Notes under the pieces: model-generated
Database searches by the model: none
Seen by the model: the letters and a program-made list of their open reading frames with translations, nothing else
Told to the model about the DNA's origin: nothing
In this document: piece after piece, positions 1 through 64,000 of the stretch
How the letters are laid out: the number at the start of each line of letters is the position of its first letter
Numbering within the stretch: position 1 is the stretch's first letter
Program-made: the position numbers and the translations under genes
NCBI RefSeq assembly: GCF_032444005.1
Contig: NC_091288.1
Coordinates: 220,720,001 to 220,784,000 of the forward strand
Source of the DNA: Ranitomeya imitator
Lineage: Eukaryota
Direction: 5' to 3'
DNA length: 64,000 nt

Positions 1-1105
1 CAGAATTCTGATTTGGCCGGAGAACGTCACATCTCAGGACTGTGTAATCTGGTGGAATAATGGGGAGGGGTGAACCCCGATCTTCTTATTATTGCAGATC
101 TGGCGTATTTCACCTCTGGGGATGTTTCGCCTCCAGCTCTGGGGACCTCGAACACATGAGAATGAGAACCTACAGTATGTGGGGCGGGGGAGGGGAGGCA
201 TCATCAGCAGAGGGGCTCAGTAAGAATCCACAAGGGTCGCTCTGTCAAGTTTGGATCTTTTATTTGATGAATTTCACAAACAATTGTCACAGAAGTAACA
301 GGACCCACACTCCTGGTTAATTCTACACATTTATTTTACGTTTTTTTGCCCAGTTCGTATCGGATTTTATCCTCCAGTTACTGCCAGAGTTGCATTCAGT
401 GCTTTTATGTTCTCTTCCAAGAGTATACTTTACAGAACAGCTGCGGAAATCAGCAGAATTGTGATTACAGCTCCGGATGTAATTAAAGTCCCATGCCCAG
501 TAATGCGCCATGTTATAGGGTCATCTGTATGACGAGCACAAGACCCCTCAGTAACAAAATGAACCTAGCTCACCATAGAAGTGTATCAGCCTCGGGGGTC
601 CAATTCCTCCAGGACCCCTCACATATGTGCATCTTAGGCTCCTACATGATCAGTAAATGTTGTTGCCGTTTAATAGCCCACTGTGTGACGACCTTCCTCC
701 CGAACTCTTGGGTTTTTGTCTTACTCATAAATGGCAACTGCCTCCCAAAAAGGATGAGATCCCCACATGTCAGCAATTCTCTGCAAAGGCCCAAAACGTC
801 TGAGAATCCAATGATTCTGGAAAGATTCAGACCCCGGGTATCTCAGCAGGATAAAGACACGGAGGGCTGGAAAATGGGCCGGAGGGATACAACTATTCCA
901 GAAATGTTAAATAAGCTTCTCCAGGATGCAAATATGGGGTAAAGTATACCAATCTGGCCATCCGGGAAGGGCAGCTCCTATTAAGGGGATTCGCAAGGGA
1001 GACGGCCCTCGTCTTTGTCCATGTAATAGATGGGGTCAATTGATTTACCAGTCCTAAAGTCACGCACTCTCATGATAGCGGGGTCTTCTGGGATTCGTGC
1101 AGATT

Positions 1106-1111
1106 TTTATT
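1106..1111 (-). promoter_or_regulatory. Candidate polyadenylation signal of copy A
   Basis: AATAAA on the minus strand ~70 nt downstream of the stop codon. Confidence 0.3.
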
Positions 1112-1178
1112 ATTAGGATCTTGCCCCAGAGTGGAGGAACCTGTGACACTGCAATAAACAAAAGGCCGTATTGTAGGG

Positions 1179-1568
1179 TCAACGGAAGAACCTGGCCACG
1201 AGTGCAGAAAACCCCGTCTTCAGCAGAGAGACTGTCGTTGATGCTACCTCCGTAGCCACCGTCCTCTCCACTGCTGCCACCGCCGGCTGAGCCATGACGA
1301 CAGTCCCCCTGGCTGCAGCTGCCCCAACCACCCCATATATCCCAAGACCGGCAGTGACGCCCAACGTGACAGCGTTGCATGTGAAACGAGTGGTGTAACC
1401 GGAGCAAAACTTCTCCTGCTCCTCCTGAAGATGGGACGCCAGCTCTGCCTGAAGCTCGCTGTGATGAGACAGGTTGGGACCTAGGAGAGAGTCTTTGAAC
1501 TTTGCTGCAAGTTCTGCCGACTTCTCCGAGACCAGGGTCCTCATGGTTGATGGCAGGAGGTGATACGG
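1179..1568 (-). CDS. rnf112: Copy A terminal exon: helical stalk end plus hydrophobic/amphipathic tail
   Basis: PSTMRTLVSEK...EQEKFCSGYTTRF...GVTAGLGIYGVVGAA aligns with copy B PSNMREVV...EVEKFCSEYSKRF. Confidence 0.82.
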   Translation of the reverse strand, partial: PYHLLPSTMRTLVSEKSAELAAKFKDSLLGPNLSHHSELQAELASHLQEEQEKFCSGYTTRFTCNAVTLGVTAGLGIYGVVGAAAARGTVVMAQPAVAAVERTVATEVASTTVSLLKTGFSALVARFFR

Positions 1569-4500
1569 CTATGTAAAGAAGAGAGGAACACAAGATGAGA
1601 TTCATCACCAAGGTCTACTTTCCATGATCACAACCTCCAGGCTTAGGACCTACATGCCCGACATCTCACATGGCTTCACCCAAACTGAGGTCTCCACCAG
1701 TGACGCGTGTTTCGCAGTTTTACACGTGACTCACCTGATTCTTCAGGAATTCCTGGAGTTCATCTTTGATGCTTTCAAGGACCTTTTGGTTTTTGATGGC
1801 ATAAAACATCTGTGAGGTGAAAAATGAACGACAGATACAGCAAGGAAGGATGGTGTGGATGGTGTTATAAAGACTGGCTAGTTGGATATTGATCGTGGTC
1901 TCCCCAACACCTTGACACATTACTCCACAAGTCTCAAGTAACGGACACACCCATAATATGAAGATGAAAGATCACCCTTCCTCCTTGTTCCCTGCGCTGC
2001 TCCAGGCTCGGCTGCTTCGGTCTCATCAGCTCCACTGCTGGCACAGTGTGGCGCACGATGAAGTGATGTCATTGCACGCCCGCTGAGTCAGAAGGAGAGA
2101 GGGAGTGATGTGAGAGGGACACTCTCTCCTCCATCACTGCTTTCAATTGTATGGGCGTCTAAGATGCTGATAAGTTAAATCAGCAATAAGGGGAGGCGCC
2201 TGGTCCCTCAGTGGCCGTGTGGTGTGCCGCTATTAGCGGCACCCCACTGGCTCAGCTGGAGACCCCTGGAGGAGCGGGGATCCTAGACAGCTGCCTGGTC
2301 TGCCTGCCCCTAATTCCGGCTCTGCCTACCTTGGAAGCTCCTCTCTCTTCTGTGCCTCTTCCATCATATCTCCTCATCTGAAAAACTCTGCCCACTCCCC
2401 TGGTTCTTCCACCAGCTCTCCTCACTCTCCTGTGGCCTCCAGCACAGGAGTTTTATGGGCCCTAAGATCCCCTGATAATTAGCGGGAGCAGACAGTCTGA
2501 TGTCATGGTGGGACATCTTTTTTTCACAGCTTATTCTAGATGAAAGACGACATCACTCACCTCCATTGGGGTAGAGAAACCATAGTTCTGCTTCTCCAGA
2601 ACATCAACAAAGACCTAAATAAGAAACGGTCATTAGAGGGTTAAACATAGTCAATTGGAAACACAATAGTCCAATAATAGATATGGTTAAATAGCCCCTA
2701 CTCGACAGCAGTGCTGTCACTACTCACCCCTCCATGACACCCCTGCTGTCTATCAATGCGGACCCCCATAACACCCCTGCTGATATAGCCCTACCCCTGA
2801 ACCACAGCCCTGCTCCTCAGCCACATCCCCTTACGCAGCCCTGCCCATCAGCCACACCTCTGCTTGCACTGCCTGTCCCCCTCAGCCACACCCCTGCTGA
2901 TGTAGCCCTGCCCCTCAGCCACACCCCTGCTGACACAGCCCTACCCCTCAGCCACACCCCAGCCCCTCAGCCACACCCCTGCTGACGCAACCCTACCCTT
3001 AGCCACACTCCTGCTGACACAGCCCTGCCCCTCAGCCACACCTCTGCTTGCACTGCTTGTCCCCCTCAGCCCACCCATGCTGATGTAGCTCTAACCCTCA
3101 GCCGCACCCCTACTGACACAGCCCTGTCCCTCAGCCACACCACTGCTGACACAGCCCTGCCCCTCAGCCACACCTCTGCTTGCACTGCTTTTCCCCCTCA
3201 GCCCACCCCTGCTGATGTAGCTCTAACCCTCAGCCGCACCCCTGCTGACACAGCCCTGCCCCTCAGCCACACCCCAGCTTATGTAGCCCTGCCCCTCAGC
3301 AACACCCCTGCTGACACAACCCTGCCCCTCAGCCACACCCCTTCTGAAGCAGCCCTGCCCCTCAGTCACACCCGTTTATGCAGCCCTGCCCCTCAGCCAC
3401 ACCCCTGCTGATGTAGCCCTGCCCCTCAGCCACACCCCAGTTTATGTAGCCCTGCCCCTCAGCCACACCCCTGCTGATGTAGCCCTGCCCCTCAGCCACA
3501 CCCCAGTTTATGTAGCCCTGCCGCTCAGCCACACCCCTGCTGACACAGCCCTGCCCCTTAGCCACACCCCTGTTCATGTAGACCTGCCCATCAGCCACAC
3601 CCAAGATAACGCAGCCCTGCCCCTCAGCCACACCCCTGCTGGCATAGCCCTGCCATTTGCCACACCCCTGCTGGCACCGCCTGCTCCTTTTGCCACTTTC
3701 CATCTGTCACTGCCCTCCTTTCTGCCTCACCCCTGCTGTCACCACCCTGTTCTCCATGATGATAGTAATATGTTGGGGATACATTATGGAGAAATCATAA
3801 AATTCCAACTTTACCTGTAACATGGAGGGAATGTGGCTGCAGGTCAGAACGTCTCCCCTCGCATTCATCTTAATCCGATGCCACACTCCCCGCACCACAT
3901 CTGCCACGTACATTCTCAGATTCTCCTGGAAATCCTCGTCCATATCTGTCAGGAAGATGTTACAGGTGGTAGGTAAGGGGTGATCATAATACATGAACTA
4001 ACTCTAGGATCAGGACTTAGGATAAGACATTAAAACCATCACGTTACAGGCTAAAAACGTGACACCGTCCTCATGATGTAACCTCCCCCTAACCCAGTGT
4101 TCATCCACCATCCCGCACTCTGCAGAATGGAACTCCTCTAACGCAGGACAGGCTTCTGCAAAGTTTTTGATAGAAAAGCATTATGGCCTATAATTTGGGG
4201 GCATTTCTCACAAGCAAAATTTCTTATCTCCCTCCATCATGGATCAGTTTCCAATCTCCCCAGTAAGGTCACCATCACCACCACGTCGAAGGACCTCACC
4301 TTGAAGTCTTCCTTGGCTTTCTCCAGTAATTCCTTTTCCTGGATGCGGCAGTAGGAAGCAACGAGTGTGACTGCTCTTCAGACCCCATAAAACTTTGGGG
4401 TAGCTATGGCCTTTCTGGAGTTTCTAACATGGATATAAGAACTTAGATAAATCAAATCTCATATTCCGAAAACAGGGAGGGAAAAGCAGGAGACGGAATA

Positions 4501-7500
4501 TAAAAGTCTGTAGCATTGGGCTACGGTGAGCTATTTGGTGGTTGTCTTGGTCAATAGTCTAAGATGTCCATCAGTCCTCATGGACCACACGGCATGAGCT
4601 GCCACCAAGGCCAATGCCCCGAAAAGTCCAATGTCACCATGGCAGAGCTCATACTGTATGGACTGAGATGTTTGGAGGATGCCTTCATGGATTTTCATAC
4701 CTCGATTTCCCGACTGATATAAAACCGAGCTGCGTCTCTTCCACAGTTGCCGGAGTCATGCCAGTCTCTGATTAAAATGTCCAGGAACTGAGTTAGCATA
4801 CAGAAGGGAGCAAGATACATGAAATGTCAGTAATAGGAAATATGGAGCTACAGAGAATACAGAAACCTACATCCTAAATCACGCCCTCTACCCACCACGA
4901 TCATCAACGGATTACAGGCCGGTCAGGGTCACCTACCTGCAACCGCTCAGAACCAAACTCCTCTCCCATGTTGAGGTACATCTGAAAGAACATAGGTTGT
5001 ATCATTCATTACTTATCATCATTAGTCTGGAATGTTGCACCACAGAACACACTTACACTCATCTTGAAGGACCTCAGAATTTACTGTCAGTCATTTTATG
5101 GAGGACACGACCAATTGGAGGAACCCTCTCTTCACCTTATTCACGATCAATCCCAAATGAGCCTTTTTATGGAGGACACAACTTTTCAAAGGAGCTCCAT
5201 TTCATGCCCATTCTGATGGACGTCACGATCAAACCTACATAAGCCATTTTTTTTTGAGGACACAACCTATTGGAGCCTTCTATTCATCCCTGTCCAGACA
5301 GTCTAAACTATGCCAGCCATTGTATAGGAGGAGACAACCTATTGGAGGAACCCTCTTTTCACATGAATTCTGAAAGACCTCCTTACATAGGTTGAGAACA
5401 GCTCCCCGTCCATCAAGGTCTCCCGCTCTCCACCAATTGTACATTTTGTCACTAATTTAACTATAACCCCCAACGTTAAGTGTATTGTCTGTTTAGGACA
5501 TCATCCGGCCCTGGTATAAAGCTGTTATAGTGTCGGCCATTACAACCTCTTGTGGTCGGTATTCCACAGTCTCACTGCTCAACTGTAAAGAACCCTTTCC
5601 TATTTAGCTGCCGGAATCACCTTTCTTCACCTCGTGATATATTCTGGAGTATATCGGACAATCGAGCACATGTGACTCATTTCATAGAAAACCTTACAGT
5701 AGAAGGTCAAAGCCCAACTTTCCATACACATCCAAATCTGGTCCAGTAATGATACTTTCCCAGTTCTGTCTGCCAGTAGATCCTGTTCTTCAGTTATCCA
5801 AAATATGGGTCCATTATCAACCAGACATAGCAAACCAGTCCTGCAGCCTTGTAGAGTGACTAACATATCGGCTCCATATTTCACTAGGGAGTAGTCATTT
5901 ATCTCTAAATGCCAGTTACATTCCTCTTTAGATCATCCGCGTGGTCACAATTTCATGTCTGCCTCCAAAGTATCTAGTCTGCTCTTGAAGCTTCAAGAAC
6001 CGATCACATCCCATCAAGAACTAGACCTGGATATTAGATTTCCAAAATATATTTTAAGGTTTAGTATAGAATCTACTCGTATTCTGAGGAACCAACAAGT
6101 CCTCAGTCTCATCTCTATATATTCGGAGCACCAAGAAATAATTCAGTGACTAGCCAGTCCTACATCCCTGTAGAAACCATTCAAGAACCCATACACTCCG
6201 ACGGGCCCTACAGAAACACGTCGATTCAGGACCTCTTCAGTATAACGCTCATCCCGATCCTAACAAGGTCCATCTGTATGGCTGAAGGAATTGTAGACCA
6301 GTGATCTACCAAATGCCCACACAACACTCACCTCCATGTAGTCCAGTTCGGTCTCCTTCAAACTTCCAGCCACGTTGAAAACCTACAAGATTCGACAGAT
6401 TAGCCATTGAATCCTTCATTTTTTTTATGGACCCAGTAAGATCTATTGAAAATAGTAGAGCCCTCACCAAATGAGAGCTGAGTAGCATGGACAATGCCGA
6501 AAGCTTAATGCAGCTCTCCCGATCACCCTCGATATCCAGTGAACCCTCTGTATCCAAAACATAGACCACTACCTAGAGGTACGGAACAAAGTAACATGCC
6601 AGAGACTTTATGAAGGAGCAGAAATCTCAGATAAGACGGACGCCCTTCCAGAGATGTGATTCCTGATCTCACCTTCTCTCCCTTCTGGCCCACCATGAAG
6701 GGTTTATTCCAGATCCAGATCCCCTTCGTAGTGCTGTCGATGCCACATTTCCATTCGAAGCCTTGGAGGGGTTCATCATTTGCTCCAAGACTGACGTCCT
6801 CGCCCTTCTCCTACAAGAAGTTATAAAGGAGTCTGGTAACATCAAGCGGAGCTATTGGATTATTCAGGTTAGAGGAGCAAATAAAGGGTCTTATCTCATT
6901 GGCGGGCCACCCTCAAAATCCTCACCGGTCAGTCGTTGTATGAGACCTACCAAGACCCCAATTCAGATCAAGACCCTAGAATGAAGCTGACTGGTGTGCC
7001 ATGGAGAATTGAGCGTCACTTGACACCCCCAGATACCCGCGGGCATCCACCAATATCCATGGTAATCACCGTACAATGGCGCCGGTTATCCCAACACGTA
7101 GTAAACATTTGTAATAGCTTTGTTATGAAATGACCTGCGCATGATAAGTTTATGCCCCCTGGCCTCCTCTCACCTGACTCTCCAAGGCCCTCAAGATGTA
7201 ATTCATCAGGAACGACTTCCCGCGCCGCTTTTCTCCGATGACGCAGAGCAGGTAGACGGGATAAGTGGACAGATAGCTGTTCATGAAGCAGTTGTAGACC
7301 ACCGACTCATCCAGGTGTAAGCGGCCATTGCCATCCGTCCACACCAGCTGCACCGGGTAACCCTGCTCCGGAGGTTGCAGACATTCCTGTAGAATAACAG
7401 ATGGTGGTAACGCCAAGATCTCTTTTATCTGGATTTTTTAGCTTGCTGGTCACATTGTTACCTGCTCTATGGTTTTGTCCTGGATTCCCTTTTGGATCTT

Positions 7501-9259
7501 GTCGATGAGGTTCATCAGACGATAGTCGGGAGTAATCTGATTTCGGGGACACTGCGTCCTGCACTCGGGGCAGAGGTAACCATATGGGTGTGGGGTGCTC
7601 CAGTGTGTGGTAATACAGTTTCGGCAGAAGGTGTGCCCGCAGGCGATGGACACCGGATTCTGCAGGTCATCAAGGCACACTGAGCAGGTGATGTCCTCGG
7701 CTAGGACCTGGAAGCCAACGGCACCATCTGAAGGTAGCGGGGGGTCATTACTGAAGAAAACAGAGCACCAATTCAGCTCGAGTCACAACAGGCAGTTGGC
7801 TACACCGTTACGCAGGTGATCGAGCGGGACAGGGCGGCTATGCCAGCGATCGTGTGGGGAAAAGGGGCTACGCCAGCGATCGAGCTGGGCAGGCGGGCTA
7901 CGCCAGTGATTGAGCGGGGCAGGGGGCTACACCAGTGACCGAGAGGGGCATCGCCAGCAATCGAGCGGGACAGGATGGTTATGCCAGCGATGGAGCGGTT
8001 TTTCCCAGGGATGGAGCAGGACAGGGCGGAAACGCCAACGATCGAGCAGGACAGGGCGGATATGCCAGTGATCAAGTGGGACAGGGCGGTTATGGCAGCG
8101 ATCGAGTGGCTTTTCCCAGCGATGGAGAGAGACAGGGCAGCTACGCCAACAACGGAGCGGGACAGGGTGGCTTTCCCCAGCGACGTAGTGGCAGAGACAC
8201 GGTGAATACATCCATCATGGAGCATGAGAAGGCAACTATGCTGGCGATGGAGTGGGATAGCGGAACTATGCAGGGCATGGAGCAGGGCAGTGCAGCTATG
8301 CTGGTAGCAGCAAAAGGCAGTGCGGCTATGCTGGCAACGGAGCAGAAGAGTGCACCGTCTTAGGTGACAGAGCAGGGCAGGGCAGTGCAGCTATGCTGAC
8401 GGCAGAGAAGGGCACTGTGGCTATGCTGGCGGCATTGTGGCTATGCTGGCGGCATTGTGGCTATGCTGGCGGGATTGTGGCTATGCTGGCGGGATTGTGG
8501 CTATGCTGGCGGCATTGTGGCTATGCTGGTGGCATTGTGGCTATGCTGGCGGCATTGTGGCTATGCTGGCTGCATTGTGGCTATGCTGGCGGCATTGTGG
8601 CTATGCTGGCAGCATTGTGGCTATTCTGGCGGTGGAGCAGAAGAGTGCACCATCTCAGGTGGCAGGGCAGTGCAGCTATGCTGGCGGCATTGTGGATATG
8701 TTGGTGGTGGAGCAGAAGAGTGCACCGTCTCAGGCGGCAGGGCAGTGCAGCTATGCTGACAGCATTGTGGCTATGCTGGCGGTGGAGCAGAAGAGTGCAC
8801 CGTCTCAGGCGGCAGGGCAGTGCAGCTATGCTGGCGGCATTGTGGCTATACTGGCGGTGGAGCAGAAGAGTGCACCGTCTCAGGTGGCAGGGCAGTGCAG
8901 CTATGCTGGCGGCATTGTGGCTATGCTGGCGGTGGAGCAGAAGAGTGCACCGTCTCAGGTGGCAGGGCAGTGCAGCTATGCTGGCGGCATTGTGGCTATG
9001 CTGGCGGCGGAGATGACGATACTCTCCTACCACCCGGACTGCATATTTCAGGGTGTCTGTCCTCTCCGTCTCCGGTGTACGGACTGTCACTGTGGTCACC
9101 GGCCTCTCACCTCACAGTCTCGGCGCTCTCGCTGGGTCTGTCCGCTCGCTCTCTCCGTGGCCTCCTTCTCACCCTCTTCCTCTGGGGCTCAGTCTGTGGC
9201 TGCGCCGGCCTCAGTGAGGTTTGCGGCCTCTCTGCCCCCCTGTGCCTCCTGGCCTCCAT
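1179..9259 (-). CDS. rnf112: RNF112/neurolastin-like RING E3 ligase-GTPase, copy A (13 exons, ~616 aa, intact)
   Basis: Exons (minus strand, all GT-AG and phase-consistent): 9259-9111, 7750-7462, 7386-7174, 6810-6673, 6572-6468, 6382-6332, 4981-4937, 4787-4701, 4423-4300, 3945-3815, 2614-2561, 1809-1735, 1568-1179. Sum is 1851 nt = 617 codons including stop. RING CSVC..CGHTFC..C..CPEC; G1 GEKRRGKS; G2 STTKGIWIW; G3 DTEG; G4 IRDW; LLPHPG; DMDEDF. Domain order matches RNF112. The symbol denotes family; orthology is not established. Exon 1 is the least certain exon. Confidence 0.88.
2760..3690. repeat. 33-bp C-rich minisatellite in copy A intron 10
   Basis: Unit CAGCCCTGCCCCTCAGCCACACCCCTGCTGACA repeated ~25-28 times, degenerate at the edges. 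Confidence 0.9.
5383..5625 (-). mobile_element. CR1-type LINE 3' end fragment (copy A intron 6)
   Basis: Minus strand decodes, with an indel, to RKGFFTV-AVRLWN..PQEVVMADTITAF...DDVL, followed by a CR1-like 3' UTR (..cttgatggac....tctcaacctatgtaa). Confidence 0.7.
7174..7386 (-). CDS. rnf112: Copy A exon 3: GTPase P-loop
   Basis: VQLVWTD...LCVIGEKRRGKSFLMNYILRAL; ttctacAG acceptor, CAG|GTGAGA donor. Confidence 0.9.
7462..7750 (-). CDS. rnf112: Copy A exon 2: C3HC4 RING finger
   Basis: EDITCSVCLDDLQNPVSIACGHTFCRNCITTHWSTPHPYGYLCPECR; acceptor ttttcttcAG (phase 2), donor CAG|GTAACA. Confidence 0.9.
7810..8175. repeat. 30-bp minisatellite in copy A intron 1
   Basis: Unit ~GAGCGGGACAGGGCGGCTATGCCAGCGATC, ~11 degenerate copies. 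Confidence 0.8.
8230..9010. repeat. 20-bp and 75-bp composite minisatellite in copy A intron 1
   Basis: GGCATTGTGGCTATGCTGGC x~11, plus 75-bp units that embed the same 20-mer. Confidence 0.9.
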
Positions 9260-9571
9260 GTTGTTTATGTGCTGCCTCCAGTGCCCGCTCCTCCCTTCTC
9301 CTCTGCAGCTGTTGTTCCTGTTCCTCGCTACACCCCGCCTGCTGATGCAGCAGAGCTGAGCGGCTCCTCTCACTGTTTCAGTTGTGGAATCTGAACCTTT
9401 CTGCGCAGTCTGGAGACAATAATAAGGAACATGATGAAATCCTCACAAGATGTCCGGACCGTGGCGGGAGCTCTGCGCCTTGGATGGCGCTCAGTGTGTA
9501 TGGAAGCAATTAGTGAATTTAATCGTGCCCAATCGTGGAGTGAAAAGTTCTGTAACTTTCGAGCAGACTTT

Positions 9572-10296
9572 GGGGCCCATTCATTATTGCATTTGCTCCT
9601 TTTTTTTTGTAGCTTTTGCTGTTTTCCGCCTGTTTTTCATTAGCGCTCTGTTCTTTTTTTATTCTGTGCCTCTTTTATAGTCGATGATCTTCGTGCTCGG
9701 CGGCTGTTTTCGATGTTCGCCGTTGGGGTCGGGTTTGGGGTTTCCAGAACTTCGCAGCTGATTGATCAATTGCGAATTATTAAAAAGTCAGAAAAGTTTT
9801 GCAGTTTGCGAATTATGTGACATTTTAGAAGAACGCGTCATGTTGAGCCAAACCATTACGCTAGTGATCACAGGCGAAGCGCACGGAGCATTGGCGGTTT
9901 TTGTCACTTTGTTGTCTGGTGGTTCTCACTGATGAGTCTTTGGAAAATTTATCACAATGGCGCAGACGGCTCCGGAACTCGAGGACTTTACAGAAACATT
10001 TTGTAACTTTTTGAAAAGTCACAATGTCGAAATGATAAAACAAAAAAAACACAAAAACACAGCCAAAGACATAAAATAGAAATAAAAAAGGTACAAGCAA
10101 ATTATTTTGGTGCAAAAAAAGCTACAAAACAGGCAAACACTGATGGAAACGCGAAGATGAATCGGCGCAGGAAGCTTTTCTCATTTTGCGTAAAAAAATA
10201 TCAAACTGGAGCGAAACTTTGAAGAATTTTGGCGCAAAAATGTGAAAACGGTTCATAGGGCAGAAAAGGGACGAAACAAAAATGATGAATCGGCCT
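9572..10296. mobile_element. Degenerate non-autonomous DNA transposon (T2/Kolobok-like MITE)
   Basis: Imperfect terminal inverted repeats GGGGCCCATTCATTATT / AATGATGAATCGGCCT; T-rich left half and A-rich right half. Confidence 0.4.
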
Positions 10297-10477
10297 TTAG
10301 TGTTTTGATCCTTCGGTTTCAAGGTCTCTGATTGCTGTCAGTGAATAATAATGTAGATCTCAGCTGTGCACTCCACAGCGCCTTGGTCCCTCACTCTTGG
10401 CCATGACAGTTTGAAAAGCCAATTATTTGGTGCACAGTGAATCCCCTTCATTGTCTTCTACATCAGCTCATTTTTAA

Positions 10478-10805
10478 AGGGAACCTGTCACCTGAATTTG
10501 GCGGGACTGGTTTTGGGTCATATGGGTGGAGTTTTCGGATGTTTGATTCACCCTTTCCTTACCCGCTGGCTACATGCTGGCTGCAATATTGGATTGAAGT
10601 TCATTCTCTGTCCTCCATAGTACACGCCTGCGCAAAGCAATCTTGCCTTGTACAGGCGTGTACTATGGAGGACAGAGAATGAACTTCAATCCAATATTGC
10701 AGCCAGCATGCAGCCAGCGGGTAAGGAAAGGGTGAATCAAACACCCGAAAACTCCGCCCATATGACCCAAGACCAGTCCCGCCAAATTCAGGTGACAGAG
10801 TCCCT
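10478..10805. mobile_element. T2/Kolobok-type palindromic MITE with TTAA target-site duplication
   Basis: 328 bp near-perfect inverted repeat (AGGGAACCTGTCACCTGAATTTGGCGGGACTGG...CCAGTCCCGCCAAATTCAGGTGACAGAGTCCCT); TTAA at 10474-10477 and 10806-10809. Confidence 0.92.
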
Positions 10806-11077
10806 TTAAGATCTCTGCTTGCTGTCGATCAGTGAATTATGTCTTATGGCGGACTTCACATTGTTATACTGCCACCTGCTGCTGCCATTGAGTATTGCAA
10901 CTGAAAAGGCAGATGGAGACATAGTGACACACAACAAACTGCAGCTCTGCATTAGTACTAAACCATATCTATCCCACAATGCACTGCATAATTATTCATC
11001 ATTCAACAAAGTCATTAAATACAAATATGTATGTGATATCTGATATCTGACAACAAGGAGGGGAATAAGACTGTAGT

Positions 11078-14000
11078 CATGTATCTCTGTATACAGGGAG
11101 CTCCCCCCAGTGGTGGCTGCAGACAGGATCTTATCATGTATCTCTGTATACAGGGAGCTCCCCCTAGTGGTGGCTGCAGACAGGATCTTATCATGTATCT
11201 CTGTATACAGGGAGCTCCCCCTAGTGGTGTCTGCAGACAGGATCTTATCATGTATCTCTGTATACAGGGAGCTCCCCCTAGTGGTGGCTGCAGACAGGAT
11301 CTTATCATGTATCTCTGTATACAGGGAGCTCCCCCTAGTGGTGACTGCAGACAGGATATTATGTATCTCTGTATACAGGGAGCTCCCCCCAGTGGTGGCT
11401 GCAGACAGGATCTTATCATGTATCTCTGTATACAGGGAGCTCCTCCTAGTGGTGGCTGCAGACAGGATCTTATCATGTATCTCTGTATACAGGGAGCTCC
11501 CCCTAGTGGTGGCTGCAGACAGGATCTTATCGTGTATCTCTGTATACAGGGAGCTCCCCCTAGTGGTGGCTGCAGACAGGATCTTATCGTGTATCTCTGT
11601 ATACAGGGAGCTCCCCCTAGTGGTGGCTGCAGACAGAATCTTATCATGTATCTCTGTATACAGGGAGCTCCCCCTAGTGGTGGCTGCAGACAGGATCTTA
11701 TCGTGTATCTCTGTATACAGGGAGCTCCCCCTAGTGGTGGCTGCAGACAGGATCTTATCGTGTATCTCTGTATACAGGGAGCTCCCCCTAGTGGTGGCTG
11801 CAGACAGGATCTTATCATGTATCTCTATATACAGGGAGCTCCTCCTAGTGGTGGCTGCAGACAGGATCTTATCATGTATCTCTGTATACAGGGAGCTCCC
11901 CCTAGTGGTGGCTGCAGACAGGATCTTATCATGTATCTCTGTATACAGGGAGCTCCCCCTAGTGATGGCTGCAGACAGGATCTTATCATGTATCTCTGTA
12001 TACAGGGAGCTCCCCCTAGTGGTGGCTGCAGACAGGATCTTATCATGTATCTCTGTATACAGGGAGCTCCCCCTAGTGGTGACCGCAGACAGAATCTTAT
12101 CATGTATCTCTGTATACAGGGAGCTCCCCCTAGTGGTGACTGCAGACAGGATCTTATCATGTATCTATGTACACAGGGAGCTCCCCCTAGTGGTGGCTGC
12201 AGACAGGATCTTATCATGTATCTCTGTATACAGGGAGCTCCCCCTAGTGGTGACTGCAGACAGGATATTATGTATCTCTGTATACAGGGAGCTCCCCCCA
12301 GTGGTGGCTGCAGACAGGATCTTATCATGTATCTCTGTATACAGGGAGCTCCCCCTAGTGGTGGCTGCAGACAGGATCTTATCATGTATCTCTATATACA
12401 GGGAGCTCCTCCTAGTGGTGACTGCAGACAGAATCTTATCATGTATCTCTGTATACAGGGAGCTCCCCCTAGTGGTGACTGCAGACAGGATCTTATCATG
12501 TATCTCTGTATACAGGGAGCTCCCCCTAGTGGTGACTGTAGACAGGATCTTATCATGTGTCTCTGTTTACAGGGAGCTCCCCCTAGTGGTGACTGCAGAC
12601 AGGATCTTATCATGTATCTCTGTATACAGGGAGCTCCCCCTAGTGGTGACTGTAGACAGGATCTTATCATGTATCTCTGTATACAGGGAGCTCCCCCCAG
12701 TGGTGGCTGCAGACAGGATCTTATCATGTATCTCTGTATACAGGGAGCTCCCCCTAGTGGTGGCTGCAGACAGAATCTTATCATGTATCTCTGTTTACAG
12801 GGAGCTCCCCCTAGTGGTGACTGCAGACAGGATCTTATCATGTATCTCTGTATACAGGGAGCTCCCCCTAGTGGTGACTGCAGACAGGATCTTATCATGT
12901 ATCTCTGTATACAGGGAGCTCCCCCTAGTGGTGACTGTAGACAGGATCTTATCATGTATCTCTGTATACAGGGAGCTCCCCCTAGTGGTGACTGCAGACA
13001 GGATCTTATCATGTATCTCTGTATACAGGGAGCTCCCCCTAGTGGTGACTGCAGACAGGATCTTATCATGTATCTCTGTATACAGGGAGCTCCCCCTAGT
13101 GGTGACTGTAGACAGGATCTTATCATGTATCTCTGTATACAGGGAGCTCCCCCTAGTGGTGACTGCAGACAGGATCTTATCATGTATCTCTGTATACAGG
13201 GAGCTCCCCCTAGTGGTGACTGCAGACAGGATCTTATCATGTATCTCTGTATACAGGGAGCTCCCCCTAGTGGTGACTGCAGACAGGATCTTATCATGTA
13301 TCTCTATATACAGGGAGCTCCCCCTAGTGGTGGCTGCAGACAGGATCTTATCATGTATCTCTGTATACAGGGAGCTCCCCCTAGTGGTGACTGCAGACAG
13401 GATCTTATCATGTATCTCTGTATACAGGGAGCTCCCCCTAGTGGTGACTGCAGACAGGATCTTATCATGTATCTCTGTATACAGGGAGCTCCCCCTAGTG
13501 GTGACTGTAGACAGGATCTTATCATGTATCTCTGTATACAGGGAGCTCCCCCTAGTGGTGACTGCAGACAGGATCTTATAATGTATCTCTGTATACAGGG
13601 AGCTCCCCCTAGTGGTGACTGCAGACAGGATCTTATCATGTATCTCTATATACAGGGAGCTCCCCCTAGTGGTGGCTGCAGACAGGATCTTATCATGTAT
13701 CTCTGTATACAGGGAGCTCCTCCTAGTGGTGACTGCAGACAGGATCCTATCATGTATCTCTGTACACAGGGAGCTCCCCCTAGTGGTGGCTGCAGACAGG
13801 ATCTTATCATGTATCTCTATATACAGGGAGCTCCCCCTAGTGGTGGCTGCAGACAGGATCTTATCATGTATCTCTGTATACAGGGAGCTCCCCCTAGTGG
13901 TGGCTGCAGACAGGATCTTATCATGTATCTCTGTATACAGGGAGCTCCCCCTAGTGGTGGCTGCAGACAGGATCTTATCATGTATCTCTGTACGCAGGGA

Positions 14001-17000
14001 GCTCCCCCTAGTGGTGGCTGCAGACAGGATCTTATGTATCTCTGTATACAGGAAGCTCCCCCTAGTGGTGGCTGCAGACAGGATCTTATCATACATCTAT
14101 GTACACAGGGAGCTCCCCCTAGTGGTGGCTGCAGACGGGATCTTATCATGTATCTCCGTATACAGGGAGCTCCCCCTAGTGGTGGCTGCAGACAGGATCT
14201 TATCTTGTATCTCTGTATACAGGGAGTTCCCCCTAGTGTGGGCTGCAGACAGGATCTTATCATGTATCTCTGTATACAGGGAGCTCCCCCTAGTGGTGGC
14301 TGCATACAGGATCTTATCATGTATCTCTGTATACAGGGAGCTCCCCCTAGTGGTGGCTGCAGACAGGATATTATCATGTATCTCTGTATACAGGGAGCTC
14401 CCCCTAGTGGTGGCTGCAGACGGGATCTTATCATGTATCTCTGTATACAGGGAGTTCCCCCTAGTGGTGACTGCAGACAGGATCTTATCATCTATCTCTG
14501 TATACAGGGAGCTCCCCCTAGTGGTGACTGCAGACAGGATATTATCATGTATCTCTGTATACAGGGAGTTCCCCCTAGTGGTGGCTGCAGACAGGATCTT
14601 ATCATGTATCTCTGTATACAGGGAGCTCCCCCTAGTGGTGGCTGCATACAGGATCTTATCATGTATCTCTGTATACAGGGAGCTCCCCCTAGTGGTGGCT
14701 GCAGACAGGATATTATCATGTATCTCTGTATACAGGGAGCTCCCCCTAGTGGTGGCTGCATACAGGATCTTATCATGTATCTCTGTATACAGGGAGCTCC
14801 CCCTAGTGGTGGCTGCAGACAGGATATTATCATGTATCTCTGTATACAGGGAGCTCCCCCTAGTGGTGGCTGCAGACAGGATCTTATCATCTATCTCTGT
14901 ATACAGGGAGCTCCCCCTAGTGGTGACTGCAGACAGGATGTTATCATGTATCTCTGTATACAGGGAGCTCCCCCTAGTGGTGACTGCAGACAGGATCTTA
15001 TCATGTATCTCTGTACGCAGGGAGCTCCCCCTAGTGGTGACTGCAGACAGGATCTTATCATGTATCTCTGTATACAGGGAGCTCCCCCTAGTGGTGGCTG
15101 CAGACAGGATCTTATCATTTATCTCTGTATACAGGGAGCTCCCCCTAGTGGTGGCTGCAGACAGAATCTTATCATGTATCTCTGTATACAGGGAGCTCCC
15201 CCTAGTGGTGACTGCAGACAGGATCTTATCATGTATCTCTGTACGCAGGGAGCTCCCCCTAGTGGTGACTGCAGACAGGATCTTATCATGTATCTCTGTA
15301 TACAGGGAGCTCCCCCTAGTGGTGGCTGCAGACAGAATCTTATCATGTATCTCTGTACGCAGGGAGCTCCCCCTAGTGGTGACTGCAGACAGGATCTTAT
15401 CATTTATCTCTGTATACAGGGAGCTCCCCCTAGTGGTGGCTGCAGACAGAATCTTATCATGTATCTCTGTATACAGGGAGCTCCCCCTAGTGGTGGCTGC
15501 AGACAGAATCTTATCATGTATCTCTGTATACAGGGGGCTCCCCCTAGTGGTGGCTGCAGACAGGATCTTATCATGTATCTCTATATACAGGGAGCTCCCC
15601 CTAGTGGTGGCTGCAGACAGGATCCTATCATGTATCTCTGTATACAGGGAGCTCCCCCTAGTGGTGGCTGCAGACAGGATCCTATCATGTATCTCTGTAT
15701 ACAGGGAGCTCCCCCTAGTGGTGGCTGCAGACAGGATCTTATCATGTATCTCTGTACACAGGGAGCTCCCCCTAGTGGTGGCTGCAGACAGGATCTTATC
15801 ATGTATCTCTATATACAGGGAGCTCCCCCTAGTGGTGGCTGCAGACAGGATCTTATCATGTATCTCTGTATACAGGGAGCTCCCCCTAGTGGTGGCTGCA
15901 GACAGGATCTTATGTATCTCTGTATACAGGAAGCTCCCCCTAGTGGTGGCTGCAGACAGGATCTTATCATACATCTATGTATACAGGGAGCTCCCCCTAG
16001 TGGTGGCTGCAGACGGGATCTTATCATGTATCTCCGTATACAGGGAGCTCCCCCTAGTGGTGGCTGCAGACAGGATCTTATCTTGTATCTCTGTATACAG
16101 GGAGTTCCCCCTAGTGGTGGCTGCAGACAGAATCTTATCATGTATCTCTGTATACAGGGAGTTCCCCCTAGTGGTGGCTGCAGACAGGATATTATCATGT
16201 ATCTCTGTATACAGGGAGCTCCCCCTAGTGGTGGCTGCAGACAGGATATTATCATGTATCTCTGTATACAGGGAGCTCCCCCTAGTGGTGGCTGCAGACG
16301 GGATCTTATCATGTATCTCTGTATACAGGGAGTTCCCCCTAGTGGTGGCTGCAGACAGGATCTTATCTTGTATCTCTGTATACAGGGAGTTCCCCCTAGT
16401 GGTGGCTGCAGACAGGATCTTATCATGTATCTCTGTATACAGGGAGCTCCCCCTAGTGGTGTCTACAGACAAGATCTTATCATGTATCTCTGTATACAGG
16501 GAGCTCCCCCTAGTGGTGGCTGCAGACAGAATCTTATCTTGTATCTCTGTATACAGGGAGTTCCCCCTAGTGGCGGCTGCAGACAGGATCTTATCATGTA
16601 TCTCTGTATACAGGGAGCTCCCCCTAGTGGTGACTGCAGACAGGATCTTATCATGTATCTCTGTATACAGGGAGTTCCCCCTAGTGGTGGCTGCAGACAG
16701 GATCTTATCATGTATCTCTGTATACAGGGAGTTCCCCCTAGTGGTGGCTGCAGACAGAATCTTATCTTGTATCTCTGTATACAGGGAGTTCCCCCTAGTG
16801 GTGGCTGCAGACGGGATCTTATCATGTATATCTGTATACAGGGAGCTCCCCCTAGTGGTGGCTGCAGACGGGATCTTATCATGTATCTCTGTATACAGGG
16901 AGTTCCCCCTAGTGGTGGCTGCAGACAGGATCTTATCTTGTATCTCTGTATACAGGGAGTTCCCCCTAGTGGTGGCTGCAGACAGAATCTTATCTTGTAT

Positions 17001-18276
17001 CTCTGTATACAGGGAGCTCCCCCTAGTGGTGGCTGCAGACAGGATCTTATCATGTATCTCTGTATACAGGGAGCTCCCACTAGTGGTGGCTGCAGACAGG
17101 ATCTTATCATGTATCTCTGTATACAGGGAGCTCCCCCTAGTGGTGGCTGCAGACGGGATCTTATCATGTATCTCTGTATACAGGGAGCTCCCCCTAGTGG
17201 TGGCTGCAGACAGGATATTATCATGTATCTCTGTATACAGGGAGCTCCCCCTAGTGGTGGCTGCAGACGGGATCTTATCATGTATCTCTGTATACAGGGA
17301 GCTCCCCCTAGTGGTGGCTGCAGACGGGATCTTATCATGTATCTTTATATACAGGGAGCTCCCCCTAGTGGTGGCTGCAGACAGGATCTTATCATGTATC
17401 TCTATATACAGGGAGCTCCCCCTAGTGGTGGCTGCAGACAGGATCTTATCATGTATCTCTGTATACAGGGAGCTCCCCCTAGTGGTGGCTGCAGACAGGA
17501 TATTATCATGTATCTCTGTATACAGGGAGCTCCCCCTAGTGGTGGCTGCAGACGGGATCTTATCATGTATCTCTGTATACAGGGAGCTCCCCCTAGTGGT
17601 GGCTGCAGACGGGATCTTATCATGTATCTTTATATACAGGGAGCTCCCCCTAGTGGTGGCTGCAGACGGGATCTTATCATGTATCTCTATATACAGGGAG
17701 CTCCCCCTAGTGGTGACAGCAGACAGGATGTTATCATGTATCTCTGTATACAGGGAGCTCCCCCTAGTGGTGGCTGCAGACAGGATCTTATCATGTATCT
17801 CTGTATACAGGGAGCTCCCCCTAGTGGTGGCTGCAGACGGGATCTTATCATGTATCTCCGTATACAGGGAGCTCCCCCTAGTGGTGGCTGCAGACAGGAT
17901 CTTATCATGTATCTCTGTACGCAGGGAGCTCCCCCTAGTGGTGACTGCAGACAGGATCTTATCATGTATCTCTATATACAGGGAGCTCCCCCTAGTGGTG
18001 GCTGCAGACGGGATCTTATCATGTATCTCTATATACAGGGAGCTCCCCCTAGTGGTGGCTGCAGACAGGATATTATCATGTATCTCTGTATACAGGGAGC
18101 TCCCCCTAGTGGTGGCTGCAGACAGGATCTTATCATGTATCTCTGTATACAGGGAGCTCCCCCTAGTGGTGGCTGCAGACAGGATCTTATCATGTATCTC
18201 TGTATACAGGGAGCTCCCCCTAGTGGTGGCTGCAGACAGGATCTTATCATGTATCTCTGTACGCAGGGAGCTCCCC
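11078..18276. repeat. 57-bp satellite, block 1 (~126 units), with a CTCF-like motif in each unit
   Basis: Unit ATGTATCTCTGTATACAGGGAGCTCCCCCTAGTGGTGGCTGCAGACAGGATCTTATC; occasional 54-bp variants. Confidence 0.97.
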
Positions 18277-19089
18277 TGTTATGATCTGGTGGTTAGGACA
18301 AATAGTGGACCTGGTATTTAGAGCACCCGTAAAGACCTGATAGCATATTAATACAGGACAAGCTCTTGGAAGTGGAACCTCTGCTGACCGCAATCCCTAA
18401 TCCTATCACGCACACTAGAAATAGCCGTGGAGCGCTCCTATCATGACCTAGGCGCCTCGTCACAGCCTCAGAACTAGCTAGCCCTAGAGATATGAAAAAT
18501 AAGCCTATCTTGCCTCAGAGAAAATTCCCCAAAGGAGAAGGCAGCCCCCCACATATATTGACTGTGAGTAAGATGAAATCACAAACACAGAGATGAAATA
18601 GATTTAGCAAAGAGAGGCCCGACTTACTAAACAGACAGAAGATAGGAAAGGTCACTTTGCAGTCAGCAAAAAACCCTACAAAAGCCACACAGAGAGTGCA
18701 GGGAAAAATACCTTCCGCACCGACTAACGGAGCGGAGGCGCCCCTCTGCGTCCCAGAGATTCCAGCAAGCAAGGCAAAATTCACATAAGCATGCTGGACA
18801 GAAAAAATAGCAAACAAGAAAAAAGCAAAGCAAAACTTAGCTTTTGCTGGAGGAAACAGGTAACCAGGAAGATCCAGGAGCGAACTAGACCAATGCTACA
18901 ACATTGACAGCTGGCATCGGACAAGGATCCAAGTGGAGTTAAATAGAGCAGCCCACTAACGAATTAGCCTCGTCACCTGTAGAAGGAAACTCAGAAACAC
19001 CCACAGGCATCAGAGAAAGTCCATGGACCGAACCAGCCAAAGTACCATTCATGACCACAGGAGGGAGCCCGAAAACAGAAATCACAACA
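18277..19089 (-). mobile_element. Solo LTR (probably Ty3/Gypsy) inserted in the satellite
   Basis: 813 bp, termini TGTTATGAT...ATCACAACA (TG..CA, 8/9 inverted match); flanks CTCCCC/CTCCTC (6-bp duplication, 1 mismatch); TATA-like CTATTTAA on the minus strand near 18945; no coding sequence. Confidence 0.8.
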
Positions 19090-21405
19090 CTCCTCCTAGT
19101 GGTGGCTGCAGACAGGGTCTTGTGTATCTCTGTATACAGGGAGCTCCCCCTAGTGGTGTCTGTGGACAGGATCTTATGTATCTCTGTATACAGGGAGCTC
19201 CCCCTAAGTGGTGTCTGTGGACAGGATCTTATCATGTATCTCTGTATACAGGGAGCTCCCCCTAGTGGTGACTGCAGACAGGATCTTATCATGTATCTCT
19301 GTATACAGGGAGCTCCCCCTAGTGGTGGCTGCAGACAGGATCTTATCATGTATCTCTGTATACAGGGAGCTCCCCCCTAGTGGTGGCTGCAGACAGGATC
19401 TTATCATGTATCTCTGTATACAGGGAGCTCCCCCTAGTGGTGACTGCAGACAGGATCTTATCATGTATCTCGTATACAGGGAGCTCCCCCTAGTGGTGAC
19501 TGCAGACAGGATCTTATCTTGTATCTCTGTATACAGGGAGCTCCCCCTAGTGGTGACTGCAGACAGGATCTTATCATGTATCTCTGTATACAGGGGGCTC
19601 CCCCTAGTGGTGGCTGCAGACAGGATCTTATCATGTATCTCTGTATACAGGGAGCTCCCCCTAGTGGTGACTGCAGACAGTATCTTATCATGTATCTCTG
19701 TATACAGGGAGCTCCCCATAGTGGTGACTGCAGACAGGATCTTATCATGTAACTCTGTATACAGGGAGCTCCCCCTAGTGGTGACTGCAGACAGAATCTT
19801 ATCATGTATCTCTATATACAGGGCGTTTCCCCTAGTGCTGACTGCAGACAGGATATTATCATGTATCCATGTATACAGGGAGCTCCCCCTAGTGGTGGCT
19901 GCAGACAGGATCTTATCATGTATCTCTGTATACAGGGAGCTCCCCCTAGTGGTGACTGCAGACAGGATCTTATCATGTATCTCTATATACAGGGAGCTCC
20001 CCCTAGTGGTGACTGCAGACAGGATCTTATCATGTATCTCTGTATACAGGGAGCTCCCCCTAGTGGTGGCTGCAGACAGGATCTTATCATGTATCTCTGT
20101 ATACAGGGAGCTCCCCCTAGTGGTGGCTGCAGACAGGATCTTATCATGTATCTCTGTATACAGGGGGCTCCCCCTAGTGGTGGCTGCAGACAGGATCTTA
20201 TCATCTATCTCTGTATATAGAGAGCTCCCCCTAGTGGTGACTGCAGACAGGATCTTATGATGTATCTCTGTATACAGGGAGCTCCCCCTAGTGGTGTCTG
20301 CAGACAGGATCTTATCATGTATCTCTGTATACAGGGAGCTCCCCCTAGTGGTGACTGCAGACAGGATCTTATCATGTAACTCTGTATACAGGGAGCTCCC
20401 CCTAGTGGTGGCTGCAGACAGGATCTTATCATCTATCTCTGTATATAGAGAGCTCCCCCTAGTGGTGACTGCAGACAGGATCTTATCATGTATCTCTGTA
20501 TACAGGGAGCTCCCCCTAGTGGTGACTGCAGACAGGATCTTATCATGTATCTCTGTATACAGGGAGCTCCCCCTACAGGTGGCTGCAGACAGGATCTTAT
20601 CATGTATCTCTGTATACAGGGAGCTCCCCCTAGTGGTGGCTGCAGACTGGATCTTATCATGTATCTCTGTATACAGGGAGCTCCCCCTAGTGGGGGCTGC
20701 AGACAGGATCTTATCATGTATCTCTGTATACAGGCAGCTCCCCCTAGTGGTGACTGCAGACAGGGTCTTGTGTATCTCTGTATACAGGGAGCTCCCCCTA
20801 GTGGTGTCTGCAGACAGGATCTTATGTATCTCTGTATACAGGGAGCTCCCCCTAGTGGTGACTGCAGACGGGATCTTATCATGTATCTCTGTATACAGGG
20901 AGCTCCCCCTAGTGGTGGCTGCAGACGGAATCTTATCATGTATCTCTGTATACAGGGAGCTCCCCCTAGTGGTGACTGCAGACGGGATCTTACCGTGTAT
21001 CTCTGTATACAGGGAGCTCCCCCTAGTGGTGGCTGCAGACGGGATCTTACCGTGTATCTCTGTATACAGGGAGCTCCCCCTAGTGGTGGCTGCAGACGGG
21101 ATCTTACCGTGTATCTCTGTATACAGGGAGCTCCCCCTAGTGGTGGCTGCAGACGGGATATTATCGTGTATCTCTGTATACAGGGAGCTCCCCCTAGTGG
21201 TGGCCGCGGACAGGATCTTATCACGTATCTCTGTATACAGGGAGCTCCCCCTAGTGGTGACTGCAGACTGGATCTTATCACGTATCTCTGTATACAGGGA
21301 GCTCCCCCTAGTGGTGACTGCAGACAGGATCTTATCATGTATCTCTGTATACAGGGAGCTCCCCCTAGTGGTGACTGCAGGCAGGATCTTATGTATCTCT
21401 GTATA
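19090..21405. repeat. 57-bp satellite, block 2 (~40 units)
   Basis: Same unit as block 1, more degenerate, with 1-bp indels. Confidence 0.95.
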
Positions 21406-22124
21406 TAGGAGCCATATAGAGATACATAAGCCAATGTGTAACTGGGTGAATAAGACAGGATTTGGTGCTCTGTATCAGAACACGTATAAACTTTTATTAT
21501 ATAATTTATTAGTACACAAAATAAACAATATTTTAATTTTAAGAAAAATTGTCCGACAGATATTATTGTTTTTAACATTCAATTGATACAAAATTGTCAA
21601 CAACCTATAAATCATATATGTTATCGTTTTCTCTATCAATATTTAGTTTTATTTACTGCAAGTTTAATAAATTAATGAAAATCTCTTGGAGTCACAGACG
21701 CGATATCTGGAATTACACGGTACACGGACCGCCAATGCTGGATGTGTTCCAGACGTCTGGGAATCCTGAGAAAATCTCACCCCATAGGGGACAAGTGACA
21801 GCAGCGCAGGATCACGCCCCAATAATGAGAATGGAAGACGTGGGAACATCTGAGCGGGCGCTCCGCCGGCCCTGACCTCGCTCATCATGATGGGCGTCCT
21901 GTTACTCCTCTATGAAAGTCTTATCTGTTTAGCGCCCCCTAGAGGACACAGATCCAGTGCATCCTATTCAGTCATATCGGAAGATCTGCTTTGGTCTCCT
22001 AAGAACATGAAATGGCCTCAACGGTCCAGAAAAGCTAATGAAGACATCACTCTACAATCTTGATGGTAGTTGCCACTTTTTTGGGCTTATGTCTCCTTTG
22101 GGGTCTGATGATGGCGGTCACTCT

Positions 22125-22628
22125 TCACTCCGCTTTGGGCACCAGCTTTTGGGTGTCTTCAGGCGTTGAACCATTGCTATTACCTTGGTCATCGGGCATC
22201 TGATCCTTCTTCTTCGCTATATGCCCAATAATCCCCCCCACACCTCCTCCAACTCCTGTCCCAATAGCCCCTCCGACGGACCCTCCGACCGCCCCGCCGA
22301 TTATCACCGCCTCCGTAGCCAGGACTGTTCCAGCCACGGCTGCTCCCACGATTCCTCCCGCCAAGCTGAGGATCCCTCCACCCACCGCACACCCGATCCC
22401 CACCGCGCACTTTGTGAAGCGCTTGGAGTATTCGGAGCAGAATTTCTCCACTTCTTGGTCCAGTAGAGCCTTCATCTCGCAGATGAGATTTTTCCTCGCG
22501 GTGTCATTGCTGCCCCTCAGATTCTGCTCGTACTCCTGAAGGAGCCGCAAGGCCTCCTCGCTGACCACCTCCCTCATATTGGAGGGCCTGACCTTCAGCA
22601 CCTTGATAGGAGAAGACGAGCTGGGAGC
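22125..22628 (-). CDS. rnf112: Copy B terminal exon: Gly-zipper membrane hairpin and acidic tail
   Basis: AVGIGCAVGGGILSLAGGIVGAAVAGTVLATEAVIIGGAVGGSVGGAIGTGVGGGVGGIIG...EDTQKLVPKAE*. Confidence 0.9.
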   Translation of the reverse strand, partial: APSSSSPIKVLKVRPSNMREVVSEEALRLLQEYEQNLRGSNDTARKNLICEMKALLDQEVEKFCSEYSKRFTKCAVGIGCAVGGGILSLAGGIVGAAVAGTVLATEAVIIGGAVGGSVGGAIGTGVGGGVGGIIGHIAKKKDQMPDDQGNSNGSTPEDTQKLVPKAE

Positions 22629-25600
22629 CTGAGGAGGACACGAGAAGAGAAGTTACAGTTCATGGTCTATGACCACAGCCTGAGAAACATGCCGCCATAC
22701 CCGCTAGCTCCGGATACAGAACATATCCCCCCAGGACGAGCGCTCTTACCTTATTTGTAACAAAATCCTGGAATATTTTCACCGTGATCTTCAAGTTTTT
22801 GTGGTTTTCAAGGGCATAGAACATCTGGAGGAAGAGATCGAGGAGTTAATGTGGTGACCGAAGACGAGGAGACTCATCCCATCCTGTATGTCAGATACCG
22901 GGGGGCGAGAGCTCATAACTGAGGATAAACGATACGACCATGGGAAGATGGACGGGAATCATCTTATGTGTCAGACTGGATCTTATGCTTCTTGGAATGT
23001 TTCAGAAATATGTATCCTGAGTGTTTCCTGTATGTGAATGACTCGGGACTGGACACCGGGGAGAGCCGGGCCCCCGACGGCCACGAGTCATGCAGATTAG
23101 GGGGTCACCTTGATTTTGTGGATTGTAACACGCTGCCTCTAGTGGACAATATAGGATATGACACCATTACCTCTATAGGGGAAGCAAAGCTGAAGTTTTC
23201 TTGCTGCAAAGTACTGACGAAATCCTGAAAAATAAACACAGGAGAGAGAAGGGTTAACAAAAGAAAAGACATATATGTAATAAAACATACAGTGGCCGAG
23301 AAGGTAAAACCTGCTGATTGCCCGATCCTCCATGTCGGCAGGATCACGGCGACTCCAAAACTGCTCAGTTTATTTTTTTTATTTAGGTGATAAAAAAAAC
23401 ATTTGGACTCCGTATCTACATTTTGCATTTTCTTCCTGATCACTTTTAGTCCTTTATTGCCCGTGATAACCCGCTGTGCGGGGAGAAGAGGACTCGGTTA
23501 CTCTGATGAGAGTAGAGTTTTTTTTTTTTATAATTGAGGGGGAGGCATTAACATTGTCAAAGATGTGCGCTATCATTGATTCCGGGGTGCCATGTGTGCC
23601 TTGCCCGGGTTCCGGTAGCCCAGAATATGCCGCTATCCTTTCTTTTCCTGTTTTTTAGATCCTGGCCGGGTCTTCTCCTCGCTGCGCCGTCTGCTCTCGG
23701 CATTAAAGCCTCCTCTTCACCTAATCTTTAGTCCTGACACCCGTCGCTCATATTATTCCTCTTTCTGCATCCAGTAAAAAGGGTATTGATGCCACATCAC
23801 GACCCCATGTAGCACCTGAGCCATCTAATGCCCCTCTTAAAGGGATTTGTAACAGAAAAGTCAGGGTTCCTCCCACCACGCCATCATTAGTGGATAATAA
23901 GGGGGAATTTTGGACCACATTTCTTAACCGTAATGGGTTTTATCAATTTACAAGACATGATGTGTGAGGAGACTCTACGCCGACAGGTCCATAGTGCGGG
24001 CGCCCTAAAGTCGCAGAAAACGCCATATACCGACCCGAGAATCGCCAGCAGAACACTTATTAACATTTCATGCCCAACCTTCAGCATTCGGCCCAGCTGG
24101 CCACACGTGATCCTCTCTCCATGGACATCGGTTTTACGGTGGAGCCAAACTTCCTCCACGAGGTTGGAGATGTATGTGGTCAGGTGGCTCCTGAAATCAT
24201 CGTCCATGTCTGTGAAGAGACGCAATAATCATCACACTGGAATATACACGTATATCCTACCGGAAATTAACGGGTGGGAGCAGTCCCAGCGTCTATTTCT
24301 CCCCCCTCCCGCTTGCATCTGGCTGTTTGTGACGGATGGAGGGCATAGGATGGCGCCCATATAACGGTGGAGCAATATTTCCATTGATGGTTTCCCTCAT
24401 GGCTCCATGTGATCAGTCTGTAGAGGACAGTCCCTCTAATTCACGGCTTACCTGATTGCCGCCCTTCACTGGATCTCAGGAAGGTTTTCCCCGGGTGAGG
24501 CAGGAGGAAGCCGCTCGCGGACGGACTGCGCAGAGTCTCCAGCACACGGCGGTATGTCGCGCTCTTCCGCAGCTTCTACAACAAGACAAAGTGCAACTTT
24601 CCATCTCCAGTGTCAGGTTCGTACACCTCCCGGGATGGCCGATACCCACCCAAGACTTTATTCTCGCAGTCATGTGTTGGAGACTTGTAGCGCCCCGAGC
24701 GTGATCAAAGTTTGGTGAAAAAACGTCAAAATACAGAACAATGCAGTTTGTAAACGGCAGCAGCAAAAACATCTTCAACAATTGGTGACCATTAACAATA
24801 AAAGACATTTTGGAAATCGTGATAATCTGCAATTCGGCACAAATGTTGGCCCCGTTGTTGCCACCACAGCCGGACAGTCCTAGATTACTATCAGAACTCT
24901 GTCGTACCTCCGTCTCGTGCTCCATGTAGGACTTCGCCGCGTCTCGACCACAGTCGTCGGGGTTATGCCAATCACGAACCAGAATATTCAGGTGCTAAAA
25001 TGTAGAAGACAAAAAAATGGAGAGATGCAACCATTGGGAGATGCAGGATGTCAAAGGATGATGGGGACACCAGGTATCTGCTCTGCTCCTAATTTTCAGG
25101 CACGGTGACTCCTTTGGTTGTCCATTGCTTGCTACTGGGGCTCTGGTGGAGAGGACAATACTCAACCTCACAATGGCTGACCTTAGCCGTGGTCCTTCAT
25201 CTACACATCACCAGAGTGGACATAGGAGATGCCACAAGCTCGACCAGAAATGACGGCTACAGTAAGGTGCCAATAAGTTGTGGTCATGATTTTGGGAAAT
25301 AGCTGCAGACTTTGACATCAGATCAATGAGGTCATCAAGATGTCAGGAATGAACACTATCAAAAACTGCACTCTAGAGATCCTGCAAAACTTTCCCTAGA
25401 GGAACGGTAAGAATGAGTGGCGAGCGACTGACAGAGGAGATCACCTGTAGATATTGTAGACAGAAGGATTCCCCTGTGAGCTCCGACACGTGGAGATACA
25501 TCTGAAAAGACACAAATACATCTCGATCGATCCAGTCCATCACCGTAGAAATGAAACTCAAGGTTACATGGGCAGAAGCATCTTCATTCCACTGATACAT

Positions 25601-28308
25601 TGTAGTGACACAATGTAACGATGGTCCATGATACATTCAAGGACTGACGTCATGGAGAATAACACAACTGATGCTTGAAGAGATGTCCTCGACTTCCGTA
25701 CCTCCAGATAATCCAGCTCTGTTGTTTTCAAGCTTGCATTAATGTTGAAGATCTGAGGACACAAACAAACGTTACATCAGGAGATGTTCATGAAGAGGAT
25801 GGACGCCCCACACCCTCCACCATCCAGCACCAAGACGTCACACAAAATTACATCAACCCCCACTAGAGAGACTGAGTCACACAAATATAGCAATCCTGAC
25901 ATGGACGGTGGGCTACATCAATATCTAGGGGGTCTATACAAACTGCATAGTGCAGCCACTCTTACCTTTTATGTGGTTTGATTACCAGCGATTAGTGTGC
26001 CAAAACAAAACTTTATATTGTGGTCATACATGTGTATCCCAAACCCCAAAATAGCAAGGTTTGATGGAGTAAAGAGGTGAGTGGGCATGTATATTCAGAG
26101 CTCCTCGAAGACCTCACATACCAGGTAGGAGCTGAGGAGCATGGACAAGGCGGACAGCTTCACACAGGTCTCCCTATCACTTTCGATGTCCAATGAACCC
26201 TCTGTGTCCAGGACAAACACGGCCATCTGTACAGAGGAGAAAGAAGGGTAACATCATAACCAAGGACCATGGCGTCGGCTGGGAAAGTGCTTCTGTAAAT
26301 GACATGACGGGGTAGCTACAATAAGATCTGACATTCATCCATTATTAACAGAGATCCAAGATGGAAGCGATAATCGTTATATTGATCTTACCGGCGGCTC
26401 ACAATAGAGTACGGGGAGAGACCTGATGAGAGACATACAACGTGTCCTTTACCTTTTCGCCGTTCCTCTCTAGGATAAAGGGTCTATTCCACAACCATAT
26501 CCCTTTAGTGATACTGTCTGTCCCGGATCGCCACTCAAAACCATGGAGGGGCTCGTCCTGTTCCCCTAGGCTGATCGGCTGCCCCTTCTCCTACACAGGA
26601 AAAAAAGCTAAATTTATCAAATCATAAGGAAACTATTTTCTCAATAGCAAGGATGGATCTCCATCAATAACAGATCTCTAAATGCAAGCCCCCCTCCCAG
26701 GGTAAGCATGTGCAGAACTCCTCTATAAGAACATTACAATGGTAACTTTGGGTTGGAGCAGATACAAGCATGACGCCCCTCTAACTCTTGACTTGAGGGG
26801 CGATGATATGAACCCATTTGGTCTCCTGTGACATTGGATTTTGCAGGTTATGACTACTCACCAGGCTGTAGAGTGCTCTCAGAATATAGTTCATCAGGCT
26901 GGACTTTCCTCTTCTCTTCTCTCCGATCACGCAGATAAGACACAGGGGGTAATCTGAGATCTTACTGTCCAAAAAGCATCCATCAAGAACAGATTCATCC
27001 AGCCCCATTTTGTTGCTTGCATCGGTATAGACCAGCTGGACGGCACGTGGAGGAGCCTGGGAGGACATTAGTCATATTCAATAATGATGGAGAAAAGCAG
27101 ATCATTGCATCTCATATCTATGAAGTAGACTGAAAAGAACGCCTAATGGTCTGCCATCTGTGATTAACCACAGGCTCCCCCTCCACCATATCAAATGAAC
27201 TTCCATCTAAAACATTGTCACCGGTGGTATTAACTGAAGACTGGCATGGCCCAAGTACCCATGGCGTTCCCTACTATTCTCTAATAACCCAAATGATACA
27301 ACAAAGGCATGGGGCCATAATAAAGGTCTGTGCCATACATCTTTATGAACGTGTGGACTTTGTACCAGATATAACCAAGTGTTTCTCTGTATTTGGCATT
27401 AAATTATCATCATTTTAAAAGCTCTAAAAACTCACTTACCTACTAGTTTGGATTGTTATTTGTTGACAGCTAGCTAAACCATTGGTATGAATTTTCAGGT
27501 ATTGCAACCAACTCTGTGTGTGAACAGTGGCATGGTTGAAATACCCATGGCGGTCCCTAGAGTTTTTTAATAAGCCACATAATACTCTTATCTGCGTTAT
27601 GATAAGTTAACACAAGTCTGTGCTGTAAATCTCATCAATGTGTAGACTTTGTACACGCTATAACCATTATTACTCAGCGTTTATCATTAAGGTATAGAAG
27701 GGCACACATGCTACAGACCGTGCAAGTTTCTTTCATACTTTCACCTACCAGTTTGGACTGTTCTTCTTTGACAACCAGCTGAACCTTTGACACCAGTTGC
27801 TGCAGGCGGTAGGCAGGTATGAGCTGATCTCTCGGGCAGACTTTCCTGCATTCTGGACAGCGATACCCAAAGGGTTGTGGGGTGGACCAGTAGGATGAGA
27901 TGCAGGGTTTACAAAAAGTGTGTCCGCAGGTGATCGATACCGGGTCATGGATCTCATGGAGACAAATGGAGCATGTGATATCGTCTTTAAGTTTGGAGAA
28001 ATGTGCAGACCCTTCGTTTGGCATGGTCGCCCTAATTCACAGAGATATCAGGAGGGAAGAAAAGGAAAGTTACAAGTCTCATCACATAAATTATGTGAAA
28101 ACAGGGAGTAAAGTGCAAGCAAAGCAGCCGAAAACAGTAACACCAAAGCTGTGACGGAGCATAGATCAGATGATGCACAGGAAAGTACAAACATGGACGA
28201 CAATGTGTGATAACTGGTCACATGACCCTGGAATAAAAGGATCCAAAGACTATAAACACGATGTGAAAAGTAAAGGATGACTTACGGCTTAGAGCGGCTG
28301 CTTCCCAT
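22125..28308 (-). CDS. rnf112: RNF112/neurolastin-like RING E3 ligase-GTPase, copy B (13 exons, ~608 aa, intact)
   Basis: Exons (minus strand, GT-AG, phase-consistent): 28308-28286, 28031-27749, 27056-26862, 26590-26453, 26226-26122, 25752-25702, 25501-25445, 24994-24908, 24575-24452, 24209-24079, 23224-23171, 22824-22750, 22628-22125. Sum is 1827 nt = 609 codons. RING; GEKRRGKS; SITKGIWLW; DTEG; VRDW; Gly/Ala-rich membrane hairpin at the C-terminus typical of RNF112. Intron positions and phases match copy A. Confidence 0.92.
26862..27056 (-). CDS. rnf112: Copy B exon 3: GTPase P-loop
   Basis: AVQLVYTD...LICVIGEKRRGKSSLMNYILRAL. Confidence 0.9.
27749..28031 (-). CDS. rnf112: Copy B exon 2: C3HC4 RING finger
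   Basis: DDITCSICLHEIHDPVSITCGHTFCKPCISSYWSTPQPFGYRCPECR. Confidence 0.92.
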
Positions 28309-28544
28309 GGGGTGAGTGCAGGGCGCCCCGATATCTATGGAGCCTGCGGGACAGAGGTCAATGACTGAAACAGGTAGGAGGAGAAAAAGCAAACACATCA
28401 CACATGGAAACGCCCTGACGGAGTTAACCCCTAAGCTACTGACACCGCGCAGAAAAAGGAGAACAGGAAGATCAACAGCCACAGGCCATGACTGCACAGT
28501 GTGTACATGCCACCACCCCAATATCTATATTAGGTCCATAGACC

Positions 28545-29850
28545 ACCGTATCTCCACTATATCCATACATTGTACACCCCCATTATATCCACACACTGTA
28601 CACCCCCCATTATATCCATACACTGTACAGCCCCCATTATATCCATACACTGTACAACCCCCCACTATATCCATACACTGTACAGCCCCCATTATATCCA
28701 TACACTGTACAGCCCCCCACTATATCCATACATTGTACAGCCCCCATTATATCCATACACTGTACAGCCCCCCACTATATCCATACACTGTACAGCCCCC
28801 CACTATATCCATACACTGTACAGCCCCCATTATATCCATACACTGTACAGCCCCCCCATTATATCCATACACTGTACAGCCCCCATTATATCCATACACT
28901 GTACACCCCCCCATTATATCCATACACTGTACAGCCCCCCCATTATATCCATACACTGTACAGCCCCCCATTATATCCATTCACTGTACAGCCCCCCATT
29001 ATATCCATACACTGTACAGCCCCCCATTATATCCATACACTGTACAGCCCCCCCATTATATCCATACACTGTACAGCCCCCCATTATATCCATACACTGT
29101 ACAGCCCCCCATTATATCCATACACTGTACAGCCCCCCCATTATATCCATACACTGTACAGCCCCCCATTATATCCATACACTGTACAGCCCCCCCATTA
29201 TATCCATACACTGTAAAGCCCCCCATTATATCCATTCACTGTACAGCCCCCCACTATATCCATTCACTGTACAGCCCCCCACTATATCCATACACTGTAC
29301 AGCCCCCCACTATATCCATACACTGTACAGCCCCCCACTATATCCATACACTGTACAGCCCCCCATTATATCCATACACTGTACAGCCCCCATTATATCC
29401 ATACACTGTACAGCCCCCCATTATATCCATTCACTGTACAGCCCACCATTATATCCATACACTGCACAGCCCCCCATTATATCCATACACTGCACAGCCC
29501 CCCATTATATCCATACACTGTACACCCCCTATTATATCCATACACTGTACACCCCCCATTATATCCATACACTGTACAGCCCCCATTATATCCATACACT
29601 GTACAGCCCCCCACTATATCCATACACTGTACAGCCCATTATATCCATACACTGTACAGCCCCCCACTATATCCATACACTGTACAGCCCCCCATTATAT
29701 CCATACACTGTACACCCCCCATTATATCCATACACTGTACACCCCCCATTATATCCATACACTGTACACCCCCCATTATATCCATACACTGTACACCCCC
29801 CCATTATATCCATACACTGTACACCCCCCCACTATATCCATACACTGTAC
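28545..29850. repeat. 28-30-bp minisatellite upstream of copy B
   Basis: Unit CCATTATATCCATACACTGTACAGCCCC with a variable C-run. Confidence 0.95.
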
Positions 29851-30154
29851 ATGTTCTATATCTTCACAAAAGCTACAAACATGACCAGAAATGTATAACA
29901 ATGCTTTATTATTACAGCTACACATACGATATACAGGATAACAGAGGTGACATCAACAAGAATAATCCCAGAGAAGGTAGAAAGGACGGAAATCCTGCAC
30001 CGATGACGACCAAGAAGAGGAACAACGCAGCGGACTGCGGGGACACGAAGGTGGAGGAGTCAAGGAGCAGCAGAAAGGGTTAGAAAAATCATCTCACAAG
30101 AACTGACCGCAGCATAGAATAAGCAGGACGCACAGTGTGCGTTACCGCCAAGCA

Positions 30155-30193
30155 CCTGACGCGCGTTTCGCAGTGGTGGCGTCTTCAAAGGGG
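30155..30193 (-). ncRNA. Degenerate minimal type I hammerhead-ribozyme-like motif (Penelope-type)
   Basis: Minus strand: CCT-TTGAAGA-C-GC(caccact)GC-GAAA-CGCGCG-TC-AGG; palindromic stem III ACGCGCGT; U3-G8 core and weak stem II. Confidence 0.4.
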
Positions 30194-30819
30194 CGAAATG
30201 CGGGTCAGGTGCAGGAAGGCAATGCCTGGGTCATTCCTTTAGGCTGCGTGCACATGTCACATTTTGTTGTTTTTTTCCTCTCCATTACTAGCAGCAGGGC
30301 TTGATGTCAGCCTTGTTTTTGGACAATTCACAACCGTCATCAACCCCGAGACCATTACCCCAATTGTCACCGCAGCAGGGCAATCAGGAAGAGTCGGGCG
30401 AAGTGCCAGGACGGACACATCTCACATGACGCTCCACTTCTGGGGCCGCTGCGGACTGCTCTTATTAGGTTGGGAAGGGGCCAATATCTATGGACTATCC
30501 CAGCCTGCTTTACCTTAGCTGGTTATCAAAAAATAGGGGGGACCCAACGTCGGTTATTGCATTTATTAGCTTCATACAAAGCTGCACAATACAATCCACA
30601 TGAGAGGCAATAATGATACATTATGGTAGTGGATTGTGCAATGATAGATCTGGCGGATATCTCGTTATTATCTATCTAGTCGCCTGTGGGGGGGTTTATT
30701 GTGTTAGTATGTATATGTAATATTCGGGGCGGTGAGGGACCTGCTCTTGGTTGTCATTGGTGCACGAGTTACATCCTATTTTGAGGTTATTGATGTTCCA
30801 TATCTCCCTGTTAAATCCA

Positions 30820-33800
30820 TACACCGTAACCCCCCGTATCCATACACCCCCATTATATTTGCCCCCTGTACCCATGTTATACTCACCCGTTAGTACCCTG
30901 TATCCCCCATGTTATACTCACCCCCTGTATCCCCCGTTATTACCCTGTAGCCTCTGTTATACTCACCCCGTTTTCCCCGTATCCCATCGTTAGAACCCAA
31001 TAGCCCCCTATTAGTACCCTGTAGCCCCGTTATACTCACCCCGAATCCCTCCATTAGTACCCCGCAGTCCCCTTTATACTCACCCCCTTTGTCCCCCTGT
31101 TAATACCCCGTAGCCCGCCGTATTTGTACTTCTCTCCCCGATTTCCCCCATTAGTACCCGGGAAACCCCGTTATACTCGCCTCCTGTATACCCACGTTAT
31201 ACTCACCCCATATCCCCGTTAGTGCCCCGTGTTTGTACCTCTCCCTGTAGCCCCCTTTATACTCACCCCGTGTCCCCCCGTTAGTACACAGGAACCCGCG
31301 GTGTTTGTACCTCTCCCTGTAACCCCTTTACACTCACCCCATATCCACACATTAGTACCCTGTATCCCCCCCCGTATACCGCTGTTTGTACCTCTCTGTA
31401 GCCCCCTTTATACTCACCCCCTGTATCCCCCGTTACTACCCCGTATCCCGCGGTGCTTGTACCTCTCTGTAGCCCCCTTTATACTCACCCCCTGTATCCC
31501 CCGTTACTACCCCGTATCCCGCGGTGCTTGTACCTCTCTGTAGCCCCCTTTATACTCCCCCCGTTTCCCGCGGTGCTTGTACCTCTCTGTAGCCCCCTTT
31601 ATACTCACCCCATATTCCCCCCATATACCGCGGTGCTTGTACCTCTCTGTAGCCCCTTTTATACTCCCCCGTATCCCGCGGTGCTTGTACCTCTCTGTAG
31701 CCCCCTTTATACTCCCCCGTATCCCGCGGTGCTTGTACCTCTCTGTAGCCCCCTTTATACTCCCCCGTATCCCGCGGTGCTTGTACCTCTCTCTGTAGCC
31801 CCCTTTTTACTCACCCCCATATCCCCCCGTTAGTACCCCGTATCCCCCCATATACCGCGGTGCTTGTACCTCTCTGTAGCCCCCTTTATACTCCCCCGTA
31901 TTCCCTCGTATACCACGGTGCTTGTACCTGTTTCTGTAGCCCCCGTTAGTACCCCGTATCCCCCCGTATACCGCGGTGCTTGTACCTCTCTGTAGCCCCC
32001 CGTTTCCCCCCGTATACCGCGGTGCTTGTACCTCTCTGTAGCCCCCCGTTTCCCCCCGTATACCGCGGTGCTTGTACCTCTCTGTAGCCCCCCGTATACC
32101 GCGGTGCTTGTACCTCTCTGTAGCCCCCCGTTTCCCCCCGTATACCGCGGTGCTTGTACCTCTCTGTAGCCCCCCGTTTCCCCCCGTATACCGCGGTGCT
32201 TGTACCTGTCTCTGTATCCCCCTGTATTCCCCCGTATACCGCGGTGTTTGTACCTCTCTGTAGCCCCCTTTATACTCCCCTGTAGCCCCCCGTATACCGC
32301 GGTGTTTGTACCTCTCTGTTTTCCCCCGTATCCCCCCGTATACCGCGGTGTTTGTACCTCTCTGTAGCCCCCCCGTATACCGCGGTGCTTGTACCTGTCT
32401 CTGTATCCCCCCGTATACCGCGGTGCTTGTACCTGTCTCTGTATCCCCCTGTTTTCCCCCGTATACCGCGGTGTTTGTACCTCTCTGTAGCCCCCTTTAT
32501 ACTCCCCTGTATCCCCCCGTATACCGCGGTGCTTGTACCTGTCTCTGTAGCCCCCGTTAGTACCCTGTATCCCCCCGTATACCGCGGTGCTTGTACCTCT
32601 CTGTAGCCCCCCGTTTCCCCCCCGTATACCGCGGTGCTTGTACCTGTCTCTGTATCCCCCTGTATACCGCGGTGTTTGTACCTCTCTGTAGCCCCCTTTA
32701 TACTCCCCTGTATCCCCCCTTATACCGCGGTGTTTGTACCTCTCTGTAGCCCCCCTGTTTTCCCCCGTATCCCCCCGTATACCGCGGTGCTTGTACCTCT
32801 CTGTATCCCCCTGTATCCCCCCGTATACCGCGGTGTTTGTACCTCTCTGTATCCCCCCGTTTCCCCCCATATACCGCGGTGCTTGTACCTGTCTCTGTAT
32901 CCCCCCGTATACCGCGGTGCTTGTACCTGTCTCTGTATCCCCCTGTATACCGCGGTGTTTGTACCTCTCTGTAGCCCCCTTTATACTCCCCTGTATCCCC
33001 CCTTATACCGCGGTGTTTGTACCTCTCTGTAGCCCCCCTGTTTTCCCCTGTATCCCCCCGTATACCGCGGTGCTTGTACCTCTCTGTATCCCCCTGTATC
33101 CCCTCGTATACCGCGGTGTTTGTACCTCTCTGTATCCCCCCGTTTCCCCCCATATACCGCGGTGCTTGTACCTGTCTCTGTATCCCCCCGTATACCGCGG
33201 TGCTTGTACCTGTCTCTGTATCCCCCTGTATCCCCCCGTATACCGCGGTGTTTGTACCTCTCTGTAGCCCCCCGTTTCCCCCCATATACCGCGGTGCTTG
33301 TACCAGTCTCTGTATCCCCCCGTATACCGCGGTGCTTGTACCTGTCTCTGTATCCCCCTGTATACCGCGGTGTTTGTACCTCTCTGTAGCCCCCTTTATA
33401 CTCCCCTGTATCCCCCCTTATACCGCGGTGCTTGTACCTCTCTGTATCCCCCTGTATCCCCCCGTATACCGCGGTGTTTGTACCTCTCTGTATCCCCCCG
33501 TTTCCCCCACTATACCGCGGTGCTTGTACCTCTCTGTATCCCCCCCTATATCCCCCCGTATCCCGCGGCGTTTGTACCTGTCTCTGTAGCCCCCCGTATC
33601 CCCCCTGTATTCCCCCCGTATCCCGCGGTGCTTGTACGTCTCTGTAGCCCCCGTTAGTACCCTGTAGCCCCCCGTTTCCCCCCGTATACCGCGGTGTTTG
33701 TACCTCTCTGTAGCCCCCTTTATACTCCCGTATCCCCCCGTATATCGCGGTGCTTGTACCTGTCTCTGTAGCCCCCTGTATTCCCCCTGTATCCCCCCGT

Positions 33801-36800
33801 TTCCCCCCGTATACCGCGGTGTTTGTACCTCTCTGTAGCCCCCTTTATACTCCCGTTTCCCCCCGTATATCGCGGTGTTTGTACCTGTCTCTGTAGCCCC
33901 CCGTTTCCCCCCTGTATCCCCCCGTATACCGCGGTGCTTGTACCTCTCTGTAGCCCCCATTATACTCCCCTGTATCCCCCCGTATACCGCGGTGCTTGTA
34001 CCTCTCTGTAGCCCCCATTATACTCCCCTGTATCCCCCCGTATACCGCGGTGCTTGTACCTCTCTGTAGCCCCCGTTAGTACCCTGTAGCCCCCCTGTAT
34101 CCCCCCGTATACCGCGGTGCTTGTACCTCTCTGTAGCCCCCATTATACTCCCCTGTATCCCCCCGTATACCGCGGTGCTTGTACCTCTCTGTAGCCCCCT
34201 TTATACTCCCCCGTATCTCCTCCGTTTCCCCCCTGTAGCCCCCCGTATCCCGCGGTGTTTGTACCTCTCTGTAGCCCCCGTTAGTACCCTGTAGCCCCCC
34301 GTTTCCCCCCTGTATCCCCCCGTATACCGCGGGGCTTGTACCTCTCTGTAGCCCCCCGTATTTCCCCCTGTATCCCCCCGTATACCGCGGGGCTTGTACC
34401 TCTCTGTAGCCCCCCGTATTCCCCCCTGTATCCCCCCGTATACCGCGGGGCTTGTACCTCTCTGTAGCCCCCCGTATTCCCCCCTGTATACCGCGGGGCT
34501 TGTACCTCTCTGTAGCCCCCCTGTATCCCCCCGTATACCGCGGGGCTTGTACCTCTCTGTAGCCCCCGTTAGTACCCTGTGTCCCCCCGTATACCGCGGT
34601 GCTTGCACCTCTCTGTAGCCCCCCGTATACCGCGGTGTTTGTACCTCTCTGTATCCCCCCGTATACCGCGGTGCTTGTACCTCTCTGTAGCCCCCCGTTT
34701 CCCCCCTGTATCCCCCCGTATCCCCCCGTATACCGCGGTGCTTGTACCTCTCTGTAGCCCCCGTTAGTACCCTGTAGCCCCCCGTTTCCCCCCGCATACC
34801 GCGGTGCTTGTACCTGTCTCTGTATCCCCCTGTATTCCCCCGTATACCGCGGTGTTTGTACCTCTCTGTAGCCCCCTTTATACTCCCCTGTAGCCCCCCG
34901 TATACCGCGGTGTTTGTACCTCTCTGTAGCCCCCCTGTTTTCCCCCGTATCCCCCCGTATACCGCGGTGTTTGTACCTCTCTGTAGCCCCCCCGTTTCCC
35001 CCCGTATACCGCGGTGCTTGTACCTGTCTCTGTATCCCCCCGTATACCGCGGTGCTTGTACCTGTCTCTGTATCCCCCTGTTTTCCCCCGTATACCGCGG
35101 TGTTTGTACCTCTCTGTAGCCCCCTTTATACTCCCCTGTATCCCCCCGTATACCGCGGTGCTTGTACCTGTCTCTGTAGCCCCCGTTAGTACCCTGTATC
35201 CCCCCGTATACCGCGGTGCTTGTACCTCTCTGTAGCCCCCCGTTTCCCCCCCGTATACCGCGGTGCTTGTACCTGTCTCTGTATCCCCCTGTATACCGCG
35301 GTGTTTGTACCTCTCTGTAGCCCCCTTTATACTCCCCTGTATCCCCCCTTATACCGCGGTGTTTGTACCTCTCTGTAGCCCCCCTGTTTTCCCCCGTATC
35401 CCCCCGTATACCGCGGTGCTTGTACCTCTCTGTATCCCCCTGTATCCCCCCGTATACCGCGGTGTTTGTACCTCTCTGTATCCCCCCGTTTCCCCCCATA
35501 TACCGCGGTGCTTGTACCTGTCTCTGTATCCCCCCGTATACCGCGGTGCTTGTACCTGTCTCTGTATCCCCCTGTATACCGCGGTGTTTGTACCTCTCTG
35601 TAGCCCCCTTTATACTCCCCTGTATCCCCCCTTATACCGCGGTGTTTGTACCTCTCTGTAGCCCCCCTGTTTTCCCCTGTATCCCCCCGTATACCGCGGT
35701 GCTTGTACCTCTCTGTATCCCCCTGTATCCCCCCGTATACCGCGGTGTTTGTACCTCTCTGTATCCCCCCGTTTCCCCCCATATACCGCGGTGCTTGTAC
35801 CTGTCTCTGTATCCCCCCGTATACCGCGGTGCTTGTACCTGTCTCTGTATCCCCCTGTATCCCCCCGTATACCGCGGTGTTTGTACCTCTCTGTAGCCCC
35901 CCGTTTCCCCCCATATACCGCGGTGCTTGTACCAGTCTCTGTATCCCCCCGTATACCGCGGTGCTTGTACCTGTCTCTGTATCCCCCTGTATACCGCGGT
36001 GTTTGTACCTCTCTGTAGCCCCCTTTATACTCCCCTGTATCCCCCCTTATACCGCGGTGCTTGTACCTCTCTGTATCCCCCTGTATCCCCCCGTATACCG
36101 CGGTGTTTGTACCTCTCTGTATCCCCCCGTTTCCCCCACTATACCGCGGTGCTTGTACCTCTCTGTATCCCCCCCTATATCCCCCCGTATCCCGCGGCGT
36201 TTGTACCTGTCTCTGTAGCCCCCCGTATCCCCCCTGTATTCCCCCCGTATCCCGCGGTGCTTGTACGTCTCTGTAGCCCCCGTTAGTACCCTGTAGCCCC
36301 CCGTTTCCCCCCGTATACCGCGGTGTTTGTACCTCTCTGTAGCCCCCTTTATACTCCCGTATCCCCCCGTATATCGCGGTGCTTGTACCTGTCTCTGTAG
36401 CCCCCTGTATTCCCCCTGTATCCCCCCGTTTCCCCCCGTATACCGCGGTGTTTGTACCTCTCTGTAGCCCCCTTTATACTCCCGTTTCCCCCCGTATATC
36501 GCGGTGTTTGTACCTGTCTCTGTAGCCCCCCGTTTCCCCCCTGTATCCCCCCGTATACCGCGGTGCTTGTACCTCTCTGTAGCCCCCATTATACTCCCCT
36601 GTATCCCCCCGTATACCGCGGTGCTTGTACCTCTCTGTAGCCCCCATTATACTCCCCTGTATCCCCCCGTATACCGCGGTGCTTGTACCTCTCTGTAGCC
36701 CCCGTTAGTACCCTGTAGCCCCCCTGTATCCCCCCGTATACCGCGGTGCTTGTACCTCTCTGTAGCCCCCATTATACTCCCCTGTATCCCCCCGTATACC

Positions 36801-39430
36801 GCGGTGCTTGTACCTCTCTGTAGCCCCCTTTATACTCCCCCGTATCTCCTCTGTTTCCCCCCTGTAGCCCCCCGTATCCCGCGGTGTTTGTACCTCTCTG
36901 TAGCCCCCGTTAGTACCCTGTAGCCCCCCGTTTCCCCCCTGTATCCCCCCGTATACCGCGGGGCTTGTACCTCTCTGTAGCCCCCCGTATTTCCCCCTGT
37001 ATCCCCCCGTATACCGCGGGGCTTGTACCTCTCTGTAGCCCCCCGTATTCCCCCGTATACCGCGGGGCTTGTACCTCTCTGTAGCCCCCCGTATTCCCCC
37101 CTGTATCCCCCCGTATACCGCGGGGCTTGTACCTCTCTGTAGCCCCCCTGTATCCCCCCGTATACCGCGGTGCTTGCACCTCTCTGTAGCCCCCCGTATA
37201 CCGCGGTGTTTGTACCTCTCTGTATCCCCCCGTATACCGCGGTGCTTGTACCTCTCTGTAGCCCCCCGTTTCCCCCCTGTATCCCCCCGTATACCGCGGT
37301 GCTTGTACCTCTCTGTAGCCCCCGTTAGTACCCTGTAGCCCCTCGTTTCCCCCCTGTATCCCCCCTGTATCCCCCCCGTATACCGCGGTGCTTGTACCTC
37401 TCTGTAGCCCCCGTTAGTACCCTGTAGCCCCCCGTTTCCCCCCTGTATCCCCCCGTATCCCCCCTGTATCCCCCCGTATACCGCGGTGCTTGTACCTCTC
37501 TGTAGCCCCCCGTTTCCCCCCTGTATCCCCCCGTATACCGCGGTGCTTGTACCTCTCTGTAGCCCCCCGTATTCCCCCCTGTATCCCCCCGTATCCCCCC
37601 GTATACCGCGGTGCTTGTACCTCTCTGTAGCCCCCCGTTTCCCCCCTGTATCCCCCCGTATACCGCGGTGTTTGTACCTCTCTGTAGCCCCCGTTAGTAC
37701 CCTGTATCCCCCCGTATTCCCCCTGTATACCGCGGTGCTTGTACCTCTCTGTAGCCCCCGTTAGTACCCTGTATCCCCCCGTATTCCCCCTGTATACCGC
37801 GGTGCTTGTACCTCTCTGTAGCCCCCCGTATTCCCCCTGTATCCCCCCGTATACCGCGGTGCTTGTACCTCTCTGTAGCCCCCCGTATTCCCCCTGTATC
37901 CCCCCGTATACCGCGGTGCTTGTACCTCTCTGTAGCCCCCCGTATTCCCCCGTATACCGCGGGGCTTGTACCTCTCTGTAGCCCCCCGTATTTCCCCCTG
38001 TATCCCCCCGTATACCGCGGGGCTTGTACCTCTCTGTAGCCCCCCTGTATCCCCCCGTATACCGCGGTGCTTGCACCTCTCTGTAGCCCCCCGTATACCG
38101 CGGTGTTTGTACCTCTCTGTATCCCCCCGTATACCGCGGTGCTTGTACCTCTCTGTAGCCCCCCGTTTCCCCCCTGTATCCCCCCGTATCCCCCCGTATA
38201 CCGCGGTGCTTGTACCTCTCTGTAGCCCCCGTTAGTACCCTGTAGCCCCCCGTTTCCCCCCTGTATCCCCCCGTATACCGCGGTGCTTGTACCTCTCTGT
38301 AGCCCCCGTTAGTACCCTGTAGCCCCCCGTTTCCCCCCTGTATCCCCCCGTATACCGCGGTGCTTGTACCTCTCTGTAGCCCCCGTTAGTACCCTGTAGC
38401 CCCCCGTTTCCCCCCTGTATCCCCCCGTATACCGCGGTGCTTGTACCTCTCTGTATCCCCCCTGTATCCCCCCGTATACCGCGGTGCTTGTACCTCTCTG
38501 TATCCCCCCTGTATCCCCCCGTATACCGCGGTGTTTGTACCTCTCTGTAGCCCCTGTATCCCCCCTGTATCCCCCTGTATCCCCCCTGTATCCCCCCGTA
38601 TACCGCGGTGCTTGTACCTGTCTCTGTAGCCCCCTGTATCCCCCTGTATCCCCCCGTATACCGCGGTGCTTGTACCTGTCTCTGTAGCCCCCTGTATCCC
38701 CCTGTATCCCCCCGTATACCGCGGTGCTTGTACCTCTCTGTATCCCCCCTGTATCCCCCCGTATACCGCGGTGTTTGTACCTCTCTGTAGCCCCTGTATC
38801 CCCCCTGTATCCCCCCTGTATCCCCCCGTATACCGCGGTGCTTGTACCTGTCTCTGTAGCCCCCGTTAGTACCCTGTAGCCCCCCGTTAGTACCCTGTAT
38901 CCCCCCGTTTCCCCCCTGTATCCCCCCGTATACCGCGGGGCTTGTACCTCTCTGTAGCCCCCCGTTTCCCCCCTGTATCCCCCCGTATTCCCCCTGTATC
39001 CCCCCGTATACCGCGGGGCTTGTACCTCTCTGTAGCCCCCTGTATCCCCCCTGTATCCCCCCTGTATCCCCCCGTTTCCCCCCTGTATCCCCCCGTATAC
39101 CGCGGTGCTTGTACCTCTCTGTAGCCCCCTGTATCCCCCCTGTAGCCCCCCGTTTCCCCCCTGTATCCCCCCGTATACCGCGGGGCTTGTACCTCTCTGT
39201 AGCCCCCCGTTTCCCCCCTGTATCCCCCCGTATACCGCGGTGCTTGTACCTCTCTGTAGCCCCCCGTATTCCCCCCTGTATCCCCCCGTATCCCCCCGTA
39301 TACCGCGGTGCTTGTACCTCTCTGTAGCCCCCCGTTTCCCCCCTGTATCCCCCCGTATACCGCGGTGTTTGTACCTCTCTGTAGCCCCCCGTATTCCCCC
39401 TGTATCCCCCCGTATACCGCGGGGCTTGTA
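30820..39430. repeat. 8.6-kb C-rich, CpG-rich variable minisatellite with higher-order duplications
   Basis: Core GTATACCGCGGTG(C/T)TTGTACCTCTCTGTAGCCCC interleaved with CCCCCGTTT/CCCCCTGTAT modules; identical ORFs recur at a 2629-bp offset. Confidence 0.95.
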
Positions 39431-39889
39431 CCTGTTTCTTTCTCTCCTCAGTTTGCAGGAAGCAGGACTAGAAAGTGAAAGTCTCCTGGCTCCGCCCCCG
39501 GCGCTGTGATTGGTGGAGGCTCGTGCAGGGGGCGGGGCTTTCATTGTATCCTTTGCCTGATACATTGTATCCACAGCTGCTCGCTGTTACTTTCTGCTGT
39601 TAACCCTTCGTCCTCCGTGCCAGTCTCCCCCGCGGTCCGCCCTCAGTGCCGGGATCTCAGCGGCTCCTCAGGTCACTGCTGTGAGCTCTGCTGCTCCACC
39701 AGCTGATGTTAGGTTTGTGTTCATGCGGATTGTACCTAAATGCTGGTGGAGATATCGGAGCCCCCTGTGTGAGGAGAGGTCGGCTCCGGATAATCCCCCT
39801 ACACTGCAGCAGGTGGGAGCTCAGTCATCAGCTCAGGGGGCTTCTGTCCCCCACTCTCCCCACTATACTGCTGTCAAAAGATAAAGCTG

Positions 39890-40182
39890 ACGACATGTCT
39901 GCCAGAAATCCGCATGCATTTTTTGCGCGCTTTTGATGCGTTTTTTTCCGTTTTTTCCAAATGCATAGAATAGCGGGAAAAACGTGAAAAAAACGCAAAA
40001 TTAATGAACATGCTGCTTTTTTTTTACCGCAATGCAATTTTTTTTTGCAGAAAAAACGCATCATGTGCACAAAAATTGCAGAATTAATTCTAAATGATAG
40101 GATGCATAATGTATGCTGTTTTTAAGGAGTTTTTATCGTGAAAAAAACCCGCGAAAAAAACCTGAACGTGTGCACATAGCCT
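39890..40182. mobile_element. Right arm of a non-autonomous DNA transposon (AGGCTATGTGCACAC-type TIR)
   Basis: Ends CGTGTGCACATAGCCT; internal imperfect palindromes rich in GCATTTTT/AAAAACGCA. Confidence 0.55.
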
Positions 40183-40427
40183 TACTCTGGTTTTGGCAAA
40201 CTATTTCACAGTGGGAGGGGCTTAGTATAATGGGCGTGGCCTACAGGAAATATCCGCTATTTATCTCAGAAATCTCTGCCCAAACCTACATCGGCCAATC
40301 ACATTTCTGCTGCATGTAGAGGCGAAGCGTAAGTGTATAGAAAGCATCCGCCTCATTGTGAAGGGATCATATTGTACTAAGTCCAGCCGGGGAGAACGCG
40401 GGCGAAATGTCACCGGTGGGCACAGAC

Positions 40428-41560
40428 AGAAGAGGCCCCTGTGCAGACCACTCAGGAGAGGCCCCTGTGCAGACCGCTCAGAAGAGGCCCCTGTGCAGAC
40501 CCCTCAGGAGAGGCCCCTGTGCAGACCGCTCAGGAGAGGCCCAGTGCAGACCGCTCAGAAGAGGCCCCAGTGCAGACCGCTCAGGAGAGGCCCCAGTGCA
40601 GACCGCTCAGGAGAGGCCCCAGTGCAGACCGCTCAGGAGAGGCCCCTGTGCAGACCGCTCAGGAGAGGCCCCTGTGCAGACCGCTCAGGAGAGGCCCCTG
40701 TGCAGACCGCTCAGGAGAGGCCCCTGTGCAGACCCCTCAGGAGAGGCCCCTGTGCAGACCGCTCAGGAGAGGCCCCTGTGCAGACCCCTCAGGAGAGGCC
40801 CCTGTGCAGACCGCTCAGGAGAGGCCCCTGTGCAGACCCCTCAGGAGAGGCCCCTGTGCAGACCCCTCAGGAGAGGCCCCTGTGCAGACCGCTCAGGAGA
40901 GGCCCCTGTGCAGACCCCTCAGGAGAGGCCCCTGTGCAGACCGCTCAGGAGAGGCCCAGTGCAGACCGCTCAGAAGAGGCCCCAGTGCAGACCGCTCAGG
41001 AGAGGCCCCTGTGCAGACCGCTCAGGAGAGGCCCCTGTGCAGACCGCTCAGGAGAGGCCCCTGTGCAGACCGCTCAGGAGAGGCCCCTGTGCAGACCGCT
41101 CAGGAGAGGCCCCTGTGCAGACCCCTCAGGAGAGGCCCCTGTGCAGACCGCTCAGGAGAGGCCCCTGTGCAGACCCCTCAGGAGAGGCCCCTGTGCAGAC
41201 CGCTCAGGAGAGGCCCCTGTGCAGACCCCTCAGGAGAGGCCCCTGTGCAGACCCCTCAGGAGAGGCCCCTGTGCAGACCCCTCAGGAGAGGCCCCTGTGC
41301 AGACCGCTCAGGAGAGGCCCCTGTGCAGACCGCTCAGGAGAGGCCCCTGTGCAGACCGCTCAGGAGAGGCCCCAGTGCAGACCCCTCAGGAGAGGCCCCT
41401 GTGCAGACCGCTCAGGAGAGGCCCCTGTGCAGACCGCTCAGGAGAGGCCCCTGTGCAGACCGCTCAGGAGAGGCCCCTGTGCAGACCGCTCAGGTGAGGC
41501 CCCTGTGCAGACCGCTCAGGAGAGGCCCCTGTGCAGACGGCTCAGGAGAGGCCCCTGTGC
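40428..41560. repeat. 27-bp minisatellite
   Basis: Unit CAGGAGAGGCCCCTGTGCAGACCGCT(C), ~41 copies. Confidence 0.95.
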
Positions 41561-41706
41561 AGTGGTAGTGGTCCCTTATCTCTTGGGCCCCTGTGCAGTG
41601 GCACAGTGTCTGCTGCTTGTGCTGTGCAGTGACTGAGCCCCGTGCCCGTCCTATATGTATTGCCATAAATACACCGCCACTTAGTGGCCGGGTCTGATGT
41701 AGAAAC

Positions 41707-42463
41707 TAGTGATGAGTGATTATACTCGTTGCTCGGGGGTCCTCTGAGTATTTGTTAGTGTTCGGAGATTTTGTTTTCCTCACCTCTGCTGAATGATTTA
41801 CAGCTACTAGCCAGCCTGAGTACATGTGGGGGATGTCTGGTTGCTAGGGAATCTCCACATGTAATCAAGCTGGCTAGTAACTGTAAATCATTCAGCTGAG
41901 GTGAGGAAAACTAAATCTCCGAACAGATGAGTGATGACAGAAAAACGACTGGTACATCCAAACTAGTGTGAATAGGGGCAGACCAGGAGCAGCTACCTCC
42001 TTATATAATATACAAAAAAGGTTGCACTCTATCGTGCCAAAGCATTGTCTAATATGGAATACATGAAATATGAATAGCAAAATGGCTTTTGAACATTAGG
42101 AAAATATATTTGAGAGACGCTTTGCACAGAATTTGGCCAAATAGTGTGAGCCCATCAACCATCGTCAAGGTGGTCTCATTAATCTGAAGGGTCTCTGACA
42201 TGGTGACGGGAGGAGTGCTCAGTCAGTAGGCTAACATTGGCCTTCAGTAAGTGTTCACATTTGGACAGGGACCCATCAGTTTTGCGTCTCTCAAATATTT
42301 TCCTAATGTTCAAAAGCCATTTTGCTATTCATATTTCATGTATTCCATATTAGACATGCTTTGGCACGATAGAGTGCAACCTTTTCTGAACAGTTACAAA
42401 TACTCGGAGACCCCCGAGCGTGCTCCGGAAAACCCGAGGAACGACTACTCTCGCTCATCACTA
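41707..42463. mobile_element. MITE with TAGTGATGAG(C)G TIRs, interrupted by a second element
   Basis: Ends TAGTGATGAGTGA / TCGCTCATCACTA; internal hairpin at 41760-41925. Confidence 0.75.
42016..42385. mobile_element. Nested MITE with ~105-bp TIRs
   Basis: AAAAGGTTGCACTCTATCGTGCCAAAGCA...GAGAGACGC is mirrored at 42284-42385. Confidence 0.85.
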
Positions 42464-42774
42464 GTAAAAGCCTAATTTTAATCACCGAGTATTTCCTTTT
42501 CCAGTTTCAGTTGGGGTCCCTTAATGTAGCCCCCCATGAATGAGCTGCAGTGGCAGTGACTATACAGAGCCTCCCTCTGTGGGGGTCCCGGCGTCTCCCA
42601 GCATTACACAGGTGATGCCTTGGCTTCGTTTCTCCTGGGGGGGGGGGAGTGCGCTGCAGGGAAGCTCAGCTTCGGATTGTCCGGGTTCCCAGCTCTACCA
42701 GATCTGTCATGAAGAGAGCGATTACATTTTCAGCAGCACAGAGGGTTTAAGAAAGAATGGTAAAAATAAAGGCT

Positions 42775-43090
42775 GAGAGGGCGGGCGGTCCCAGCGGAGT
42801 CAGTGCGCTGCGCCTATTAATAGCTCCGTGTATCTGGACAGACGTCACATCTGATTGTCAGCTCCGCGGATGTTCTCCAGGAACCGGCTCTTCAGGTTAC
42901 GGGGGGTGATCACGTCACAGGGCGACAATACTGATCCGTGGGGCTCGTTCCTGAGACCGCAGGGCGAGGTGCAGCGTCATCTATCTGCTGGAAATGTGCA
43001 TTCAGGGCAGAAACTGGTTACCCCACATTCCCCCGAGACCGGCGGCGGAAGATCCGATAGTGGTCAGCGAGCGCAGAGCCGGAGCCGAGG
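42775..43090 (+). promoter_or_regulatory. Candidate promoter/5' UTR of the protease gene
   Basis: CpG-rich; GC box GGGCGG near 42780, TATTAATA near 42815, CRE-like GACGTCA near 42841, all upstream of ATG 43091. Confidence 0.3.
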
Positions 43091-46000
43091 ATGAACTCAC
43101 CGCCAGCGGCCTGGAGCCTGAGCCTGATCCTGGTCCTGCTGGGTGAGCGACCCGAGACCTCAACCATCTGTCTGTCTNNNNNNNNNNNNNNNNNNNNNNN
43201 NNNNNNNNNNNNNNNNNNNNNNNNNNNNNNNNNNNNNNNNNNNNNNNNNNNNNNNNNNNNNNNNNNNNNNNNNNNNNNNNNNNNNNNNNNNNNNNNNNNN
43301 NNNNNNNNNNATCTCTCTATTATCTNNNNNNNNNNNNNNNNNNNNNNNNNNNNNNNNNNNNNNNNNNNNNNNNNNNNNNNNNNNNNNNNNNNNNNNNNNN
43401 NNNNNNNNNNNNNNNNNNNNNNNNNNNNNNNNNNNNNNNNNNNNNNNNNNNNNNNNNNNNNNNNNNNNNNNNNNNNNNNNNNNNNNNNNNNNNNNNNNNN
43501 NNNNNNNNNNNNNNNNNNNNNNNNNNNNNNNNNNNNNNNNNNNNNNNNNNNNNNNNNNNNNNNNNNNNNNNNNNNNNNNNNNNNNNNNNNNNNNNNNNNN
43601 NNNTGCATCACAGCACCGACCAGCAGAGATGAATCTTTCTGACCATTGGCGCCTTCCGCCGTCTCCCCTGGTCCCGCCGTGTGTTATGGATCACGTCACT
43701 GTTGCATTCTGGGGATTCTGTAACTTGCTGCTAAGTCCTTTCCCTATTCGGTGCCTTCCATACTCTGCACTGGCCGCTTTGTGTTCCTTGAGAAAGATCC
43801 ACTCGTAGGACGAAACGTCGCCACATGGGCTAATAAATAGCTCCGCGATACTTGCTCTATGGCGCTGCTTCTACTTTTCTTCTATTATGTGTCTCTCTTC
43901 ATGCTGATTCTTTGTCGCCGTCTCTTACATCTTGGATACTTTATCCTTGGAGGAGGCTAAATGTTAATTTAACCCTTTATTTCCCACCTGCAGGGACTTT
44001 TGGCGTTTGTTCATCTACACAAGGTGAGTCCAGACCTACAATTGTCTACAGATCAGAAAAACTAATATCAGATGTATAAGGGTTTATGTGTGCTGTAAGT
44101 GTGCGTCACCCACAGATCCCCCATAACAGCGCGTCACCCACAGATCCCCCATAACAGCGCGTCACCCACAGATCCCCCATAACAGCGCGTCACCCACAGA
44201 TCCCCCATAACAGTGCGTCATCCACAGATCCCCCATAACAGTGCGTCACCCACAGATCCCCCATAACAGCGCGTCACCCACAGATCCCCCATAACAATGC
44301 GTCATCCACAGATCCCCCATAACAGTGCGTCACCCACAGATCCCCCATAACAGCGCGTCACCCACAGATCCCCCATAACAGCGCATTACCCACAGATCCC
44401 CCCATAACAGTGCGTCACCCACAGATCCCCCATAACAGTGCGTCACCCACAGATCCCCCATAACAGTGCGTCACCCACAGATCCCCCATAAGTGTGTCAT
44501 CCACAGATCCCCCATAACAGTGCGTCACCCACAGATCCCCCATAACAGTGCATCATCCACAGATCCCCCATAACAGTGCATCATCCACAGATCCCCCATA
44601 ACAGTGCGTCACCCACAGATCCCCCATAACAGTGCGTCACCCACAGATCCCCCATAAGTGTGTCATCCACAGATCCCCCATAACAGTGCGTCACCCACAG
44701 ATCCCCCATAACAGTGCGTCACCCACAGATCCCCCATAACAGTGCGTCACCCACAGATCCCCCATAACAGTGCATCATCCACAGATCCCCCATAACAGTG
44801 CATCATCCACAGATCCCCCATAACAGTGCATCATCCACAGATCCCCCATAACAGTGCGTCACCCACAGATCCCCCATAACAGTGCGTCACCCACAGATCC
44901 CCCATAAGTGTGTCATCCACAGATCCCCCATAACAGTGCGTCACCCACAGATCCCCCATAACAGTGCGTCACCCACAGATCCCCCATAACAGTGCGTCAC
45001 CCACAGATCCCCCATAACAGAGCGTCCTCCACAGATCCCCCATAAGTGTGTCATCCACAGATCCCCCATAACAGTGCGTCACCCACAGATCCCCCATAAC
45101 AGTGCGTCATCCACAGATCCCCCATAACAGAGCGTCCTTTACAGATCCCTATAACAGAGTGTCACCCACAGATCCCCCATAACAGTGCGTCCTCCACAGA
45201 TCCCCCATAACAGAGCGTCCTTCACAGATCCCCCATAACAGTGCATCCTCCACAGATCCCCCATAACAATGCATCATCCACAGATCCCCCATAACAATGC
45301 ATCATCCACAGATCCCCCATAACAGTGCGTCATCCACAGATCCCCCATAACAATGCATCATCCACAAATCCCCCATAACAGTGCGTCATCCACAGATCCC
45401 CCATAACAGTGCGTCACCCACAGATCCCCCTGATAATCCTTGCCTCACAATAACTCTGTTTTCCGGTACTGAATGTCCTGTGTGATGATTTCGGCCGTGT
45501 GTCCCGTTCTATAAGACATTTCGACGCTCGTTCATTTCACTTGTTCTTTCTTGTGATAGTAAAATAATTATCAGCGACCAGATCCAGTAATAAAACCGAG
45601 GGAAATGTAAAGTATGAACCGATTAATACCGCATCATCCTGTGCCAGGAAACTGAGCCTGCAGGTCATACTGAAATAAATAGTGCCGCACCCATACACGG
45701 TGATAAGGGAACATGAAATAACCGGAGGAAGAAGACGTCATGTGATCACAAGAATCCAGAGAGTCAGGGAGGACACAAACTGCCAACTACAACACAGTCA
45801 CACATGGGGGGCAGTATTATAGTAGTTATATTCTTGTACATAGGGGCAGTATTATAGTAGTTATATTCTTGTACATAGGGGCAGTATTATAGTAGTTATA
45901 TTCTTGTACATAGGAGCAGTATTATAGTAGTTATATTCTTGTACATAGGAGCGGTATTATAGTAGTTATATTCTTGTACATAGGAGCAGTATTATAGTAG

Positions 46001-49000
46001 TTATATTCCTGTATATATGAGCAGTATTATAGTAGTTATATTCTTGTACATAGGGGCAGTATTATAGTAGTTATATTCTTGTACATAGGGGCAGTATTAT
46101 AGTAGTTATAGCCTTGTACATAGGAGCAGTATTATAGTAGTTATATTCTTGTACATAGGGGCAGTATTATAGTAGTTATATTCTTGTACATAGGGGCAGT
46201 ATTATAGTAGTTATATTCTTGTACATAGGAGCAGTATTATAGTAGTTATATTCCTGTATATATGAGCAGTATTATAGTAGTTATATTCTTGTACATAGGG
46301 GCAGTATTATAGTAGTTATATTCTTGTACATAGGAGCAGTATTATAGTAGTTATATTTTTGTACATAGGGGCAGTATTATAGTAGTTATATACTTGTACA
46401 TAGGAGCAGTATTATAGTAGTTATATTCTTGTACATAGGAGCGGTATTATAGTAGTTATATTCTTGTACATAGGAGCAGTATTATAGTAGTTATATTCCT
46501 GTATATATGAGCAGTATTATAGTAGTTATATTCTTGTACATAGGGGCAGTATTATAGTAGTTATATTCTTGTACATAGGGGCAGTATTATAGTAGTTATA
46601 GCCTTGTACATAGGAGCAGTATTATAGTAGTTATATTCTTGTACATAGGGGCAGTATTATAGTAGTTATATTCTTGTACATAGGGGCAGTATTATAGTAG
46701 TTATATTCTTGTACATAGGAGCAGTATTATAGTAGTTATATTCCTGTATATATGAGCAGTATTATAGTAGTTATATTCTTGTACATAGGGGCAGTATTAT
46801 AGTAGTTATATTCTTGTACATAGGGGCAGTATTATAGTAGTTATATTCCTGTATATATGAGCAGTATTATAGTAGCTATATTCTTGTACATAGGGGCAGT
46901 ATTATAGTAGTTATATTCTTGTACATAGGAGCAGTATTATAGTAGTTATATTCTTGTACATAGGGGCAGTATTATAGCAGTTATATTCTTGTATATAGGG
47001 GGCAGTATTATAGTAGTTATATTCTTGTACATAGGAGCAGTATTATAGTAGTTATATTCTTGTACATAGGGGCAGTATTATAGCAGTTATATTCTTGTAT
47101 ATAGGGGGCAGTATTATAGTAGTTATATTCTTGTACATAGGGGCAGTATTATAGTAGTTATATTCTTGTACATAGGAGCAGTATTATAGTAGTTATATTC
47201 TTGTACATAGGGGCAGTATTATAGTAGTTATATTCTTGTACATAGGGGCAGTATTATAGTAGTTATATTCTTGTACATAGGGGCAGTATTATAGGAGTTA
47301 TATTCTTGTACATATGGGCAGTATTATAGTAGTTATATTCTTGTACGTAGGGGCAGTATTATAGTAGTTATATTCTTGTACATAGGGGCAGTATTATAGT
47401 AGTTATATTCTTGTACATAGGGGCAGTATTATAGCAGTTATATTCTTGTACATAGAGGCAGTATTATAGCAGTTATATTCTTGTACATAGGGGCAGTATT
47501 ATAGCAGTTATATTCTTGTACATAGAGGCAGTATTATAGTAGTTATATTCTTGTACACAGGGGCAGTATTATAGTAGTTATATTCTTGTACACAGGGGCA
47601 GTATTATAGTAGTTATATTCTTGTACATAGGGGCAGTATTATAGTAGTTATATTCTTGTATATAGGGGCAGTATTATAGTAGTTATATTCTTGTATATAG
47701 GGGCAGTATTATAGTAGTTATATTCTTGTACATAGGGGCAGTATTATAGCAGTTATATTCTTGTACATAGAGGCAGTATTATAGTAGTTATATTCTTGTA
47801 CATAGGAGCAGCATTATAGTAGTTATATTCCTGTACATAGGGGCAGTATTATAGTAGTTATATTCTTGTACATAGGGGCAGTATTATAGTAGTTATATTC
47901 TTGTACATAGGAGCAGCATTATAGTAGTTATATTCCTGTACATAGGGGCAGTATTATAGTAGTTATATTCTTGTACATAGCGGCAGTATTATAGTAGTTA
48001 TATTCTTGTACATAGAGCAGTATTATAGTAGTTATATTCTTGTACATAGGGCAGTATTATAGTAGTTATATTCTTGTACATAGGGGCAGTATTATAGTAG
48101 TTATATTCTTGTACATAGGGGCAGTATTATAGCAGTTATATTCTTGTACATAGAGGCAGTATTATAGTAGTTATATTCTTGTACATAGGAGCAGCATTAT
48201 AGTAGTTATATTCCTGTACATAGGGGCAGTATTATAGTAGTTATATTCTTGTACATAGGGGCAGTATTATAGTAGTTATATTCTTGTACATAGGAGCAGC
48301 ATTATAGTAGTTATATTCCTGTACATAGGGGCAGTATTATAGTAGTTATATTCTTGTACATAGCGGCAGTATTATAGTAGTTATATTCTTGTACATAGAG
48401 CAGTATTATAGTAGTTATATTCTTGTACATAGGGCAGTATTATAGTAGTTATATTCTTGTACATAGGGGCAGTATTATAGTAGTTATATTCTTGTACATA
48501 GAGGCAGTATTATAGTAGTTATATTCTTGTACATAGCGGCAGTATTATAGTAGTTATATTCTTGTACATAGAGCAGTATTATAGTAGTTATATTCTTGTA
48601 CAAAGGGCAGTATTATAGTAGTTATATTCTTGTACATAGGGGCAGTATTATAGTAGTTATATTCTTGTACATAGGGGCAGTATTATAGTAGTTATATTCT
48701 TGTACATAGGGGCAGTATTATAGTAGTTATATTCTTGTACATGGGGGCAGTATTATAGTATTCATATTCTTGTACATAGGAGCAGTATTATAGTAGTTAT
48801 ATTCTTGTACATAGGAGCAGTATTATAGTAGTTATATTCTTGTACATAGGAGCAGTATTATAGTAGTTATAGCCTTGTACATAGGAGCAGTATTATAGTA
48901 GTTATATTCTTGTACATAGGGGCAGTATTATAGTAGTTATATTCTTGTACATAGGAGCAGTATTATAGTAGTTATATTCTTGTACATAGGGGCAGTATTA

Positions 49001-52000
49001 TAGTAGTTATATTCTTGTACATAGGGGCAGCATTATAGTAGTTATATTCTTGTACATAGGGAGCAGTATTATAGTAGTTATATTCTGGTACATAGGAGCA
49101 GTATTATAGTAGTTATATTCTTGTACATAGGAGCAGTATTATAGTAGTTATATTCTTGTACATAGGAGCAGTATTATAGTAGTTATATTTTTGTACATAG
49201 GGACAGTATTACAGTATATAAATAACAGAAATACAAACTGAACAGGTGCATACCAAAAAAAGCAACTTATATATCAAAATACGAAAATGGTTGCCCTCAA
49301 TTGTCTAAAGCATGTCAATGTAAAATAGATGAAGTGGGAATAGCAAAATGACTTTTGAAATTTAGGTAAAAGACACGAGACGTTTATCACAACATTTGGG
49401 TAAATAATGTGAGCCCATCCACCATGGTCAAGGTAATCTCATGAATCTGATGGGTCCCTTACCTACCTGCCACGTGTGAACACTTGCCTATGGCTAATAT
49501 CTGAATGCGTGGGTGAACATAAACACCTCTCTAGGTAAAGCCTACATTGATGAGTTGGTCGGAACGTAATGTGATTAGATGTAATTAAAGTCACTAATGT
49601 TGGAGTGTGACAGCCTGAGGGTGTGCACAGGTGTCTTTTATACTGATAACAAGATCAAACAGGTGCCATTACTACAGGTAATGAGTGGAGGACAGAGGAG
49701 CCTCTTAAAGAAGAAGTCACAGGTCAGTGAGAGACAGAAATCTTCCATGTTTTTCAGTGACCAAATACTTATTTTCCACTATAATTGGCAAAATCAATCT
49801 TACCAATTCAGACAAGGTGATCTTCTGGATTCGTTTTCTCATTTTGACTCTCATAGATGTGGTTTACATACGATGTCAATTACAGGCCGCTCTCATCTTT
49901 ATAAGTGGGAGAATTTGTACAATTGGTGGCTGACTAAATACTATTTTTCCCAACTGTATATTCTTGTACATAGGGATCAGTATTGTAATGTATGTACACA
50001 GTGACTGCACCAGCAGAATAGTGAGTGCAGCTCTGGAGTATAATACAGGATGTAACTCAGGATCAGTAATGTAATGTATGTACACAGTGAGTGCACCAGC
50101 AGAATAGTGAGTGCAGCTCTGGGGTATAATACAGGATGTAACTCAGGATCAGTAATGTAATGTATGTACACAGTGACTGTACCAGCAGAATAGTGAGTGC
50201 AGCTCTGGAGTATAATACAGGATGTAACTCAGGATCAGTAATGTAATGTATGTACACAGTGACTGCACCAGCAGAATAGTGAGTGCAGCTCTGGAGTATA
50301 ATACAGGAGGTAACTCAGGATCAGTAATGTAATGTATGTACACAGTGACTGCACCAGCAGAATAGTGAGTGCAGCTCTGGGGTATAATACAGGAGGTAAC
50401 TCAGGATCAGTAATGTAATGTATGTACACAGTGACTGCACCAGCAGAATAGTGAGTGCAGCTCTGGAGTATAATACAGGATGTAACTCAGGATCAGTAAT
50501 GTAATGTATGTACACAGTGACTGCACCAGCAGAATAGTGAGTGCAGCTCTGGAGTATAATACAGGATGTAACTCAGGATCAGTAATGTAATGTATGTACA
50601 CAGTGACTGCACCAGCAGAATAGTGAGTGCAGCTCTGGGGTATAATACAGGAGGTAACTCAGGATCAGTATTGTAATGTATGTACACAGTGACTGCACCA
50701 GCAGAATAGTGAGTGCAGCTCTGGAGTATAATACAGGATGTAACTCAGGATCAGTAATGTAATGTATGTACACAGTGACTGCACCAGCAGAATAGTGAGT
50801 GCAGCTCTGGAGTATAATACAGGAGGTAACTCAGGATCAGTAATGTAATGTATGTACACAGTGACTACACCAGCAGAATAGTGAGCGCAGCTCTGGAGTA
50901 TAATACAGGAGGTAACACAGGATCAGTAATGTAATGTATGTACACAGTGACTGCACCAGCAGAATAGTGAGTGCAGCTCTGGGGTATAATACAGGATGTA
51001 ACTCAGGATCAGTAATGTATGTACACAGTGACTGCACCAGCAGAATAGTGAGTGCAGCTCTGGGGTATAATACAGGATGTAACTCAGGATCAGTAATGTA
51101 ATGTATGTACACAGTGACTGCACCAGCAGAATAGTGAGTGCAGTTCTGGAGTATAATACAGGATGTAACTCAGGATCAGTAATGTAATGTATGTACACAG
51201 TGACTGCACCAGCAGAATAGTGAGTGCAGCTATGGCGTATAATACAGGATGTAACTCAGGATCAGTAATGTAATGTATGTACACAGTGACTGCACCAGCA
51301 GAATAGTGAGTGCAGCTCTGGGGTATAATACAGGATGTAACTCAGGATCAGTAATGTAATGTATGTACACAGTGACTGCACCAGCAGAATAGTGAGTGCA
51401 GCTCTGGGGTATAATACAGGATGTAACTCAGGATCAGTTATGTAATGTATGTACACAGTGACTGCACCAGCAGAATAGTGAGTGCAGTTCTGGAGTATAA
51501 TACAGGATGTAACTCAGGATCAGTAATGTAATGTATGTACACAGTGACTGCACCAGCAGAATAGTGAGTGCAGCTCTGGAGTATAATATAGGATGTAACT
51601 CAGGATCAGTAATGTAATGTATGTACACAGTGACTGCACCAGCAGAATAGTGAGTGCAGTTCTGGAGTATAATACAGGATGTAACTCAGGATCAGTAATG
51701 TAATGTATGTACACAGTGACTGCACCAGCAGAATAGTGAGTGCAGCTCTGGAGTATAATATAGGATGTAACTCAGGATCAGTAATGTAATGTATGTACAC
51801 AGTGACTGCACCAGCAGAATAGTGAGTGCAGCTCTGGAGTATAATACAGGATGTAACTCAGGATCAGTAATGTAATGTATGTACACAGTGACTGCACCAG
51901 CAGAATAGTGAGTGCAGCTCTGGGGTATAATACAGGATGTAACTCAGGATCAGTAATGTAATGTATGTACACAGTGACTGCACCAGCAGAATAGTGAGTG

Positions 52001-55000
52001 CAGCTCTGGGGTATAATACAGGATGTAACTCAGGATCAGTAATGTAATGTATGTACACAGTGACTGCACCAGCAGAATAGTGAGTGCAGCTCTGGGGTAT
52101 AATACAGGATGTAACTCAGGATCAGTAATGTAATGTATGTACACAGTGACTGCACCAGCAGAATAGTGAGTGCAGCTCTGGGGTATAATACAGGATGTAA
52201 CTCCGGATCAGTAATGTAATATATGTACACAGTGACTGCACCAGCAGAATAGTGAGTGCAGCTCTGGAGTATAATATAGGATGTAACTCAGGATCAGTAA
52301 TGTAATGTATGTACACAGTGACTGCACCAGCAGAATAGTGAGTGCAGTTCTGGAGTATAATACAGGATGTAACTCAGGATCAGTAATGTTATGTATGTAC
52401 ACAGTGACTGCACCAGCAGAATAGTGAGTGCAGCTCTGGAGTATAATACAGGATGTAACTCAGGATCAGTAATGTAATGTATGTACACAGTGACTGCACC
52501 AGCAGAATAGTGAGTGCAGCTCTGGGGTATAATACAGGATGTAACTCAGGATCAGTAATGTAATATATGTACACAGTGACAGCACCAGCAGAATAGTGAG
52601 TGCAGCTCTGGGGTATAATACAGGATGTAACTCAGGATCAGTAATGTAATATATGTACACAGTGACAGCACCAGCAGAATAGTGAGTGCAGCTCTGGGGT
52701 ATAATACAGGATGTAACTCAGGATCAGTAATGTAATGTATGTACACTGTGACTGCACCAGCAGAATAGTGAGTGCAGCTCTGGGGTATAATACAGGATGT
52801 AACTCAGGATCAGTAATGTAATGTATGTGCACAGTGACTGCACCAGCAGAATAGTGAGTGCAGCTCTGGCGTATAATACAGGATGTAACTCAGGATCAGT
52901 AATGTAATGTATGTACACAGTGACAGCACCAGCAGAATAGTGAGTGCAGCTCTGGAGTATAATACAGTATGTAACTCAGGATCAGTAATGTAATGTATGT
53001 ACACAGTGACTGCACCAGCAGAATATTGAGTGCAGCTCTGGCGTATAATACAGGATGTAACTCAGGATCAGTAATGTAATATATGTACACAGTGACTGCA
53101 CCAGCAGAATAGTGAGTGCAGCTCTGGGGTATAATACATGATGTAACTCAGGATCAGTAATGTAATGTATGTGCACAGTGACTGCACCAGCAGAATAGTG
53201 AGTGCAGCTCTGGCGTATAATACAGGATGTAACTCAGGATCAGTAATGTAATGTATGTACACAGTGACAGCACCAGCAGAATAGTGAGTGCAGCTCTGGG
53301 GTATAATACAGGATGTAACTCAGGATCAGTAATGTAATATATGTACACAGTGACAGCACCAGCAGAATAGTGAGTGCAGCTCTGGGGTATAATACAGGAT
53401 GTAACTCAGGATCAGTAATGTAATGTATGTACACTGTGACTGCACCAGCAGAATAGTGAGTGCAGCTCTGGGGTATAATACAGGATGTAACTCAGGATCA
53501 GTAATGTAATGTATGTACACAGTGACTGCACCAGCAGAATAGTGAGTGCAGCTATGTCGTATAATACAGGATGTAACTCAGGATCAGTAATGTAATGTAT
53601 GTACACAGTGACAGCACCAGCAGAATAGTGAGTGCAGCTCTGGCGTATAATACAGGATGTAACTCAGGATCAGTAATGTAATGTATGTACACAGTGACAG
53701 CACCAGCAGAATAGTGACTGCAGCTCTGGAGTATAATACAGGAGGTAACTCAGGATCAGTAATGTATGTACACAGTGACTGCACCAGCAGAATAGTGAGT
53801 GCAGCTCTGGGGTATAATACAGGATGTAACTCAGGATCAGTAATGTAATGTATGTACACAGTGACTGCACCAGCAGAATAGTGAGTGCAGCTCTGGGGTA
53901 TAATACAGGATGTAACTCAGGATCAGTAATGTAATGTATGTACACAGTGACTGCTCCAGCATAATAGTGAGTGCAGCTCTGGGGTATAATAAAGGATGTA
54001 ACTCAGGATCAGTAATGTAATGTATGTACACAGTGACTGCACCAGCAGAATAGTGAGTGCAGCTCTGGGGTATAATACAGGATGTAACTCAGGATCAGTA
54101 ATGTAATGTATGTACACAGTGACTGCACCAGCAGAATAGTGAGTGCAGCTCTGGGGTATAATACAGGATGTAACTCAGGATCAGTAATGTAATGTATGTA
54201 CACAGTGACTGCACCAGCAGAATAGTAAGTGCAGCTCTGGGGTATAATACAGGACGTAACTCAGGATCAGTAATGTAATGTATGTACACAGTGACTGCAC
54301 CAGCAGAATAGTGAGTGCAGCTTTGGGGTATAATACAGGATGTAACTCAGGATCAGTAATGTAATGTATGTACCCAGTGACTGCACCAGCAGAATAGTGA
54401 GTGCAGCTCTGGGGTATAATACAGGAGGTAACTCAGGATCAGTAATGTAATGTATGTACACAGTGACTGCACCAGCAGAATAGTGAGCGCAGCTCTGGGG
54501 TATAATACAGGATGTAACTCAGGATCAGTAATGTAATGTATGTACACAGTGACTCTTTGGTTTGTTTATCTCAGTTGTATGAGCTGTACGTGTTTGTGTG
54601 ACTTCAGTTATTGATATTGGTGTCTGTTTGTTTCTTTAGATAAACTTCTCTTTGTTTTTTTACCTAGGGCACAATTTTTGTGTATCTTCTTTACTTATAT
54701 GTGACCAGTAGATGTCAGTGTTCTCTGCATTTAGTGTGTCCATTTAGCTTTCATGCACCAGTCTTCAGGCGCTTTCACACTGAGCTCGCACTCGTTCTTT
54801 GGTCTCATTCCTTGATTTTATTCTTTGGTCTCATTCCTTGATCTCGTTCCTTGGTCTTGTTCCTTGGTCTTGTTCCTTGGTCTTGTTCCTTGGTCTCGTT
54901 CCTTGGTCTCGTTCCTTGGTCTCGTTCCTTGGTCTCGTTCCTTGGTCTCGTTCCTTGGTCTCGTTCCTTGGTCTCGTTCCTTGGTCTCGTTCATTGATTT

Positions 55001-58000
55001 TATTCTTTGGTCTCGTTCTTTGGTCTCGTTCCTTGGTCTCGTTCCTTGGTCTCGTTCCTTGGTCTCGTTCCTTGGTCTCGTTCATTGATTTTATTCTTTG
55101 GTCTCGTTCTTTGGTCTCGTTCCTTGGTTTCGTTCCTTGGTCTCGTTCCTTGGTCTCGTTCCTTGGTCTCGTTCATTGATTTTATTCTTTGGTCTCGTTC
55201 TTTGGTCTCGTTCCTTGGTCTCGTTCCTTGGTCTCGTTCCTTGGTCTCGTTCATTGATTTTATTCTTTGGTCTCGTTCTTTGGTCTCGTTCCTTGGTCTT
55301 GTTCCTTGGTCTCGTTCCTTGGTCTCGTTCCTTGGTCTCGTTCCTTGGTCTCGTTCCTTGGTCTCGTTCATTGATTTTATTCTTTGGTCTCGTTCTTTGG
55401 TCTCGTTCCTTGGTCTCGTTCCTTGGTCTCGTTCCTTGGTCTCGTTCATTGATTTTATTCTTTGGTCTCGTTCCTTGGTCTCGTTCCTTGGTCTCGTTCC
55501 TTGGTCTCGTTCCTTGGTCTCGTTCCTTGGTCTCGTTCCTTGGTCTCGTTCCTTGGTCTCGTTCCTTGGTCTCGTTCCTTGGTCTCGTTCCTTGGTCTCG
55601 TTCCTTGGTCTCGTTCATTGATTTTATTCTTTGGTCTCGTTCTTTGGTCTCGTTCCTTGGTCTCGTTCCTTGGTCTCGTTCCTTGGTCTCTGTCTTTGGT
55701 CTCATTCCTTGGTCTCGTTCCTTGGTCTCGTTCTTTGGTCTCGTTCCTTGGTCTCGTTCCTTGGTCTCGTTCCTTGGTCTCGTTCCTTGGTCTCGTTCCT
55801 TGGTCTCGTTCCTTGGTCTCGTTCCTTGGTCTCTGTCCTTGGTCTCATTCCTTGGTCTCTGTCCTTGGTCTCGTTCCTTGGTCTCTGTCCTTGGTCTCTG
55901 TCCTTGGTCTCGTTCCTTGGTCTCGTTCCTTGGTCTCTGTCCTTGGTCTCATTCTTTGGTCTCATTCTTTGGTCTCATTCCTTGGTCTTACCGGAGCTTA
56001 TGTCCGACCTCTCACACAAAATGGGATTCGGGTGTTTTTTGCCTTAGGGCAGGGGTCCCCAACTCCAGTCCTCAAGGCCCACCAACAGGTCATGTTTTCA
56101 GGATTTCCTTTGCATTGCACAGGTGATGCAATTATTACCTGGGCAAGACTAAGGAAATCCTGAAAACATGACATGTTGGTGGGCCTTGAGGACTGGAGTT
56201 GGGGACCCCTGCCTTAGGGACCCCAGGTTGTTATGGTGCTGACAGTGACCGTGTGCTCTGTCGTGCATCATTTTCAGGCATGTACGCCTACTGGAGGTGG
56301 ACACATAGATAAAGTAAGTGCCAGAACACAGAGTGAAAAAACCCTAAGAATTAAAGAATAATTTACAGTGATTCGCACTGTGTTTAAAACATTTTTGCAT
56401 TTTTCCTCACTTGCCAACATCTTGTTGTCAATTGTAATTTTATTTTTATTTAGCCAAAATCAGATGTAAACTAATTAATAAATGTTTAGGTTTCTCTTTT
56501 ACACATGGACATCAGTGAGAAAAGTGATAAATTGTTTTAGAAGTCTGTTCCTTTTCTATCTTTACTGTTTCTCTTTATCCTGACCTTCACCACTTCCTTT
56601 TTTTCTTCTCGCTTTTTTCATACTTTCTTTGTCTTTTATCACTGTCCTAGTTCTTCTTAACACTTGGTCTTTCTTCTTGTTCTCTATCTCTTGCTTTGTT
56701 CTTCTTCACTTTTTAATTTTTATTTATTTTCTTCTTGCATTTTATCACTTTGTTCTTGATTTGTATTCAGCCATTGTTCCTTTTCTTTTGCATCGTACCT
56801 CGTTGTTCCTCCTCTTCTGCGTCACGCCCCATCATCCCTCTTCTGCTTTGTGCCCCATCGTCCCTCCTCTTCAGTGTCGCGCCCCGTCGTCCCTCCTCTT
56901 CAGCATCGCGCCCCGTCATCCCTCCTCTTCCTTGCCGCGCCCAGTCGTCCCACCTCTTCTGCATCATACCTCGTTGTACTCCCTCTTCTGCTTCACACCT
57001 CCTCACTCCTCCCCTTCTGCATCGCACCCCCTTTTCTGCATCATTCCTTGTCATACCTTCTCTTCTCCTTCATACCTAGTCTTTACTCCTCTTCGTATCT
57101 TGTTGTACCTCCTCTGCTGCGTCGTGCCTCCTTGTTACTCTTTTTCTGCATCATGCTTCATTCGTTACTCTTCTTCTGCATCATGCTTCATCGTTACTCT
57201 TCTTCTGCATCATGCTTCATCGTTACTCTTCTTCTGCATTATGCTTCATCGTTACTCTTCTTCTGCATTATGCTTCATCGTTACTCTTCTTCTGCATTAT
57301 GCTTCATCGTTACTCTTCTTCTGCATTATGCTTCATCGTTACTCTTCTTCTGCATTATGCTTCATCATTACTCTTCTTCTGCATTATGCTTCATCATTAC
57401 TCCTCTTCTGCATCATTCCTTCTCTTCTCTGTCGTATATTGTTGAACCTCCTCTTCTGCATCATGCCTCTACATTCCTCCTCTTCTGTGTCATGCCTCCT
57501 GGTGCCTCTTCTTCTGCATCATGCTTCGTTACTCCTCTTCTGCATCATTCCTTCCCTTCTCTGTCGTATATTGTTGTACCACTTCTTCTGCATCATACCT
57601 CATCATTCCTCCTCTTCTCCTTCGTATCTCGTTGTACCTCCTCTTGTTGTGTCTCATCGCTCTTCCTCTGCTGCGCCATGCCTCCTCGTTCTTCTTCTGC
57701 GTCATGCCTCCTTGTTCCTCTTCTTCTGCATCATGCCTTTTCATTCCTCCTCTTCTGTGTCATGCCTAATCGTTTCTCCTCTTCTGCGTCATGCCTCCTC
57801 GTTCCTCTTCTTCTGTGTCATGCCTGATTGTTCCTCCTCTTCGGCATCATGCCTCATCGTTCTTCCTCTTCTGCATTGTACCTCGTCATTCCTCCTCTTC
57901 TCCGTCGTATCTCTTTGTATCTCCTCTTCTGCATCGCACCTCCTTGCTCCTCCTCTACTGCGTCATGCCTCCTCGTCTTTCCTCTTCTGCATTGTACCTC

Positions 58001-61000
58001 ATCATTTCTCCTCTTCTCCGTCATATCTTGTTGTTCCTTCTCTTCTGTAATGTACCTCCTCACTCCTCCCATTCTGCGTCGTACCTTCTCCTGCATTGTA
58101 CCTCATTGCTCCTGTTCTCCATTGTATCTTGTTGTACCTCCTCTTCTGCATCGTACCTCTTCATTCCTCCTCTTCTGTCATGCCTCATCGTTGCTCTTCT
58201 TCTGCTTCATACCCGTTCTGCATCGTACCTTGTCGTTCCTCCTCTTCTACATCATACCCTTCTTCTGCATCGTACCTCATCATTCCTCCTCTTCTCCGTC
58301 GTATCTCGTTGTATCCCCTCTTCTGCATCATACCTACTCATTCCCCCTCTACTGCATCATGCCTCCTCATTTGCGTCATACCTCCTCATTCCTCCTCTTT
58401 TGCATTGTACCTCCTTGTTCCTCCTCTTCTGCTTCGTGTCTCATCGTTGCTTCTCTTCTGCGCCATGCTTCATTGTACCTCCTCTTCTGCATTGTACCTC
58501 CTCATTCCTCCTCTTCTTTGTCATACCTCCTCATTCCTCCTCTTCTGCTTCGTGCCTCATCGTTGCTTCTCTTCTGCGCCATGCCTCATTGTACCTCCTC
58601 TTCTGCATTGTACCTCCTCATTCCTCCTCTTCTTTGTCGTACCTCCTCATTCCTCCTCTTCTGTGTCGTGCATCATTGTTGCTCCTCTTCTGCATCATAC
58701 CTCCTCATTCCTCCTCTTCTGCTTCGTGCCTCATCGTTGCTTCTCTTCTGCGCCATGCCTCATTGTACCTCCTCTTCTGCATTGTACCTCCTCATTCCTC
58801 CTCTTCTTTGTCGTACCTCCTCATTCCTCCTCTTCTGTGTCGTGCATCATTGTTGCTCCTCTTCTGCATCATACCTCCTCGTTCCTCCTCTTCCTGCATC
58901 CTTCGTCTTTCACTTTGTTGTTTGCCTCTCTTTAACAACCCAAAATCTTGTCTCCTCTTCTCTTAAAATCCCCAAACTTTATTTTATATTTTCCCATCTG
59001 TAGAATGTGGAAAACCTCAAGTCTCCAATCGAATCATGGGTGGACAGAACGCCCAGGCCGGTGAGTGGCCGTGGCAAGTGAGCTTACGGTTGAACGGTCG
59101 TCACTTTTGTGGAGGGTCTCTCATCAGTACGACGTGGGTCGTGTCAGCGGCGCACTGTATAACAAGGTTACGTCCTTCTCTTCTTATTCTGCACCAATGT
59201 TGGTCTCAACATTTCTCCTAATCATTGTATTGTTGGTCTTTTTCTAGTGCAGTGACGACCTCCTCGCTCACCGTCCATCTTGGTTCATATAAAATCTCTT
59301 TGCCAAATTCCAATGAAATCTCTGTTAATGTGAAGAAAATCATGAGGAATCCTAGTTTTAGTGACATAGGATCATTAGGTGACATCAGCCTGATCGAGCT
59401 GGCGAACAACGTGAACTTCACATCTTACATCCTCCCCGTCTGCCTCCCTACAGCCAATGTAACCTTTCCCATGGGCCTCATGTGTTGGATCACCGGCTGG
59501 GGAGACACGCGATCTGGTGGTAGGTATTCATATTCTGATGTGAAGGGCGTCGTGTTCTTCCTGTCATGAGTGTTACAGACAGAGGGAATCTTGCTGGTTG
59601 CGACTCCGGTGAGGTGTGCAGCTTTACGGTTACACTCCGATTAGATACAGCAAGGAGACAACTATTGTAGCGAGACAATCCATTAACTGTCCACTTCTCA
59701 CTGATGACCTGGAGTCAAGTAGTGCCTTCCTGGCATAGCCTGTCTCCATGCTTGGTGCTTGTCCATGGCACTTAGGTGATTGCAACCACAGCACCCTGGA
59801 TAGAGTCTTATGTTCTAGCTACATGCTACACTTTGCCGTCTAGTCTCCACTCGTTCTTCACAATCTGGTACACACATTCTACCCCAGAAGACCAGACTCC
59901 GATCTGACTCGGCCTTGTCTCTCTCAAGGGCTGGCATGATTTCTCTCCAAGTTCTCCGTCACACACCGGCATGTGACCACTTCTCATGGAGCTTGTGTGC
60001 TGAACACAGGCGTGTGCCCAGTAGGGTTTCTAGCATCAACCTTGGCTCTTTGTAAGGTCTGACTTATTTGTCCCACGGTAGATACAGCACAATGTCCTTG
60101 CCTTCCTCAACATCATCACAAGATTACAAAGATGGCGCTGCCCATGACAAACCTCACGTGGAACCGCAGCTGGGACAGAAGTGCCCTCTATCTGTCCCTG
60201 AACGATGACCATGAGGTTATGTTCCAAATAAGTCACCCCAGCTGAATCCTTTCCACATTTGCAAAAACTCACAAACAAGGAAAACTCTTCACCTGCATTA
60301 TCTGAAGGCGTCCACTCATGATAAATGTAACCATACGATGACTTGTAATGTTTCCCTTGGAGATGTGACTCAAGTCATAAAATGTTATATAGAAAAACTC
60401 TAACATATGAGCAAATTGTGCCGCCGCACAGGGGCCGAGAACGTGGAGAAGCCTCGTGGCCACAGGTAGCGTCTTAGGTTAGCTTGTGATGAGGTCTCTT
60501 CTCCAAACGAACCCAATGAATCTCACGTTGAGTTGGCGTTCCTCTGCCCGAGCTGTGCTGAGGATGTCACATTCTGGAGGCCTCCTAGACTCTGTCCTGA
60601 GAGAGGGGTGTGAAGCATTGTGGTCTTTGTGTCTGGTTCCCAGGATCACACAAGGTAGATTTTCCACCCAGATTTCCTGCCTGACTCTTATTGCTGCAGT
60701 ATTTAAAAACTGGATGAGAATTTACCATATTTTACTGAGCGAAGAGATCGATGACTGGAGACGGATATCGTGGTCGAAAGAATAGAAGGAACAAGACGAA
60801 GCGGAAGACCAAGAACCGATGGCTGGATAAAGTCACGATGTCGTCGGAGAAGACCCTGGTGGACGTATCTAGGCTGCACGACATCGATCTTCCTACAGAT
60901 CGTTCCTCCATCAAGTCTCCATGGCTGGAGACAAAGCTGAAGGCTGTTAAATAATAACAACGGTGCAAAAAAAAAAAAAATAAGATGAAATCTGCACTGA

Positions 61001-61367
61001 GAAGTTGATCCCTCTGAAATTCACTCTTAGCAATAAAATCTGTGGAAAGTTTGCGACAAATCCTCCTGTAAGTGTCGCAGATGTTGCTGCTGATTTGTCC
61101 CAGATTTTGACTCATGTCGTGCGGATGTTTCCTAAAATGTCCTGGATGATAATTATGGGATGAGCCATGAATGAATGTGTGAGATCTTTTCTTGCAGTGA
61201 GTCTCCCAAGTCCCATGACTTTGCAGGAAGTGTCGCTGCCTCTGATCGATACCCAGACCTGCGATGAACTCTATCACATCTCGTCTACGACCAGCAACTC
61301 AACTCCAATTATCCTGGAGGACATGATCTGCGCAGGGTACAAAATAGGGGGCACAGACTCGTGTCAG
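43091..61367 (+). CDS. Secreted trypsin-like serine protease (S1A; prostasin/PRSS27/PRSS33-like), 5 exons visible, 3' end outside the window
   Basis: Exons 43091-43142, 43994-44023, 59004-59166, 59248-59519, 61198-61367 join in phase. Signal peptide [25 protein letters not shown]; activation site [13 protein letters not shown]; WPWQVSL; CGGSLI; SAAHC (His57); GDISL (Asp102); CWITGWG; DMICAG; TDSCQ (Asp189). No GDSGGP exon seen before position 64000. Confidence 0.93.
43178..43603. other. N run (assembly gap or hard-masked (TCTG/TCTA)n microsatellite)
   Basis: Ns flanked by TCTGTCTGTCT, with an internal island ATCTCTCTATTATCT at 43311-43325. Confidence 0.85.
43780..43826 (+). ncRNA. Minimal type I hammerhead-ribozyme-like motif (U3-A8 variant) in protease intron 1
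   Basis: GTGTTCC-TTGAGAA-A-GATCC(actcgta)GGAC-GAAA-CG-TC-GCCACAT, followed by AATAAA; palindromic ACGT stem III as in Penelope-like-element ribozymes. Confidence 0.55.
44100..45430. repeat. 28-bp minisatellite
   Basis: Unit CACAGATCCCCCATAACAGTGCGTCACC. Confidence 0.95.
45805..49210. repeat. 35-bp satellite (~97 units)
   Basis: Unit GGGGCAGTATTATAGTAGTTATATTCTTGTACATA. Confidence 0.97.
49280..49560. mobile_element. Diverged partial copy of the 42016-42385 MITE family
   Basis: Shares AAAATGGTTGC..AAAGCATGTC..GAATAGCAAAATGACTTTTGAA..TGTGAGCCCATC..GTCAAGGT..AATCTGA. Confidence 0.65.
49975..54555. repeat. 86-bp satellite (~53 units)
   Basis: Unit CAGTGACTGCACCAGCAGAATAGTGAGTGCAGCTCTGG(A/G)GTATAATACAGGATGTAACTCAGGATCAGTAATGTAATGTATGTACA; ORFs recur at an 86-bp offset. 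Confidence 0.97.
54795..55990. repeat. 13-bp minisatellite with periodic TTGATTTTATTCT insert
   Basis: Unit TTGGTCTCGTTCC. Confidence 0.95.
56050..56211. mobile_element. hAT-family MITE with perfect 8-bp TSD
   Basis: TIRs CAGGGGTCCCCAACTCCAGTCCTCAAGGCCCACCAACA / reverse complement; TSD CCTTAGGG at 56042-56049 and 56212-56219. Confidence 0.93.
56560..58915. repeat. Pyrimidine-rich degenerate low-complexity repeat
   Basis: Recurrent TTCCTCCTCTTCTGCATC/GTACCTCC modules; strongly CT-biased. Confidence 0.85.
59004..59166 (+). CDS. Protease exon 3 (activation site, His57)
   Basis: [53 protein letters not shown]. Confidence 0.95.
59248..59519 (+). CDS. Protease exon 4 (Asp102)
   Basis: LTVHLGSY...[34 protein letters not shown]...CWITGWG. 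Confidence 0.95.
60735..60960 (+). mobile_element. RTE-clade LINE 3' end fragment
   Basis: Decodes, with indels, to [25 protein letters not shown]...L...[15 protein letters not shown], the RTE ORF C-terminus; ends in an AATAATAACAAC tail. Confidence 0.7.
61198..61367 (+). CDS. Protease exon 5 (S1 pocket Asp189)
   Basis: [24 protein letters not shown]...[16 protein letters not shown]|gt. Confidence 0.93.
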
Positions 61368-61571
61368 GTAGGTGTCCTTATGTCAGATATCGGTCCCATG
61401 CGATATAAGATGATACTGGATACAATGATGAGTGAATCTGCCGAAATCCGAATTTGGCCAGGAAATGTGATTTGCATTCAAGTGATTCAACGCAACTTGA
61501 ATGTTCCATATTCTGCCTCTGGGGTTTGGAGAGAATAAATGTAGGGTAGCAAAAAATACTCCCTGCGCCGT

Positions 61572-61880
61572 CCACCTGTCCTGCCGCCCACCTGTCCTGC
61601 CGCCCACCTGTCCTGCCGCCCACCTGTCCTGCCGCCCACCTGTCCTGCCGCCCACTTGTCCTGCCGCCCACCTGTCCTACCGCCCCGGCCTGCCGCCTAT
61701 CTGTCCTGCCCGACCACCTGGCCTGCCACCCACCTGTCTTGCGCCCACCTGTCTTGCGCCCACCTGTCTTGCGCCCACCTGTCCTGCTGCCCACTTTTCC
61801 TGCCGCCCATCTGTCCTGTCACCCACCTTTCTTGCCGCCCACCTGTCCTGCCGGCCACCCACCTGCCCTGCCGCTCCAGC
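61572..61880. repeat. 15-16-bp minisatellite in protease intron 5
   Basis: Unit CCTGTCCTGCCGCCCA. Confidence 0.9.
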
Positions 61881-62267
61881 CACTCTTTCAGCCATGCGTC
61901 TCCCTCCGGCCTCATCTTTCCATCAGTGCACAACGTCCTCTTCCATGTCAACATGTCATGGCGTAAGGATGTGCAATGCCCGAGGTACTGACTGTAGGAG
62001 GAACACGTGACGTCAGAGCTCGGCTCTGCATGGAAGTTACCGCACAAAGTGAAGATGCTGGAAGAGGGCGCTGCACATTGAGGAGGACAGACGCAGGCAT
62101 ACAGCGACGGACGAGATGAGCAGTCAAGTGTGAGTATTTTATTCTCCTTTCCCAGCCCTCTAAAAATCTGCAAAGTAAAGTCCAGCCGGGGCCATTTCAT
62201 TAAATTCTCATGAAATGAATCACAAAAAATTTTGAAAAGGGAAAATCTCAATTTTTTGGAAAACTTA

Positions 62268-62740
62268 AAGCGACTCTGTCACCCCCCTCCAGCCGTTAGA
62301 AACTAAAAGAGCCACCTTGTGCAGCAGTAATGCCGCTCTTTTAGCTATTGGTGCAGTCAAAGCAGTAATAATGCGTTTTATAATTTCGCAAAAATACCTG
62401 TCTTTAGTCCCGGAGGCAGGTCTTAACCCCCCTGCTGCACACGCCACACTGCCGTCACTCAAGGCTTCTTCGGCGTCGGGCGCCGCCCCCTCCGCGCTGT
62501 TTTCAAATCAAATCCGGCGCCTGCGCTGTTTTGTTCTGCCAGGGGCAGGCGCAGGGAGCGCTGCCCGTCTGACCTCACATGTAGTCTTGCAGACTGCGCC
62601 TGTGCGGCCGCCCTGCCTGTGAATCCCAGCCCCGCACTCTGCATAATGCATAACACACTACGGGGCTGGGATTCACAAGGTGGGTGGCCACACAGCATGG
62701 AGGTTTTTGGTTCTTTCATAGGCACCATGTAGAATCCCCT
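62268..62740. mobile_element. Probable T2-type MITE remnant
   Basis: Starts TTAA|AGCGACTCTGTCACC, resembling the 10478 terminus; right end not resolved. Confidence 0.35.
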
Positions 62741-62789
62741 TAGGGTAACCCCTCTCCAAAAAAACCCTGTTCAAGAAATGTGTCTCTCT

Positions 62790-63600
62790 CCGAAAATCTT
62801 CATTCCTTGTACAATTTTTTCCCGTGCGCCAATATTGTCCATATTTTATCCACTCGGAAGATGGCCGCTGGATAATCCAAGTAACTGTTCACTTTCTTGA
62901 AATGAGTCAATGTATAAATTTCTCCATCGTCATTTCTTGAAATGATCAAATCGAGGAATTCAATGCAATTATTTGAGAAGGTGGATGTGAATTCCAGCCT
63001 CCGTGAGTTCTTATTCAGATCATTTATGAAGGATTGAGCCTCACCTTGGGTTCCTGTCCAGATGAATAATAAATAATCTATAAATCTCCTGTAAAAGAAG
63101 ATGTGACCCCCCCGGGAAGGAGAGATCACCCAATGTGTAGAGAATCAAAAGGCCCCATTGAGAGATTGGCATTACTGGGCACGATCTCGTCCCCATGGCA
63201 CAGCACTGGTCGGCCGACAGGTCAAACCCTCAAAGGAGAATATGTCATGCTCAGGTCTAAACTCAATACTCGAAAAAGAAACTCTCACTGGTGGTCTGTA
63301 ATGGGGTTATCCCGGTGAAGGTAGGACTCCACCGTAGTCAGGCCTAGTTGATGGTCAACGGTAGAATATAAAGAGCTGACATCTATGGTAAAGAGAATAC
63401 ATTGAGGAATGGGTGGGAGTCTTTTCAGTTCCATGATCAGAGGTGATGAACCCCGTATATGAGAGTCAAGTTGTTACTTATTCTGGTGGAACAGATCAAT
63501 ATAATGGGACAAATTTGTCGTAATGCATTTTACCCCTGAAATGATAGGGCACCCAAGGGATGAATTATACTTTCCATGAAGTTGGGGAAATGTCTTAATT
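62790..63600 (-). mobile_element. Decayed Penelope-like retroelement reverse transcriptase
   Basis: Minus strand: GCPIISG..TTNLSHYID; IDVSSLYS; AMGT..PSNANL.MG; YRRFIDY(DD lost)LLFIWTG; LEFT..IEFLDL; NSYL; contains stops and frameshifts. Confidence 0.85.
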
Positions 63601-64000
63601 TCTTTAGTAAAAGATAATGAAAAGATAATGAAAAATGTTCAATCTAAAAAGTCCCATTACTTCCAGTTATATCTCTGGAAGGAAGGGGCCGTGTGACCCC
63701 TCCAATCACTGCTCACCGTCCCCTGAATTACAGCGGGTCTATAGGAGTGGGAATTCCAAATGTGCTAAAACTTGGCTGCAAGAGCGTTCAATCTAAAGTA
63801 ACTGGGAGGTTTCCCCATCAACCAGTTCTTGGATTGCAACATATCATTTGTCCTCTATTGGAGAGTGGCGGTGGTCTCCAGTGTGGGGGGACGCACAATC
63901 CACCCGGGTCGCAGCAGAATAAATGCATAGATGCCACATAAGAAATGGAATAACAAACCAGAGCTAGCCAACATTATTAATAAATTATCAAAATATTCTG

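What the first reader, a model, noticed from the sequence alone, without database searches (positions are those of the whole stretch)
98..28308. Tandem pair of intact, anciently diverged RNF112-like RING-GTPases: a possible amphibian E3-ligase/GBP-like gene family
Seen in sequence: two complete 13-exon genes with identical intron phases. The G3 exon is 28/35 identical, the exon after G4 only 19/41, and I see no obvious intron similarity, so the duplication is old and both copies have stayed open. Established: mammals have one RNF112 (brain-enriched, dynamin/atlastin/GBP superfamily), and GBPs act with ubiquitin ligases in cell-autonomous immunity. Inference: a lineage-expanded, diversifying set of proteins fusing a TRIM-type RING to a GBP/atlastin-like GTPase could be an undescribed amphibian innate-immune effector family rather than neuronal neurolastin.
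Basis: partly seen in the sequence, partly recalled or inferred. Interest (0 to 1): 0.75.

Follow-up and report, generated by a model that had tools for sequence, protein, structure and literature searches.

The report
Ancient frog RNF112 gene pair
The window holds two intact neighbouring poison-frog genes for RING-finger/GTPase membrane proteins; they are the two old frog copies of the known gene RNF112 (neurolastin), already labelled as such in many frog genomes, and nothing here shows an immune role.

Summary
Two minus-strand genes of 13 exons each, gene A at 9259-1179 and gene B at 28308-22125, have identical intron phases and only GT-AG introns. The G3 exon is 28/35 identical and the exon after G4 is 19/41. 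The introns show no similarity.

Spliced RNA contigs from four studies confirm all 12 introns of gene B.

Both genes encode a C3HC4 RING, an atlastin/GBP-type GTPase, a helical middle region and a hydrophobic anchor, which is the RNF112 (neurolastin) architecture.

Database census and trees show two old frog lineages:
- The A-type includes Xenopus rnf112, the protein crystallised as PDB 9jju.
- The B-type is annotated "RNF112-like".

Both lineages occur from Bombina and Xenopus to Neobatrachia. The same B-then-A tandem order is found in Eleutherodactylus coqui.

B keeps the ancestral ends, an MG start of myristoylation type and an acidic dileucine tail. A has new ends, a polybasic N-terminus and a GRFFR helix.

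Both genes are under purifying selection (omega about 0.15). The immune-effector idea has no support here, and the expressing tissue is unknown.

The genes are real but ordinary, with a modest evolutionary point of interest.

The parts
1179..9259 (-). Gene A, A-type RNF112 (ortholog of Xenopus rnf112): 13 coding exons, 616 aa
   Evidence: Exon map from tblastn with P0188 and P0013, refined by a splice-site and phase search. All 13 exons hit A-type proteins best.
9111..9259 (-). A exon 1: ATG plus a polybasic N-terminus (..PQRKRVRRRPRRER..)
   Evidence: 78% identical to the N-terminus of Anomaloglossus P0188. Donor GTGAGA, ends 2 nt into a codon. A polybasic cluster is present in 15/19 A-type proteins and in no B-type or non-anuran protein.
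7462..7750 (-). A exon 2: C3HC4 RING
   Evidence: Pfam zf-C3HC4_4 E=9.8e-14, above the gathering score.
7174..7386 (-). A exon 3: start of the GTPase domain, G1 GEKRRGKS with the arginine finger
   Evidence: PDB 9jju (X. laevis RNF112) E=4.3e-25. R195, R196, K198 and S199 equivalents are kept.
6673..6810 (-). A exon 4: G2/switch I region
6468..6572 (-). A exon 5: G3 DTEG
   Evidence: 28/35 identical to B exon 5. 100% identical to P0188.
6332..6382 (-). A exon 6
4937..4981 (-). A exon 7
4701..4787 (-). A exon 8: G4 (LIRDW)
4300..4423 (-). A exon 9 (LLPHPGK)
   Evidence: 19/41 identical to B exon 9.
3815..3945 (-). A exon 10
2561..2614 (-). A exon 11
1735..1809 (-). A exon 12
1179..1568 (-). A exon 13: end of the middle domain, one hydrophobic segment of about 21-30 aa, C-terminal ..LLKTGFSALVARFFR
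   Evidence: Hydropathy. A G[RK]FF[RQ] end is present in 17/19 A-type proteins and in none of the others.
22125..28308 (-). Gene B, B-type 'RNF112-like': 13 coding exons, 608 aa, transcribed and spliced
   Evidence: Exon map. All 12 introns are confirmed by spliced contigs in 4 runs from 4 studies. All 13 exons hit B-type proteins best: Dendrobates and Phyllobates 89-100% in all 13, 92-100% in 11.
28286..28308 (-). B exon 1: 23-nt micro-exon MGSSRSK(P), an N-myristoylation-type start
   Evidence: Spliced to exon 2 in runs X1, X9 and X19, with a loose end in X2. Identical in Dendrobates, Phyllobates, Anomaloglossus and E. coqui. It fits the G-{EDRKHPFYW}-x2-[STAGCN]-{P} pattern.
27749..28031 (-). 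B exon 2: C3HC4 RING
   Evidence: Pfam zf-C3HC4_4 E=3.9e-11.
26862..27056 (-). B exon 3: G1 GEKRRGKS
   Evidence: PDB 9jju E=5.6e-18.
26453..26590 (-). B exon 4: G2 region
   Evidence: Pfam GBP E=8.9e-6.
26122..26226 (-). B exon 5: G3 DTEG
25702..25752 (-). B exon 6
25445..25501 (-). B exon 7
24908..24994 (-). B exon 8: G4 (LVRDW)
24452..24575 (-). B exon 9
24079..24209 (-). B exon 10
23171..23224 (-). B exon 11
22750..22824 (-). B exon 12
22125..22628 (-). B exon 13: end of the middle domain, a Gly-rich hydrophobic region of about 55 aa (residues 71-126 of the exon; long enough for a two-helix hairpin), acidic tail ending ..EDTQKLVPKAE (DxxxLV)
   Evidence: Hydropathy. [DE]xxxL[LIVM] occurs in the last 30 aa of 34/36 B-type, 15/24 non-anuran and 0/19 A-type proteins.

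Best explanation
The window carries the conserved anuran RNF112 tandem pair of a dendrobatid frog; an earlier scan note names the genome as the mimic poison frog. The B-type gene lies upstream and the A-type gene about 12.9 kb downstream on the same strand. Both are co-orthologs of the single RNF112 (neurolastin/ZNF179) of other tetrapods.

Shown: each encodes an N-terminal C3HC4 RING (E3 ligase module). Each also encodes an atlastin/GBP-type dynamin-superfamily GTPase with intact G1-G4. Both keep the P-loop arginine finger that the X. laevis study found indispensable for GTP hydrolysis. Most GTPase-dimer contact residues are kept as well.

Inferred from full-length homology to the crystallised X. 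laevis protein: both are membrane-anchored GTPases that dimerise through the G domain on GTP hydrolysis, and they couple this to RING-dependent ubiquitination on organelle membranes.

The paralogs differ mainly at their ends. B keeps the ancestral ends: a Gly-2 myristoylation-type start on its own micro-exon, a long Gly-rich hydrophobic region, and an acidic dileucine-type tail. A has replaced both ends: a polybasic, NLS-like or lipid-binding first exon, a single hydrophobic segment, and a GRFFR amphipathic C-terminus. I infer that the old duplicates have divided or shifted subcellular targeting. I do not infer a new kind of effector.
For: - Gene structure, phases and intactness.
- Spliced RNA for all B introns.
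- Domains: RING and GBP Pfam hits on exons and above the gathering score on the near-orthologs P0153 and P0188.
- Best solved relative: X. laevis RNF112, 9jju.
- Catalytic and interface residues from PMC12012479 are conserved in both genes.
- Census: more than 30 anuran species carry proteins labelled RNF112 or RNF112-like that fall into an A group and a B group.
- Tree: the anuran clade has SH-aLRT 100, the A clade 100 and the B clade 97. Salamander, lungfish, coelacanth and amniote RNF112 fall outside.
- A and B are 45-50% identical to each other but at most 43% to any non-anuran RNF112.
- Every exon of A hits A-type proteins best and every exon of B hits B-type best.
- The same order, strand and roughly 13.8-kb spacing occur on E. 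coqui contig WNTK01001377.1.
- The two kinds of protein ends separate cleanly by lineage.
- Purifying selection: omega 0.14 and 0.16.
Against: - The timing of the duplication is not settled. An AU test does not reject a tree joining the A-type with the fish outgroup, which would mean an older origin (p=0.24). The salamanders' place in the best tree does not follow the species tree.
- Myristoylation, dileucine sorting, NLS function and membrane topology are read from motifs and hydropathy only.
- B has His at the position of X. laevis R351, where an R351E mutant failed to dimerise.
- No tissue or induction data could be obtained.
- Gene A's transcription was not checked.
- Synteny with MFAP4 rests on an earlier scan note outside this window and on my memory of the human locus.
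Confidence: 0.82

Rival explanations
1. The B-type lineage (or the whole frog family) is a pathogen- or interferon-responsive cell-autonomous immune effector family, a GBP-like GTPase fused to an E3 ligase, and not a neuronal housekeeping protein.
For: Extra B-type copies are lineage-specific, and some recent duplicates sit on long branches: Phyllobates P0190 0.34 vs 0.03, Mantella P0172 0.27 vs 0.02, Pseudophryne P0165 0.41 vs 0.12. There are RING-less long forms in Xenopus and parallel expansions in turtles. Gene B is expressed at appreciable depth in runs from four studies. The GTPase keeps the GBP/atlastin arginine finger.
Against: Gene-wide omega is about 0.14-0.16 for both genes. The main A and B lineages are close to one gene per species and follow the species tree. 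Neither proximal promoter has an ISRE core. The held literature offers no immune expression evidence. The domain set is that of RNF112, not of GBPs or TRIMs.
Confidence: 0.08
2. The duplication is much older (before the tetrapod or lobe-fin radiation). One type would then be the only true RNF112 ortholog, and the other a paralog lost everywhere except in frogs.
For: The AU test does not reject the A-type grouping with Amia (p=0.24). The A stem branch is long, 0.38 against 0.14 for B. B shares both kinds of ends with non-anuran RNF112.
Against: The best tree unites all anuran sequences with SH-aLRT 100. A and B are more alike than either is to any outgroup. This scenario needs independent losses in coelacanth, lungfish, salamanders and amniotes. 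The tandem position fits a local duplication.
Confidence: 0.12
3. One of the two copies is a decaying or silent duplicate whose open frame is only apparent.
For: Gene A was not tested against RNA here.
Against: Both frames are open over 13 exons with canonical splice sites. Omega is about 0.15 for both. Orthologs of both are kept across roughly 200 My of frog evolution. B is spliced exactly as modelled. Transcript-length Logan contigs exist for A-type proteins in other frogs.
Confidence: 0.03

Closest known systems
Xenopus laevis RNF112 (rnf112.L, LOC432253; PDB 9jju-9jjx; PMC12012479)
   Same: It is the ortholog of gene A: same clade, 59-62% identity, same polybasic N-terminus, and same single hydrophobic segment with a GRFFR amphipathic end. 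G1-G4, the arginine finger R195 and most dimer contacts are also kept in gene B.
   Different: Gene B is the other paralog, about 46% identical. It has an MG start, a longer Gly-rich hydrophobic region and an acidic dileucine tail, and it carries His at the R351 position.
Mammalian RNF112 / neurolastin / ZNF179
   Same: Same architecture: RING, dynamin-superfamily GTPase and C-terminal membrane segment.
   Different: Mammals have one gene. According to PMC12012479, human and mouse proteins have His or Glu in place of the arginine finger and show weak GTPase activity. Both frog genes keep the arginine. No therian sequence was in my protein sets, so this comparison is indirect.
Atlastins (ATL1-3)
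   Same: They are the next-best solved relatives of the G1 exon (E about 1e-4 to 1e-5). They share a GBP-type G domain, a three-helix middle domain and a C-terminal membrane anchor.
   Different: Atlastins have no RING. Sequence similarity is far lower, and they are ER fusogens with two defined TM helices and an amphipathic tail.
Guanylate-binding proteins (GBP1-7)
   Same: The G domain belongs to Pfam GBP (PF02263), and the P-loop arginine finger is shared.
   Different: The frog genes lack the long C-terminal helical GBP domain and a CaaX box. They have a RING and a membrane segment instead, and there is no evidence of interferon control.
TRIM E3 ligases
   Same: The RING scores best with the TRIM-style zf-C3HC4_4 model.
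   Different: Pfam detects no B-box, coiled coil or PRY/SPRY, so the tripartite motif is absent.

Membership tests
RNF112 / neurolastin | N-terminal C3HC4 RING finger | tested here: met
   zf-C3HC4_4 E=9.8e-14 (A) and 3.9e-11 (B), both above the gathering score. All eight Zn ligands are visible in the exon 2 translations.
RNF112 / neurolastin | Dynamin-superfamily GTPase domain of the GBP/atlastin type with G1-G4 | tested here: met
   GEKRRGKS, DTEG and RD motifs are present in both genes. Pfam GBP E about 1e-30 on the near-orthologs P0153 and P0188. PDB 9jju E=4e-25 and 6e-18 for the G1 exons.
RNF112 / neurolastin | Three-helix middle domain after the GTPase domain | tested here: inconclusive
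   Exons 10-13 align along the full length of the X. laevis and X. tropicalis proteins. No structure was predicted, so the fold is inferred from homology.
RNF112 / neurolastin | C-terminal hydrophobic membrane segment | tested here: met
   Kyte-Doolittle 19-residue peaks are 1.65 (A, one segment) and 2.05 (B, a region of about 55 aa).
RNF112 / neurolastin | Groups with RNF112 orthologs in a tree | tested here: met
   The A clade contains Xenopus rnf112. A and B together are sister to the salamander, lungfish, coelacanth and amniote RNF112 sequences. Window exons were placed by best hits, not as a joined row.
RNF112 / neurolastin | Syntenic locus (next to MFAP4) | not testable with these tools
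   An earlier scan note puts an MFAP4 cluster just left of the window. That DNA is outside my window. The same tandem order in E. coqui was tested.
RNF112 / neurolastin | Brain-enriched expression | not testable with these tools
   Gene B is transcribed, but run and sample names are coded.
Immune GTPase effector families (GBP/IRG-like) | Interferon or pathogen inducibility | tested here: inconclusive
   No ISRE core lies within about 400-500 bp upstream of either ATG, and there are only 4 core matches in 64 kb. No induction data were found.
Immune GTPase effector families (GBP/IRG-like) | Rapid, diversifying evolution | tested here: not met
   Nei-Gojobori omega is 0.14 (B) and 0.16 (A) against E. 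coqui, with dS 0.65-0.82, near saturation. Site-wise tests were not done.
TRIM | RING followed by B-box and coiled coil | tested here: not met
   There is no B-box or coiled-coil family hit on the exons or on P0153 and P0188.
GBP proper | C-terminal helical GBP domain (GBP_C), often with a CaaX box | tested here: not met
   Pfam finds only the N-terminal GBP domain. The proteins end in ..ARFFR and ..VPKAE.

The most novel reading that the evidence does not exclude
Frogs (and, separately, turtles) have turned RNF112 into a small birth-and-death family. Its B-type members, myristoylated and dileucine-sorted with a fully active arginine-finger GTPase, would act as RING-armed, GBP/atlastin-like effectors on endosomal or pathogen-containing membranes in cell-autonomous immunity. 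The A-type would keep a neuronal role.
Probability: 0.08. Interest if true: 0.75.

Novelty: new member of a known kind. Interest (0 to 1): 0.3.

Why it matters
For genome annotation, this is a routine pair of orthologs of genes already labelled RNF112 and RNF112-like in many frogs.

The modest point of interest is evolutionary. The "Xenopus RNF112" used as the structural model for the mammalian brain protein belongs to the frog paralog that has replaced both of its ends. The unstudied B-type paralog keeps the N-terminal MG start and the acidic dileucine tail shared with squamate, salamander, lungfish and Amia RNF112 (the MG start also in coelacanth).

Both frog paralogs keep the catalytic arginine that, per PMC12012479, human and mouse RNF112 lack. 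The pair therefore offers a natural experiment on how targeting signals direct a RING-GTPase membrane remodeller.

The immune idea remains an untested speculation.

Tried and rejected
- Literature. Searches for RNF112 with Xenopus, frog or tadpole, for 'rnf112.2', and for the full name found no paper on non-mammalian paralogs. One search was badly framed and returned only amphibian-disease papers. The supplement of a Ranitomeya imitator skin RNA-seq paper has no RNF112 entry.
- Tissue of expression. Run, organism and sample names are coded, so gene B's expression could not be tied to an organ.
- More copies in the window. tblastn with all 239 family proteins against the rest of the window found nothing beyond one chance-level hit.
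- Close-relative DNA for dN/dS. The Anomaloglossus loci carry no DNA because the file is too large. Dendrobates P0152 and X. tropicalis P0120 are not on record. E. coqui was used instead, with dS near saturation.
- Dating the duplication. An AU test was meant to exclude an older origin of the A-type, but it did not reject it (p=0.24).
- Joined model. The window genes were analysed exon by exon by reference, and the annotated near-orthologs P0188 (A) and P0153/P0152 (B) served as full-length proxies. For that reason no structure prediction was run.
No contig was taken for human, and no N stretch was filled.
Full report
**What is in the sequence**

ORF listing and a self-comparison of stop-to-stop segments showed two series of collinear, similar coding pieces on the minus strand. 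One series lies at about 1.2-7.8 kb and the other at about 22.1-28.0 kb. A 57-bp satellite separates them.

I used close database relatives as guides and searched for GT/AG sites that keep the frame. This gave two 13-exon models. Gene A runs 9259-1179 and has 616 codons. Gene B runs 28308-22125 and has 608 codons.

All 24 introns are GT-AG and no exon holds a stop. Every exon-length difference between the genes is a multiple of three, so the intron phases are identical.

The G3 exon is 28/35 identical and the exon after G4 is 19/41. Overall the paralogs are 277/555 (50%) identical. blastn finds no similarity between any pair of introns.

**Transcription**

Contigs of four public runs from four studies were laid on 22321-28320. 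They contain all twelve gene B junctions at exactly the predicted coordinates. This includes the junction between the 23-nt first exon (MGSSRSK-) and exon 2. Exon depth is several-fold above intron depth.

The runs are therefore RNA, and gene B is expressed and spliced as modelled. Organism, sample and study names are coded, so the tissue is unknown. Its first exon is 78% identical to the N-terminus of an annotated Anomaloglossus protein, and the other exons are 83-100% identical to it.

**What the genes encode**

Exon 2 of each gene is a C3HC4 RING (Pfam zf-C3HC4_4, E=1e-13 and 4e-11). Exons 3-4 hit the GBP N-terminal GTPase family. The near-orthologs P0153 and P0188 pass the Pfam thresholds for both domains and show no B-box, coiled coil or GBP C-terminal domain.

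The best solved relative of the G1 exons is X. laevis RNF112 (LOC432253, PDB 9jju-9jjx), with E=4e-25 for A and 6e-18 for B. Atlastins follow far behind.

That structure comes from PMC12012479, which shows several things:
- a GTPase domain plus a three-helix middle domain;
- dimerisation through the G domain in the transition state;
- an indispensable P-loop arginine finger (R195), which human and mouse RNF112 lack.

Mapped exon by exon, both window genes keep R195, R196, K198, S199, G235, DTEG, I272, E273, R276, L306, D307, L356, K384, D398 and D400. Gene B has His at R351 and Thr at E303. Both are thus expected to be active, dimerising GTPases. This is an inference from conservation.

**Family and orthology**

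A full-library HMMER search with B's G1 exon gave 107 representatives. A profile word search gave 149 relatives. Cluster look-ups name them 'RING finger protein 112' or 'RING finger protein 112-like'. They come from more than 30 anurans, and also from salamanders, lungfish, coelacanth, Amia, squamates, turtles, alligator and echidna.

Gene A is closest to an Anomaloglossus protein (78%). Gene B is closest to Phyllobates (88%) and Dendrobates (85%) proteins, so the genome is a dendrobatoid frog.

In an 88-protein maximum-likelihood tree, all anuran sequences form one clade (SH-aLRT 100). It splits in two:
- The A clade (support 100) contains Ascaphus, Bombina, Spea, Leptobrachium, Xenopus rnf112 (the crystallised protein) and neobatrachians.
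- The B clade (support 97) contains Bombina, pipids, Rhinophrynus, pelobatoids and neobatrachians, plus extra sublineages: the Xenopus 'rnf112 gene 2' group, a Bufo/Hyla group and a Bombina/Discoglossus group.

All 13 exons of A hit A-type proteins best, and all 13 exons of B hit B-type best. A and B types are 45-50% identical to each other and at most 43% identical to any non-anuran RNF112.

The best reading is a duplication on the frog stem, which makes both genes co-orthologs of RNF112. This dating is not secure. An AU test does not reject a tree that joins the A-type with the fish outgroup (p=0.24).

**Arrangement**

On E. coqui contig WNTK01001377.1 the B-type gene (96102-111134) and the A-type gene (72020-82265) lie on the same strand. 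B is upstream and the gap is about 13.8 kb. The window shows the same layout with a gap of 12.9 kb, so the tandem order is conserved across hyloid families.

From memory, MFAP4 neighbours RNF112 in human. I could not test this because that DNA is outside the window.

**How the paralogs differ**

The differences sit mostly at the ends of the proteins.
- B-type: 18/36 proteins start with MG[NSGT]. The others start at the internal Met of exon 2, most likely because annotation missed the micro-exon. 34/36 have [DE]xxxL[LIVM] in the last 30 residues.
- Non-anuran RNF112: these share both traits (12/24 and 15/24).
- A-type: none of 19 has either trait. Instead 15/19 have a polybasic N-terminal cluster and 17/19 end in G[RK]FF[RQ].
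- Hydropathy: one hydrophobic segment of about 21-30 residues in A, against a Gly-rich region of about 55 residues in B.

So B is the conservative copy and A is the derived one. The A-type is the copy that carries the name rnf112 in Xenopus and was crystallised. I infer different membrane or compartment targeting. The motifs have not been tested.

**The immune hypothesis**

In favour: extra B-type copies are lineage-specific, some sit on long branches, and turtles show a parallel expansion.

Against:
- Gene-wide dN/dS against E. coqui is 0.14 (B) and 0.16 (A), with equal dN.
- The main lineages follow the species tree.
- There is no TRIM or GBP C-terminal module.
- Neither proximal promoter has an ISRE core.
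- The held literature has nothing on it.

I put this reading at about 8%.

**Limits**

Searches were run exon by exon by reference, and full-length work used the annotated orthologs. No structure was predicted. dS is close to saturation. The expressing tissue is unknown.

**Verdict**

The genes are the R. imitator members of an already annotated frog RNF112 / RNF112-like pair. The immune interpretation is unsupported. What remains of interest is the clean partition of ancestral and derived protein ends between the two old copies.

Noticed in passing
window 11077-21409: A 57-bp satellite of roughly 180 copies (about 89-95% matches) fills most of the gap between the two paralogs. Read on the other strand, its unit contains CCACTAGGGGGAGCT, which by eye matches the CTCF consensus CCASYAGRKGGCRSY at 14 of 15 positions. 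Another reader of this scan flagged it (s1-295080).
   Followed up: partly
window 28554-58900: About 30 kb upstream of gene B consists almost entirely of different back-to-back satellites. They include 28-bp units (28554-29851 and 44101-45430), C-rich units of 46-58 bp (31.6-39.4 kb), 26-bp (40427-41562), 35-bp (45808-49216), 86-bp (49974-54554), 13-bp (54791-55988) and about 29-bp units (56.8-58.9 kb). Base skews are strong.
   Followed up: no
window 59225-59569 and 61167-61350 (+): Two exons of a trypsin-family serine protease gene lie on the plus strand (Pfam Trypsin E=1.4e-16 and 7.6e-5). The rest of that gene was not modelled.
   Followed up: partly
window 8411-9012 and 2803-3673: Tandem repeats lie inside gene A's introns: 20-bp and 75-bp units in intron 1, and 33/66-bp C-rich units in intron 10. 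They produce long spurious ORFs.
   Followed up: no
window 43178-43310 and 43326-43603: Two runs of N (assembly gaps or masked sequence), left untouched.
   Followed up: no
P0129, P0169, P0034, P0057, P0059 (turtles); P0062/P0185 (echidna): Turtles carry several RNF112-like genes, some very long (1057-1200 aa). The echidna has two near-identical RNF112-like proteins. Copy-number growth of this family is therefore not confined to frogs.
   Followed up: partly
P0003, P0005, P0204, P0017 (Xenopus, Hyla): Some B-related frog proteins are annotated without a RING. They have longer, different C-termini ending in a classical single TM helix. It is unclear whether these are real RING-less paralogs or incomplete gene models.
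   Followed up: no

Follow-up and report, generated by a model that had tools for sequence, protein, structure and literature searches.

Two RNF112 paralogues of the frog Ranitomeya imitator carry unrelated first exons, one with a predicted N-myristoylation start and one with a conserved basic cluster

Results

Two RNF112 paralogues share the locus

The window, a stretch of 64,000 nucleotides of the Ranitomeya imitator genome (NC_091288.1, 220,720,001 to 220,784,000), contains two intact RNF112/ZNF179 ("neurolastin") paralogues, A and B, which together with all their features described below lie on the minus strand. B is the upstream and A the downstream gene, and between them lies a 57-bp satellite without strand assignment (11077–21409; Tandem Repeats Finder). 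In each paralogue a RING domain and an atlastin-like GTPase are followed by a hydrophobic anchor at the C-terminus. The RING exons match Pfam zf-C3HC4_4 (PF15227; E 4e-14 for A, 4e-11 for B), which places a C3HC4 RING at the N-terminal end of both proteins, and the P-loop exons of both carry GEKRRGKS(F/S)LMN. The GBP model PF02263 scored E 0.002 on the P-loop exon, under its gathering score owing to the single exon scanned; full-length orthologues, 73–88% identical to the window exons, carry PF02263 and match the xlRNF112 and atlastin structures. Exon identity to frog proteins named "RING finger protein 112(-like)" is 73% for A and 85–88% for B. The last-exon open reading frames (1179–1544 in A, 22125–22601 in B) show Gly/Ala-rich hydrophobic segments which, compared with those of orthologues, are putative membrane anchors.

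The pair is the two anuran RNF112 (ZNF179, neurolastin) paralogues. RNF112 is a vertebrate, brain-enriched protein, both a RING E3 ligase and a dynamin-superfamily GTPase, and the structures 9JJU-9JJX are those of the Xenopus laevis protein. Both window copies have its domain order, in which a C3HC4 RING precedes the atlastin-like GTPase (P-loop GxxxxGKS), followed by a middle domain and a hydrophobic region at the C-terminus. Judged by their closest orthologues, copy A is orthologous to the crystallised protein, annotated rnf112 in Xenopus (P0152 matches 9JJU over residues 147–545), and copy B is a member of its anuran sister clade, named "RNF112-like" at NCBI.

Copy A has a transcribed first exon with a conserved basic cluster

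Exon 1 of gene A (anuran RNF112, A-type) covers 9111–9329, with a coding part of 49 codons plus 2 nt (9259–9111) behind a 5'UTR of at least 70 nt (9329–9260). The start codon at 9259 stands in the context aacaacATGg, the 149 nt through 9111 are open, and no upstream ATG was found between 9431 and 9259. The donor GAG/GTGAGA joins the RING-exon acceptor ttcttcag/T at 7750, so that AG and T complete a Ser codon in phase 2. As the initial annotation had proposed, this junction is transcribed: the joint 9111^7750 occurs in spliced RNA contigs of four runs from four independent studies, and those contigs extend from 9111 up to 9212–9329. Intron 1 (7751–9110; 1360 nt, GT..AG) shows zero depth inside in these runs and consists mostly of 20/30/75-bp tandem repeats (Tandem Repeats Finder). 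The RING exon contains no in-frame ATG ahead of the RING and therefore requires an upstream coding exon; among 64 ATG-open, phase-2 candidates with a GT in 7751–11000, exon 1 was the sole strong one (donor 9.9 bits, runner-up 6.4). Its three SNPs (9161, 9197, 9200) are without exception synonymous third-position changes, and mRNA contigs of another frog (L003, L004) share the start and differ by indels that are all multiples of three.

The RING exon with its phase-2 acceptor (7462–7750) is covered by RNA contigs, and exons 3–6 (7386–7174, 6810–6673, 6572–6468 and 6382 to about 6333, within 6333–7386), joined in the four runs across GT..AG introns, encode the beginning of a GBP/atlastin-type GTPase domain, P-loop included. 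The remainder of the gene, about seven further exons at 1179–6332 including the open reading frame 1179–1544, was located by tblastn with anuran orthologues (residues ~47–614). The protein ends in one hydrophobic segment followed by an amphipathic tail (...GFSALVARFFR).

Within exon 1, residues 25–38 (9146–9187) form the basic cluster PQRKRVRRRPRRER, which can be aligned across 10 anuran A-type orthologues, Xenopus and Bombina included, and is conserved there, while the residues flanking it vary. These orthologues have ME.RR...PQRKR.KRRPRRE..., and the closest ones run on as ...VSND over the predicted junction. The Arg/Lys cluster PQRKRxKRRPRRER is the only well-conserved feature of the 49-codon exon, whose sequence around the cluster is of low complexity and gave no Pfam family match. 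The cluster, whose 14 residues sum to a net charge of about +9, contains RKR, RRR and RXR motifs and satisfies the classical nuclear localisation signal (NLS) core K-K/R-X-K/R with RKRV/KRVR, which bears out its initial description as NLS-like. The predicted membrane anchoring of A fits polybasic membrane binding or Arg-based ER retrieval more easily than an NLS.

Copy B opens with a short Met-Gly exon

The coding part of exon 1 of gene B (RNF112-like, B-type) is only 23 nt long (28286–28308) and encodes MGSSRSK plus 2 nt of a Pro codon. Its ATG at 28308 (ATG GGA, 28308–28303) lies in the context caccccATGg, without a purine at -3. The donor GCC/GTAAGT and the RING-exon acceptor gaattag/G at 28031 join CC to G in a phase-2 Pro codon across a 254-nt intron 1 (28032–28285, GTAAGT..AG) that is predicted from sequence. 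As for A, the initial coordinates of exons, donors and phase-2 acceptors all proved correct. The RING exon (27749–28031, phase-2 acceptor) is 93% identical to those of Phyllobates and Dendrobates and contains an alternative in-frame ATG at 28024–28022. About 11 further exons at 22125–27748, including the open reading frame 22125–22601, were placed by tblastn of P0198/P0195 (residues 9–608), and the protein ends in two Gly/Ala-rich hydrophobic segments followed by an acidic tail.

On sequence alone this first exon is unremarkable, with a donor of 5.1 bits and a rank of 3rd–4th among 311 candidates, and it is convincing only through its cross-species conservation. Eleutherodactylus coqui shares 22 of its 23 nt, the sole change being synonymous, and the donor is likewise preserved, against diverging UTR and intron sequence on either side. 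The proteins of Dendrobates, Phyllobates and Eleutherodactylus open with the identical eight residues MGSSRSKP, and in an mRNA contig of another frog (L002) the reading frame opens at MG, the first in-frame ATG, after a UTR of 70 nt. A further in-frame ATG of weak context lies upstream (28396–28398), its frame open and continuous with that of the B start; E. coqui lacks it. If it were transcribed and used, Gly2 would no longer be N-terminal.

MG-type starts were found in 61 of the 145 RNF112-family proteins compared, among them proteins of salamanders, squamates, turtles, the coelacanth Latimeria and the anuran B clade, groups in which starts of the form MGxxx(S/T/N)K occur; in the tuatara protein the motif is present behind an annotated upstream extension. 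As myristoylation consensus we used PROSITE PS00008, G-{EDRKHPFYW}-x(2)-[STAGCN]-{P}, with a small residue at position 6 and Lys/Arg favoured at 7. MGSSRSKP fits PS00008, in agreement with the MGxxxS-type match reported initially, as do 49 of the 61 MG starts (12 do not). Across 38 distinct MG-type N-termini Gly2 is invariant and position 7 is Lys in 27; both residues are kept across the sarcopterygian radiation.

The MG start is probably ancestral

The RING-exon acceptors of A and B are both in phase 2 and lie two residues apart in the RING-exon alignment, and no similarity was found between the 49-codon and 7-codon products of their first exons. It is supported that both are real coding exons, mutually unrelated and joined to the RING exon at a homologous intron position, in the case of B as judged by sequence conservation. 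The proteins also differ at their other end, where the architecture of B is that of salamanders, amniotes and the coelacanth. The initial idea of one RING-GTPase core carrying different address labels thus stands for the unrelated first exons and is too simple for the C-terminal anchors, which differ as well.

In a tree built on orthologue proxies with a "quick" search, leaving out the window's own joined proteins, the anuran A and B proteins form sister clades, each with Bombina, pipids and neobatrachians (SH-aLRT 100). The closest orthologues of the window genes fall within these two clades: Dendrobates/Phyllobates for B, and Bufo, Dendropsophus and Logan contigs for A. A position of A outside B and the other tetrapods was rejected by an AU test (p 3e-60) on a clade named only after the tree had been inspected. 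The tandem duplication is placed by this phylogeny in stem Anura, which would make the MG exon ancestral and the basic exon of A a later replacement. Copy B would then keep the ancestral RNF112 first exon, Met-Gly-x-x-x-(Ser/Thr/Asn)-Lys, known from coelacanth to squamates, and the basic exon of A appears to be anuran-specific and of single origin after the duplication. The initially proposed swapping of first exons therefore holds as far as two unrelated exons occupy one intron position; it does not hold as a local or recent event, the MG exon being ancestral and the basic exon dating to stem Anura.

Discussion

The reading that we consider reasonably likely as a whole is that B has retained an ancestral MG start and is predicted to be myristoylated, and that A has acquired a derived basic start with a different predicted targeting. 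After the duplication, A would have swapped its MG exon for a new one of 49 codons and remodelled its C-terminal anchor. For B, we think it quite probable that the initiator Met is lost and Gly2 is then N-myristoylated by N-myristoyltransferase. The likeness to the Src-family SH4 anchor is close, since MGSSRSKP shares seven of its first eight residues, including Gly2, Ser6 and Lys7. The myristate would add a second membrane contact of the "myristate plus basic" kind at the RING end. Unlike the Src anchor, B has just two basic residues near the N-terminus and a C-terminal membrane anchor of its own, and its lipidation is predicted. MGSSKSKPK, the sequence that directs myristoylation of avian Src, is in use as a tag (PMC2629728). 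In the RNF112 literature that we searched, the N-terminus ahead of the RING was not discussed and no link of RNF112 to myristoylation was found. A comparable case is Neuralized-like 1, which reportedly is an N-myristoylated RING E3 ligase; as in such proteins, a Gly2 start would take the ligase domain of B to the membrane. Homology to ligases of this type is however limited to the RING, to which RNF112 joins a GTPase and a hydrophobic C-terminal end, and the assignment of B to this class is a prediction.

It might be argued that the upstream exons are chance combinations of reading frames and donors outside the genes. A 23-nt segment from ATG to GT with a 5-bit donor is indeed frequent by chance, as the rank of the B candidate illustrates. 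Both N-termini are nonetheless found in orthologous proteins and mRNA contigs of many species and the nucleotide sequence of the B exon is conserved, which makes this explanation highly improbable; for the A exon it is ruled out by the spliced RNA contigs. Another possibility is that translation of B mainly begins at 28024, the downstream ATG, or at 28398, the upstream one; MG would then rarely be exposed and myristoylation would not take place in vivo. The start at 28308 has no purine at -3, NCBI models of Bufo, Aquarana, Nanorana, Bombina, Hyla and others open at the downstream Met (MPNEG/MPREG/MSPEG), and the upstream ATG could lengthen the N-terminus should the transcript begin at a more distal 5' position. 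We consider this unlikely in view of the conservation of Gly2 and Lys7, the synonymous-only change in an exon whose neighbouring UTR and intron diverge, the missing upstream ATG in E. coqui and the position of MG as first in-frame ATG in L002. Moreover, the downstream Met is missing from the B orthologues P0164 and P0187, leaving the MG ATG as their sole annotated in-frame start ahead of the RING. Since isoforms beginning at the downstream Met are modelled in several frogs, non-myristoylated forms may coexist with the predicted myristoylated one.

The role of the basic cluster of A is the least certain step. With Glu2, this protein could not be myristoylated. Our tentative preference is that the cluster directs importin-dependent import into the nucleus or nucleolus: like a classical monopartite or Arg-rich NLS it combines K-R-x-R and R-K-R cores with flanking Pro, and it is conserved throughout Anura. 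Unlike the classical setting, it belongs to a predicted membrane-anchored protein. Arg-rich stretches can also be nucleolar, RNA-binding, lipid-binding or ER-retrieval signals. Src-type anchors pair myristate with basic residues, and RXR motifs act on the cytosolic tails of membrane proteins. The basic exon might thus be a polybasic patch on acidic lipids that replaces the lost myristate, or an Arg-based (RXR-type, e.g. RKR) ER retention/retrieval signal, rather than a nuclear import signal. The motifs and high net charge of PQRKRVRRRPRRER suit such a role, the MG exon was lost and the basic exon gained in one and the same lineage, and A is expected on membranes because it retains its C-terminal hydrophobic segment and amphipathic tail. 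The cluster also fits the classical NLS core, though, and mammalian Znf179 has been reported to be nuclear (PMC3878200); we hold the polybasic or ER-signal alternative to be possible but doubtful.

Preferring nuclear import for A and myristoylation for B, we infer that the two starts would have different consequences for localisation, a lipid anchor in one copy and an NLS in the other. Mammalian RNF112 has also been localised to endosomes and mitochondria (PMC12012479), and A and B would divide between them the membrane and nuclear roles, both of which reports attribute to the single mammalian gene. If true, frogs have split these roles over two genes. A more speculative extension, to which we give limited credence, is that RNF112 was ancestrally an N-myristoylated GTPase/E3 ligase whose lipid helped it engage endosomal or mitochondrial membranes, and that anurans made one copy non-lipidated and polybasic, nuclear or differently targeted, by replacement of exon 1 and remodelling of the anchor. 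The model protein in structural work on the family is the derived paralogue, with its basic N-terminus, one hydrophobic segment and amphipathic tail.

Finally, a 20-nt element 5' of B exon 1, AGGGGTTAACTCCGTCAGGG (28413–28432), occurs once in the window and is absent from copy A. E. coqui has it unchanged at an equal distance, and it may belong to the promoter or to the 5'UTR.

Two RNF112 paralogues and their first exons

Judged by their sequence, both genes of the window are RNF112 (ZNF179, neurolastin). Pfam RING models match the RING exon of each copy, and in the exons that follow a weak GBP-domain match accompanies a P-loop of the GEKRRGKS type. The RING exons of A and B are about 50% identical, the copies are colinear across about 13 exons, and their tblastn coverage indicates that both are intact. 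A profile of both RING exons was searched exhaustively against 1.84 billion representatives, and full-length hits then seeded word searches limited to N-terminal regions, with a scope of proteins 0.55-1.75 times the query length; all searches from the window's side were run exon by exon. The exons of A (9329-1179, minus strand) share about 73% identity with a Bufo gargarizans protein and a Logan frog transcript cluster, and about 72% with a Dendropsophus protein, while those of B (28308-22125, minus strand) are 85-88% identical to the 'RNF112-like' proteins of Dendrobates tinctorius and Phyllobates terribilis. These matches point to a dendrobatid-like frog, rather than a fish, as the origin of the window. 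No third RNF112 copy was found within the window, and no Pfam family matched the N-terminal exons of A and B. The two genes belong to a known family and do not represent a new type of system; homologous models with both start types are already annotated in other frogs, and for the genome itself this is an ordinary outcome, two correctly predictable gene models.

The first exon of A is well defined. The initial annotation had proposed a phase-2 join between exons at 9259-9111 and 7750, and this model is exact to the nucleotide. The ATG at 9259 (minus strand, context aacaacATGg) opens 149 nt of coding sequence that ends at the donor GAG/GTGAGA at 9111, and the RING exon (7750-7462, minus strand) begins at the acceptor ttcttcag/T at 7750. 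The last two bases of exon 1 and this T form a Ser codon, so that intron 1 is in phase 2, and since no in-frame ATG precedes the RING within the RING exon, the gene must have a coding exon further upstream. In a scoring of all segments upstream of the two RING exons that are ATG-open, in phase 2 and end in GT, exon 1 of A stood out as the single strong candidate (9.9 bits versus 6.4 for the runner-up, n=64).

RNA confirms this join, a check that had been suggested for the junction 9111^7750. The runs matched by positions 6300-9400 contain about one third of the words of that interval, approximately its exon share, and contigs of four runs from four studies were aligned to 6300-10900. All four runs yield one contig each that spans 9111 upward, as far as 9212-9329, and that joins 9111 to 7750 with 1360 nt skipped (CT..AC on the plus strand, GT..AG on the minus strand). 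The same contigs cross four more GT..AG introns downstream, with verified splice sites, and the zero depth within the introns of A identifies them as spliced RNA. Because 9431-9259 holds no other ATG, the one at 9259 is the first ATG of the longest contig. By our own codon count from the RNA contig alignment, all three variants in exon 1 (9161, 9197 and 9200) are synonymous and fall on third codon positions, and against mRNA contigs of another frog (L003, L004) the gaps within the coding sequence of A are all 6 nt long.

The case for the first exon of B is comparative. Here, too, the exon coordinates and phase-2 sites proposed initially are reproduced exactly in the predicted model: an ATG at 28308 (minus strand, context caccccATGg), 23 nt of coding sequence (28308-28286) with the donor GCC/GTAAGT at 28286, and a RING exon (28031-27749, minus strand) entered in phase 2 at the acceptor gaattag/G at 28031. 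By sequence alone this exon is unremarkable, at 5.1 bits and rank 3-4 of 311 in the same segment scoring, and two further ATGs lie in its frame. One, at 28024, is seven bases inside the RING exon; the other, at 28398, which the initial annotation did not mention, has a weak context and shares the open frame of the B start codon. At the Eleutherodactylus coqui locus (L001) exon 1 of B is identical at 22 of 23 nt, the sole change (GGA/GGG) being synonymous, and the donor is conserved; the surrounding UTR and intron have diverged and the upstream ATG is missing. Gene A was not found within 10 kb downstream of B at this locus. A spliced B-type mRNA of another frog, the 2.1-kb Logan contig L002, has an ORF that begins at MG behind 70 nt of UTR. 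The downstream Met is missing from two B orthologues, which leaves the MG ATG as their only annotated in-frame start ahead of the RING. Against the MG start, several NCBI B-type models begin at the downstream Met, so non-MG isoforms may exist. About 105 nt upstream of exon 1 lies a candidate promoter or 5'UTR element of 20 nt, AGGGGTTAACTCCGTCAGGG (28413-28432); it is single-copy within the window, and E. coqui has it unchanged and equally far from the ATG.

Conservation and origin of the two N-termini

Ten anuran A-type proteins share the start ME.RR and a PQRK(R/K)xKRRPRRE cluster. The set includes Xenopus tropicalis, X. laevis, Bombina, Hyperolius, Mantella, Bufo, Dendropsophus and Gastrophryne, as well as a bullfrog-type transcript contig that is identical to the Aquarana model in its N-terminal part. 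Residues beside the basic cluster vary freely, and the nearest A-type proteins read on as VSNDPPLP through the predicted junction. B-type proteins start with MG(N/S)xx(S/T/N)K(P), followed by ..MP(Q/N)EG. The MGSSRSKP of B in the window is also the start of the Dendrobates, Phyllobates and Eleutherodactylus proteins, and the Dendrobates protein differs from B at one residue from the start to the RING. An MG-type start recurs in salamanders, many squamates, turtles and Latimeria, and in the tuatara the motif lies behind an annotated upstream extension. Overall, MG stands at the start of 61 of the 145 family proteins in hand (with RING and P-loop), 49 of the 61 fitting PROSITE PS00008; among MG-type N-termini Gly2 is invariant and Lys7 occurs in 27 of 38 distinct ones. 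Human RNF112 may have FMGNSGNS as an internal motif, with its start lying further upstream; a text search of the literature for the mammalian MGNSGNS motif gave no match.

How did the two first exons come about? We built a tree from the RING-to-C-terminus part, excluding the columns of the N-terminal trait, with Latimeria as outgroup and orthologues standing for A and B of the window. All anuran RNF112 proteins fall in one clade (SH-aLRT 100), within which the A-type and B-type sequences form separate clades (100 and 88-99, respectively). Bombina, pipids and neobatrachians are present in each, which places the duplication on the anuran stem. Forcing A outside B and the other tetrapods changes the log-likelihood by -125 units (AU p 3e-60, a post hoc test with a quick search). 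Since the MG start is found in coelacanth, salamanders and amniotes, it is by parsimony ancestral, and the basic exon of A is a later replacement. The initial annotation had suggested first-exon swapping: the first exons are indeed unrelated, whereas an exchange between the copies in this genome is ruled out by the tree and the taxon distribution, which point to one ancestral and one old derived exon. The ATG/phase-2 candidates upstream of A include no relic MG-type exon.

The A lineage has also changed more in other respects. Its stem branch is longer (0.45-0.49) than that of B (0.14-0.30). The C-terminus of B (22125-22601), like that of all non-anurans (salamander, amniote, coelacanth), carries a pair of Gly/Ala-rich hydrophobic segments plus an acidic tail; in the A-type C-terminus (1179-1544 in the window) a single hydrophobic segment is combined with an end that is amphipathic and reads LLKTG..A..GRFFR. 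The RNF112 crystallised from Xenopus laevis (9JJU-9JJX; PMC12012479) is an A-type protein. The 2025 crystal structures depict the faster-evolving anuran paralogue, which has lost the MG N-terminus and the second hydrophobic segment, a point to bear in mind when conclusions on mammalian RNF112 are drawn from its behaviour. No remark that anuran 'rnf112' is a derived paralogue was found in the literature searched. Among the Bombina bombina models (P0153, P0200, P0007), NCBI assigns an A-type and a B-type protein to a single 'RNF112' gene as its isoforms, and one model of 1353 aa resembles tandem copies fused together; some frog annotations have probably merged tandem RNF112 paralogues.

What the two starts might do

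What is established is how the genes are built, how exon 1 of A is spliced, that both N-termini are conserved and in which order they arose; the functional hypothesis that follows from the annotation is modest and testable. B would probably be N-myristoylated at its MG start, with the upstream and downstream ATGs as caveats. Over its first eight residues B departs at a single position from the avian Src myristoylation sequence, a routine transferable tag (PMC2629728). The literature searched, outside which lie the two neurolastin papers of Lomash et al., held no link between RNF112/ZNF179 and myristoylation. A Gly2/Lys7 start kept from coelacanth to squamates offers a concrete hypothesis for the membrane attachment of RNF112.

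Glu2 would preclude myristoylation of A. The proposed likeness of its basic cluster to a classical NLS is borne out, in that the conserved K/R cluster fits the K-K/R-X-K/R core. In mammals, Znf179 has been observed in nuclei (PMC3878200) and also on endosomes and mitochondria (PMC12012479). We regard an NLS as a possible, somewhat doubtful reading of the cluster. Given the predicted membrane anchor of A, serious alternatives are a polybasic patch that binds lipids and an ER-retrieval signal of the Arg-based type, even if the two jointly seem rather unlikely.

Repeats around the genes

Much of the window is repetitive. B and A are 19 kb apart, and the gap between them is occupied by a 57-bp satellite (11077-21409; 10.3 kb, about 180 copies, 89-95% alike), which is open in several frames and produces long spurious ORFs. 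On the upstream side, a 28-bp satellite of about 47 copies (28554-29851) comes to within only about 245 bp of the B start codon, so the promoter region of B is either very short or satellite-containing. The upstream half of the window (31164-58900) is a mosaic of at least seven distinct minisatellites: one C-rich 46/58-bp repeat (31.6-39.4 kb) and repeats of 26 bp (40427-41562), 28 bp (44101-45430), 35 bp (45808-49216), 86 bp (49974-54554), 13 bp (54791-55988) and 29 bp (57134-58900). Runs of N lie at 43178-43310 and 43326-43603. Upstream of A, an inverted-repeat (MITE-like) element at 10470-10810 reaches a summed RNA contig depth in the thousands and shows many loose ends; it is a transcribed repeat of high copy number and lies outside the gene A transcript. 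Finally, a GC-rich 33/66-bp tandem repeat (2787-3742) lies in and beside a downstream exon region of A, near the exon 3719-3952, and yields long repeat-derived ORFs on both strands.
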